Shown here in pieces: positions 1-64,000 of a DNA stretch of 64,000 nt (its first letter is position 1; each line of letters opens with the position of its first letter). Where the stretch lies: NCBI GenBank assembly GCA_014905635.1, contig JABVCE010000002.1, forward strand, positions 310,001 to 374,000, in the 5' to 3' direction. This DNA comes from Scenedesmus sp. PABB004 (lineage: Eukaryota). The position numbers and the translations under genes were made by a program. Below the pieces are notes generated by a model. That model ran no database searches. It worked only from the letters and a program-made list of their open reading frames with translations, and was not told the DNA's origin.

Positions 1-1397
1 GGGGGCCGTCCGCCTCCCCGCCTTGCCATACGCGCTCACATAGGGTGGGATGTCGCCGTCCTGCTTGCACGGCGGGTTGCTGTACGTGGTGTTGTCGTCG
101 CAGAACGCCCACTGGCCGTCAAAGTTGAACGACCCCACGCTCCACCCAAACCAGTTGACGCCGCGCAGCACCGCGGGCGTGCCGCTCGGCTGCTCCAGCA
201 GCAGCCCGCCCGGGGCCAGCGCGAGCGGCGGCGGCACCTGCGCGGCGCGGCGCGCGGCGCGGAGCGCGCCGGCGTAAACCCTGAGCGCCCGCGCGGCGCG
301 CGCCCCGCCGACGGCGGCGGTGCGGGCCCGCACCTTGCTGGTGCCCGCGGGGCTCGCCCAGGGGCTCGGGCACTCCATCGGCACGCGCTCCTTGTTCCAG
401 CCGTGCCGGCAGGTGCACGCGCCCGCCGGCATCGGGCGCGGCGGGTACTGCAGGATCTCCTTCTCAGCGTCCACTGCGGCGCGGGGCGGCCAGGCCGGGG
501 CTGGGGTCGCGCACCCCGCCGCGCGCGGCAAGGGGCCGCCGGCGGCGCCGGCGCGCGCCGACCAGCTGGAGGAGCGGCCACGCCCCGCCACGCCGCAGCG
601 CCGTGCCGTGCCGTGCCGCGCCGCTGCGCCGCCGCCGCACCCGGCGGCTGGTCCTGCACGTCCACCTGGCACAGCCACTTGCGGAAGGTGTTTGAGTAGG
701 GCTGGCAGGAGTAGCCGTTGGGGCAGCAGAAGCCGCGCCAGGGGCCGAACTGGTCGCACGTGCCGTGCTTGTAGCAGTCAAACCCCGCGCCGCCGCACTG
801 CCCGCCGACGGGCACGCGCGCGCTGCAGTTGCCGGTCTTGGCCTCGTCGTAGCTGTACTCCAGCTCGCCCGCCTCGACCGGCACGCAGGTGTGCCCCGTG
901 ATGGACGCCGCGTCGTCCACGCACGTGTGCCCGGGCGTGCAGCAGCCCTTGACAAACGGCGACGGCACGGGCAGGCACCACGCGCCCGGCCGGAACATCA
1001 TATGGCACCCCGGCTGCACGAAGGGCAGCGTCTTGGAGCCGAACAGCGGCAGGAAGCTGGCCGTGGCGGAGGCGTCCAGGCCCAGCGCCGACTGCTCGGC
1101 CACGACGGCGCCTGCGGCGCGCGGCCGGCCACGGGTGACGCCGCCGCTGCTCCGGCGGCGGTGCCGCCGCCGCCGCCGCCCGACGCGGCGGCGCCCGACG
1201 CGGCGGCGCCGGGAGCCTGCCGCGCGTGACCCTGAAGCGGGTGCGACCAGGCGCGGCGGCCCAGGCGCGGCGCACGCTCCCCGGGAGGCCGGCAGCAGCT
1301 GCTGCTCGCCCCGCGCGCGGCCCGCACCTCGTGCGCCTGATCCTCCAGCTACGAGCGCCAGCGCCAGCGCCAGCCAGCAGCATGCGGGCGCTCGCAT
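1..1397 (-). CDS. Secreted GH5-type endoglucanase with N-terminal Cys-rich/CBM1-like modules (3' part runs off the window)
   Basis: ATG 1397 with signal peptide MRAPACCWLALALALVAGG; CBM1-like VPVGGQCGGAGF..C..GYSCQ..WLCQ; exon 237-40 encodes LRGVNWFGW, typical of the GH5 N-terminal strand; GT-AG introns 640-474 and 333-238, further donor at 39. Confidence 0.75.
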
Positions 1398-1775
1398 GGC
1401 TGCCGCGCGCGGCGCCGCGCCCAGCGCGGCTCGCGCGCGCTGCAATCCGCTGCCTCCACGCGCGGCCACGCAGTGCCTGCAGCGCGGCGCTCGGCAATCC
1501 CGGGATCCTAACGTAGTTGGGGCCACTCCTGGCCAGGCGGAGCAGCGGACGCGGGCTGAGCGCGTCTCGGGCGGTGCGCGGGCTGGGCGTCGGCTCGAGC
1601 TGCTCTGGGCGGGCCGTGGCGCTACGTCGCGGCGCCCCTTCAGTGGTATCTGGGAGCTCGCTCGCGACCGTGGGGAGCCTGCCAGGCAGGCGAGGGTTCC
1701 GCGGCGTCGGCGGCGCAGCCCTGAGCGCGCGACGCTCGACGCTGAGGACCGCCCGCGTGTGTTGCACCGCGCGTT

Positions 1776-2698
1776 TCAGCTCACGCCGACGCGCTGCAGG
1801 ACGAGCGTGTCGCGGCGGCTGTTCTCCATCACGCGCAGCCCGCCGTCGTCGAGCACGACGACGTCGGTCCAGCCGCCACCCCGGATGACCGCCGGCAGCG
1901 CCAGGCGCAGCGGCCCGACGCCCACGCGCAGCGCGTCAAACGAGTACGCAATCCTGCGGTGCGCACACGGCGGCGCGCCGTGAGCCCGGCGCTCGCTCGC
2001 CCGCACGCTGCGCGCACGCACCACCACACCTCGTGGCGCTCAGCACGGTCAGCGGCCCCGCCGCCTGCAGCTGCAGGCCGGCGACGCCCCACGAGATGGT
2101 GTTGGTCACGCGCTTGCCGCTGCGGGCGCGCAGCGCGGCGAGTGGGCCGCCGAGCCGCCGACGAAAGCTGCGCAGCGCTCGGCGCGCGCCCCCGCGCGCG
2201 CGCCGCTCACGCCAGGTCGATCGCCTGCCGGATGTCAGCGACCGGCAGCGGCCCCCGCACGATGCTGTGCACCGACTCCTCCGTCGTCCAGAGCAGCCGC
2301 CACTCCCCGCCCAGCGGGCCTGCCGTCGGCGGCGGCTCGTGCGGCCGCCGCTGCTGCTCCTGCTTGAGCGCGGCGACGATGTCCAGCACGCGCTGTCGCT
2401 GCGCGTTGCCGGGCGGCGCCGCTCCCCAGGATCCGCCCAAGCTCGCCAGCAGCTCCGCCCGCAAGCTGCTGCCGTCGCTGCTCGTGACTGCACCGGCGGA
2501 GCTGGAGCGGCGGAGCGGCGGCGATGAGCGGCGAGCGAGCAGCAGTGTGACTGCACCGGCGGCGCTGCCGCGCCCTGCCGACCGTGAAATCCGGGTGAGT
2601 TTCGCCTCTCTTCGCGGCACGCGCGTGAGGCCACGTCGCTGCGTGCACGCCGCCCCGGCGGCGGCGGCAGCGGGCGGCCGCTGCTGCCGCGCGAGCAT
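1776..2698 (-). CDS. PAP/fibrillin family plastid lipid-associated protein
   Basis: Exons 2698-2211, 2119-2030, 1953-1776 splice in frame; LGGEWRLLWTTE..IRQAIDL..VTNTI..GGGWTDVVVLDDGGLRVMENSRRDTLVLQR is a fibrillin pattern; transit-peptide-like N-terminus. Confidence 0.85.
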
Positions 2699-2806
2699 TG
2701 TGGCCCGTTTGCTGGCCTGCTGCGTTGCTTTGTGGTGAGGAGAAGGCAGCGGGCAGCAGGGAGAAGCGGGCTGGGGCCAGTCAGCGTCGCACGGCGCCGG
2801 TCAGCA

Positions 2807-3560
2807 TCAGCCGCCGTCACACACCGCGCGTCCGCCGCGCAAAAACGCCGCGACGCGGGGTGACTCTCGCAGGTCGGCGAGCAGCTTGAGCGCGGGCCGC
2901 CCGGCGCCGTAGTAATCCGGGATCGCCCCGTCCCGCTCAAAGCCCGCGCGGGCGTAGAGCGCCAGCGCTGCCTCGTTGCCAGCGTCGACGTGCAGCGTCG
3001 CGGCGAGCGCGCGGCGCTCGCTCGCCGCCAGCAACAACACCGCCTGCGCAGCGCGGCGGGGCGGCGCCGCGTCGGCCACGACGCCGCCGCCGCCGCCGCC
3101 GTGCCGCGGCGCCGCTGGGGCGCGGCCGCCGCACCCGCAGCAGCTGGGTGCCGACGCCGCGGCGGCGCGCTGCGGGTGCGACCGCGAGCTTGTTGACGTG
3201 CGCGACCACGCTGTTGACCTGGACGATGGTGTAGCCGAGCACCTGCGACTGCTGCAGCGCGTACAGCAGCAGCGTGTTGCGCCGGGACAGCTCCTGCGCA
3301 AACACGCCGCCGCGCCAGCCGTCGGCCTTGCCAAACAGCGACCGCTCGAGCCGCTCGACCGCCGCCAGGTGCGCGGCGGCGTCCGGGTGGCTGCCCCCCC
3401 TGCCGCCGCCGTGCCAGCGGCAGATGACCACCGCCGCCGCCGCCGGCGCCGGCGGCGGCAGTGGCAGGGGCGGCAGCGGTGGCGGCGGCGCGCGCTGCTG
3501 CAGACTCTGCTGCTGCTGCCGCGGCTGCGGCTGCGGCTGCGCCTCGTCCTCCTCCAGCGT
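2807..3560 (-). CDS. RimI-like GNAT N-acetyltransferase (5' end unresolved)
   Basis: HVNKLAVAPAARRRGVGTQLL (acetyl-CoA motif A), then an intron, then TLHVDAGNEAALALYARAGF..IPDYY; no clear ATG found. Confidence 0.8.
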
Positions 3561-3958
3561 GCTTCAGCTGTGCACCCGCGAGGCTGGCGGCCGGTGGGGG
3601 ACTGGCGGCGCGCACAGGAGCGCGCCGAGCCCGGCAGCAAGCGGCCAGCGCGAGCGCTGAGACCTGGCACCCTGTCCCTTTTGCTGCGCCCGTGTGCGCC
3701 CCGTGTGAACACCCCGCCGAACACGCTGCACAGGCCGGCAGCGCTCTCGTGCGCTCACAAGCTCCACAGGCGCGCGCCCGCGCAGCAGCGGCGCCGCGCC
3801 GCCTGGCCGCCCGCCCGCGCTGCTGTGTTCCCCTGCATCCCTCCGCCGCCCGCCCACGTCACGTCAGCAGCTTTCTGCACACGCTCGAGCGCTTGCTGAC
3901 CGCGGGCAGCGGGACGCCGCCGCCGCCAGCGGCGGCGGCGATTGCACCGCCGCGCGCG

Positions 3959-5442
3959 ATGCCGCAGCCGCGGCAGCGCATCGTGTTTTGCGACTGCCTG
4001 GACTGCGTGGAGCAGCCACCCACCACCGACCTGCCGTCCTCGGCCTCGCCGGCAAACGAGGCGGCCGCCCGCCAGGAGCCGCCGCCCAAGTGCCTGCTGT
4101 TCGTGCTGTCGGGCGCGCTCGTGGCGCGCGCGGGGCCGCAGCCGCCGGGCGGCGGCGACCGCGGCGGCGGCGATGGCGGCGGCGACACGGACACGCTGCT
4201 GGACGGCCTGGCGCTGCCGCACCTGCACCGCGCGGCGGCGCAGGGCAACCTGTGCCTGCTGACGCAGCGCGCAGGCGCGGGCGCGGACTGCGTTTCGGAG
4301 CTGGCGCAGCTGCTGGGCGCGTACGACGAGCGCGCGCGGGGCGAGCCGCCCGCGAGCCTGGCCGACAGGCGCGGCGCGGCGCGGCGCGGCGCGCGGCAGC
4401 GGCGGCGCGGCACGGCACGGCGCAGCGCGCTCGGGCCCGACCCCTCCCGCGCCCCCTCTGCCCTGCAGGTTCAAGGGCATGGCAGCGAGCTGCGCCTCCA
4501 ACAGCGCCGCCGCGCGCGAGCTGGCGGCCGCCTGCGGCCTGAGCAGCAGCTCCGTGCTGGAACCGGAGGCCGCCGAGAGCGGCGCGGCGGTCGAGGCCGC
4601 AGACGGCGACGCAGCAGCCGGCGGCGGCCCGCTCGGCGCGCTGGCGGGCAGCAGCGGCGGCGGCCACCGCGCGCGCCGCGCTGCGGCGGCGGGCGCCGGC
4701 GCCGCTGACCTGCAGCTGCCGGACCCTGCTGAGGCGGCGCGGCGCGTCTTGGCGGAGCTGGGTGCGTGCAGCAGGCGGAGGCAGGGGGCACGGGCGAGGC
4801 CGCACGCACGGGCGCACCGCGGCCAGCGTGGGCTGCTGACCCGCCTGCGCCCGCGCTCCGCCGCGCCCGCCCCGGCCTGTCCGCCGCGCAGGGCTGCAGC
4901 AGGCGGCGGCCGGGCTCGACATGCTGGTGGTGCACGTGGACGCGGCACAGCCAGCGGCGCAGGAGGCGGCGCAGGCGGCGCAGGCGGCGCAGGCGGCGCA
5001 GGCGGCGCAACAGGCGGCCGCGGCGGCGCTCGCGTGGCTGGACCGCACGCTGCGGTACCTCAACAACAGCACTGCCTTCAAGGACATTGTGCTGCTGGCG
5101 GTCGTGGCCACGCCCGGCGCCGCGGGCCCGCTGCCGGCGGTGCCGCCGATGCTCGCGGACCGCGGCGGCGCGCCGCTGCGGCCGGCGGGCGCGCCGGCGG
5201 GCGCGCCGGTGCTGCGGCCGCTGCAGAGCTGGGAGCAGCTCGGCGGCGCGGCGCTCGCGGTGGACGCGGCGCGGCCGATGTTGTGCCTGCGGAGGCTGCC
5301 GGGCGTGATCCGCCGCGACGCGTGCGCGCGCTTCACGCTGCGCGAGTGCTGCGCCGCGAGCGGCGGCCTGGGCCTGGTCGCCGACCGGCTGCTGCCGGAG
5401 GTCGCCTACAAGCTCGGCCGCGCGCCCAAGTACGGTGCGTGA
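3959..5442 (+). CDS. Conserved green-lineage protein (AT5G11810-like, C-terminal KYGA)
   Basis: LPHLHRAAAQGNLCLL..ELAQLL..R|FKGM..ADRLLPEVAYKLGRAPKYGA*; GC-AG intron 4369-4468; family assigned from recalled motifs. Confidence 0.7.
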
Positions 5443-5467
5443 GCGTGGGCGACGGTGCAACCGTTCG

Positions 5468-5472
5468 TTACA
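5468..5472 (-). terminator. TGTAA poly(A) signal, probably for the SRPBCC gene
   Basis: Chlorophyte poly(A) pentamer downstream of the 6225 stop. Confidence 0.45.
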
Positions 5473-6224
5473 CGCGTGCCAGGCCCCCGCGCTCGCCGCC
5501 GCCGCACGAGGCAGCGCGATCGCCGCGCAACGGCCGGCGGGGTGGCGGTGTGGTGCGGTCGTGGATCCCAGGATCCCAGCATCCGCCCCCGCCGCTTGTG
5601 CAGCGCACGGGGGGTCGTCATTAGTAGGGCTGCGCCGCCGCGCGGCGACCAGCCAGGGAGAGAGGGGCGGTGCGTCGACCGGCCCGCGCCGCAGCGCGGC
5701 GGGAGCACTTGATTGGGTAGTCGTCGTCCGCCGAGGCTTGCCAGCCTGCCTGCCTGCGTGCGTGCGGCGCCCGCGCCCGCGCGAATGCCGCGCGGGGCCG
5801 CGATGCGCGCGCCATGAATGCGGTCGTCGTCCTGTGCACACGGTGTACAGCGAGCATGCACATGCGCAGGCGCGGCGCCGGCGGCGCGCCGGCGCCTGCG
5901 CCGTCAACTGCTGCGCGCGGCCCCCCAACCAAAATAAAACAGAGAGTGCGAGCAATGCGAGTCACGCAAGGGCCGCGCGCCGCGCCCGGCGGCAGCAACG
6001 CCAGCTGCGGGCGCGCGGGGGCGCCGTGCGCAGCGCCGCGCGGCTCGCCGCGCCCGCCCGCCCCGTCTGCGCTGCGGATCCAACCAGGGGAGCGCCTGCC
6101 GCAGGCGGCGCCCAGTCCGCGCCGGCCAACAGGGCCGCGCCCCGCCGCGCGGGGCGTCGCCGCGCAGTGGCGCGGGCGCGCCGCCGCGCGGCGGCGGCGC
6201 CGCCGCCGCTGCTGCTGCGCCGGC

Positions 6225-7389
6225 TCAGCCGACGACGCTGATGTCGAGCGGGTGGCTCTCCAGCGCGCTCGCGATCGCCGCGGCGTCGCAGGCGCGCACA
6301 AAGCCGAGCTCGAAGCTGCGCCGGTTGCTGGGCACGTGCTCGCCCTCCACCGTGTCCTTGATCTTGGCCAGCACGCCCGCGAGCTGGCGCCGCACCTGCC
6401 CCCCGACCATGTGGCGAATGCCGGGCGGCACAAAGAGGCTTGGCTTCATGTATAGGCTCATCTCCAGCCGGCACCGCCCCCGCCCGAGGCGGCGCACGCC
6501 CACGCTGCTCGTGAAGCTGCGCATCATGCCGCCGTCCAGCAGCTGCGTGTCGATCGACATGCGCCCGGGGTCCTCCTGCGAGGGCACAGCGTCGGCGGCG
6601 CGCACGACGTCGGCGGCGCGCGCGGCGGGCGCGGGCGCGGCGCCGGCTGGCCGTGCTGGGCTGCTGCCGCGCGCAGGGCGGGGCGGCGCGGCGCCACTGC
6701 ATCGAGAGCGCACCTGCATCGAGAGCGCGAGGTTGAAGTCGCCGCGGAGGGCCAGGAAGTTCCAGGCGAGCACCTGCGGGGTGCGGGCGTGCGTGGTGAG
6801 GTGCCGCGGGGGTCGCGGCGCGGCCAGGGCGGCACTGCCCACCGGCGGCTGCGCCGCCGCGGCGCGGACGGAGCGCCGCCGGCCCGCGCGCGGCGCCCAT
6901 CGCGCAGGCGCCCGTCGTCGCGCGGGCGCACCTGGTTGACCTGCAGCGTGTTGGCGGTGAGCCGGCCCACGATCTTGCTCACTTTGACGCCCGCGTTCCA
7001 CAGCGGCTGGTCCTCCACGCGCCGCATGAAGTTGTACACGCGCTGCGCGTCCTGCTCCAGCTCCACCGCGCCGACCGCGCCATACTCGCCGGCGGGGCCG
7101 CGCGCGCCGCGCACCTCGACCACGTCCTGCGGCGCCGCCGCCGGCGCGGGCGCGGCGTGGGCCGCCGCCGCGCAGCAGCGGCACCCGTGCCGCAAGCAGA
7201 GCACGGAGGGGTCGCCCCGGCCCGGCCAGGGCGCGGGCGGGCTCTCGGCCGGGGGCTCTTGGAGGCGCAGGCTGCTGCTCTCCGCGCTGCGTGCGGCCCC
7301 TGGCGCTGCCGGCGACGCCCCGATCACGCCACGGCGCCCGGGGTGTCTGGGCGTGGCGGGCGGGGTCGCGCGGCGCGCACCTGCTTCAT
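6225..7389 (-). CDS. SRPBCC/START (polyketide cyclase-like) domain protein
   Basis: VYNFMRRVEDQPLWNAGVKVSKIV..LQVNQ|VLAWNFL..GGMMRSFTSSVGV..CRLEMSLYMKPSLFVP; probable micro-exon ATG AAG CAG|GT at 7389-7381. Confidence 0.7.
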
Positions 7390-7762
7390 TCGCAGCGCGA
7401 TGCGAGCGCTCTGTGGTCGCGAGCCGGCTCAGCTCCCGCACGCCCGCAGCGCCAGCCGCGCCGGCGGAGAGTACAGGGGAACGTTCCACGTGGAAGCGGT
7501 GATGTGCGCGCGAGGGCGATTGGCGGATCAGCCGCGGCGCCGCGGAGAGCTTGGGCGAGCCCGCGGTCAGGGTGGGGGACGCGCTGGTGGGCGGCCGGGC
7601 CGGTGTGGACGCAGCGGCGCGCCGGGGGGCGAGCGGCGCGCCACCGCAAGCTGAAGCGCAACCTCGAGGCCCGTGACGCCCTGACGCCGCCGCGCTGGTC
7701 CGCGCCAAGCCCGGCGGCGGGGCGCCCAGTGCCCTGCCTCCCGCCTGAACAGCAGCGCCGCC

Positions 7763-8684
7763 ATGCTGCTGCGCCGCGCCGCCGCCTCGTCCGCCAGGTG
7801 CCGCCGCGCACGCGCCGCTGCCGCTGCTGCCAGCGCGCCGGCGCCGCCGCTGCCGCCCGCCACTCGCCGCCGCCGCCGCCGCCGCCGCCGCTTCAGGTGC
7901 CTGACACAAGCGCGCCCCGCCGGCGCGGCAGGCGCGGCGGCGCCGCGCCGGGGCGGCACGCGGCGCATGGCGACGACCGCAGACGAGCTGCGCGGGCAGA
8001 GCTGCTCGCTGCTCGGCGGCTGCAGCAGCGAGACGCCCAAGGTGCCGGCGGAGCAGCTGGCCGGCCTCATGGCCGCGCTGCCGGCGTGGCAGCTCGCGCC
8101 CGACCAGGCGTCGATCCGGCGCGCGTTCGTCGCCAAAAACTTCATGGCGGGTGCGCGGCACGGGCTCGGTGTGGTGGCGTGGCCGCGCGCGGCGCTGCGC
8201 CGCCGCGCACTGCCGCCACTCCCCGCCCCGCCGCCGGCAGCGGTGGGGTTTGTGAACCGCGTCGCCGAGGTGGCCGAGGCGGAGGGGCACCACCCCGACC
8301 TGCACCTCACAAACTACCGCGACGTCGAGGCGCGGCACGCAGCGCAGCGCACACGGCGGCGCAGCAGCGCGCACAGCGGCACGCAGCGCGCACAGCCGGC
8401 GTGGCGCCGGCTGAGCGAGCGCGCGCCCGACCCGCGCGCGCCGCAGGTGGTGCTGTCGACGCACGCCATCGGCGGCGTGTCCATGTTTGACCTCATCCTC
8501 GCAGCCAAGCTCGACGCGCTGCCGGTGCGCGCGCGGGCGCAGCGCGGGCGCAGCGCGCGGGGCGCACCACGGGCCGCGCGCACCGAGCGCGCCGCCGCCG
8601 CCGCCGCCACCGCCGCCGCAGGTCGAGTATTCGCCCAAGTGGGCCAAGGCCCACCCGGAGGCGGCGGTCTCCGCGCCGGCGTGA
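7763..8684 (+). CDS. Pterin-4-alpha-carbinolamine dehydratase, organelle-targeted
   Basis: AEAEGHHPDLHL catalytic motif; LSTHAIGGVSMFDLILAAKLD; four introns including GC-AG 8330-8446. Confidence 0.92.
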
Positions 8685-8837
8685 GGCGGCGGGCGGCGGC
8701 GGCAGCCTGCAGGGCGCGCGCGTGCACGCGCACGTGCGCCGGGCGGGGGGAGGGGGCGAGGGACCGAGGGAGCGCTGGGCTAGAAGTAGGCAGGCGTCGG
8801 GCAGGGAGTGCGCGGCGGTTGCAGCAGCGCGGGGCGG

Positions 8838-8842
8838 TTACA
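8838..8842 (-). terminator. TGTAA poly(A) signal for TPS
   Basis: First TGTAA after the TPS stop. Confidence 0.55.
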
Positions 8843-9174
8843 GACGGCCCCACGGGAGGGGCCGGGGGGCAAGAAATGCCTGCGTTGGCGCGGCCGGCCC
8901 CCAAGTCGCGGGGCGCCCGGCCGCACGGAGCCCTCCACCACACCACACGCCTCCCTGCCTGTACAGACGAGATGAGCAGCGCCCCAAAGCGTCGATGCAG
9001 CTGTCAGCTACGTCAGCCGAGACGGCCCGACACCGCGGCGGCCCGCGCGGCGCCCGGACGGGGCGCGCGCCGCGCGTCAAAATCGGGCCCGCCGCGCCGC
9101 CGCCAACGCCGCCGCCGCCGCCGCGCGCGCGGGCGCGCGGGGGCGGCCGCCCCGTGGGACGGGCCCGCGCGCGC

Positions 9175-12100
9175 TCAGAAGGAGTCGTTGCGCGGCGGCA
9201 GGCCGACGCCGGCCATCTTTGCGAGCAGCTCCACGACCTCTGGGACGTCGTTGACGTAAAACTTGGCCTTGCTCGGCTTCTGGCCCACCACGCACGCAAA
9301 CACCTGCGCGCGCGCGGGCAGCAGGGCGCAACACCGGTCGGCAGACGGCGCGGCGCGGCGCCGGCGGGCGAGGGGGCCTGCGGCGGGCCGGCGCACGGGG
9401 CGCGTGCGCCCGCGCACACCTCTGCGGGGTGGCGCGGCGTGTCGGCGTACTGCTCAATCGCTGTGAACATGTCCTCGTCGCTGCGGTCGTCCCCCACCGC
9501 CAGCACAAAATCGACAGCGCCGCCCGCGAGGCCGCGGCCGCTGCCGCCGGCCGCGCGCGCGCGCCGCCGCCGCCGCCGCCGGCGCGTCCGCGGGCGCCGC
9601 CGCCGCGTCGGCGCCGCGCTGCTGCACGCCGCCCGGCGGCGGCGGCGGCGCGCCGCCCGCCGCAAACTGCTGCCCGCCCGCGGGGCCGGCGAGGCCCAGG
9701 CTGTGCGCCGCGACCGCCGCCGCGCCCGCGCCCGGCGGCAGCGCCGCGAGCGCCGCCGCGGCGCCGCCGCCGCTGGACGCCGCCGCCGCCGCGGCGTTGG
9801 TGGTGCTGCTGCTGCCCGGCAAGCTGGGCGGCAGCTCGCCCGTGACCAGCGGGTCCCGCTTGCAGATGAGCTCCACGAGGCTGCCCTTGGACACGCCCTG
9901 CGTGTGGTGGCGAAGCGGCGGTCGCGGCATGAGTGCGAGCACGCGCCCGCGCCAGGCGCCGCACCGCGCGTGGCACGCGCGAGCGCGGGCACGCCGCGCC
10001 ACCCCGCGCGCGCGCCTGGGGCTTTGCCTCCACGATGGTGTTGCCTGAGATGACCTCGATGGGCTTGTTGCTGAGCACATCCTCCAGGTGGTCTAGCAGC
10101 TCCTTGGCCTGCGCGCGGGCGGGCGTGGCGTGGCGCGTGTGGCAAGTTTGTGAGCTCAGGCGTGGCGGGAGACCGGCGGGCGGCGGCTGCCGAGGCAGGG
10201 CGGGGAGCAAGGGCAGGCGCGCGGGAGGGGGAGGCAGAGGGGCGGGCGGCGGCGCGCCGCGTGCCTGCCAGTTGCCAAAGTCGGGGTCCGCGTCGCCGTA
10301 GTGCCACACGAGCGCGGAGGCCTTGACCTCGATGTAGCTGCCATCGGTGCACTCACAGTACTGCGTGCGCGTGTGTGTATGTCAGCGGGGGTCTTTGAGC
10401 GAAGAGGGGCGGGCGCACGCGGCGGCGGCCCAGGCGCGGCGGCCCCGCGGCGCGGCGCCGCGCCTGCTTGAGGATGGGCGTCGCCATGGCCTGCCAGCTG
10501 TGGTCTGCGAGCGGGAAGCGGCTGTGCCACGCGCTGCGCCAGGGGGGGCGGATGAAGAAGCCATGCTCCGCGGCCAGGCCCAGCCCCAACTGGGTGGGGG
10601 GTGGGAGGAGATGACGGGCGCGGTGTGAGGGAGCGGAGGAGTGGGGGAGCGGGGGAGTGGGGGAGTGAGCGAGTGAGGGAGCGGGGGAGTGAGGGAGTGA
10701 GGGAGTGAGGGCGGGCGCGGCTGCAACAGAGACGGAGAGACCCCGAGCAGCGGCGCGGCGCGGCGTGCGGCGCGCTCACCACGCCCTCGAACCAGCCGCC
10801 CAGCTCCGACTGCGAGCGGCCGCTGATGACCCACACCTCGTTGGCCGCGTCGGCGGTCAGCTTGGCCAGCACCTGCGGAGCAAGGGGGGGACATAGGGCG
10901 GGGACGCGGGCTCAGCCGCGCGGCGGGCTTGGCGCCGCGGCGCGCGTCCCCCTGGCGGCGCCCCGGCCGCCCGGCCCGGCCGCCGCGGCGCGCGCGCCTC
11001 GAGCACGGTCGGCGGCGGCGCTGCGCTGATGTTGCGGTGGGGGATGAGCGTGCCGTCATAGTCCAGCAGCAGCAGGCGGCGCTTCGTGCTGCGCGGCGCG
11101 GGACCGCGGCGGCGGCGCGGCGCGTCAGGCGTCGGGCGTCAGGCGCCGCGCGCCGCGGGGCTGCCGCCGCGCCGCGCCGCGCGTCGCCCCCTCCTCCTCC
11201 CCCTGACAAAGCAGCCCCTGCGCGCTGCGCGCCGCGCCGCGCCGCGCCGCGCCGCGCCTGCGGTAGCCCGCGAGCAGCGTGGCGTCCTCGAGCTTCTTGA
11301 AGTTGGCGTCCAGCGCGACGAGGCGGAAGGTGTCCAGGCCGAGGCCGAGGCCGTAGCACTTCATCGCGACGTGCGCCTTGGTGCTGCGCGCGAGGTCGGC
11401 GATGTAGCTGCTCGCCCAGAAGCCCACCGTGTGCTCGCTCACGTACCTGCGCGTGCAGCGCGCGCGCGTGAGCAGGCGGGCGGACGGGGGCGGCGGGCCG
11501 CGGGCGAGGGGCGGCGCGGGCGCAGCGCGGGGGCGGGGGCGGGCACGGCGCGGGGCGCGGCGCGCGCGCGCGCGCGCGCGTGAGGGCGTCTCACTTCCAG
11601 TGCTTTTCGTGGCGCAGGCGGCGGTGCTCGGGCAGGTCTGGATGGCCGCAAACATCGCGTCCGCGACCGCGTCCACGGACCAGGGGTTGACGCGGATCGC
11701 GCCCGACAGGCTCGGCGAGCACCCCACAAACTCTGCGGCCGCGCGCGACGCGGCGGCGGCGGTGTGGGCGGCGCGGGGCGGGCGCGTCGGCTCGCGCGGC
11801 CGCGCGCAGAGCTGCGCCCGGCGGCGTGCCGCCCCCGCGCCCCTGCGCGCTCCCGCGCCCCCGCGCGCCCCCACCCCCACGCACCCGACACGACGAGCAT
11901 GCTGCCGGGCTTGTGGTCGGGCGGGTCCCAGCCGGGCGGGCCCTGGCGGCAGACGACGTACTCGTAGGGCACCAGGTTCATGCCGTCACGCGTCGCCGTC
12001 ACGACGGCCACGTCAGCGATCTGCGCGGGGGAGCAAACGCGGGCGCCCGCGCGGTCGTCGGCGGCGCACAACCCCCGCGCCGCCAGCCCCAGCCCGCCTG

Positions 12101-14901
12101 CCTCCCAGTCCCCAGCCCCGCGCTGCCGCGCGTGCGCGCCGTGTAAAAGGCGATGCGCTCGTGCAGCGGCACGTGGCGCTCGAGGTAGGCCACCGGCGTG
12201 TACCCCGGCCCGCCCCAGCGGCCGTTGATGGCCGCCACGAGCGCGAGCGCCGCCTCGTGCAGCTCCGCGAGCTCCTTGCCGCTGCTGCGTGGCGCGTTGG
12301 TGATCTGCGGGCGCGGCGCCGCGGACGCGCCGGCGCCGGCGCGCCCCCTCAGCTGCCGCCGCGGCGCCGGCGGCGGCGGCTCGCGCGCGCGGCGCGCACC
12401 CCCTCTGCCTCTCCCTCCCTCCTGATTGCCCTCCCCGCCCCCGCCCGCCCGCCCACACACACGCACCTGCACCAGCACCGCCTTGCCGCGCCACTCGGGG
12501 TGCTGCTCGAGCAGTCGCTCAAAGGCCTGGAGCTTGAGCTCGATGCCCTTGAACACGTCCAGGTCGTCCACGCCCAGCAGCACCTGGCGCCCCTCGTACT
12601 GGCTGACCAGCTCGCCGCGGCGCCACTGGAACTCCGGCCAGCTGAAGCCCTCGAGCAGGCGCTGCGGGTTGACGCCTGCGCGCGGCGCGCGGGCGCGCGG
12701 CGGCGGCGCGGCGCGCAGCCGCGCGCGTCGGCCGGCGGCGGCCCGGCGGCGCCTCTGCTCGGCGCCCGCGCCCGCCCGCCCGCCCGCCCGCCCGTTCAGC
12801 CGCCCAGCCGCCTCGTGCCGAGGGCGCGCAGCGCCCGCCCACTGCCCACGCACTCACCCACCCACGCCCGCCACACCCCCGCCCGCCCGCCTGAACCGCC
12901 TGAGCCCTGGTCCCTGAGCCCTAGCACCCACCCGTGGGCATGATCTTGATGCCAACGTTGCGGCCGTAGTACTCGATGCTGATCGCGCCGCGCAGCGTCT
13001 CGTGCTCCAGGCCCAGCATGCGGCTCGCGCACGAGAGGAAGTGCCGCGCGTAGTCAAAGGTGTGGAAGCCTGGAGGGGTGTGTGTGGCGGCGGTGTGTGG
13101 GTGGGTGGGAGGTGCAGGCGTGGCCTGCGGCGGGCCCAGAGCGCCGGCGGCGGCGCGGGCGGCGCGGGCGGCGCGGTGCGGGCGGCGCGCACCGATGAGG
13201 TCGGCGTTGAGCATCGAGCGCAGCAGCTCCTCGCGCTTGGGGAAGGTGCGGAAGATCTCGCTGCTGGGGAAGGGCGAGTGCAGGAACAGACCGCACCTGC
13301 GCACAAGCGCGGCGGTCAGCCCGGCGCCCCGCCGGCGCGGCCCCTCCACACCCCCGCCCGCCGCCTCCCTCCTCCCCGCCCTCCTCCCCGCCCGCCTCCC
13401 CGCCCGCCTCGCACCGGATCTTGTTGAATCGCTTGCGCAGCAGGCTGGGCAGCACGAGGAGGTGGTAGTCATGGATCCACACGTAGTCGGTGTCGCTGGC
13501 GCACTCCTCGACCACCTTCTCCATGAACGACTGCGCACAACGCGAGCGCGCAGGCGGTGACCGGGCGGGCGGGCGGGGCGGGGTGTGAAGACGCGCGCGC
13601 CGCGAGCCCTGCCTGCGCGCGCAACGCGCGGCGGCGGCGCGGCCCCTGCCTCGCCCCTGGCGCGGCGCGGCCGCGCCGTGCCTTGTTGGCCTTGACGTAG
13701 GCCTGCCAGAGCTCGCTGTTGAAGCGCCCCGCGCTGCTCGGCGCCATGGGCAGGACGTAGTGGAAGAGCGGCCACAGCTGCTGCTTGCAGAAGCCTGCGC
13801 GCGCGCGTGCGTGTGCGCGCGCGCCGGGCGCGGCGGCTCGGCGCGCCGCCGGCGCCGCGCCCGCGCGCCGCCCGCGACGCTGCCCGCGGGGCGCTGCGCC
13901 GCGCCGCGCTGTCGCTGCTGCGCGCGCAGGCAGGCGGGTGCCCGTGGGCGCCGCACCCTTGTAGTACTTCTCCTTGACGTCCGGCGCGATGAACACGGGC
14001 GCGCAGTTGTGCTGCGCCTTGAGCGCGACAGACACCTCCTGCGGGCCGGGACCGCGCGTGCAAAACGCGCGCATGAGCGGCCGCGCGGCGCCGCCCGTGC
14101 TGCCGCCGCGGGGCGCCCGCCGGCCGGCGCGCACACGCGCGCGCGCACGCACACACGCACACACACGCGCCGGCCGGCCGCACCTCCTGCTCCATGACGT
14201 CGACGTCGGCGTTGAGGCTGCCGACATACACGACCTCAAACTCGTCGGGGATGCCCTCCTGCAAGCCGGGGAGCAGCCCCAGGCGCGCACGCGGGCGGCG
14301 GGCGCGTGAGCGCCGACGGCGCGGGGCGCTGCTGCCGCCGCCGCCGCGCTGCTGCCGCGCTGCTGCCGCCGCCGCTGCGCGCGCCGCCGCGCCTTGGCCT
14401 GCGCGACGAGCGCGTCCGCGTCCCACTCAAACTCCCAGCTCCCGTCCGCGTCGCGCTTGGCGCGAATGGGCAAGACATTGGAGACGATGATCAGCCTGCG
14501 CCGCCGCGGCCGCGGCGGCGCGGCGCGTCGGCGGCGGCGGCAGCAGCGGCGCGCGCCGGCGTCGGCCGCGGCGGCGGGACCCCGCGCGCCGCGGCGCCGG
14601 GCGCCGTCGCGGGCGCCCGGGACGCGCGGCGCGGCGTCCCGCGCCGGGGCCAGGCACGGCGCGCCGATCGGGGCGCGGCGCGGCGGCGCCAGCCTGGCGG
14701 CGGCCGCAGCTGCCGGCACACGCGCGCGCCGGGGCGCAGCAGCGCCTCGCACCTGTTGCGCCCGCTGTTGCTGTCCAGGGAGAGCGTGGAGCCGGACTGC
14801 GGGCCCTGGCCGAAGCGGCTGGCCTGCGCCTGCCGGGCGTCGCTGAACTCGGCCGTGGCGAGCGCGGCCAGGTTGTGGTAGCTCCCCCCCATGGTCTTCA
14901 T
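9175..14901 (-). CDS. TPS: Class II trehalose-6-phosphate synthase/phosphatase
   Basis: RLIIVSNVLP, GFCKQQLWPLFHY, WIHDYHL, FLHSPFPSSEIF, RDGMNLVPYEY, LLDYDGT, GDDRSDEDMF; about 19 introns; apparent 1-bp frameshift near 11631. Confidence 0.95.
10626..10710 (+). repeat. Degenerate (GAGTGAGG)n repeat in a TPS intron
   Basis: Repeated gagtgagg/gagcgggg octamers. Confidence 0.8.
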
Positions 14902-15304
14902 GGCGCCCGCGCCCCGCGGGGCGATCGCCTCGGCGCGCTGCGTGCGGGAGGGCGCGCCTCGCGCCGATCGCGTCCTGCGACAGCTGCTGCCGCGCGCTCC
15001 TGCCGCGCTGTGTCGGTCGCACGGCGGGGCACGAGCCGGTATTCGCCGAGACGCAGCGCAACCGCGGTTCGGGGTCCGGCAGCACGCCGCACCGCCGCCG
15101 GCCCGCCGCCCGGCCGCCCGACTGCCGCCGGCCGCGTGTGACCGCCGCCGCAGCTCCGAGCGCCGGCTGCGCGCCGCCGCCGCGAGTCGCGGACACGCAC
15201 GACGCGGCGCGGGCGCTGCTGGCGCGCCGCGGCGCGCCCGCGCTGCTCCCGCACCGACTGCTGGGCGCCCCAGGCGCGGCTGCCCAGCCGACTCACGGGC
15301 CGAC

Positions 15305-16975
15305 TCACGGGCCTGCCGGCACGGCCGCGCCGCCGCCGGCCTTGGGCGGCGGCCCCTCCTGGACGCGCGTCTTCCACCCCGGGTGCTCGCGCAGCCAGGC
15401 CGCCTCGGCGTCGGCCAGCTCGTCGCGCGCGAGCAGCCGCCACGGAAAGTCTGCAGGGACGAGCTCCGGCCTGCGGCGACGGGGCGGCGCGGGGGCGCTC
15501 TCTCAACCCCCCGGCCACGCCCGGCGGAGCGCGCGCTGCGCACCGTCCGTGCAGCAGGCCGACCAGGAACTCCAGCGCGTCCACAAGGCGCGGCCCCGGG
15601 CGGTTGAACATGGCGCTGCCGTCGACGAGCGCGACGCGGCCGGCGCGCACGGCGGCCAGGCCCGGCCACCACCCGCTGGCCGTCACGGGCGGCAGCTGCG
15701 CCAGCGTCGCTGGGATGTCGAGGCCGCAGGGGCAGACGACGATCCAGTCGGGGTCCGCGGCCGCGAGCTGCGCGTTGAAGATCGCCCGCGACGCCCCCGC
15801 GCCCTCGCGCCCGCTGCGGCGGCGGCGGACGCGGACGCGGCGTGGGGAGAGGGGGGCCGAGCGAGGGGCAGGTCGGCGCGCGCGGCGCGCCTCGCTCGCT
15901 GCGCCCGCGCTCCCCGCCCGGCCGGGCGGCGCGACGCGCTCGCACCTGGACGGGTTGAGCGGGTGCGTGCCGCCCGCCATCGCGATGAGCTGCGGCGTCC
16001 AGTGCCCGCCGATGAAGATGGGCTCCACCCACTCCAGGAACGCCACGGCCGGGTGCGCGAGCGGCGGCGCGGCGGCCACGCGCGCGACCGCGGCGTTGAC
16101 GCGGCGCCGCAGCGCGTCGGCCGCGTCCGCGGCGCGGCCGCCGAGCCCCAGCGCCTCCCCAACGACGCGCGCGTCGGCCAGCACGTCCTCCAGGCTGCCC
16201 GGGTTCAGGCAGACGATGCGCGGCGGCGCGGGCGGCGCGCCGGCGCCGGCATCGTCGTCGCCGTCACCCCGCGGCTGCCCCTGCTGCCCCCGCTGCTGCT
16301 CCTGCTCTCGCTCCCACTGCTGCCGCTCCCGCCGCATCTCCTCCACGAGCGCCTCGACCAGGCGCACATCGACGCTGCGCGCGCCCGGGCGCGGCGGCGC
16401 GGCGCGGCGGCGTCCGGCACGACCCCCTGCTCGCGGGCGCGCCGGCCCTGCCGGCAGCAGCAGCCCGCCGCACCTGCACACGCTGCAGAGCGACTGCGTG
16501 ACGATGACGTCGGGACGCAGCCGCCGCAGCTCGTCGCCCTGCACGCGCGCAGCGTGCGCGGGCTTGGCGCGTGCGCCAGCGAGCTGGCCAGAGCCAGCAG
16601 CAGCTGGCTGTGGCAGGGTCTGGTGGCTGGCGGCCGGCTGCCTGCGAGCGCGCGGCGCGACGCACGAAGACGACGTACAGGCCGTCGCCGCTCGCGAGCG
16701 TCGCGGTCACGGCCGCGTTCATCTGCTCGTAGGACTTGAACTCATTCTTGGCGGCCGTGAGCACGGGCCGGTCCATGATGCTCGCCGGCCAGTCGCACCT
16801 GCGGCGGCAGGCCGCCGCGCGCTCAACGCTGCTGCTGCCCGCTGCCGCGGCCGCTGGCGACCCTGCTGCTGCCCCGTGAGCGCCCCCCGCTGCGCGCCTC
16901 ACTCATGGCTCCTCCCCACGAGCAGCTCCTCGCCGCCGACGAGGCAAATCAGCTCCGTGGCGCTCGGAAGCAGCC
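15305..16975 (-). CDS. BtuF/TroA-like (cobalamin/Fe-siderophore periplasmic-binding fold) protein with no ATG of its own
   Basis: LLPSATELICLVGGEELLVGRSHE|CDWP..RPDVIVTQSLCSVC..FLEWVEPIFIGGHWTPQLIAMAGG..PDWIVVCPCG..DGSAMFNRPGPRLVDALE..FPW; five GT-AG introns; TGA at 15307-15305. Confidence 0.85.
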
Positions 16976-17061
16976 GGCGGCGGCAGGCGCGGCAGCTGCT
17001 GTGCGCTCGCTTGCGGCTGCCTGGGGCGTGCCTGTGCGGTCGAGGCCAGCACGAGCGCCCG

Positions 17062-17066
17062 TTACA
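17062..17066 (-). terminator. TGTAA poly(A) signal for SSRP1
   Basis: About 60 nt after the stop. Confidence 0.65.
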
Positions 17067-17123
17067 AACGGCGTCAACCCGCGGCGGCCCAGGGCTCAGC
17101 GGCCGCCGCGTTACTCAGCCGCC

Positions 17124-20100
17124 TCACTCCGCCGCCTCCTCCTCGGCGTCGTCGCCGCCGCCGCCGTGGTCGTCGCCGCCGTGGTCGTCGCCCTCCGCGG
17201 CCGCCGCCGCGCCGCTGGCCTTGTACTCGGCCATCGCCGCGGCGTAGCGCTCCTTGTCCTTGGCCGCCTGCGGCGCGCGCGCGCACACGAGCGGGGCGCG
17301 TCGACGCGCCGACGCTGCGCAGCCGCTGAGCCGCCGCGCGCGGGGGCTGGGCGCGGCGCCGCGCGCGCCGCCCCCGCGCCGCACCTGGGCCTCGAACGGC
17401 GCCTTGTCCTCCGCTGAGAGCGCCTTCCACTGCTCGCCCAGGACCTTGCCGATCTGGCGGGGCCACGGCCCGCGGGCACGGGCGCGGGCGTGGCGTGGGC
17501 CCGCAGCGCGCGCCCAGCCCGGGCAGCGCAGCACACGCTCCAGGCGCGGCGGGGCCACTCCCATGCCCCCCCCCCCCAAAACAAACAAACAAACAAACAA
17601 ACAAACAAACAAACAAACAAACAAACAAACAAACAAACAAACAAACAAACAAACAAACAAACAAACAAACAAACAAACAACAAGGGCGCGCGCATGCGCG
17701 CCTGGCCAAAGGCGATGCCCGGGTTGTCAGCCTTGACCTTGTCGCGCGTCGCGTTTGAAAAGTACATGAACGCGCTCAGCGCCTTCTTGGGCGCGTTGGG
17801 GTCCTTCTTGCGCCGCTTCTTCTTCGCCGGCGCCTCGGCTGGGGTCGGGGTCGTTGACGCGCGGGCGCGCGGCGCGGCGGCGCGTGAGCGGGCGGCGCGG
17901 CGCGCGCGCGGCGCTCCGCTGAGAGGCGGCGGCGGCGGCGGTGGCAGCGGGCGGCGCACCCTCGCCGCCGTCGCCGTCCTCGCCAGGCGGCGGCTTCTCC
18001 TTCTTGGGCTTCTTGGCCGCCTGGGGGGCGCAGGGGGGGGGGGGGGGGCGGCACGGCCACGCGGCGCGTCGGGCGGCGGCCCGGCGGGCCGCCCCTGCGT
18101 CGAGCCTGCCCAGCGGCGCGCGCCGCCGCGCGCGGCCGCGCCACGCGCCTTGGGCTTGGGCGCCGGCGCGTCGCCGCCGCCGTCGCCGTCGGCGCCGGCC
18201 TTGCGCTTCTTGGGCTTGCTGCCCAGCACCGCGCCCACGCCGATGCCCTCCTCGTCCACCATCTCCGCGTCGCTGCTGCCGCTCGCGTCGTCGCTGCGCG
18301 GGGGCCGGCCGCGCGGCGCGGCGCGGCGCGGCGGGGGGTGGGGCGCCGCGCGGGCCGCGCGCGGGCTGCGGGCGCGGCGTGCCGAGCGCGGAGCTCACAC
18401 GCCCCACGCGCCCCGCGCGCGCGCGTGCCTGCCCTGGTCCTCGTTGAGGCTGCCGCCGCTGCTGCCGCTGTCCTCCTCGCCCGCCTCGTCAAAGTCCTCG
18501 TCGTCCTCCGAGTCGTCGTCTGCGCGCCGCGCGGCGCGCCGCCGCCGCCGCCGCTCAGCACACCGCGCTGCGCGCCGGGGGCTGGCACCCGCTCCTCCCG
18601 CCCTCCCCTCCCCGCCCGCCCGCCCCTCCAGCCGGCCCCGCGCTCCGCCGCGCGCGCGCCCCGGCCCCGCCCACGCGCACCCGCCTCGGCGCGCGCCGCG
18701 CGCAGGCCGGCGTCGAGGTCGTCGCCGAGGTCGATGCCCGCCCCGGGGCCGCGCGGGCCGGCGCGCGCCTCGGCCAGGTTGTCGACCTTGATCTTGCGCG
18801 CGTTGATGAACGCAAACAGCGGCTCCCACTCGCTGCGCGCGATGTTGCGGAACTGGTACTCCTGCGGGGTGGGCGGGGTGGGCGCAGGGTTTAGGGGTGG
18901 GTGTGGTGGGCGGGGTTTTGGGTGGTGGCGGGCGGGCGGGCGGCGGCGAGCATGCGTTGTGTGGGCGCGGGGGCGCGGGGGTGCGGGGGCGCGGGCGCCG
19001 CCGCGGGGAGGCCCGCGCGCGCGCGCGGCGTAGGGTCGCCGCACCGTGTTGTTTGAGCGCTGGCGTATGAGCAGGTCGAACGTGCGCACGCTGCTGCTGA
19101 TGACGCCGCCGCCCTGGCGCTGGAACTCGACGCTCTCGATGTCGGCCGCGTTGATGCACATCGGGGGCTTGTGCACGTAGAAGAAGGCCTTGTCCAGCGG
19201 GTACAGGAAGCCGTCGTCGGCCTTGTAGCTGACGCGGCGCCACGCACGTGGGCGTGGGCGTGGGCGTGGGCGTGGGCGTGGGCGTGGGCGTGGGCGTGGG
19301 CGTGGGCGTGGGCGTGGGCGTGGGCGGGCGTGGGAGGGCGTGGGCGCGTGGGGGGGGGGGGTGGGTGGGCGTGGGAGGGCGGCGGGTGTGCGTGAGGGTG
19401 GGTGTGAGGGTGGGTGGGTGTGCGTGTGTGAGAGGGGGGCGCGCGAGCGAGTGCGTGCGTGGCGTGGGTGGGAGCGAGGCGGGGCCTGCTGCGCGGAACC
19501 TGCAGAGCGGGGCGTCCCGACGCTGCCCGCGCCCGCGCCCGCGCGCTGCCCATGTGAGCTGCACGCCTGGCACGGCACCAAGGCAGGAAGCGCACAGGGG
19601 CAGCGCGCGGGCGCGGGCGCGGGCGCGGGCGCGCGCGGGCGGGGAGGGCGAGGCGGCGCGCCGCGCCGCGCCGCGCCGCGCGCGCGCACCTGCAGCGCAC
19701 GGCGCAGCCGTCGCCGGCGTGGTTGCGGTAGGTCTCCACCTTGGCGCGCGTGATCTTCGCGCCGCTCAGCCCGCGCAGCGTGTGCGCAAACACGGTGTGC
19801 AGCGCGCCCGACATCGTGCGCTGCAGCTTGCCGCCGCACTGCGGCGCGCGGCGCGCGGGGGTCGGGCGTCAGCGGCCGGCGGCCAGCGGCGCACCGCCGC
19901 GCATGCGCGCGCGCGTGTTCATGCCCTGCGGCGCCCTGGGGCGCTGTGCGTGCTGTGCGTGCTGTGCGTGCTGTGTGCGCTGCGTGCGCGCGCGGGTGCA
20001 CCTTTTCGTTCTTCTGCGCGAGCAGGTCGTCGCTGATGTCGAGCGTGACGGTGATGTCGTCGGCGTTGTTGAACTGGCACAGCAGGTAGCTGCGCGTGTG

Positions 20101-22040
20101 CGTGTGCGTGTGTGCGTGCGCGTGCGCGTGTGTGGTGGAGGGGGTGGTGCCGTCAGCGCGGGCCCGCCGCGCGCGCGCCGGCGCGCCGGCGCGCCGGCGC
20201 CGCCCCAGGTGTCGCCCCCCCCCCCCCCCACACACACCAACACGCCCGCGGCCGCGGCGCGCGTCGGCGGCGGCGCGGGCGCGCCTGTAGTAGGTCTGCC
20301 CCTTGCGAATGGGCGGGTCGAGGCCGATGACGACGAGCGTGTGGGGCGTGGAGGTCTTGGGCAGGATGAAGAGCCGGCCGATGCTGGCGTAGCGGATCTT
20401 AAAGTCCTGCGTCTGTGGTTGTGCGCGTGTGTGTGGGCGCGACGCAGCGCGCGGGCGCGGGCGAGGGGCGGGCGTGGGCGGGCGGGCGGGCGGGAGCGGG
20501 GAGCGGCCGCCGCTGCCGGGCTGTCCCGTGCGTGCGTGCACGTGTGCGCGCGTTGCGTGCGTGTGCTGCGCGCGTGTGTGTGCGTCGCGCGTGTGTGTGT
20601 CGCGCGCGCTGGCCGCCACCTGGCCGACGAGCTTGAGGAAGGTCGCGTGCATCTCGACCGCAAAGCGCCCGCGCGGCGCGATGACGGCGACGTCGTCGAA
20701 CAGCGCCACCGCGTCGTCGCTCGTCGCGACGCCCGCGTCGGTGTGCTGCAGCAGCGCCTCCACCAGCGCCTGCGCGGCGCACGCGCGGGCGCGGGTGCGG
20801 GCGCGTCGGGTGGGCGCGCAGCGCCGCGGCGGCGGCGCGCGCGGCGCGGCGCCGCGCGCGGGCGCGCCTTGGCGGCGGTCGCGGGCGCCTCGCCCTCGCC
20901 CGCGGCGTCGGCCGCGGCGGCGGCCCAGGCCTCGTTGCTGGGGGGCACGTGGAAGGCCATCTCGATGAGCGTGTCCTCCCTGTGTGGAGGGGAGCGGGGG
21001 TGGAGGTCGAGGTGCAGGGAGGGTGCAGGGAGGGTGCAGGGAGGGTGCAGGGAGGGTGCAGGGAGGGTGCAGGGAGGGTGCAGGGAGGGTGCAGGGAGGG
21101 TGCAGGGAGGGTGCAGGGTGCAGGGTGCAGGGAGGGCGGAGGGGGAGGGCAGGCGCAGCGGCAGGCGGCGGCGCGGCGGGTCCGCACTTGTCGTCGCCGG
21201 TGGTGTCGTCGACGTGGAACTCCAGCAGCACCTCGTCCTTGGTCTGCTGCGCCTGGCTCACGTCGGGCAGGGGCACCTCAAACATGACCTTGCCGTCAAC
21301 GCGGTACGCGAGGCTGCTCGCGTTCAGCTCCACGCCGCCCCAGTTGCGCCCCCCGATCGCGCGCTCCTGCGCGACGAGCTCCGTGCCCAGCGCGTCGCGG
21401 CAGAACGCCGCGAGCGCGTCGTGGTCCTGTGCCGGCGCGGCCGCGGGCGCGCGCGGGCGTGGGCGTGGGCCGCGTGCTGCGACGCGTGCGGCGTCGCGAG
21501 CGCCGGCGCCCGCTGGCGCGCCGCCGCCGCCGCCGCTGCAGGCGGCTCAAGGCCCTCCTGCCCCCCCCCCCCCACACGCGCGCGCACCTTCTCCTTGAAG
21601 CCCAGGAAGTTCACGGTCGGCCCCTCGCCGCGCCGCACGCCCAGCTGGCAGCCGCGCACCGCGCCCAGCCGCGTCCACACCAGACCCGTGATGTCTGCGC
21701 CGCGGGCGGCGGCGGCGGCGGCGGCGGCGGGGGCGCGTGCTGGGCGGCGGCGCGCGCGGCTGCCCCCGCAGCGAGCACGCCCGCCGCGGCGCCGCGCCTC
21801 ACCCTCCTTCTTCACGTCCACGTTCTTGCCGCCCTGCTGCCGCCGCCACGAGAATCCATGGCTGCTGACCTTGAGCAGGCCGGAGCTCTGCGGGCGCGGC
21901 GCGCCGCGGCGGCGGCGGTTGCCGCGCGCGCTGCTGCCGCTGCTGCACGCCGCGCCGCGGCGCCCCCGGCCGCACACCACGCCGCCGCGGCTGCCGAGGG
22001 AGATGTTGCCGAACTGGTGCGTCGCGGTGTCCGTCGCCAT
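17124..22040 (-). CDS. SSRP1: FACT complex subunit SSRP1 (with HMG box)
   Basis: [73 protein letters not shown] box; about 16 introns. Confidence 0.96.
17578..17683 (+). repeat. (AAAC)n microsatellite in an SSRP1 intron
   Basis: About 25 perfect AAAC units; the only long AT-rich tract nearby. Confidence 0.98.
19248..19326 (+). repeat. (GTGGGC)n microsatellite in an SSRP1 intron
   Basis: About 13 tandem hexamers. Confidence 0.95.
21011..21136 (+). repeat. 11-bp minisatellite (GGGTGCAGGGA)n in an SSRP1 intron
   Basis: About 10 tandem copies. Confidence 0.95.
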
Positions 22041-22511
22041 GGCGCCCGGAGGCCGCGCGCGCGGCCCGGGGCGCCTGTGATGATGCGCAGCGGGCGCGCC
22101 CCGCGTCGCCCGGCCGCCCCGGTGGCTGAGAGCGCGGGGATCAAGAGCTGCTGCGACTCAGGGCCGCAAGACCCCGCGCGCGCCTGTTTTGCACGCGGCT
22201 CTGCGGGGCGAGACGGCAGCAGCAGAACGGCGCGCTTGCCGGGCTCCCTCGATCGCGCGCCGCTGAGACCGGCGGGCGTCGCGGCGAGCGCTGTGCGGCT
22301 GGCCGCGACCGGACCGAGGAGCGCTGCCGTCGCCGCTCGCCGGCGGTTCAAACGTCGGCGCGCCGCCGCCGGGCGCGCGCGCGCCGGGCTCCCGCACAGT
22401 CGACGCCGGGCTCCCGCGCCGCCGGCCTGCCTGTCACCGCTCACGCGCCGGGCTCCCACTCCTGCTGTCGACGCCGGGCTCGCACTCCGCCGGCCTCCTC
22501 CCTGTCACCGC

Positions 22512-23654
22512 TCACGCGCCCGGCTCCCACTCCTGCTGCGCGCGCGTCTCCGCTTGGCGGCCGCGCCAGTACGTCTGCAGGAAGCCGAGGCCCTTGCCGC
22601 CGAGGACCATCGCGTTCTGCAGCTCCACCGGCAGGTCGTCGAGCGCACGCGCGGCCTCGTAGTACGCCATGCGCCAGATGAGCGCCGGGTTGTCGGCGAG
22701 CAGCGCCGCCACGACCTCGGGCGAATGGCTCGGGTGCAGCTCGACGAGCTTGCGCTCGGCGGCGCGCAGGCGGCGCGGCAGGTCGTCGAGCACAAGCAGC
22801 TTGGGGCACTCGGCCGCGACCGCGGCGACGTCGCGCCCCGGCGGCAGCCCCAGCACCAGGGTCACGAGCGCCTCGACCAGCTGCGCGCTGCGGGCGGCGG
22901 CGCGGCGCGGCGCGCCGGTCGTGGGCGCCGCGCCGCGCTGCGGCGGCGCGCGCGCGCCTTTGCAGCGGCTGCGCCGCCCTCGCAGCGGCGGCGCCGCCCT
23001 CACCTGCTGGTCAGCAGGAGGCGCGGCTCGGCCGCGACCATGGCCGCCGCGTCGGCGCCCGGCAGCGCGCGCGAGACGGCCGCGAGGCGCTGCGCGAGCG
23101 TCTGCAGGCGCAGGCACGGCGCAAAGTCGGCGTCGGCCTCCAGCTCGCGGACAAGCCGCGCCGCCGTGGCGCCGCTCAGCCCCGCCTCAACCAGGAACGC
23201 CTCCAGCGCCCCCGGTGGGTCGGGCTCCGCGCCCTCGGCGCTGCTGCCGCCGTCGGCTTGCCCTGCGCGGCCGGGCGGGCGGTGTGAGGGGCCGGCGCGA
23301 GCGCCTGGCGCTCGCCGCTCGCCGGCGCTCACAGGAGCTCATGAGCGCCGCCATCGTCTGCTGCTGCGCCAGCTCCTGCGCCTCCGCCAGGATCGCGGCG
23401 GCCTCTCGCAGCGCGCGCCGCGTTCGCTCGTCAAACGGGCCCGAGCCTGCTGCTGCCGCCGCGGCCGCCACGTGCCGCCGCTGCCAGCCGCACGGCTGGC
23501 AGAGTCGGCACGGGCTCAGCGACGGGCCCAGCTGAGCCCAGCTGAGCCCGGCGGAGCACGGCAGGGCACGGCCCAGCTGAGCCCGGGCTCGCCACGGCCC
23601 CGCGGGGCCGGGCAGCGCTGGCGCCCGCGCCGCTGCTTGGGCGGCGGCGTGCAT
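22512..23654 (-). CDS. Hypothetical organelle-targeted protein with mTERF-like repeats
   Basis: Three exons; recurring DAAAMVAAEPRLL / DVAAVAAECPKLL / VVAALLADNPALI; transit-like N-terminus. Confidence 0.6.
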
Positions 23655-23969
23655 GGCGCCCGAACGCGCGCGCAGCAGTCGCGGGCTGTGCGGTGATGAG
23701 GGCACACGCCGGGCGGTGACGTGGGGAGAGGGGCGTTGCTCGGCGGCCAGTGTGCGCCCCACCGCCGCCAGCAGCAGCGCAAACGCCGGTGCCGCCGTCG
23801 CGTCACGCGGTTCAGGCTCGGTTGGTCAGCCGGTCCCGACGAGACAGCTGCTAGCGCACCGCGTGTCCGTGGCAGCGCGTCAGCGCCGGCGGGGCGCCGC
23901 CACTCAGACGAGCGTCGGCGTGCTGCCGCGCCAGCGGGCGCTGCCCGCGCTGCGCCGCGCCTGCGGGCC

Positions 23970-26648
23970 ATGGCGCCGCTGCTCGCGTCCCGCCAGGTGC
24001 GTGAGACGCCCTGCACCGCCACGCCGTGCGAGCGAGCGACTGCTGCTGACGCTGGCGCCGCTGCCGCCGCCGCCGCCGTCGCAGGCCTGCGGCACGCAGC
24101 CGCGCCCCGTCAGGCTGGTTGCTGGCGGGTGGCCGCTGCCGCGGGGGCGCAGCGTCACGACGCGGGCCGCACAGTCGGCGCGGCAGGAGCAGCCGCCGGG
24201 CGACGACGTCGCGCCGCCGGACGCGCCGCCGGACGTGCTGCCGCACGTGCTGCTGGCCCTGGACCCGCTCTGGGAGCCGCACGGCGGCCCGGCGGGCGAC
24301 GGCGGGGCGGGCGACGGCGCGGCGCTGCTGTCGCCCGCGACGGCGGCGCGGCTGCACAGCACGCGAGCGCCGGGCTTCTTCCTGCCGCGGCGCGTGCGCG
24401 ACCCCGCGCTGGCGGCATGGCAGGCGCAGGTGCGTGCTGCGGCGCGGCGCCTGGCGCCGCCTCGCAGCGCGCGCCGCGCACTCACGCCCGCACCGGCCCT
24501 GCACCACAACCCCGCAGGCGCTGGAGGCCTGGCAGGCGGCGGCGGCGTGGGCCGCCGAGGTGCAGCGCGGGGGTGAGGGGCTGCAGGAGCAGCACGCGCC
24601 CCCGCTGCCCCTGCCGGCCCAGCAGCCGCCGCACTGGGGCCAGCTGGCGGCGGTGCTGGCGGCGGCGGGGCCGCAGCTGCGGACGCAGCACCTCGCGGCG
24701 CTGGCGGCGGCGGCCGCGGGCCTGGCGGGCGCAGGCGGCGCCGCGGCCTCGCGCGCGCTTCGGCCGCCCATGCTGGCCATCACTCCGCCGGACGGCGGCA
24801 GCGGCGGCGCCCAGCTCGTGCTCAAGTGCGCCCAGCTGCTGCCCCAGCTGAGCGGCGCGGTGGCGCAGGAGCTGCAGCGCGGCGGCCAGCTCGCGCCGCC
24901 CGACGCGGTGGCGCTGCTGCAGCAGCTGGCGGCGCTGCATGCCACGGGGCGCGTGGGCGCGGCAGACGCCGAGGCGGCCGGCGCGCTGCTGGCCGCGCTG
25001 GACCTGTCTGCGTGCAGCCTGCAGCAGCACGCGGCCGTCATTGCCAGCTGCGCCGCTCTGGGCCAGCCGCTGCGCTCGTCGTGGCTGGCCGGCTTCGTCG
25101 CCTCCGCGTGCCAGCGCCTGCCGCCGGCCGGCGGCGGCGGCGAGGGCGGCGACGGGGACGTTGGCGCTGCGATCGCCCGCCTGCTGGACGGCCTGTCTCT
25201 GTGAGTGGTCCCCAGGCGGGGCGCGGGGCCGCGCTGCGCGGGACAGCGCCGGCACACAAGCGCTCGAGCCCGCGCGCCGGACGCGTGCCGCGGCGCGCGC
25301 TCGCGCCACCGCGGCCGCCGCCCGCCGCCCGCTGCGCGCGTTGACGCAGGTACCCTGGGCCCCACATCGTCGCGCAGCAGCTGCAGCCGCTGCTGGCGGC
25401 CGCGCAGCCCCACCTGGGCGCGCTGAGCGCGCGCGAGCAGCACCAGCTGCTGACGGCGGCGGCGGCGCTGCAGCTCGCGCCGGACGCCGAGCTGCTGGAC
25501 GCGGCGGCCGCAGCGGCGCTGTCGCGCATCACCTGGGCGCGGCGGCAGCCGTCGCCGGCGGCCGCGCTGCCGCTGGGTGAGGCGGCGCTGCTGCTGCAGG
25601 GCTTGGCGGCAGCAGGCCACGCGCCCGGCGCGGCGTGGTGGGAGGCCTGGACGGAGCACTGCCTCGGCGTGGCGGCGGCCACGTCGCTGGCCCACCCCGC
25701 GGCCGCGGCCGCGCCGCAGCGCCTGCTCGCGCGCGCGGACGAGGCGGGCGTGTTTGGCGGCGAGGTGCTGCGCGCCGCGGAGCTGGAGCAGCAGGAGGCG
25801 GCCTGGGCAGCGGCCGCTGCGGCGCAGGCGGGGCACGCGCAGCCGCCGCACGCGCCGCCGCTGCGCGCCGAGGTGGTGAGCGAGCTGTGCCTGCTGCTGC
25901 AGCAGCTGGGCCGGCCGCTGCCGCCCATCCAGCTGTGCGCGCTGCTGGAGGCGTACGTGAGGTGCGGGCGGCGTGGCGGCGCCGCAGCACCCGCCGCGCG
26001 CAGGCTCGTGGCGGGCCGGGGCGCCCACGCGCCGCCGCCGCCGCCGCCGCCGCGCCGCCGTGCAGGAGCGGCTACGAGCCCGCCGCGACGCCGCAGCTGC
26101 TGCTGGTCGCGGCGCAGGGGCTGCCCAGCGCGCCGGGCTTCGCCGCCGACAACCGGCTGCTGCTGCAGCGCCTCCTGTCGCCGCTGCAGGAGCGCTTCAG
26201 CGAGCTCAGCGCGGAGCAGCTCGCGCAGGCAGCCGAGGCGTGCGTCGCGTACGACTGCCGCCCCGGCGTGGAATGGTTCCGCTGGCACGGCGCGGCGGTG
26301 CTGCGCCTGGGGCGCGTGTGCCCGCTCGAGGCACTCGCGCGCGTGCGCCAGGCATACGCGCAGCTCGGCGTGGCGGCCGAGGAGCGGCTGCGCGTGCTGC
26401 TGGACACCGTGCCCTGGCGGCTGCAACGCCAGGCGGAGCGCGCACGCGGCGCGGAGCGGCTCGCCGCGCAGGGCGCCGCGCTCGCGGCCAAGAACGAGCA
26501 GCGGCGGCGGCAGAACGCGGCGGACGCGGCGGCGCGCGGCGCGCGTGGGCGCGGGCAGCGCCCCGCGGGCGCGCCCGGGCCCGAGGGGCGCCAGGCGTGG
26601 CGCGCGCGCAAGCTGAAGCCGCCCGGCACGCTGGACCGCAAGTTTTAG
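23970..26648 (+). CDS. Organellar alpha-solenoid protein, octotricopeptide-repeat (OPR)-like
   Basis: MAPLLASRQ|GT first exon; degenerate repeats LSACSLQQHAAVIASCAALGQPLRSSWL, AGHAPGAAWW, FSELSAEQLAQAAEACVAYDCRPGVEWF; stop TAG 26646-26648. Confidence 0.65.
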
Positions 26649-27168
26649 CGCGCGTGCTGGCAGGGCGCACGCATTCTGCCGGAAATTTGGTGCTGCCTGC
26701 TGCGGTCCGGCGACAGGGGTGAGCGCGCTGTGGACGTCGCGCCCGCGCGATCTGACGTGAGGCGCCTTGACCTAGACCTAGACCACGAGTTGCAGCGGGT
26801 TTGGATGAGCCCGGCACCCCCTCCCGCAAGCATGTGCGCGCGGCACCAGCGGCGGCAGCGCTCGACGTCACGCTCCCCCGGCGCGCCGGACGGCGCAGCC
26901 CCAACACTGACAGATCAAACAGCAATTCAAAGCCGCGTCGGCAAAAATCAGGTGCAACGGGCAGGTGCCGCGGCCAGGTCAACCCAGAGGCTGCGGCGCC
27001 GTGTTCTTGCTGTTCTTGGTCGTCACAGCGGTCGTGCTGATGCATTCTGGGCAAAGCTTCAGTGCGCCAGCACAAGTCGCAGTGCGACGGCGCTGGACAA
27101 GGAATGAATGGCGTGGGGCGCCCTGGCTGCAGCGCGCTACGCTGACACCGCCCCGCGCGCCCCCGCCG

Positions 27169-28772
27169 TCAGCCGCGCCCCCGCCGCGCCGCGCCGCCGC
27201 TGCCGCGGTGCTTGGCCACGCCGCCGGGGCGCTGCAGCTGCAGCGCCGGCGCGTCGGGCTCGAAGCGCGCGATGCGGTTGCGCAGCACGACCTCGGCCAC
27301 CGCGTCGTCGCGCGCCTCCTCGCCCGCGACCTGCTCCGCCAGCACCGACGCGAGCAGCACCGAGCTGGGGTAGAAGGGGGCAAAGAGCACGTAGAGGCGC
27401 GCGAGCTGGCGCCAGGTGAGGCAGCCGTAGGCAAACATGCCCATCACGCCGCACAGCAGCGCCTCCTTCTGCATGAGCAGCCGGATGCGGCGCTGCCGCC
27501 GCGCGGCCGCGTGCAGCGCGCTCGACCGGGCCGCGTGCTGGAAGGGGCGCGGCATGCTCGCGCTGCTGTCGTCGCTCGCCGCGGCCCCCGACGAGCCGCC
27601 GCCGGTCGACGCGCTGCCGCTGCTGCCGGACGTCGCCGAGCTGGCGGCCGGCGCCGGCGGCCGCGCGAGCGGCGTGGCGGTGGCGGCGCTCGACGCGGAG
27701 GCACCGCCGCCGCCGGTCGCGGCGGTGGAGCTGCTCGGCGTCGGCTGCTGCTCGCCCTGCAGCCGCCGCTGCTCCGCCACGATCGGCAGTCGCAGCTCCT
27801 CAAACACGCGCTTGCTCGCCGCAATGCGCATGCGCTGCATCCGGCTCAGCTGCAGCGCCGGGATGATCTGAACCATGCGCTCTGCGTCGGCGCCGTCCGG
27901 CAGCTGCTCCCCCGTGTCGACGTGCGTCGAGCACCTGCGGCGGTGCGGCGGCGCGGCGCGGCGGGCGGGCGGGCGGCGGCGAGGCAGTCGGCAAGCAAGC
28001 ACGGCGGCGCGCGGGAGCAAGGCAGCGGCGGCGCGGCACGACCGCCACTGCCGCTGCCGCTGCGACCGCCGCCGCCGCCGCCGGTGCTCTGCTCTGCTCG
28101 CGCGGGCGCCCGCACTCACATCGCCCACACGATGTCCGGCCGCCGCCGCGCGCCCGACAGCATCATCGGCAGCAGCAGGATGCGGCGCAGCAGCTGCTGC
28201 AGCCGTGCCGCCGCGGCGCCGAGGTCGCCGGCGCCGGCGTCGAGGACGTGCAGCTCGGCCGCCAGCTCGCGCACCGACTGCACGTGCGCGGTGAGCGCCT
28301 CGTGCAGCGTCGGCGTCGGGCCGTGGCTGGGGTGCTTGTGCGCGGTGAGCTCGGCGAAGAGCGCCAGCGGCGCGTGCAGGGGGTCGACGTGCTCGTCCAC
28401 GCCCGAGCTCGGCCGCACGGCGGCAGCAGCAGCGCCGCCGCCGCCCGCCACAGCTCGCTCGCCAAACGTGCCCAGGGCGGCGTCACCGTGTTGGCTCTCG
28501 TCTCCCACGCCCGTGGCCCGGCCAGGCTCCGGCTCCCGCAGGCCGACCGCCTCCAATGCGGCGACGAGCGAGTCCTCCTCCTGCGCCGCCAGCACGCAGC
28601 CGCCCTCGTCGGCGACGCAGCTCACGCGCACGGCCGTCCACCGCAGCATGGACTGGACCATGACGTTCTTGAAGGCGGCGTACGCGCACTGACGCTCCAG
28701 CGCAGCCGCGCGTTGCTGCAGGCGGACGACCTCATCTGTGAGGATGCGTATTTTGGTGCCTGGCCGCGTCAT
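27169..28772 (-). CDS. Hypothetical protein with N-terminal coiled coil (bZIP-like, chlorophyte-type)
   Basis: [22 protein letters not shown] heptads; one GT-AG intron 28119-27935 restores the frame; [31 protein letters not shown]. Confidence 0.6.
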
Positions 28773-29270
28773 GGCGCGTCCCCCACCACGCACGCGCCGT
28801 CATCCACCGCGCATCTCCGCGCCCCGCGGGCCTGGGGCCCGAGCAACGGCGGGGCAGCGGCGGCGGCGACGGCGGCGGCGGCGGCGGCAGCGGCAGTCTC
28901 GGGCGTAGCGTCGGGAGCGCGCGGCCGCTGCAGGCCGGAGTGCTGCCGGCTGCGCCTGGACGCCGGAACCGGGGCGCGCACGGGCGTGCAGTGGCCGGAG
29001 CTTCCGGCGCGGCGGGGCGCAAAGCCGCCGCGACGACGACGCCCCGGCGCCGGCGCTCCCGTCGCCGCCCCGCGGCTTCCCCCACACAGCCCGGTCCGCG
29101 CCACTGTCGGGCAGCCTGCACCCTGGCCAGCCAGCCGCGCCCCAGGCCACAGAGCAGCAGCAGCAGCAGCGGCGGGCAGCGAGCGCGGCGGCCGGCCGGC
29201 CTGCGCGGCCCGCACCCCCGCGCCGCGCGGCGCCCGGCAGCGCGGGGAGGAGGCCGGGACTGCGGGCGTC

Positions 29271-29587
29271 ATGGAGAACCCGCGGGTGTTCCTGGACATC
29301 GCCATCGGTGGCGAGGACGCCGGCCGCGTCGTGTGCGAGCTGCGCGCCGACGTGACGCCGCGGACCGCGGAGAACTTCCGGGCGCTCTGCACCGGCGAGC
29401 GCGGGGCGGGGCGGGCGGGCAAGGCGCTGCACTTCAAGGGCAGCAGCTTTCATCGCATCATCCCCGACTTTATGTGCCAGGGCGGCGACTTCACGCGCGG
29501 CAACGGCACCGGCGGCGAGTCCATCTACGGCCCCACCTTTGCGGACGAGAACTTTGCCCTCAAGCACGACGTCCCGGGCATTCTGAG

Positions 29588-29630
<43 letters not shown>

Positions 29631-31625
29631 CTCTGCACCGTCCCCTGCCCCTGGCTGGACGGCAAGCACGGTGAGGCGGCGGCGGCGAGCGCGCGGCGGC
29701 AGCGCGGCGGCGGCAAGCGCGCCGGCGGCAAGCGCGCCGGGAGCAGCGGCGCGCGGCCCCGACCCGACGCCGCCGCCGCGCAGTCGTGTTTGGGCGCGTC
29801 GTGGAGGGCATGGCGGTGGTCAAGCGCATCGAGGCGATGGGCACGCAGTCGGGCAAGCCGCGCGCGCGCGTGGTCATCGCCGACTGCGGCCAGGTGCGCG
29901 CGCTGTGGCGGCGCGCGGTGGGCGGCGGCGAGCGGCAGGCGCGGGCGATGACGGCTCACGCGCCGCGCCGCGCGCCGCGCCCCCTGCAGCTGCCGAGCCG
30001 GCTGGAGATGCTGGAGCGCAAGCGCGCCGAGAAGGCCGAGGCCGCGGCGCTCATGCACGACCCTCTGGGCATCGCGGTGGACGCCAAGCAGGAGAGCCTT
30101 GCGCGCCTGCAGGCCCTGCGCCAGCGGGAGCAGGGCGCGCCAGCCGCGGCGGCCGCGCCCGGCGGCGACGCGGCGCCCTCCAGCAGCGGGCGCGGCGGCG
30201 ACGGCGGCGACGGCGGCGCGGCGGCGGGCGGCAGCGGAGGCGGCGCCGCCGCCGCAGCCGCCGACGCGCAGCCCGGCGACGGCGACGGCGCAGCGGCGCC
30301 GGCCGGCGGCGACGACGGCGGCGGCGGCGACGGCGGCGGCGGCGGCGAGGTGGAGGTGGCCGACCCCTACGCGGGCATGAACGCACGGCAGCGCAAGCTC
30401 GCCGAGCTCAAGCACAAGCTCGCGGCGGCGCGCAAGGCCAACGAGGGCGCCGTCATCGCGGAGCGCAAGCGCCAGCGCGTGAGCGCCCGCGGGGCGCCCG
30501 CGCACGCGGCCGCGCGCCCGCGCACGCGCGCGCCCGCGCCGCGCCTCACGCGCGCCGCCGGCCGCGCGCGCGCAGGCGGCCGAGGTCGGCCGCAACGGCG
30601 ACGGCGGCGACGGCAGCAAGAAGTGGTACGAGGAGCGCAAGAAGCGGCAGGCGGAGGAGCTGGAGCGGCTGGGGCTGCCGCCGGAGGCCGCGCACCGCCT
30701 GGAGAGCGCCGAGATCGCAGAGGCCAAGTACAAGAAAAAGGTCGGCGGGGCCGCGTGTGGGGAGGCGGGATGGAGCGCGCGGCGGGGCGCGCGGCGGGCG
30801 CGCGCCTGTGCCGGCGGCGGGCGCGGGCCCAGCCCTCGCCCGGGGCGCGCCGCGCCGCGCGCAGGAGAAGAAGCCCGCGCCGGAGGGCGGCGAGGTGTTT
30901 ACGACGCGCGCGACGCACCTCGCGTACGAGCGGCGCGCGGCCAAGATCACCCCCGACCTGCCCCGCTACGAGGCGGCCAAGGCGGCGCACCCCGACCGCG
31001 CGCTCGAGGTCGACCCCCTGCAGTACGGCCGCAACCACGAGGTGCGGCGCAGCGCCGCGCCGCGCCGCGCTGGGCCGCGCCCGCCGCGCCCCGCGGGGGG
31101 TGCCCCGCGGGCGGCGCAGCCGCGGGCCGGGCGCGGGCGCGGGCGGACCGGGGCGGTGATGACCACCACACAGAGCGAATATATGAAGGGCGCTGCCGGC
31201 GGCGCCGCCCGCGCGGCCGGCCCCCGCGGCCGCCGCGCGCTGCGCGGCGCCGCCCCGCGCGGCGCCGGCTGTTCACACCACGGCTTGAGCCCCGCGCCCG
31301 CGCCGCGCGCGCCCCGCGCGCCGCCGCGCGCCTCGCTCGCCGCGCCCACCCCGCCCTTTGCCTCGCCCTGCCCTGCCCCGCGCGCGTCGCCGCGCCGCGC
31401 CAGGTCGCGCCCGAGGCGGTGGACGCGATGGTGGCGGAGCTCAACGCCAAGGCCGCGCAGCGCGCCGCGTTCAGCCGGCGCCGCGCGTTCCGCTCCGACG
31501 CCGACGTGGACTACATCAACTCGCGCAACGCGCACTTCAACAAGAAGATCCAGCGCGTGTTTGGGGAGGTCACCGCGGAGGTGAAGGCCAACCTGGAGCG
31601 CGGCACGGCGCTGCCCGACCTCTGA
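29271..31625 (+). CDS. Cyclophilin PPIase fused to a SYF2 splicing-factor domain
   Basis: Complete cyclophilin ([31 protein letters not shown]) spliced in frame to SYF2-like [36 protein letters not shown]. Confidence 0.92.
31149..31294 (+). ncRNA. Candidate intronic box C/D snoRNA
   Basis: C box GTGATGA 31156-31162, D-like TTGA 31285-31288, 6-bp terminal stem CGGGGC/GCCCCG; AT-rich internal segment in an otherwise very GC-rich, unusually long intron. Confidence 0.5.
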
Positions 31626-32411
31626 GCACCGCGCGCGCGCGGTGAGCGGGGGAGCGGGCGAGGCGGGCGGGGCCGGGGGCGCAGCGCCGCGCCGCGCTGC
31701 GTCCGAGCACGCGCGCCATGCCGAGTCCCTCTGCCGACAGCTCGGGCAGCGGGGTGGTGTGACCGCCGGCCTCGACGCACACGTCAGCCGGCGGCGTCGC
31801 CCGCGGCCGCCGCTCGGGGGCCGCGGGCGGCGTGGCGCACAGCAACGCCAGCCGCGGCCCCGGCAGCCAACCGGGGTCGCGGCGTGCCGTGCGAACAGCG
31901 GGGCGCGCGGAGACCGCGGCGCGCCCCACAGAGCGGGCACGACAGCCCACGCGCGGCGGCCTCGCCCTCCTCACCCAGCGTGCACTGCCTCCGCCGCGTC
32001 TTCGCAGGGATCAGGGGGCCCCCTGGGTCCGTGTCGGGCACGTGTGGACCAGGCTGCCGACGGCGGGCGTCGGCGCGCACAGGCACCGGCGCGGGAGTGC
32101 CTGAGTGCTGCTGCAGCAGCAGTTGCGAGCGTGCGGTTTGTCAGCCGCCGGCAACAAAAGCATGCCCCAGTACTCCTCCGAGCGCACCGAACGCGCAAAC
32201 ACAGCTCGATCGCGGCCAGCGGGGGCGAGGCGGGCGCCAGGAGCTGTGCGGCGGTGACCGGCGGGCGACCAAGCGGACAGGCGCACGCCCGCGCGCGCTC
32301 GCTGCATTGCGGGCCGCGCGCGCCCGTCCAGCACACTCTTCCACTCGATCCTCCTTCCAGACGGAGTTTGCGCAGGCACGGAGCCCGCTCGGCTGAGGCG
32401 CGCCCGCCAAA

Positions 32412-34739
32412 ATGGCGCTCCCCCGCACCCCCGCGCTTGCGCTGCTCTGCGGCCTGCTGGCTGGCGGCCTCGCCATCGCTTCGGCTCAGACTGGTGCCGC
32501 GCGGCTGGGGAGTGAGAGCTTCCGCGCTATCAGGGTTGCGCCTGGCGATGCCTCGGTCGCAGGTGCGCCACGGCGCGCGCGCGTACCCGTGTAGCCGCCC
32601 CCAGTCGCGCCCTCGAGCCTATACTCACTGAACATGCCTGCGCCGCCCGCACTGCCCCGCCGCGCAGCCGCCGCGGCGGCCGGCGGCGCCAACGCGCACA
32701 AGCTGCTGACACCTGCCGGCTCGGGGCCCGTGCTGGTGGCCGAGGGCGAGTACATGGCGACCGTGAGCCCTGAGGCCAGCCCCGAGGCCGTGGAGGCGCT
32801 CGCGCGGTGCGCACGGAGCGGTACCCCTCAGCGCGCAGCCAGCGAGGCTGGGGTGCTCAGCGCGCAGCGCCCAACGCGCGCCGCGCGGCTCCGCTCTCAC
32901 CCGCCCGGCCGCCCGCCGGCGCCAGGCTGATCAAGGGCGCCCGGGGCCGGGTGAAGCAGGTGTCGTCGGCCGCGGACGGCGTGTGGCGGGGCGTGACGTT
33001 CAAGGTACGCGCGCGCGAGCCCCGCCAGGCTGGGGCTGGGGCTGCGGCGCCTGGGGCTGCGGCCGCTGGCCCAGCACCCCCCTCCCTCCCATCATCACCC
33101 CACGCCGCGCGCGCCCGCAGGCGCCCAGGTCGACGGCGGCGCAGGCGCGCCTGCTGCGTCAGCTCGCCGACGCGCCCGCGGTGCAGTTTGTGGAGCCCCA
33201 CTACGTCTTCGCCCTCGCGCCCGTGCCCGCCGACGCGCCCGCCGTCGCGGCCGCCGCGGCCGCGTCGGCGCCCGCGGAGGCCGCGTCCGCGGCCGCCGCC
33301 GCGGCGGCCGGCGCGGCGGCGGCCGCCGCGGCGGCCGGCGGCGTCGCTGCGCCCGCGGCGATGCAGGCGCCGCCGTCGTGGGGGCTCGACCGCATCGACG
33401 GCAAGATGGACAGCTACTACGTCTACGCCAGCGACGGCGCAGGTGGGTGGGACTTGCGTGCGTGCGTGTGCGTGTGCGCTGTTGTGTTGTGTGAGCACGC
33501 GTGTGCATGTGTGCGCCTGGGAGGGCTCGCCGGCGCGTGCTGGCCACGCATCACGCTCGGCCGCCTTCGCCTCACGCTGCGCCGCCGCCTGCCTCGTGCG
33601 CGCCTCGGCCGTGCAGGCGTGTGCGTGTACGTGCTCGACACGGGCGTGTCGCCGGTGACCAACTTTGAGTCCCGCCTCGTGACGGGCGCGTACATTGAGT
33701 ACCCGGGCGACCAGGCCAACCAGCAGACCATGGACTACCAGGGGCACGGTGCGCGCGCGCGGGGGCCGGGCCCCCGGCGGCGCTCTCGGGGGCGCGCGCG
33801 CGGGGTCGTGCGCCGCGCAGCCGCGAGCTGAGCGCGCCGCCGCCGCCGCCGCTGCCGCCCGCGGTGCGGCACACGCAGGCACGCACGTGGCGGGCACGAT
33901 CGGCAGCAAGGTCTACGGCGTGGCCAAGGGCGCGCTGCTCGTGCCGGTGCGCATCATGGACAACAGCGGCAGCGGCAGCACGCAGGGCATCATCAACGGC
34001 ATCGCCTGGGTCGTGGGGCACCGCGACGCGCGGTGCACCAAGAAGGTCATCAACATGAGCATCGGCGGCGGCCGCAGCGCCGCGCTCAACACCGCCGTGC
34101 GCGACGCGAGCGCCAAGGGCGTGCTCAGCGTCGTCGCGGCCGGCAACGAGGCCGCCGACGCGTGCACGAGCTCGCCCGCGGCCGAGCCGACCGCCGTGAC
34201 CGTTGGCGCGACCGTGCGCCCGTCGGGCGGCGGCGACGGCCGGGCGTACTACAGCAACTTCGGCACCTGCGTCGACGTCTTCGCCCCGGGTGCGCACAGC
34301 TGCAGCCGGCACGGCGCGCGAGCGGCGGTGGGAGCACGCTGGGGGGCGCGCGCCGGCGGGCGGTCGGGCCGACCCGCGGGGCGGCCGCTTGCCCGCGCGC
34401 CCCGCAGGCGACGCGATCGTGTCGGAGGCGATGACCGACGGCAAGACGCAGACGCTGTCCGGCACTTCCATGGCCACCCCGCACGTCACCGGTGCGCGCG
34501 CTGCGTGCTGCGCTGCGTGCTGTGCCGCGCGCCGCCGCGCGCGCGCCCGCGCTCCCCCGCCGCGCCCACACCACGCTCCCCCGCGCCGCGCAGGCCTCGC
34601 CGCGCGCATGTGGGGCAAGGGCCTCTGCAACTCGGCGACGAGCTGCCACGCGGCGCTGTCGAGCAAGGCGCAGACGGGCACGATCGTCGACGCGGCGGGG
34701 AGCCCCAACCGCATGGCCATCATGTGGGGCAACTCCTGA
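32412..34739 (+). CDS. Secreted subtilisin-like serine protease (S8A, proteinase K-like) with I9-type propeptide
   Basis: Signal peptide; WGLDRID; YVLDTG (Asp), [11 protein letters not shown] (His), [14 protein letters not shown] (Ser). Confidence 0.94.
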
Positions 34740-34740
34740 G

Positions 34741-34768
34741 CACGTGGCCAGGGTACCCTGGCCACGTG
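34741..34768. repeat. Perfect 28-bp palindrome with two G-boxes
   Basis: CACGTGGCCAGGGT|ACCCTGGCCACGTG is its own reverse complement. Confidence 0.97.
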
Positions 34769-34880
34769 ACCAGCCTGCAGGAATGAGCTGACGTCCGCGG
34801 CGCGGCCGGCAATAACTCGGCTGCATGCGCGAATAAGCTGCTGCGATCATCGCAATAACGCGGCGCCCGGCCGGCGGCGG

Positions 34881-34885
34881 TGTAA
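34881..34885 (+). terminator. TGTAA poly(A) signal for the subtilisin gene
   Basis: About 140 nt after the stop. Confidence 0.6.
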
Positions 34886-34939
34886 CGGCAGAGAGGGACG
34901 GCGGGGGCGTCACACATGCCGGCTGGCGCCGGCGCCGCG

Positions 34940-37730
34940 TCAGCTGGCGCCGCCGCCGGGCACGAGCTCCGCGACCGGCACCTCGGCCTGCGTGCGCGCG
35001 GCGAGGTCGCGCACCGCGACCGCGCCGCGGCCCCACTCCTCGCCGCCCACGAGCAGCAGGCGCGCCGCGCCCGCGCGCTCGGCCTGCTTGAACGCCCACT
35101 TGAGCTTCTTGAGCTCGAGCACCAGGTCGACGCGGCGCCCCGCGGCGCGCAGCCGCGCCGCGACGCCGCACGCGGCGGGGCGCAGCGCCTCGTCCATGAC
35201 CAGCACCACGTCGTCCACCTGGCGCGGCGCGGAGTGGGCGGAGGGGGGGGGGGCTGAGAATTTGACCGAGGCCTGAGGGGTGCGCCCCCGGGCGCGACGC
35301 AGCGGCAGAGCGCGCCCCACGCACCCCGCCCGCCGCGCCCCCGCGCGGCGCGCACCTGCTGCGCGGGCGCGGGCAGCAGGCCCCGGTCCTTGAGCAGCTC
35401 CACGATGACCGCGTCGCCAAACCCAAACCCGGCGCAGGGGACGTCCTCGCCGCCAAACGTGCCCAGCAGCGCGTCGTAGCGCCCGCCGCCGCAGATCGCG
35501 CGCAGCGCGCCCGCGCGGTCAAAGCCCTCAAACACGACGCCCGTGTAGTAGGCCAGGCCGCGCACGACGCTCGCGTCAAAGACCAGCCACTCCTGCCAGG
35601 CGCGACGCGGCGCAGCGCAGCACGCGTTCAGCGCGGTCGGCGCGGTCGGCTTCGTCGGCGGCGGCGGCGCCGTCGTCGGCGGCGGCGGACGCGGCCGAGC
35701 CCCGGCCCCCAGGCCCTCGGCCCGCGCACCTGGAAGCCGTAGCCCTCCGCCAGCGCCCACAGCCGGCGCAGGTCGGCCAGCGCGTCGCCGCCCTGGTCGC
35801 CGAGCAGCCCCCGAGCGCGTCGAGGTCGCGGCACGCGAGCGCCGACAGGATGCCTGCGGCGCGGGGTGCGCGGCCACGTGTGCCGCGGCGCCGGCGCCGC
35901 GCGCGCCGCCGGCTCTCGGCCGCTGGGGCGCCGCGCCCGCCGCCGCGGCGCGCGCACCGTCGATGGCGTCCGCCGCGACGCCCAGCGCCGCCAGCTCCTC
36001 CTCAACCTTGTCGCGCGGCAGCTTCTCCAGCTTGTCCACCACCACGCACACCTGCGCGGCACGCGCGCCGGCGACCCGGCGACTCGGCTGGCCGCCGCCG
36101 CGGGCCGCCCCGCCCGGCGCGCGCCCGCCCTGCCCCGCCCTGCGCGGCGCGGCCTGCCGCGCCCCGGGCCCCCGGGTCCCGGGCGGAGCCGGCGGCGCGC
36201 ACCTGCGCAAAGTTGGCACGCGGCACCGCATACCGCTCCAGCACCGCGGCGAGCACCTTGCGCGAGGAGACCTTGAGCCCCACGTCCGCGGGCGTGAGCC
36301 CGAGGCGCTCAAAGAACGCCACGATCGCCGCGAGCAGCTCCGCCTCGGCCTCCACGCCTGCGGGCGGGCGCGCGGCACGCGCGCGGGCGGGCGCGCCTCG
36401 GCGCGCCGCCGCGGCGGGCGCGCGGCGGCGCGTCCGCGCAGCGCTGCTGCGTGGCGCAGCGCGTGCACAGCGCGCGCAGCGCGCAGCGTCAGGCCGCCCA
36501 CCTGTGACGCCAATGACGTCCATGTTCCACTGGTAGTGCTCGCGCCGCCGCCCGCGCGTCATGCGCTCGTACCGCCAGCACTGTGGACGCGCGGCGCCCG
36601 CGGCGGCGGCGGCGGCGTGTCGGCGCGCTGGGCGGCTGGCGCGGCGCGCGGCGGGCTGCGCCCCGTGCGCGGCCCGGGGCCCGCGCCCCGTGCGCGCGCG
36701 CACCTGGCCGATGATCCACCACTTCTGCGGCAGCGCGAGGCCCTTGCCCTTGCCCAGCACGAGGCGCGCGAGGCTGGGCGTGATCTCCGGCCGCAGCGCA
36801 ACGCGCCGCCCGCCCTTGTCCTGGCGGGGCGCGCGCGACGGCGGCGGCGGCCGCGGCGGACGTGGGCCCGGGGCGGCGGCCGCGGCGCGCCCCGACGCAC
36901 CCCGCCGGGGCGCTGCCGCCGCCCGCGCTGCCCGCGCTGCCCGCGCTGCCCGCGCTGCCCGCGCTGCCCCACCTGGAAGTTGTAGAGCTGGTCCGTTATC
37001 TCCTCGCCCGCCTTGCGCACGAACAGCTCCTCGCTCTCCAGCACGGGGACGTCAAACTGCTCAAAGCCAAACAGCTGCGCGACCGCCTCCATCTCCCCGA
37101 ACAGCCAGTTGCGCAGCCGCATCTCCTCGGGGTAGAAGTCACGCGTGCCTGGCCAGGCACACGGGCGCGCGCGGGCGCACGTGGGCGCGCGGGCGCGCGC
37201 GCGGCGCGGCTGCGTGCCCCGCGCCGCCGCGGCGGGCAGGTCGGCGCGGCGGCGCCCGGGCGCGTCGCGCACCGCGGGGCGGGCTGGTGTCGATCATGCC
37301 CTTGGCGCCCGGCGCCGCGGGGCCCGCCGCGCCGACCTTGCGCGCCGCCTTGCCGCCGGCGGCCTTGCCCGCCTCGGCCTGCGGCTGCTCCGCAGGCTCG
37401 GCGGCCGGCGCCGGCTGCTGCTGCTCCGCCTGCGGATGGTGGGCGCTCACATGAGCGCCTGGCGGCACGGCGGCGCCGCGGTGCCGGCACAGCAGCGCTC
37501 GCCGGTCGCAGCGCTGGCCAGCGCGGGCGGCGCCGCGCCGCGCGCGATGCGGCGGCGGCCTGCATTGAGCACCCAGGGCCCGACGAAGCTCCGTCTCGCA
37601 CCTGGGAGACGGCGGAGGCCGCGGCCAGCCTGTGGTGGCGCGCCTGCTGCTGCCGCGCGCCCGCCAGGCGGGCCACGAGCTGGCGCGAGCCCGCCAGGGC
37701 GCCGCGTGAGCACGAGAGCTGGGACAGCAT
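34940..37730 (-). CDS. Histidyl-tRNA synthetase, organellar type
   Basis: [57 protein letters not shown]; transit peptide; 1-bp frameshift at 35808-35812. Confidence 0.95.
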
Positions 37731-38219
37731 GGCGACTGCGGCCCCGCTGCGCTGCCAGGGGCCCGCCGCGCGGAGCGAGGGCGCGGCGCGGCGCGAGCAG
37801 GCCGTCAATTGCTGCGCGCAGCGTCAGGCAGTCGCACGGCACGATGATCATGCGGTGGTGCTGGTGGCGGGCGCTGCTCAGCGTTTGCGCGCGTCGGTCA
37901 GTGCTGGAAGGCCAGGCGTCGCAAGACGCCGCTGCTGTGCCCCCGCAGCGCGTTCAGCGTGTGTCCGTCGGCCACCGGGAGCGAGCGACGACGCCGCGCC
38001 CACCGGTCTGCCGCACACGCGCGCCGCACACCGCCACCGCCATCTCGCGCGCGCCACCGCCGCCCAGCGCGGTGCGCCCGGTCAGGGCGGTGGACGGGAC
38101 GAACCTGAGCCGCTCTCCCGCTCGCGCCGCTCGCGCGAGCCCGCCGGCAGCCGGCAGCCGCCGCGGCGGCCGAGCAGCGGCGGCGGCGCGCGCCCCCGCC
38201 GGGCGCAGCGGGGGCAGCC

Positions 38220-40565
38220 ATGTCCAAGGGCACCAAGGCCGCCAAGAAGTTCGCCCAGGCCAAGGCCAAGGGCACCGTGCGCTTCGGCAAGAAGCACCAC
38301 AAGCGCGCCGGCCATGGTGCGCGCGGCGGCGGCGCGGCGGCTGCGCGGGCCGCGGCCGCGCAGCGCGCCGCCGGCGCCCCTCACGCGCCCGCCGCCCGTG
38401 CAGGCGCCAAGCCTGGCGGCGCGGCGCCCGCGGCCGCGCAGCCGCCGCGCGGCGCGCAGCCGGGCAGCGCGAGCCGGCTGGAGGACATGGCCGTCGATGA
38501 TTTCCTGGACGGCGGCTTTGAGGACGCGGGTGCGCGCCGCCGCGCCCGCGGGGCAGCGGGGCAGCGGGGCGGGGCCGGGGCGCCGCGCGGCGGGGCGCGC
38601 GGCCCGCTGTCGCTCCCCCGGGCGCGCCGCGCCGCGCCGCCCACGCCCGCGCCTGCGCCCGCGCCCGCCGCCGCCGCGCGCAGTCGCGAGCGACAGCGAT
38701 GGCGTGCCGAGCGGCAGCGACGACCCGGGGAGCGACAGCGGCGGCGCCGAGCCCGGCAGCGACAGCGGGCTGGAGGACATGAGCGGCGGCGAGGACGACG
38801 GACCCCCGCCGAGCGGCAGCGACAAGGAGGAGGGCGGCAGCGACAGCGAGGCCGACGACGAGGCGGCCGCGCGCGGCGACGCGGGGCCCGAGGCCGCGGC
38901 GGTCGCGGGCGACAACGTGCGCCTGCGCGGCGAGGTGTCGCGGCACAAGGCGCAGCTGGAGGCGCTGCGGGAGAAGGACCCAGAGTTCTATGCCTACCTG
39001 CAGGTGTGACGCCCCAGCGCCCGGCGGCGGCAGCGGGGGCACGGGAACCTCGGGCGCTCGCCCGCGGCGGCGGCGGTACATGTGTGTGTGTGCGCGCGCG
39101 CTGAGCGCTCCCCCGCCCTGCCGCGCTGCGCGCAGGCGACCGACGCGGGGCTGCTGGGCTTTGGCGAGGGCGAGGACGACGACGAGGGAGGCCTGGAGGA
39201 CCTCAGCGGCAGCAGCAGCGAGGACGAGGCCGGCACCGACGGCGACGCGCAGGCGCCCGCGCGCAAGGCGGCGGCCAAGGCCAAGGCCAAGGCCAAGGCC
39301 GCTGCGGCGGCGGCGGACGAGGAGGAGGAGGACGGCGACGACGACGACGGCGGCGCGGCGCCGGGCGGCGGCGAGGCGGCACGCAAGGGCGTGCACGTGA
39401 CGAGCGCGATGGTGGAGGCCTGGTGCGCGTCGGCGCTCGACAAGGGCAGCCTGGGCGCGATGATGCAGCTGGTGAAGGCCTACCGCGCGGCGTGCCACTA
39501 CGGCGACAGCGAGGACGCGCTCGAGGCGGGGCTGACCATCACCAGCGGCGCCGTGTACAACCGCGTGCTGCTCTTCATGCTCAAGGAGGCGGACGGCGTC
39601 TTCCGCCGCATGCTCGGCCTGCCCCTCGACGCGAGCTCCGCCGCGGGCGGCGCCGGCGGCGCGCCGCGCGGCGGCGCCACGCTGCTGTCCGAGGCCGTGG
39701 CCAAGGCGCCGCGCTGGCGCAAGGTGCGGCGGCCGCGCGCGCGGGCCGCGCCGCCGCCGACGCCGTGCCGCCGCCGCCGCCGCGCTGAGCCGGCGCGCGC
39801 CGCCGCGGGTGCGCAGGTCGAGCCGCTGGTCAAGAGCTACCTTGGCAACACGCTGCACCTGCTGGGCAGCATGAGCCAGGCAGCCATGACCGCGTACGCG
39901 CTGCGCCGCCTGCGACCGAGCGCCGCCTTCCTGGGGCCCTTCCCCCGCCTCGCCAAGAAGCTGCTGCGCACCGCGCTGGAGCTGTTTGGCAGCGACGAGC
40001 AGGGCCCGCGCCTGCAGGTGCGGCGCCGAGCGCGGCGCGCGCGCACGCGCCCGCGGCGGCGCCGCAGCACCGCCCCCCCCTCCCCCTGCCGCACGGCGCG
40101 CCCTCCACGCCCCCGCCGACGCCATCCGCCCGCCCCGCGCGCGCAGGCGCTGCTGCTCGTGCGCCAGATGGGCCTGGTGCTGCCGCCGCCGATGCTGCAG
40201 ACGGTGCTGCGCGGCGCGTACCGGTCGTACGCGAGCCACGCCAAGTTTGTCACGCCCGGCAGCCTCCCCGGCCTCGCCTTCATGGCCGCGGGCCTGGTGG
40301 AGCTCTCCAGCCTCGACCTCGCCGTCACATACCAGGCGCGGCGGCGCGCCGCGCGGGCCTCGGCAGCAGCGCGCGCGCGCGCGCGCGCGCGTGGTGCGCC
40401 GCCGGCGCAGCGCCGTGTGTGACGCGGCCCGCCGCACGCCGCCGCCGCCGCCGCCGCGCAGGTCGGCTTTGTCGCGATCCGCGAGCTCGCGGTGCTGCTG
40501 CGCAACGCGCTGGCCGCCAAGACCGCCGACGCGCACAAGGAGGTCTACTGCTGGCAGGCACGACA

Positions 40566-40596
<31 letters not shown>

Positions 40597-42825
40597 GGCA
40601 GACCTGCCTAGCTTGCGCTGGGCCCAGCCCAGCGCTGCAGGCCCCGCCGCAGCGCGGCTCGCGGCTCGCCGACCGCTGCCCGCGCGCCGCGCGCCGGCGC
40701 GCGCAGACGCTCAACTGCCTGGAGGTGTGGGCCAAGGTGCTCGCCGCGGCGGCGCCGCGCGGCAGCCTGTCGCCGCTGGTGTACCCGCTGTCGCAGCTGC
40801 TGCTCGGCGCGGCGCGCCTCGTGCCCACGCCGCGCTACTTCCCCATACGGCTGCGCCTCGTGCGCGCGGTCAACCGCCTCGCCCAGGTGCGGCGCGCCGC
40901 GGCAGGCGGGCGCACGGCGCGCGGCGCGCGCCGGCGCCGCGCCCGCGCCGCTGCGCGCGACGCGGCTGCCGCCGCCGCGCGCGCGCCGCGCCGCGCGTTA
41001 GGCGACGGGGACGTACATCCCGGTGTCGCCGCTGCTGCTGGAGATGCTGCACTGGAGCGAGCTGCGCCGCACGCCCAGCGGCGGCGCGGGCGCGCCGCCC
41101 GACCTGCTGCTGCTGCTGCGGCTGAGCAAGGCGCAGCTCAAGTCGGCGGCGCTGCAGGAGGAGGTGGTGTCCCAGGTGGGCCCCGCCGCAGCGGCGGCGC
41201 GGGCGGGCCGCGCGCGACGGGCGCCGCGCCCGCTGCACGGCGCCGCGCGCCGACGTCGGGCGCCGCGCCGCCGCGCGCAGGTGCTGGAGCTGCTGGCCGA
41301 CCACCTGCGCCAGTGGGCGACCAGCCCGGCCTTCCCGGAGGCCTCCCACCTGCCCTGCGTCGCGCTGCGCGGCTTTGCCAAGGGCTGCGCCGTCGAGCGC
41401 TTCAGGTCCGCGCGCCGGCCGCCGCCGGCGGCTGGCCGCCGCTGGCGCGCGCGTCGCCGGCGCCCTCACGCTCCATGCCTGTGCTCGCGCCGCAGGCGGT
41501 CCGCCAAGGCGCTGACGGACGCGCTGGAGCGCAACGCGCGCTGGGTGGGCGCGGCGCGCGACGGCGCGTCGTTTGCGCCGCACAACCTCGCCGCGGTGGC
41601 GGCCTTCCTGGCGGACGACAGCGACAGGGCCAAGGTGCGGGGCCGCGGCGCTGGCGCGGGCTCGCGCGGCGCGTGCGCCCGGCGCGCCGCGCGAGCGAGC
41701 CAACACGCCGCGCTCTGCGCCGCGCCGCAGTCGCCGCTGGTGCAGTACGCGACCGACCTGCTGCGCAAGGCGGCGCAGCGCATGGCGATGCGCAGCAGCG
41801 CGGTGCAGGAGCTGGTCGTCGCGGAGCCGGGCGCCGGGCGGCGCGACCGGCGCGCGGCGCTGCAGGCTGCGCCGGCGGACGGCGACAGCGAGGAGGAGGA
41901 GGAGGAGGAGGAGCAGGAGGAGCAGGAGGAGGAGCAGGGTGAGCCAGGGGCTGCGCGCCGCTCGGGGGCCGCGCTGCTCGCGGCGGCGTGCGCCGCCTGT
42001 CCATGCGCAGCGAGCTGTCGCCGCGCCCGGCCGCGGCCGATCGCGCCCCGCCTGCCCGCGCGCCGCAGGCAACCTGGCGCGCCTCATGGCGGCGGGCGAG
42101 GGCTCCGAGGACGAGGACGACGAGGCCATTGCGGGTGCGCGGCGCGCACGCGACGCGGGCGCCGCCGCCCGAGCGCCGCGCGCGGCGCGGGCTGTCGCAG
42201 CTGGCCCGGCGCGCCCGCCTCACCAGCAGCCGCGCCGGCTGGCCCGCCGCCCCGCCCCCGCCCGCCAGGAGCTGCCAAGAAGATGATGCGGCAGACGGAG
42301 AAGCGCGTCAAGCGCGCGGCCGCGGCCGCGGCGGCTGGCGGCAGCGGCGACGACGAGGACGGCGCCGTGGGGGACCAGGTCGCCGAGTACGAGCTGTCGG
42401 ACGAGGGCGGCAGCGACGAGGGCGGCAGCGACGAGCCCATGCCCGGCGGCAGCAGTGACGAGGAGGAGGAGGAGGAGGGCTCGGAGGAGGGCACGCAGGA
42501 GGAGGACGGCCAGGAGGACAGCGGCAGCGACGAGGGCGGCGGCGGCCTCCAGCGCCAGCAGCAGCAGCAGCGCGGCGGCGGGCGTGGCCGCGGCGGCGGG
42601 CGCGGCCGCGGCGCGCCACGCGGCGGCGAGCACCACCACGGGGGCGGCAGGGGCCGCGGCGGCCCGCCCGCCCGGGGCGGCGTGCAGAAGCGCGACGGCG
42701 GGCGCGGCGGCGGTCGCGGCGGCGGGCGCGGCGGCGGCCGTGGCGGGGGGCGCGGCGGGGGGCGCGGCGCCGGCGGCGGCCGTGGGCGCGGCGGTGGGCG
42801 CGGGCGTGGCGGCGGCAGGCGCTGA
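38220..42825 (+). CDS. NOC2: Nucleolar complex protein 2 homolog with acidic/RGG tail
   Basis: HKAQLEALREKDPEFYAYLQ, AYRAACHYG, GFVAIRELAVLLRNAL, VYCWQ, LVPTPRYFPIRL, PAFPE; about 13 introns. Confidence 0.94.
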
Positions 42826-42941
42826 GCTGCGTCTGTGGGCTGTGACCGCTGCGTGCAACAAAGGCGCGTGCGTCTGGGACGGCGGTCGCCGGGGCAGCGT
42901 TGCACGCCCGGCGCGCAGCGCCGCCGCGCCGCGCCGCGCGG

Positions 42942-45087
42942 TCACGCGCCGAGCATCGCCGCCACGACCGCCTGCTGCTCCGGCTCGACGAGCGTGCGCG
43001 CGGTGTCGCCCAGGCGCGCCAGCACGTCCGGCTCGGCCCAGCCGGCCAGCTCCTCGGCGATGAGGTCGACCTGGGACGACCCGGGGGACAGCAGCGGCAT
43101 GCCGCCGAGCAGGCTCGACAGCGCCGCGAGCGCGGTCGCGGCCGCGACGTCGTCGCCCTTCTTGGCGGCGGTGTAGGCCTGCGGCAACGCGCAGCGCGGC
43201 GCGGCGCGCGCTCGGCGGCGGCGCGTGGGGGCCGCGGCCTCTGCCCCGCACGGGCCACAGGCGGCGGCGGCGCGGCGCGCCTCGATCACGCGCGCGCGGC
43301 AGTGCCCCGCGACCCAGTTGCTGGCCATGCCGATCGCGCGCTCGTCGGGGATCTGCAGGTCCTGCGCCACGCCCGCCACAAAGCCCAGCGGCGAGCTGTC
43401 GGCGAGCTCCGACACGTCCACGCTCGACGGCTCCAGGCACCTGGCGGCCGTCAGCCCGGCGCGCAGCGGCGCGCGTCAGCCCGGCAGCACGCCGTGCTGT
43501 GCTGCCGGCGGCGGCGGCCGTGGCCGCGGCCGCCACGCCGCTCGGTGGGGGCTCACCGCCGCACCGCCCCGTCGACGGCGGCCTTGAAGATCGCGTCGCG
43601 CCCGCCCACGGTGCGCGCGTCGACGGTCACGCCGCCGCCCGCCTGGCAGGTGCGGCGCAGCGCCGCGATGTCCGCCAGGCGGTAGTCCTGCCCCCGGTTC
43701 TTGGCCTGCTCGATGCGCGCCAGCTGGCTGCTCGCCTGCAGCTGCGCCGCCGCGCGCGCGGCGTCGTCGGCCGCGAACGACATCGGCGGCTGCCACCTGC
43801 GCGCGCGCGCGGGCGCGGGGCGGGCCGGGGGACGTGCGTGGGCCGGGGCGGGCGCAGGCGCAGGCGCAGGCACAGGCACAGGCGCGCGCGGCCGCGGCGG
43901 GAGGCCGCACTGCTGCGGGCGCACCAGTCGGGCGGCTGGTACGGCGCCGCCGCCTTGCGCGCCGCAGCCGCCTTGGCCGCCGCCTTGGACGTGAGCTCGT
44001 CAAACGCGGCGTCCGACAGCTGCTCCGGGAGCTCGCCCGTGTCGTACGCGACCCAGACCTGCCGGCGGCGGCGGCGCGGCGGCCTGAGCTGGGCGGGGCG
44101 CTGCGCCCAGACGCGCGCGGGGGCGCCTCCCGCCGCCGCCGCGCCGCCGCGCCGCGCCGAGCCGCGCCGCGCCACGCCGCGCCGCGCCGCGCCGCGGGCC
44201 CGGCACCTTCTTGCCGCCCATGCTGCGGTCGTAGACCCAGCGCCCCTTGGCGGCGCGCCCGCCGGCCGCCTTGCTGCGCTGCCAGCCGGCCCACACGCCG
44301 GCGAAGATCAGGCCAAACGCGAGCGGGCCGGTGAAGTCGGCGCCGCCGACGCGGATGCTCAGCAGCGCGTCGTCGTCGTAGCGGCGCTGCGACGACTGCT
44401 GCAGCGACATGAGCTTCAGCTTCTGCTCCGCCTCGCGCCGCCTGCCGCTCTCGCTCTGCGCGCGGCGCGGGCGCGCGCGCCACGCGGCGGCGGCGGCGGC
44501 GCGTGCGTCGGCCGCCGACGGCGGGGCACGCCGCGGGCAGCGCACCACGCCGGCGCGCGCGTGCGCCGCGCCGCCGCACGTCTGCCCGCTTTTTCTCGGC
44601 CTCCAGCTGCCGCTCCAGCTCCCGCACGCGCGACGCCGTGGCGTGCTCGACCTGGCGGCGCAGCAGCGGCGGGCGCGCGCGTGAGCGCCGGGCGGCGCGC
44701 CGCCGACGACGCTGTGGCATCTCCCTGCCCCCCTGGCCGCGCGTGGGCGCGCACCTCGACGATGGAGTCGGCCCAGGTGTCGGTGAAGCGCTCGCCGATG
44801 TGCCGGTGGTGCCTGCGCGGCACCCAGTGCTCCGCCTCGGCCCGCGCCGCGCCAGCGTGCGATGCAAAGGCCACTGTGGCAGCCAGAGCGATCACCGCGC
44901 CGCGAAGCTGCTGCGCCTGGGCGGGAGGCAGCTCTGATTGCGACCGCTCCTGCTCCGGCTGCCCCGCGCCCGCCGCCGCCCGGGCGGGGCACAGGCGGCA
45001 CGGCGTGACGCGGGAGGTGCTGGCGCTGCCACGCACGGGCAGCGCGCCCGCGGCGCGCCGGCCCGGCGCCGGGAGGGGCCGCAGCAT
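42942..45087 (-). CDS. Conserved plastid-targeted membrane protein of unknown function
   Basis: Transit peptide, coiled coil, TM segment GPLAFGLIFAGVWAGW, GRWVYDRSMGGK motif, GQDYRLADIAALRRTC; six introns. Confidence 0.7.
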
Positions 45088-45215
45088 AGCGCTGCTGCTG
45101 CTGCTGCCGCTGTCCGGCCGCTGCCGGTGCGTTGGCGGTGCGGGCGCCTACTTGCGTGATCAGAACGCCGGTGTGCGTCGTGAGCCTCGCCTGGCGCGTG
45201 TGAGTTACTCGAGGT

Positions 45216-45741
45216 TCAACGACGACCCCGCCGCCGCCCGGGGTGCTGCGGCACCGCGCCCCGCCCCCTGCTCGCCAGGCCACGGCAGAGGCGCCGGTTG
45301 CCCAGATCCAGCTGCGACGCCACCGCAGCGGTGCAGCCGCCCGGCCGCAGCTGCCCAGCGTCTGCGGCGCGGCGCGGCGCGGCGGGCGTGAGGCGGCGAC
45401 GCACGGCGCCCGCCGCTGCGCCGCGCCGCCCCGCGCCGCGCCACGCACCAGCCGCCCGCCGGCGCAGCCGCGGCGGTGGTGGCTGCGTCCTGCGCTGCGC
45501 TGCTGCTTCCGCCGGCACCGCCGCCCCGGCCGGCGCGGCGTGGACGACCGTGCCCGCTTGCGCGACGACGGTCAGCGGCACGGTGCAGTGGGCCTTGCAG
45601 TAGTCTGCCACGCTCATGCCGCCCAGCAGGCTCGCGAGGCGGGAGCGCTGGTGGTGCTGCGCGCCGACAAACACGTGCGCCGCGCCCTGCCGCGGGGTCC
45701 GGAGCCGGCGCGCTCAGCACGGGCGCGGCGGCGCGCCCGAC

Positions 45742-45778
<37 letters not shown>

Positions 45779-46325
45779 GCGCACCAGCTCCGCCGCTTTG
45801 CTGCACACGAGCCGGCCGACGGTCTTGGCGTCCAGCGACGCCTGCACGAGGTGCACCTGCGGCGTGATGCCCAGCGCGTGCAGCGCGGCCAGGAAGCGCT
45901 GCGCCAGCATCTCCGTCGCGACGCGCTGCGCCTCGACCGGGTGCGCCTGCGCCGGGCGGCGCGGCGCGCCCGTGCGCGTCAGCGGTCGGCCGCGCGGGGG
46001 CCGAGGCGGCGGCCAGGGCGGCCGCGGCGACCAACAACGGCGCGCCTGTTCGAAGTAGTCGCCGCGCGGGAGGTCTCCGCGCGGCGCGCTCGCGATGCGC
46101 AGCGTGACGTGCAGCAGGTGCACGCGGTCGCCCGGCTGCAGCTCGTTGTCGAGCACCCAGTCAAACATGACCTGCGGAGCAAAGCGGCGGCAGCGTCGCG
46201 GCAGCGTCGCGGCTGCGGCAGCAGCGTCGCAGCGGCGCCGGGCGGGCGTGGCGCCGCGCTCGGAGGTGCGCCTGCGACTGCGGCGTGTCGTCCACCGCGA
46301 GCAGCAGCTCCCGTGGCGGCGGCAT
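45216..46325 (-). CDS. Universal stress protein (USP) domain protein (3' end uncertain)
   Basis: RELLLAVDDTPQSQ|VMFDWVLDN..GDRVHLLHV..LCSKAAEL-like segment..LLGGMSVADYCKAHCTVPLTVV; two GC-AG introns. Confidence 0.85.
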
Positions 46326-46734
46326 GGGCGCGGCGGCGGCTGCACGGGCAAACGGCAAGCGGCAGCAGCGGCGGCACCGGCGGCAGCGGCGGCGGCAGCG
46401 GCGTGGTGGTGGCGCTGGCAGCAGCGAGCTGATGGCGGCGGTGGTGGCGGTGTTGCGGGCGGGCGGACGGGTGCTGCGGCGTCGGGGAGTCGGACGCGCC
46501 GCCGCGCGCGTCACTCCTTCAAACCCGGCGCGGCGCGCAGCTCGTGAAACACCTCTCCCCCGCCCGCCCGTCGCCTCACACCCGCGGCCCGCACACGGTC
46601 ACCGGCACTGCAGTCAACTGCCCCCGCGGCGCGCGCCGAGCGACGGGCCGCGGCAGCAGCAGCGGGTGCCGCCGCGTACGCAGCGCGCTCGGCGCCGCCG
46701 TCGACGCCGCAGTCTGCCGGCTGGTCCAGAAGCG

Positions 46735-48002
46735 ATGGCAGCGTCAGCTCGGGGCAGCACCGCGCGCTGTCCCGAGCACGTCGCGCGCGGCGCACCGCTG
46801 GCGCCGCTGCTGCGGCCGCGCGGGCGGCGGCGCGCCGCGGCGGTCCGCGTGGCCGGCGCCGGCGCGCCGGTGGTGCTGGTGCAGGACGGCCAGCTCGTGG
46901 CGTCGCCGCCGGCGTCGCCGCAGGAGCTGCTGGCGCAGCAGCGGGCGTGGTCGTACACGACGGCGCTCGCGCCGGGCGGCGACGGCTGCCGCGTGGTGGA
47001 CTGGCCCCTGCACCTGCGCCGCCTCGCGAGGTGGTGGCCGCAGCGCGCCACGCCGGCGCGCGGTGGCCGCGCGCCGCGCTCACGCGGGCCGCGCCGCCGC
47101 CGCAGGAACGTGGAGCTGCTGGGCGAGCAGCGGCCGCCGGCGTACGCGCCGTTCCTGGCCTGGCTGCGCGAGCAGGTGGGAGGGGGTTGGGCAGGCAGGC
47201 TGCGGCGTGGCCGCAGCGCCCGGGGGCGGCAGCCCGCCCGCGCGTCGCGACGCCGCCCGCCTCGCCCGCGCCGCGCAGCCGCCCGGCACGAGCGCCGCGG
47301 GCGCAATCGACCGCCTGGTTCGCGGCCAGGTCGCGGCGGCGCTGCGGCAGCTGGCGGCGCAGCCGCCGGAGCAGGGGCTGGCGGAGGAGGCGCGGGCGAT
47401 GGTCGCAGTCGTCCTGACAGACCCGCAGCCGCCGCAGCCGCCGCAGTCGCCGCCGCTGTCGGTGCTTGTGTGGGCCAAGCGCCTGCCGCCGGCGGGCGCG
47501 GCGCCGCGGCCGGCGCGCGTGCTCGTGGCGGGCGCGCCGCGGCCGCTCGCGGGCGCGAAGCACTGCGACTGGGTGGTGGCGCGCGCGCCGCTCGAGGCGG
47601 CCAAGGCGCAGGCGGGCGCGGACGAGGTGCTGCTCGCTGACGGCCGCGGCGCGCTGCTGGAGGGCCTGGTCAACAACTGGTTTGTGGTCGCCGATGCCGC
47701 GGCGCTGGGCGCGCAGGACTCGCAGCCCGGCGCCGCCCGTGCCGGCGGCGGCGTGGCGGGGCTCGTGCTGCTGACCGCTGCCGAGGGCGACGCCGCACTG
47801 CCGGGCGTGGCGCAGCAGCGCGTGCTGCAGGCCGCCGCGGCGGTGGGGCTGGCGGTGGAGCGGCGCCCGCCCCTCGCCGCCGAGGCGCACGCGTGGCGGG
47901 AAGCCTTCCTCACCAACGCGTGAGCGGGCGGGGACGAGGCGGCGCCGCGGCGGGGACAACGCGGCGGCCTCTTCGCCGCCGCCGAGGCACACCTGGCGCT
48001 CA

Positions 48003-48047
<45 letters not shown>

Positions 48048-48200
48048 GCCCGCAGCGTGCGCGGCATCCAGCCGGTGGGTCACGTGCAGCTCGCGCCGGG
48101 GCGGGCCTGGGAGCCGCCGCCTGGCAGCGGCGCCGTGACGGCGCTGCTGCAGCGCGCGCTGGCTGAGGCGCAGGAGGTCGCCGACCTGGGCGATGCGTGA
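46735..48200 (+). CDS. Class IV PLP-dependent aminotransferase-like (D-amino acid transaminase/ADC lyase fold)
   Basis: SYTT, WPLHLRRL, AKHCDW (PLP Lys), EVLL..LLEGLVNNWFV, LPGVAQ, EAFLTNA|VRGIQPV. Confidence 0.85.
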
Positions 48201-48622
48201 CGGCGTCACCGCGGGGCGGTTCTCTTTCTTACCGGGAAAGAATAAGCGTGGGATCGCTGTCGTTGCGCGCAGCTAGAGCTAGGCAGCCAGTCACAAAACC
48301 CTGGCATGAAAATGGTAGCACGCAGCACAACTCGGCCCGCACCGGCGGGCTGCGCATCGTTGACGTCGCCCTGACACGCAACGCCGACGGCACTGACCAC
48401 TGACCACTGACCACTGACCACGCCACCCGACACAGCGGCAGCCTCTGCTCATCCATCAACGGCAAGCTCACCATCAACGGCAACCGCTCGCCCCCCGCCG
48501 CGCCTCACGTCGGCGGTCCCACTGCGTGCAGCGCAGCGCCGGCCCGCGTCACCGGTTCAGCCACGCCCTCGTTGCGTTTGTGTCACACACTCAAGCTGTC
48601 GCCCAGCGGGGCGGAGCTCCGC

Positions 48623-49094
48623 TCACAGCGGGGTGCTCGGCGGCGGCTGCGCGTCGCCGACGTGCGACCGGCTCACGGCGTGCAGGCGCTCGTGCGTCTC
48701 GTCGGCCGCGCCCTCAAACTCCCCCGCCAGGGCGTTGTCCACCACCGCCGCGGGGCCCTCCGCAACCTCCAGGTGCGCCCTGGCGAGCCGGCCGCCGCCG
48801 GGCTCGTCGGCGCCGAGCGAGCGCGCGAGCGCGTCGCCCAGCGGGCTGCGCTCCGCGGCGGCGGCGGCGCCGGTGCTGCGCAGCCCGCGACCGGCCAGCG
48901 CGCCTGCGGCGCGAACAGGCGGGGGGTGCGTCGACAACGTCCGGCGGGGGCGTGGGGGCGCTCTGGGCAGCGCTGTGGCTGGCTGGCTGCGCTCCGGCGG
49001 GCCGTGCGCCCCGCCGCGCACCTCGCATCTCGGTGTTCACCACCAGCAGCAACGCCAGCAGCGTCGCCGCGGGCAGCGGTGGCCGCAGCGCCAT
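48623..49094 (-). CDS. Small putative secreted protein (about 117 aa)
   Basis: AAAATG start, hydrophobic TLLALLLVV; GT-AG intron 49021-48904 joins in frame to ALAGRGLRS..PPPSTPL*. Confidence 0.5.
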
Positions 49095-49191
49095 TTTCCG
49101 ACTGGTGCACGTATCCGCTACGTGCAAAGCTCCGCCTCCGCCGCGCTCTCTCCTCTAACCACGCACGATGATCAGACGCAGCACACACGGT

Positions 49192-49196
49192 TTACA
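49192..49196 (-). terminator. TGTAA poly(A) signal for the GT77 gene
   Basis: About 160 nt after the stop. Confidence 0.6.
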
Positions 49197-49356
49197 CGAG
49201 CGGCGGCGGGGCCGGCGAGAAAGTGCGCGATCGGCGGCGCTCAACTTTGAGGTTCAGCGCGAACCGACAGCACGCAATGTGCCGGCCGGATCTCTCCTCT
49301 CGCCCGCCGCCCGCTTGTTCACCCCTGGTAACGCCCTTCTTGGGCCCGCCGCCCGC

Positions 49357-51925
49357 TCAGCAGAAGAAGCTGTGCACTCGCTCGCCGCCGCCGCCGACGC
49401 GCCGCGCGCAGGCGCGCTGCGGCGAGCCGGTGGGGCGGATGGCGTGCAGGTGGCCGTCCGGCACGCCCGCGGCGGCGATGCGCGCCGCGCTGCGGCAGCA
49501 CCACTCTGCCGGCAGCTTGTCCAGCAGCGCGGCAAACGCCGCCGCGTGGCCCGGGTCGGCAAAGCCCGCAAACACGGTGCTCACGTTGGCCACGTGCAGC
49601 CAGTCGCCCGTCGGCTGCGCCGCCAGCAGCTCGCCCAGCAGCTCGCCGCTCAGCGCCGGCGGCACCACCAGCCGCCGCCGCCCGCCGGGCAGCGCCTGCT
49701 GCTCGACGCACGCCCCGCGCCCCAGCGGGGCGGCCTGCAGCGCGTGGCGCCACGCGTAGTGCGGCTGCGCCGCCGCGGCCGCGGCGCCCCCACGCCCGCC
49801 GCCGCGCAGTCGGGCCGCCCCGGCGCGAGCTCGACGCGCGCGTCGCGCGCCGCCGCGAGGCGCGCCGGCAGGCGCGGGTCGGTCGCAAAGCCCGGCGGCC
49901 GCACGCGCAGCGCCGCGCCGCCGACGGCGGGCGCGGGCGCGGCGAGGGCGTCCAGGTCGTACACATGGTCGCCGGGGCAGTCAAACGGCAGCACCGACCG
50001 CGCGTCGCCGGGGAGGCGGCACGCCTCGTTCGCAAACCACCCGCGCACGCAGAAGCAGCGCATGCGCGGCAGCACGAGCGTGCGGTTCAACGCGAGCGCG
50101 AGCCCCAGCGCGTGCCAGAGCTGCGAGAGCTGGTCGTCCACGGCGCGCGCGTGCACCACCTCCATGTCCTCCTCGCCCCGCGCCGCGCCGTCGCGCGCCC
50201 AGCCGCTAAACCCCGGCGGCACGGGCGGGAGGTCCAGGTCGAAGCTGAGCAGCCCCCCGGGCGGCGCGTAGTACTCGCTCCCGGGGGGGTCCCAGCCGAG
50301 GTGGGCGTCGCGGAGCTTGTACACCTTGCTCGCCAGGCCGCCGTAGCCAAACACCAGGTGCACCGCGTACGGCGGCGTGCCCTGGGCGCGGTGGAGCTGC
50401 ATCACGCCGAAGCTGTAGCTGTGCAGGAAGCTGCGCCCGGGGAGGAAGGTCAAATGGCGTGGCGTGGGGGGGGGGGGCGCGGCGCGTCAGGGGGGACGCC
50501 AGCGCGCGTGCGGCACGAGCGCCTGCCGAGCAGACAGCGCGGGCGAGCCAGCCGGTCCCCCTTCCTCCCCCCTCCCCCTGCCCCGCGCTGCGCGCATACC
50601 TGCTCAACGGGAGCTGGCCCATCACCACGGTGCCGCCCAGCACGCGCCCGAGCCGGCTGTCGTCGCCCGGCACGGCCGCAAACGGGCCCAGCACGGTCGC
50701 GGCGAGGGCCTTAAACCCCTCCTGATCGTGGTTGTGCGCGTGGCGCATGCTCAACCACTGCTGCAGCAGGTGCAGCACTGCGCGGCGCGCCGGCGGTGAG
50801 TGTGCGTGTGTTTGTGTGTGCGTGTGTGTTGGTGGGTGGGTGGGGGGCAGGCTGCCCGCTGTGCGCGACTTGCAGCCCCCGCGTGCGTGCCTGGGGGCTT
50901 GGCGCGGGAAAACCACACGCCAGTATTCATCAGGCGCCCCAGTGTGAACCCCAGCTCCAGCCCTGGGTCGCCGGGCGCCTTGGTCGTGTGGTGGGCGTCC
51001 AGGCTGATCAGAAAGTCGGCCTGCGCGCGCCGCGCAGGTCAGGGAGAGGGGGGGGGGGGGGGAGAGGGCAGGGAGGCCCGCGCGCGCAGTGCCGAGGGCG
51101 CGGGCGGGTGCAGGCGGGTGCAGGCGGGCGCGCCTGGGAGGCGTTGGCGAGGAAGGGCAGCGGGTCGGCCAGCCACGCGACGTCGATGTCGCTGACGAGG
51201 GCGTTGACCCCGAGCTCCAGCAGCGCCGCCGCCGCGGGCACCTTGCGCCACGTCGCGTCCTTCCACTGCCCGCTGCCCCACGCGTAGCCGTCGCCGCCGC
51301 CGCCGTGCCAGCGCCCGGGGCGCTGCTGCGGCTCCGCGAGCCGGAAGCAGGGCAGGCCGAGCGCCGCGAGCGCCGCGTCGGTGGCGTCGTCGGCGGCGGC
51401 GACCAGGAAGTATGTGATGCCCGCGGCGCGCACGTTGCCCAGCCAGTGGTGCAGCAGCGCGGGCGCGGTCAGGCGGTCGGCGACGGCCAGCAGCACCGTG
51501 CCGTCCCGCGCCGCGGCGGCCGCCTTCGCCGCGGTCAGCGGCCCGCAGCCCGGCGGCGGCGCCGCGCCCGCGGCGCCGGCGCCGCCCGGCGCCAGCCCGC
51601 CCGCCGCGTCACCGCGCCCGGGCGGCGCGTCGATCGGCGCGCCGGGCAGCAGGTCGCCGCTGCCAGCTGCCGCCGGAGCAGCTGCAGGAGCAGCGCCGGA
51701 TGTCAGCGCCGCTGCGCTGAGCGCCGGCGGCGGCGCCCCGCCGCCGGTTTGCCCCTGGCTGCGCAGCCACGCTGGGCCCGCGCCGGAGCTCTGCCGCAGC
51801 ACCAGGGCCACCACGGCCAGCGCCGCAAGCGCCGCCGCAGCCAGCAGCGGGCGCCGCGGCGCGCCGCGCGGCCGGCGCTGGCCGCCGCCTGCCAGCGCGC
51901 CCGCTGCGGGCGGGGCGTGCGCCAT
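49357..51925 (-). CDS. GT77 nucleotide-diphospho-sugar transferase, XEG113-like arabinosyltransferase
   Basis: Type II TM anchor; LVSDIDVAWLADP (DxD), MNTGVWF, HDQEGF, PYAVHLVFGYGG..KVYKLRD, ALALNRTLVLPRMRCFC, FDCPGDHV, EWCC. Confidence 0.88.
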
Positions 51926-52425
51926 CGCTCAGCGCGGGGCCCGCATGACTGGTAGGAGTATGGAGTAGCTGGATTGTGGGGTGTCAGGTGCTGGAGGGCA
52001 GCAGGCGCGACGCCGCGTCGCGGGCTGCGGCAGTTGCGGGCGGCGGTTGCGCGCGCGGCGCGCCGACGGCGGGGGAGTGGGCGGCGCCGCCGCGGCGCGC
52101 AGGTGAGTCGCTGCTGTCGCCAGCAGCGCGCGCCTAGAGCGACGCGGTGTGACGGGCCTGGGGGTTTGGCGGTCAGCGTTTGAGCGGACCGTCACGCTGG
52201 TCGCCGGCGACCTCGCCGCCCCGCGCTCGGCGGCGCCCACAGCTTGCTCCGCGCGCGGCCCCACTCGCTCTCTCTGCTGCTGACCGGCATGGCAGCGGCG
52301 TCGCGGTGCAGCGGCGGCAGCAGCAGCGGCAGCAGCAGCGGCAGCAGCGGCAGCAGCAGCGGCAGCAGCGGCAGGAGCGGCGGCAGCAGCAGCACACGCC
52401 ACCGGCGATAGCGGGGCCCGGCGGC

Positions 52426-54057
52426 ATGGCGGCGGCGCGGGCGCGCGGCGACCGGCTGCGCGCCGCCGGCGCGGCGGCGTGGAGCGGGCTCTGCGCTCTG
52501 CTGGTGCTGCGCTGGGCGCGCGCGCTGGACGCGCAGCACGTGGCGCTGCTGTACACCTACTGGCAGCCGCTCGCGCCACCGCTGCTCATGCTGTGGCTCT
52601 GGGCACGCGCGGTCGAGCACTGGGAGGCGGCCGGCCAGCCCTACGACGCGTGCTGGCCCGAGGCCGAGCGGCGCTGGCTGCCGCCGGCGCGCGAGCTCTT
52701 CGCCGCGGCGCGCCTGCTCACCTGCGCCTCCGCGGGCGCGCTCGCGGCCTGCGCCTGGCTGTGCACGACGGGGCGCCCGCTCGCGCCGCTGGCGCTGCCG
52801 CCGCTGGCGTACCTCGCGGCCGGCGCGGCGCTGCTGGCGCCGGGCGCGCCGCCGCGGCGCGGCGCGCGGCTCTTCTTCGCGCGCACGCTGCTCAAGGTCG
52901 GCGCGCCGCTCGGCAGCGTCGGCTGGGCCGACTTCCTGCTCGCCGACTGCCTGACCTCGCTGGCAAAGAGCAGCAGCGACGCCTGGCGCGCGAGCTGCCT
53001 CATCCTGCACGGTGCGGCGGCCCCGCGGCGGCCGCGCCGCGCGCCGCGCACGCTGCGCGCTGCCCGCGCGCCACCCACGCGCCGCCGTCGCGCCGCGCCG
53101 CAGGCCCGCTGGCGCACCCGAGCCACCCCAGCAGCGCCGCCGCGGCGGCCGCGTGCGGCCCGCTGCGGCTGCCCGCGCTCGGCGCGCTCGTGCTGCCGTT
53201 TGTGCTGCGCATGCTGCAGTGCGTGTCGGTCTGGCGCGCCGGCGGGCCGCGCGGGCAGCTGGTCAACGCGCTCAAGTACGCCTCCTCGCTGCCCGCGCTC
53301 GTACTCACCGCGGTGGAGCACGAGCACCACGTCGCCAAGTGAGGCCCGCCCGCCGCGCAATCTGCCGCCGCGCCGCCAAGCGGGGGGGGGGGGGGGGGGC
53401 GGCGCCGAGCGCGCCGCCGCCGTGGCCGCCGCCTCGGCTGGCGCCGCGCAGGCGTGCGTTTGCGTGGCGGCGCACGTGGATTGGCGTGATGGCCTTCAAC
53501 TCGCTCTTCTCATTCTACTGGGACGTGGAGCAGGACTGGGACATGCCCTGGCTCGCGCAGTACGGTGAGTGTGCGGCACCCCCGCGAAGTCGGGCCGGCG
53601 GCAGGCCAGCAGCCGCGCCAGCCCGGTCGCCGCGCCCAGCCACCGCGCCGCCGCCGCGCCCGCAGGCGGGCGCCGCCTGGGCCCGCTGCGCCTGCCGGCG
53701 CTCAAGGGCAGCCACGCCTACCCGGCGGCCTGGTACACGTGGCTGCTCGCCTCAAACCTGGCGCTGCGCTTCACGTGGGCGCACCGGCTGCTGGGCGACG
53801 CCGAGGCCCACAACGAGGTGCTCATGGCTGTCGCGTGCCTCGAGGTGCTACGCCGCGCGCAGTGGCTCTACGTGCGCGTCGAAACCGAGCTGCGCAGGCT
53901 GGGGCTGCTCGCGCCGGCGCTGGAGGACCTGCCGCCGCTCGCGCACGCCTCCTCGCGCGAGGGCAGCGCGAGCGGCGGCGGGCTGGCCGCCCTGCTCAAG
54001 GGCGCGCACGCGCGCGACGGCGGCGCCAGCAGCGGCGGCGGAGCGGCGCTGCGGTGA
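52426..54057 (+). CDS. EXS (ERD1/XPR1/SYG1) family membrane protein without SPX domain
   Basis: WADFLLADCLTSLAK, RMLQC, NALKY, FYWDVEQDWD, NLALRFTW, LEVLRRAQWLYVRVETE. Confidence 0.92.
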
Positions 54058-54277
54058 GAGGCGGGGGCCCGCCGCTGCGACGCGGCGGCGGACGGCAACC
54101 GGCAACCGGCGCGGCGGTTGTGCGCGGACCCTTGCGCCCTGCGCGCCCTGCTCTCCTCGCCCGGTCGGTGTCGGCCTCCCCGCTCGCACCCGCGCCCACC
54201 GCGATCCCCTGCAAGCGCCCCCGCCAGCCGCACAGAGCGACGACGAGCTCGATCATCTGCTGCTTCTGGAGACCGCC

Positions 54278-55786
54278 ATGAAGGCCGCGATCGCGCTCCT
54301 CCTGGTGGCGGCGGCCATCGTGGCCCCCGCCGCCGCGTCTGACCCCACCGAGTCGCTGCCGGGAGTGCACGACCTTAGTGAGCGCCGGGCGGGGGGCGGG
54401 CGCACGGACAGCGATGCACGCCCGGCCCGGCGCCTGCGGCCGCCGCGCGGCCGCGCGGCAGGCCGCATCATAGGCAAACCCGTGACGCGCGCGCCCAGGC
54501 GCGCTCCGGCGGCTCCTCGCGCGCTCACACGCCGCGCTGCCGCCGCCGCCGCTGCTGCCGCCCCGCAGCGCCCGACACGTTCGACAAGATCGTCAACGGC
54601 GCCAAGCACGTCCTGGTGGAATTCTACGCTCCCTGGTGCGCGTGATTGCGCGGGCGGCAGCGGTCGCCGCGATGCGCCGCGATCGCCGCCGCCTAGTCGG
54701 TTGCGCGGCCGACACCCACGGCCTGCCCGTCCGCCCGCGCCCCGCCCTGCAGGTGCGGGCACTGCAAGCACATGACGCCCGAGTACAAGACGCTCGGCGA
54801 GACGGTGGCCAACGACGCCAACCTCAAGTCGCGCGTCGTCATCGCCAAGGCGCGCCGCGCCGCGCCGCGCCCCTTGCCCCCCCCCTCTCCCCGCGCCGCG
54901 CCGCGCGGCCTCCTGCTGACGCCGCCGGCGCGGCGCGGCGCGGCGCGGCGCGGCGCGGCGCAGGTCAACGCGGACGAGCACCGCGAGCTGGGCGAGCGCT
55001 TTGGCGTGCGCGGGTTCCCGACGATCAAGTACTTTGCGCGCGGCAAGCCCGTGACCGAGGCGGCCGCGCAGGCGTACGAGGGCGCGCGCATGGCGGACAA
55101 GTTCCTGGAGTTCCTGCAGCAGAAGCTGGAGGAGGACAAGGCGCGCGCGCGCACGCGCGGAGGGGGGGGGGGTGTTTGTTGGCGTCCGGGCACGCGGGCG
55201 CGCGGGCGCTCGGCCGTGGGCGACCGCCCGCCCGCGCGCGCGCGGCGCGCAGGGCTTTGCGCGCGTGCCGGCGCTGGACAAGCTCGCCAAGAAGTTTGTC
55301 GCGGCCAAGGCGGACAAGGCCGCCGTGCTCAAGGAGGCCGAGGCGGCGGTGAAGGCGGCGGGCAAGGAGGAGGCGGCCAACGCGGAGCTCTATGCCACGT
55401 TCATGAAGCGCGCCATCGCAAAGGTGACGCGCGGCGCGGCGCGGCTGCGCGCGTGTGCGTGCGTGCGCGGCTGGGCCGCGCGCTCTGCGCCGCCCGCTGC
55501 GGCGCCCGCGCGTGCGCGCCCCGCCGACCGCGTTGCTGCCGCCTGCCCCCTGCCCCCCTTACACAAACACCCACACACACACACCACACCAACACCCACC
55601 TGCCCGCCCACCCACCAGGGCGACGAGTACCTGGAGAACGAGCTCGCGCGCCTGGAGCGCATGATCGGCACGGGCAGCGTCGCGGCGGCCAAGGTCGACG
55701 AGATGTCGCGCAAGGTCAGCGTGCTCTCCGCCTTCACCGACAAGGCCCCCGCCGACGAGGACGACGACGAGGACGACGAGGAGTGA
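54278..55786 (+). CDS. Protein disulfide isomerase-like protein (one WCGHC thioredoxin domain plus ERp29-type C-terminal domain)
   Basis: Signal peptide; VEFYAPW|CGHCK; GVRGFPTIKYF; GDEYLENELARLERM..VLSAF. Confidence 0.93.
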
Positions 55787-55963
55787 GCGGACGGCGGGGC
55801 GCGGCACGCGCGGCCGCGGCGGCGCGGCGGCGCGTGCGGGCGGCGCGCCGCGGCGTGGCGCGGCGGGGAGGGCGAGCGGCGTCGGGCGCGGGCGCTCGTG
55901 ATTTGGCTGGATGGAGCGGCGGCCGCGCGTGGCGGCGGAAGCCTGGTCTGGCGGGGGGCTGCG

Positions 55964-55968
55964 TGTAA
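55964..55968 (+). terminator. TGTAA poly(A) signal for PDI
   Basis: About 180 nt after the stop. Confidence 0.65.
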
Positions 55969-56067
55969 CGCCGACCCTGACGCTGTCATCGTGTGGCCCC
56001 CGGGCAGGCCGCGCGCCTCGGGCGGCCGTCCGCGTCCGCGCGCGCGCCCGCGCACACGGCACTTGCG

Positions 56068-56072
56068 TTACA
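56068..56072 (-). terminator. TGTAA poly(A) signal for RPL11
   Basis: About 70 nt after the stop. Confidence 0.7.
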
Positions 56073-56140
56073 GCCCTAGCAACGCCCTGCGCGCCGGCCA
56101 CGTCGCGGCGCAGCCTGCCCGCGGGCAGGTCGGGGCGCGC

Positions 56141-57969
<1,829 letters not shown>

Positions 57970-58375
57970 GGTTGCCCGTTTGCAGCGACCGGCCTCCGGG
58001 AGGCTGCACACCAAGAGGGCGAGCAGGGGCCACCGCGCCGAGCCAAAGCCAGCGAGAGGGCTCGCGCGGTTCAGCATCAGCCTGACAGTCCCGGCTGCTC
58101 TTGCGCCCCGGTGCCCACGCTGTCCCAGGCGCCGTGATCAGGCGCGCCCGGCCGGGCCGCCAGCCCGTGCGCGCCTGGGCGCGCCGGCGGCGCTCGGGCG
58201 ATGCTGCGCGGCAGCGGGCGGGCTGGCGGCGCAGGCGGCAGCAGCGCGCGGGAACACACGCGTGCCACCCGCGCACACACGCGGCGCCGCGCCGGCCGCT
58301 GGGCGACCGCCGCCGCTGCGGCAGCACACGCGGCAGCACCGTCGCTCGCTGCTCGCGCGCGGCACCAGGTGCAAA

Positions 58376-58380
58376 TTACA
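58376..58380 (-). terminator. TGTAA poly(A) signal for the small mitochondrial protein gene
   Basis: About 125 nt after the stop. Confidence 0.6.
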
Positions 58381-58504
58381 GGCCTCCCCGATCCCTGCCG
58401 CCCCCCACCCCGCCCCCGGCCGCTGCGCCGCGGCGCGCTGCTCCTGCAGCCCCGCGCGGCGCGCGCCCCAGCTGCCGCTGCTGCTGCCCGCGGCCCCGCC
58501 GCGC

Positions 58505-59190
58505 TCAGTGCGCGGCCGCGGCCTTCTCCTCCGCGGCAGGCGCCTCCTTCTTGCCGCCGAACGCGGTGTAGAACACGGCGCCCCAGAACGCGACGCCCCA
58601 CCACGCCAGCTGCGGGGCGGGGCGCGGCGCGAGCGCGTCGGCGGCGCGCGCGCGGCCGCAGCGCGCCGTGAGCAGCGCCGCTGCTGCGACGCCCCTGCCG
58701 GCGCCGGCTGCTGCTTAGCCGCCGCTGCCGCTGCCACCGCTGCCACCGCTGCCACCGCTGCCACCGCAGCCGCCGCTGCCGCTGCTGCCGCCGCTGCCGC
58801 CGCCGTCGCCGCTCCTGCTTGTCGGCCCCTGCTCTCGCCAGCAGGGCAGGCTGCCTGCCGCCTGTGCAGCGCGCGGCCGGGGTCCCCACGAGGCCCAGCG
58901 CGCCGCCCGCGGCCGCGCGCGCCTGGTGCTTGTGCCACGCGTCCGGGTTGGTGGGGTTGTCCCACCAGTTCACAAACATGGAGTCGTCCTCGTCCTCTGC
59001 GGGCCGGCGGGGCGTCGGTGAGGCGGCCTGATCCAGCCGCGGGCGGCGCGGCGGGCGCGGGCGGGGCACGGGGCGGCCGCGGCGGCGCACCGCCGCCGGC
59101 CATGCCACGCTTCTGCTGGAAGGCCGTCGCCTGGCGCGGCAGCCGCGCGACGGCGCGCGCCGAGGGAGCGAAGGCCCGAAGCGCGAACAT
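58505..59190 (-). CDS. Small mitochondrial single-TM protein, probable respiratory complex IV accessory subunit
   Basis: MFALRAFAPSAR..QQKRGMAGG presequence; VNWWDNPTNPDAWHKHQ|LAWWGVAFWGAVFYTAFGGKK resembles a conserved plant mitochondrial small-protein family (recalled, not searched). Confidence 0.65.
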
Positions 59191-59556
59191 GGTGGCCCCC
59201 CACCGGACGACGCCGCGCCGGATCTGGGCAGCAGGGGCTGGGGGAGATCCCCGAGCGGGCCGCCTGGCGCGCGCGTGAGACTGGGCGCGGGCGTGGTCGT
59301 GGCGGTACGTCAGGGCGGGCGGCGGGGGCAGGCACAGGGCAACCGGGGAGGGAGCCGGGCGGGCGCCCGGCCAGGGCTCGAGCTGCTGCTGCTCCGGACC
59401 TGCAGCAGCCCTGGGCCCGCCCCGCACCCCCCGCACAGCCGCCCCGAGGCCTCCCGCCCGCGCCGCAGCGCGTCCCGACCGCCCCGCGCGCCAGGCGCGC
59501 CCCACGCGCGCAGCAGCGGGCGCCGCCAACCGCCGCGCGCGCGCCGCGCCGGCGCG

Positions 59557-60435
59557 ATGCCGCCGGTGGCGGAGGCGCCGCCCGCACCTGCGCCGGCGGC
59601 GGAGGCGCCCGCGCAGCCGTCGCCGCGGCTGCGGCAGCTGCAGAGCATGGCGAGCCTGCGCGACGACTGGGACTGCAAGGTGCCGCCCAACCTCACGCTC
59701 AGCATCGCCGTCCTCGGCGCGAGCGGCGACCTCGCCAAGAAGAAGACCTTCCCCGCGCTCTTCGCGCTCTACGAGAAGGGGTGCGGCGGCGCAGCACGGC
59801 CGTCCGCGCGCGCGCGCGCGCGCGGCGCCCGGGCGCCGCGACCGCGCGCGCGCGCGCGCCGACACGCCGCCGCCGCGCCCGAGCGCCCGCCCGCCCGCCG
59901 CCGCCCGCCGCGCCGCGCAGCTTCCTGCCGCGCGCGACGCAGATCATCGGCTACGCGCGGTCGGAGCTCACCGACGCGGGCCTGCGCGAGCGCCTGGCGC
60001 CCTTCCTAAAGGGCGACCCCGCGTCGGTCGAGCGCTTCCTCGCCCTCTGCGTCTACATCCAGGGCGACGTGCGCGCGCCGCGCGCCGCGCCGCGCTGCAC
60101 GCCGCGCGGGGGCCCTCTGGCCAAGCAACCCCGCCGCCGCGCCGCGCCGCCGCAGTACGCGGTCGGCGCGCCCGGCTACGACCGCCTCGCCGCGGCGGTG
60201 GGCGAGTGGGAGCACCAGCCCAAGGCGCCCGCGGGTCGGCTCTTCTACCTCGCGCTGCCGCCGTACGTCTACCCCCAGGTCTGCGGCGCGCTCGCGGCGG
60301 CGTGCGCCGACCTCGGCCCCGCCGCCGCGGCGGGGAGCTGGGTGCGCGTGATCGTGGAGAAGCCGTTTGGCAACGACCTCGACAGCAGCGAGGCGCTGTG
60401 CGAGCAGCTCGGCGCGCTCTTCCCGGAGAGCCAGC

Positions 60436-60466
<31 letters not shown>

Positions 60467-61934
60467 GCTCTCGCAGGTGGGCTTGTGTGCGTGTGCGTGT
60501 GCGTGTGTGTGGGGGGGGGGGGGCAGCGGGCGCGCGCGGGCGGCAGGCAGCGGCGGCGGCGGCGGCGCGGAGAGCGGCGCGCCTGGCGCCGCCGCGCCTG
60601 CGCCGCAGAACCTGCTGGTGATGCGCTGGGCCAACCCCATCTTTGGCGCGTGGTGGAACCGGCAGTACGTGAACAACGTGCAGATCAGCTTCAAGGAGGA
60701 CTTTGGCACCCAGGGCCGCGGCGGCTACTTTGACAGCTACGGCATCATCCGCGACGTCATACAAAACCACCTCACCCAGGCGCGGCGCGGCGCGGCACGG
60801 CGGCACGGCAGGGGCGCGGCACGCCGCGCGCTGCGCCGCCGCCGACGCGCGTGTCCGCCGGCGCCGCCGCCGGTGCGCGCAGCTGCTCGCGCTGATCGCG
60901 ATGGAGTGCCCCGTGTCCAACCACCCTGATGACATCCGCGACGAGAAGGCCAAGGTGCTGCGCTGCATCCCGCCTGTCGGCGTGAGCGACGTCGTGCTGG
61001 GGCAGTACACCGCGGGTGCGCGGCGGCGACGCGCCGCGCCGCCCGCCCGCGCGCGCGCGCTGACCGGCGCTGACCGGCGCCTGCCTGCCGCCCGCCCGCC
61101 CGCGCCCGCGCGCGCGCCCGCTCCCCGCGCGCGCGGGCCGCCTGCAGGCAACGGGCAGCCGGGGTACCTCGAGGACCCGACCGTGCCGCCCGGGTCCAAG
61201 GCGCCCACGTACGCGGCGTGCCGCCTCTTCATCAACAACGAGCGCTGGGCGGGCGTGCCCTTTGTGCTGCGCGCGGGCAAGGCGCTGAGCGAGCGCTCGG
61301 TCGTCGTGCGCATCCAGCTGCACGAGAACCCGGTCCCCCTCTTCGGCCCGCACGCCTGCCACACCCACATGCGCAACGAGTTTGTCATGCGCCTCCAGCC
61401 CGGTGCGCACCCGCCGCGGCGGCGGCGGGGGCGCGCTGCCGGCCGCGCGCCGGGCCGGCGCGCGTGCGCCGGGCTGGCGGCGGGCACCCCGCGCGCTCGC
61501 CCTGACCGCCGCCCGCCCGCCGACCGCCGCCGCCGCGCGCGCGCGCCGGCCCGCGGGGTGGTCGGCCAGGCGAGGCGATCTACGCCAAGATGGTCGTCAA
61601 GAAGCCGGGGCTGGACATGGACACGGAGATGAGCGAGCTCGACCTGAGCTACACGGAGCGCTACGCCGACGTCAACATCCCCGACGCGTACGAGCGCCTC
61701 ATCCTCGACTGCATCCGCGGCGACCAGCAGCACTTTGTGCGCCGCGACGAGCTGCGCGCGGCGTGGAGCGTGTTCACGCCGCTGCTGCACGCGATCGACG
61801 CGGGCGAGGTGGAGCCCGAGCCGTACGCGTACGGCAGCCGGGGGCCGCCGAGCCAGGACGCGTTCCTCGCGGCGTCGGGGTACAAGCGCTCCGCGCGCTA
61901 CACGTGGAAGCAGGCGCGCCAGTCCACGTCGTGA
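59557..61934 (+). CDS. G6PD: Glucose-6-phosphate 1-dehydrogenase (probably cytosolic type)
   Basis: [53 protein letters not shown]; no obvious transit peptide. Confidence 0.97.
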
Positions 61935-62461
61935 GCGCGGCGCGGGCGACGCGCCGCCTGGGCGTCGAGTTGCTTTGTGTGTTGTGTTGCACTCGCAGTC
62001 GCGCGCGCATTGACGAGAGCGGCGGCAGCACTGACTGGCGGCGGCGGCAGCAGCGGCGGCAGATGTGGCGGCGCACCCCAACCGCACGGTGCAACAGAGG
62101 CGGCGTGCCGGCGGGCGGCAGCGGCGGCACAGGGCGCAGCGGCGGGCGGATGACGGCGGGCCGTCTCAGCGCGCCATCCGGTGCAGAGCTGCCTCCCGCG
62201 CCGCCCCAGTCACTGCCCGCCGCTTGCAGCCGCGCCAGCGCACGCACAGAGCCGCTCTCGGCGAGCCAGGCCCGGCAGCCCGGAGCGCACGCGCGCCTGG
62301 CCCGCCGCGGCCTGCCAGCAGGCCTCAGCGCTCGGGAGTGGGGCAACAGCAGCTCCGGCTTGCGTGGGAGCCGCGGCAGGGCCCACGCCGCGGGGGGTGG
62401 GCGGCCGGCATCGCCGCAGCAACAGCGCCCGCGCAGCCCGCGCGCTGCCCTCGCGGCAGCC

Positions 62462-63687
62462 ATGGGGCGCGTGGAGGCGGTGTACGATGAGTACCTGGCG
62501 CGTCGCAAGGGCATCATCCGCGCGCTGACGAACGAGGTGCGCGGCGGCGGCGGCCGCGCCGCTGCCGGCCGCGGCGGCGCCCGCCGCGGCGCGTGCGGCG
62601 CGCCGCCGACGACGCCCTCCCGCCTCCGCGTGCAGGTGGACATGTTCTTCTCGCAGTGCGACCCGGAGCGCGAGAACCTCTGCCTGTACGGCAACGTCGA
62701 CGGCACGTGGTCGGTGAGCCGCGCGGCCGGCTGCTCGCCGCGCGGCGGCGGGGCCCCCGCGCGGCGCGCTCACACCGGGCGGCGCGCGCAGGTGGACCTG
62801 CCCGCAGAGGAGGTGCCGCCGGAGATCCCCGAGCCGGCGCTGGGCATCAACTTTGCGCGCGACGGCATGCAGGCGCGCAGCCGCGCCGCGACGGCGCGTG
62901 GCAGCGCGCCGCGCGCCGCGCGCGCCGACACCCGCGCGCTCCCTCGCGCCCCGCCGCGCAGCGCAAGGACTGGCTCGCGCTGGTGGCGGTGCACTCCGAC
63001 TCGTGGCTGCTCGCGCTCGCGTTTTACAAGGGCGCGCGGCTGAACAAGGAGCAGCGCGAGGAGCTGTTTGGCGCCATCAACAGCTTACCCACCTGCTACG
63101 AGGTCGTGTCGGGCAAGGCCAAGGGCGCGGCGCAGCCGCGCAAGGTCGGCGCGGCGGCGCGGTCCAAGGCGCGCGCGGTGGGTGGCGGCGCGGCGGGGGG
63201 GGGGGGGCGCGGGCGCCGCGCAGCGCACGTGCGCGCCGTCGCGGGGCGGGGCGCGCGGCGGGGCGCGCGGCGGGGCGCGCGGCGGGGCGCGCGGCGGGGT
63301 GCGCGGCAGCCGCGCCCGCTGAGGGGGCTCGCCCCGGCCGGGCGGCGCGCCGCAGGACGACTACGACGACGACGACGAGGAGGACGACGGCTGGCAGGAC
63401 GGCGAGGGCGACCCCTGCCCCGGCTGCCGCGGCTTCTACCGCACCGACGAGTTTTGGATCGCGTGCGACAAGTGCGACAGCTGGTGGTGCGGCCGCTGCT
63501 CCAAGGTGCGGCGCGGCGGGCGCGGCGCGGCCGCGCGCTGGCCGCCGCCGCCGGCGGGGCCGGGCGGGCGGGCGCGCGAGCGCTCGCCCACACACCTTGC
63601 GCGCCCGGCGCGCAGATGACGGCGGCCAAGGCTGAGAAGACCAAGAACTGGTGCTGCGTCAAGTGCTCCGGCAATCGCTTCGACTGA
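62462..63687 (+). CDS. Alfin-like PHD finger protein
   Basis: [52 protein letters not shown] finger [20 protein letters not shown]. Confidence 0.95.
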
Positions 63688-64000
63688 CCGCGACACGCGC
63701 CTTGGCGCGCCGGCGGCGGCGGCGCGACGACGCAACGCACGCCCCCTCCCTGACTGCGACCCGCGCTCGATGGCGCGCGCTGACGACGACTGGTGCCGAC
63801 GACCACGCCGCGGGGCGCCGCGCGGCGCGCGGCGGCGGGCGGCGGCCTAACGCAGCGCACACTGGCTGCACACATTGCGGGTGACTGGCTCTTAAGGGTG
63901 ACCGGCGGGGCGGCAACAGCGGCGGCAGCAGCGGCAGCGGCGGGGCGCGGTCGCGCCGTGCGCGCGTGGCGCGGGGTGGCTCGCCGCCGGGGTGGGGTGG

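Follow-up and report, generated by a model that had tools for sequence, protein, structure and literature searches.

The stretch of DNA analyzed here, which we refer to as the window, comprises 64,000 nt of Scenedesmus sp. PABB004 (contig JABVCE010000002.1, positions 310,001-374,000 of the forward strand). It carries genes for trehalose-6-phosphate synthase/phosphatase (TPS), the FACT subunit SSRP1, NOC2, G6PD, a thioredoxin/ERp29-like protein, pterin-4a-carbinolamine dehydratase, an Alfin-like PHD protein and a protein with a Nucleotid_trans domain, along with genes that match no Pfam family or are not assigned to one. The closest protein matches, from Tetradesmus, Scenedesmus, Raphidocelis and Monoraphidium, indicate a chlorophycean lineage. 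The G+C content of the window (a value for the window, not for the genome) is 78%, with 76-81% in each 4-kb bin, and GC3, the value for codon third positions, is 0.95-0.97. Introns reach about 86% G+C, with C and G making up 47% and 39% of their interior bases and A and T 7% and 8%, respectively; where an interior base is flanked by G on both sides (G?G), 66% are C and C/(C+T) is 0.90.

An earlier sequence-only reading of the window listed 27 introns with GC donors. All 27 coordinates do read GC at intron positions +1/+2, and these introns, together with one additional candidate, are given below. A slash marks the exon-intron boundary, fractions are the homologues that support a junction, and "loss" is the local decrease in alignment score, in BLOSUM62 units, when every GC donor within 150 nt was forbidden.

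4369..4468, plus: probable GC-AG intron, gene family not assigned; frame switch; missed by ab initio parse
8330..8446, plus: GC-AG intron, pterin-4a-carbinolamine dehydratase gene; Pfam continuity and ab initio
9178..14901, minus: TPS gene with 8 GC-AG introns among 19 supported by homology; Pfam Glyco_transf_20 and Trehalose_PPase
14259..14392, minus: TPS GC-AG intron, aag/GCGCGG; 8/10 homologues; weak margin, loss 36, 4 and 0
13531..13681, minus: TPS GC-AG intron, aag/GCACGG; 10/10 homologues; loss 32-40
12021..12139, minus: TPS GC-AG intron, acg/GCGCGC, the sole GC donor without exon AG; 10/10 homologues; loss 77-81
11089..11257, minus: TPS GC-AG intron, cag/GCGCGG; 7/10 homologues; loss 90-114
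10873..10997, minus: TPS GC-AG intron, gag/GCGCGC; 10/10 homologues; loss 17-24
10361..10463, minus: TPS GC-AG intron, cag/GCGCGG; 9/10 homologues; loss 20-26
10109..10264, minus: TPS GC-AG intron, cag/GCACGC; 10/10 homologues; loss 43
9898..10015, minus: TPS GC-AG intron, cag/GCGCGC; 8/10 homologues; loss 24
17268..22040, minus: SSRP1 gene with 5 GC-AG introns among 15 supported by homology (spliced alignment, 10 homologues); Pfam POB3_N, SSrecog, PH1_SSRP1, Rtt106 and HMG_box
20770..20867, minus: SSRP1 GC-AG intron; 6/10 homologues (3/10 take the GC at 20873); loss 73-87
20090..20284, minus: SSRP1 GC-AG intron; 10/10 homologues; loss 32-34
18294..18428, minus: SSRP1 GC-AG intron, cag/GCACGC, weakly conserved region; 5/10 homologues; loss 14, 16 and 1
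18021..18148, minus: SSRP1 GC-AG intron, weakly conserved region; 4/10 homologues; loss 23-48
17454..17701, minus: SSRP1 GC-AG intron within the HMG box; 9/10 homologues; loss 20
40336..40461, plus: NOC2 GC-AG intron; 2/3 homologues (the third without coverage here); loss 33 and 11
40558..40706, plus: NOC2 GC-AG intron, cag/GCACGA; 2/3 homologues; loss 49-52
43179..43280, minus: predicted GC-AG intron, gene without Pfam match; ab initio and coding-transition test
45947..46045, minus: predicted GC-AG intron, same gene as 43280; ab initio and coding-transition test
46172..46271, minus: predicted GC-AG intron, cag/GCGCAC (+5A), same gene as 43280; ab initio only
50778..50890, minus: doubtful GC-AG intron, cag/GCACGC; ab initio; fails the transition test (upstream coding score -0.4)
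51021..51133, minus: predicted GC-AG intron, Nucleotid_trans gene; ab initio and coding-transition test
54850..54963, plus: GC-AG intron (VIAK/VNAD), thioredoxin/ERp29-like gene; PDI alignments and ab initio
55141..55252, plus: GC-AG intron, same gene, Trx/ERp29-C linker; ab initio, weak homology support
58862..58922, minus: predicted short GC-AG intron, 61 nt; ab initio and coding-transition test
60780..60882, plus: G6PD GC-AG intron; 9/10 homologues; loss 51-54
62873..62961, plus: GC-AG intron, Alfin-like PHD gene; Pfam continuity and ab initio
63169..63355, plus: additional candidate GC-AG intron, aag/GCGCGC, Alfin gene, absent from the sequence-only list; ab initio and coding-transition test

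Homology and coding-signal tests of the GC donors

Homologues of four proteins (TPS, 10; SSRP1, 10; NOC2, 3; G6PD, 10) were aligned to the window with our own spliced protein-to-genome DP aligner, in which the only constraints on an intron are the permitted set of donor dinucleotides and an AG acceptor. Under these constraints, all 16 of the GC donors listed for these genes were recovered (TPS 8, SSRP1 5, NOC2 2, G6PD 1). For TPS, permitting GT and GC gave the top score compared with GT-only, GT+GG, GT+CG and GT+CC in 10/10 homologues, and the same was true for SSRP1 against GT-only and the three decoys (10/10). GT+GC was likewise best for two of the three NOC2 homologues, the third, which covers just the 3' part, showing no difference, and for 8/10 G6PD homologues, with one tie and one lower score from a partial alignment. 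Locally, restriction to GT donors cost at least 17 units in each tested homologue at 13 of the 16 sites (range 17-114), and the GT-only alternatives drop or add conserved residues; the margins are weaker at 14392, 18428 and 40336. All 16 homology-verified GC introns end with CAG.

Three further GC donors are backed by PDB or Pfam continuity. The VIAK/VNAD junction at 54850, which the sequence-only reading had considered to leave little alternative, agrees with PDI alignments that stop at ORF residue 51 and restart at residue 88-90. The exons beside the 8330 intron match Pterin_4a 37-65 and 68-91, and are thus joined at about 66/67 (a PDB search with this ORF as the query returned 0 matches), while those beside the 62873 intron match Alfin 51-76 and 77-126, with exact continuity at 76/77. 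The other eight of the 27 sites (55141, 43280, 46045, 46271, 51133, 58922, 4369 and 50890) are without homology or profile support for the junction itself. Among these, the exons flanking 55141 match Thioredoxin 56-102 and ERp29 2-55, and the exon upstream of 51133 matches Nucleotid_trans 10-86; a Pfam search with the two exons that follow the introns at 51133 and 50890 gave no match. At 4369 the coding frame changes from 2 to 0 over a 100-nt gap whose acceptor, CAG, lies at 4468.

Independently, ab initio parsing of the window recovered 26 of the 27 listed GC donors, missing only 4369. When GT and GC donors were permitted, it placed 96 GT and 66 GC donors; because it readily calls false donors at frequent dinucleotides, yielding 40 GG donors in the GT+GG mode and 29 GA donors in the GT+GA mode, only about 26 GC donors window-wide lie beyond the decoy level. 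In leave-one-gene-out prediction, 48/51 donors were recovered, including all 16 GC donors. A transition from coding to noncoding sequence was found at 30 of 101 AG/GC[GA]CG motifs, compared with 2/25 for the decoy AG/GG[GA]CG, 2/21 for AG/GA[GA]CG, and 28/49 for AG/GT[GA]CG.

As method controls, we used loci from a metagenome scan with Tetradesmus TPS, which returned 80 loci with no close relative among them. TPS loci of other organisms with 67-69% G+C gained nothing from GC relative to the GG decoy (scores of 7749 against 7735 and 10866 against 10863), and the GC-rich control loci L072-L075 and L001 have GTGAGT/GTAAGC-type donors or are almost intronless. Taken together, homology and coding signal show the GC donors to behave as real exon ends.

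GC-AG introns make up 16 of the 51 introns in the four homology-tested genes, a proportion that overstates their share, because these genes were picked for holding listed sites. Window-wide the share is about 19-22%, in agreement with the one intron in five proposed from the sequence-only reading. The number of ab initio GT donors varies with the mode (96-139), and even the decoy-corrected comparison, about 26 GC against 96-111 GT donors, lies far above 1-2%; the claim that GC-AG introns far exceed their usual level of around 1% is therefore upheld, both in the four genes and across the window.

Sequence context of GC and GT donors

The proposed donor consensus AG/GC[G/A]CG was confirmed. Exon AG precedes 26 of the 27 listed GC donors, the exception being 12139, which has CG, and positions +3 to +5 read [G/A]CG in 26 of the 27, with 46271 (GCGCAC) deviating. 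GT donors in the tested genes commonly have a GTGCG core, as had also been suggested (+3G in 34/35, +4C in 24/35, +5G in 33/35).

Beyond this shared core, the two donor types differ. Exon AG is present at 15/16 GC donors versus 17/35 GT donors in the four tested genes (p=0.0019), and at 25/26 versus 45/96 window-wide (p=2.5e-6); +3A occurs at 4/16 GC donors versus 0/35 GT donors (p=0.007). All 16 homology-verified GC donors have +4C and +5G, and +4C is found in 26/26 window-wide, whereas GT donors tolerate +4A, G or T; +4A itself, never seen in GC donors, is found in 4/35 GT donors (19/96 ab initio). Exon AG together with +4C and +5G characterizes 15/16 GC but only 11/35 GT donors (p=4e-5). 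Expressed differently, this strong context contains 15 GC and 11 GT donors, and 1 GC and 24 GT donors lie elsewhere. GC donors thus depend strongly on local context, and are much stricter than GT donors at U1-pairing positions. Their remaining positions are also closer to the consensus than those of GT donors, the consensus being the local one and not GTAAGT.

The sequence-only reading held that these donors lack the normal U1-compensating bases. Our counts do not bear this out as a general statement: only the textbook +4A and +6T are absent, while exon AG and +3A are enriched. We also considered +4C as a sign of selection in all donors, and rejected this, since the intron G?G background is already 66% C and the GT donors (24/35) do not differ from it (p=0.15).

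GC and GT introns are alike in length (medians 131 and 134 nt, respectively) and composition. A branch-point CTRAY lies 8-60 nt from the 3' end in just 4 of the 51 introns, so these provide no usable branch-point consensus.

Explanations for the abundance of GC donors

We consider it likely that these are ordinary introns of a nuclear genome, processed by the major spliceosome (U2-type), in which a GC-biased pressure turns +2T to C and the change is kept where the rest of the donor is optimal. Such a bias, suggested by the base composition, would push +2 steadily from T to C, and +2C would survive only when exon -2A and -1G, +1G, +3G or A, +4C and +5G are all optimal. Within the strong context C and T are about equally frequent at +2, and outside it C is nearly absent; the confinement of +2C to this context argues that recognition behaves additively, in the classical manner. 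The lost +2U:A pair with U1 would be offset by the exon-side AG pairs and a better +3 pair, U1 and U6 would be unchanged, and an altered snRNA would be unnecessary. A link between extreme GC content and GC donors, which had been proposed earlier, is plausible, and of the mechanisms suggested at that time, the data favor exon-AG dependence. The earlier interpretation is retained with respect to the high share and the consensus, but not the missing U1 compensation.

Another of those mechanisms, in which the U1 5' arm, the U6 ACAGA box or a protein reading +3G/+4C/+5G has changed and +2 has become less important, appears unlikely to us. It would fit the local G[T/C]GCG consensus, which is unlike GTAAGT, the absence from GC donors of the canonical compensating +4A, and the invariance of +4C in these donors (16/16 against a 66% C background), given the tolerance of GT donors at this position. 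However, +4C in GT donors does not differ from the intron background, and the bases enriched in GC donors, -2A, -1G and +3A, all pair with the canonical U1 arm, +3A not being expected from a U1 bearing C opposite +3. Moreover, the U1 5' end is canonical in Aureococcus (39.6% GC-AG) and Micromonas pusilla (22.2%) (PMC3033335). A related view, to which we give equally little weight, is that the intron-side CpG (+4C, +5G) is a positive donor determinant and +2U is partly dispensable. The CpG would then be read by a modified U1 arm, U6 or a U1-associated protein, and invariant +4C without +4A would be the footprint of a code that drifted from GURAGU with extreme GC. Since +4C without +4A is the opposite of canonical U1 pairing, something else may read +4. 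Of the features described, only the constant +4C, for which the preferred explanation of GC-biased substitution at ordinary U2-type donors does not account, deserves to be pursued further.

It is quite improbable that the junctions are misplaced, the true donors being nearby GTs or the introns nonexistent, with GC chosen merely because it is five times as abundant as GT. The TPS region does contain 1341 GC and 246 GT dinucleotides, decoy dinucleotides likewise lift scores above GT-only, a few GC "donors" lacking the consensus were placed in poorly conserved stretches (for example 12886, 11587 and 9595, by one homologue), and the GC junctions are known here from DNA sequence alone. Yet GT+GC outscored similarly frequent decoys in every TPS and SSRP1 homologue, most homologues pick identical sites, and GT-only alternatives carry the costs given above. 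Sites chosen by dinucleotide and homology alone have AG/GC[GA]CG in common, Pfam profile positions are continuous over two further junctions, and permitting GC brings no advantage at the control loci.

Introners, that is, transposon-derived introns with a GC donor that spread recently, have been reported from the two algal species whose published GC-AG shares are the largest. Here several GC introns start with 12 identical bases, and intron pairs reach 82 bits compared with 62 bits in dinucleotide shuffles. When each of the 51 verified introns was compared with all others, however, no full-length introner family emerged: the best pair shares 82% identity over 93 nt of low-complexity sequence with 86% GC, the top pairs are GT-GT, and the two intron types are equal in length and composition, making this origin highly improbable. 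Minor-spliceosome (U12-type) GC-AG introns, for which only the non-GT donor speaks, can be dismissed with near certainty, being refuted at the sequence level by donors that read GC[G/A]C[G/A] in 27/27 cases, none with the U12-type donor core used for comparison; a profile search of the window against Rfam gave 0 matches, and thus neither an snRNA nor a U11/U12 match there.

GC-AG introns in other very GC-rich algae

Abundant GC-AG introns have been documented before in very GC-rich algae. They account for 39.6% of introns in Aureococcus anophagefferens, 22.2% in Micromonas pusilla and 7.7% in Chlorella sp. according to Iwata and Gotoh (2011, PMC3033335), who call them "extraordinarily abundant" in species of high GC content; in pelagophytes the share is 14-17% (bioRxiv 10.1101/2024.10.30.620910). 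Like the window, these algae combine a very GC-rich genome and tens of percent GC-AG introns with a retained AG acceptor, and Micromonas pusilla and Chlorella are green algae, as is the source of the window. Their GC content is 64-70%, in contrast to 78% in the present window, which contributes a chlorophycean example from the upper extreme of GC content to the relation already established between GC content and the use of GC-AG introns. The U1 5' end was examined by Iwata and Gotoh, whereas the window holds no snRNA match. The AG/GC[G/A]CG context rule, measured here, was not found stated in the accessible portions of these reports, and our literature search revealed no earlier report of such introns in Sphaeropleales or Chlamydomonas.

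In the haptophyte Emiliania huxleyi, GC donors are the majority (56-60%; 56% of 241 curated junctions), RT-PCR confirmed nine GC junctions, and the shift from GT to GC was ascribed to GC content (PMC4028052). The acceptor is unchanged there, as in the window; that work drew on ESTs and RT-PCR, ours on genomic DNA only.

Animal and plant GC-AG introns, at about 1% and with the consensus AG/GCAAGT (PMC2490688; PMC6310983; PMC3033335), resemble those described here in being U2-type, in having donors nearer the consensus than GT donors, and in their nearly invariant exon AG and enriched +3A. They differ in that the frequency in the window is about 20 times higher and compensation is to the local +4C and +5G, not to +4A/+6T. 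On present evidence no new splicing mechanism is indicated. What the window provides is a quantitative rule, that +2C is accepted almost only when exon AG and [G/A]CG at +3 to +5 occur together, which is a prediction of additive-affinity U1 recognition under GC-biased mutation.

For annotation, gene finders restricted to GT donors would be expected to misplace about one in five junctions in the present genome, and in the TPS gene two in five junctions have GC donors. Errors that arise from assuming GT delete or insert conserved residues, as seen in the first Emiliania huxleyi gene models (PMC4028052).

Gene content and homology support for GC donors

The window has a G+C content of 76–81% in every 4-kb bin and contains tightly spaced, intron-rich nuclear genes. 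Of 508 stop-free frames with a minimum of 70 codons, 122 were selected by codon-position GC as candidate reading frames, and a Pfam scan of these identified the following genes, among others:

9178-14901, (-), trehalose-6-phosphate synthase/phosphatase (TPS)
17268-22040, (-), SSRP1
30483-31622, (+), SYF2 splicing-factor gene (PF08231, E 1.3e-22)
Further Pfam-identified genes: cyclophilin; subtilase; histidyl-tRNA synthetase; NOC2; class IV aminotransferase; EXS protein; ERp29-like thioredoxin protein; ribosomal protein uL5; G6PD; Alfin-like PHD protein

GC content at the three codon positions is about 0.66–0.79, 0.46–0.53 and 0.95–0.97, respectively, and Rfam returned no matches on the 64-kb window. 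The top protein matches of TPS and SSRP1 come from Tetradesmus, Scenedesmus, Raphidocelis and Monoraphidium, with no near-identical protein in the collections searched; these matches place the source among the chlorophycean green algae, close to Sphaeropleales. The best matches of these two adjoining genes, Tetradesmus obliquus OEZ86_002503 and OEZ86_002510, lie on one 8.1-Mb contig, which suggests that the local gene order is conserved with that species.

The sequence-only reading had listed 27 GC donors, and all 27 coordinates do carry GC at intron positions +1/+2; 26 are preceded by exon AG, and 26 have [G/A]CG at +3 to +5. Since DNA of 78% GC is full of open frames and GC dinucleotides, tests with explicit chance controls were needed. 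We therefore used a purpose-written protein-to-genome spliced aligner (BLOSUM62, affine gaps, all three intron phases), limited only by the permitted donor dinucleotides and an AG acceptor, in which decoy dinucleotides could take the place of GC. It was applied to four genes with listed sites, using 10 of the 19 homologues found for TPS, 10 of 28 for SSRP1, all three for NOC2, and 10 full-length proteins chosen among 150 listed for G6PD.

Permitting GT+GC gave the top score, above GT-only and the decoys GT+GG, GT+CG and GT+CC, in 10/10 homologues for TPS (with homologue P0001, 3768 versus 3366, 3641, 3686 and 3584, respectively) and in 10/10 for SSRP1. The same held for two of three NOC2 homologues, the third spanning the 3' part only and showing no score difference, and for 8/10 G6PD homologues, with one tie and one lower-scoring partial alignment. 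All 16 listed GC donors of these genes were recovered (in 4–10 of 10 homologues each; NOC2, 2/3). When all GC donors within 150 nt were barred, every tested homologue lost at least 17 score units at 13 of the 16 sites (maximum 114); the loss was weaker at 14392, 18428 and 40336. As a control, we aligned metagenomic TPS loci of other organisms (L072-L075, 67–69% GC), where the GC option brought no gain over the GG decoy and donors read GTGAGT/GTAAGC; high GC by itself does not create a GC-donor signal in this aligner.

Further homology support was found outside the four genes. Protein disulfide isomerase (PDI) structures align with the thioredoxin reading frame up to VVIAK and again from VNAD, 38 residues on, exactly as an intron at 54850..54963 requires. 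The exons flanking 8330 match Pterin_4a positions 37–65 and 68–91, and those flanking 62873 match Alfin positions 51–76 and 77–126, so that both profiles continue gap-free across the junctions.

Verified introns and donor context

Requiring agreement of at least 3/10 (TPS), 4/10 (SSRP1), 2/3 (NOC2) or 5/10 (G6PD) homologues yielded 51 verified introns, 35 GT and 16 GC. An alternative GC donor at 20873 (3/10) was left out, as was the TPS segment 11627-11664(-), which is skipped in 7/10 alignments; this 38-nt stretch with a GAG acceptor more probably represents a small in-frame insertion specific to the lineage than an intron. GT and GC introns are alike in median length (134 and 131 nt) and in GC content (87% and 85%), which exceeds that of exons. 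Of the 51 acceptors, 50 read CAG and one, at 41001, TAG; no usable branch-point consensus was found in the verified introns. The longest verified intron, 19229-19689(-) in SSRP1 (461 nt), has a short tandem array of CGCCCA at its end.

As sites were chosen by homology and dinucleotide alone, the flanking bases provide an independent read-out.

Donor context of verified introns (-2/-1, last exon bases; +1 onward, intron)
Feature; GT donors; GC donors; p
-2A; 20/35; 15/16
-1G; 32/35; 16/16
Exon AG; 17/35; 15/16; 0.0019
+3; G 34/35; G 12, A 4 of 16
+3A; 0/35; 4/16; 0.007
+4C; 24/35; 16/16; 0.011
+5G; 33/35; 16/16
AG with +4C+5G; 11/35; 15/16; 4e-5

Window-wide, with GT donors predicted ab initio, GT and GC donors differ likewise in AG (45/96 versus 25/26), +4C (64/96 versus 26/26) and +3A (2/96 versus 5/26). 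In the strong context (exon AG with +4C+5G), +2 is C or T nearly equally (15 GC, 11 GT donors); outside it, +2C is almost missing (1 GC, 24 GT). The proposal that GC donors lack compensation was thus half wrong: they are compensated, being donors that already meet the whole local consensus, yet +4A, the canonical compensating base, occurs in none of them (GT donors: 4/35 verified, 19/96 ab initio). Mean Watson-Crick pairing with a canonical U1 arm is 4.9 pairs for GC and 5.2 for GT donors. The unfailing +4C without +4A in GC donors is odd.

Intrinsic signal across the window

Intrinsic signal was assessed with a compact gene parser that had the four genes as its training set and combined a three-periodic coding model, a model of introns, and weight matrices, blind to +2, for donors and acceptors. 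In leave-one-gene-out runs it found 48/51 of the verified donors, among them all 16 with GC. The whole-window parse, counting genes that scored at least 60 without overlap by a stronger opposite-strand gene, predicted 96 GT and 66 GC donors, among them 26 of the 27 listed sites. The parser over-calls frequent dinucleotides, since it predicted 40 GG or 29 GA donors when these were allowed in place of GC; the GC excess over decoys, about 26, matches the size of the original list. A coding-to-noncoding transition accompanies 30/101 AG|GC[GA]CG and 28/49 AG|GT[GA]CG sites (the bar marking the exon-intron boundary), versus 2/25 for AG|GG[GA]CG and 2/21 for AG|GA[GA]CG. The site missed by the parser, 4369, can be joined to a CAG acceptor at 4468, consistent with a coding-frame switch. 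Site 50890 failed the upstream-coding test and is doubtful as a GC donor.

The GC share in the four genes, 16/51 (31%), is overstated, as these were picked for containing listed sites; window-wide it is about 19–22%, in line with the one in five first estimated. By these sequence-based tests, the abundance of predicted GC donors in the window is confirmed.

Origin of the abundance

C makes up 47% of intron interiors and T 8%, and in the context G?G the C:T ratio is nine to one, so an unconstrained +2 would be C in about 90% of donors. In strong contexts the observed share is about 50%, falling to 4% where the context is weak, as would be predicted if strong GC-biased substitution were combined with selection on total donor strength.

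The sequence-only reading had instead proposed a changed U1 or U6, which published precedent disfavors. GT donors with +3G and +5G carry +4C in 34/44 cases versus a 66% background (p=0.15, no difference), so the GTGCG core is mostly compositional and on its own requires no changed snRNA. The precedent concerns U1: in a survey that includes GC-AG-rich algae, the 5'-terminal 11 nucleotides of putative U1 RNAs match the consensus, and base modification or U1 proteins were proposed instead (PMC3033335). The invariant +4C leaves a small probability of a lineage-specific twist.

GC-AG introns typically average 1.2–1.3% of introns in plants and in 61 eukaryotes (PMC6310983; PMC3033335), with exceptions in Aureococcus (39.6%), Micromonas pusilla (22.2%) and Chlorella sp. 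(7.7%) (PMC3033335). In E. huxleyi, GC occurs at 56% of 241 curated junctions, nine confirmed by RT-PCR (PMC4028052), and GC-rich pelagophytes have 14–17% GC-AG versus 0.32% in a low-GC relative (bioRxiv 10.1101/2024.10.30.620910). GC-AG abundance in high-GC genomes is therefore already known, and the window is a further case; the limited literature searched contained no earlier report for Sphaeropleales or an equally GC-rich genome. The GC donors of the window illustrate cleanly how context gates the tolerance of +2C, and are of practical use in annotating the Scenedesmus sp. PABB004 genome. Candidate GC donors beyond the original list lie at 63169-63355(+), 56644(-) and 16897(-), each showing a coding-to-noncoding transition in an AG|GCGCG context.
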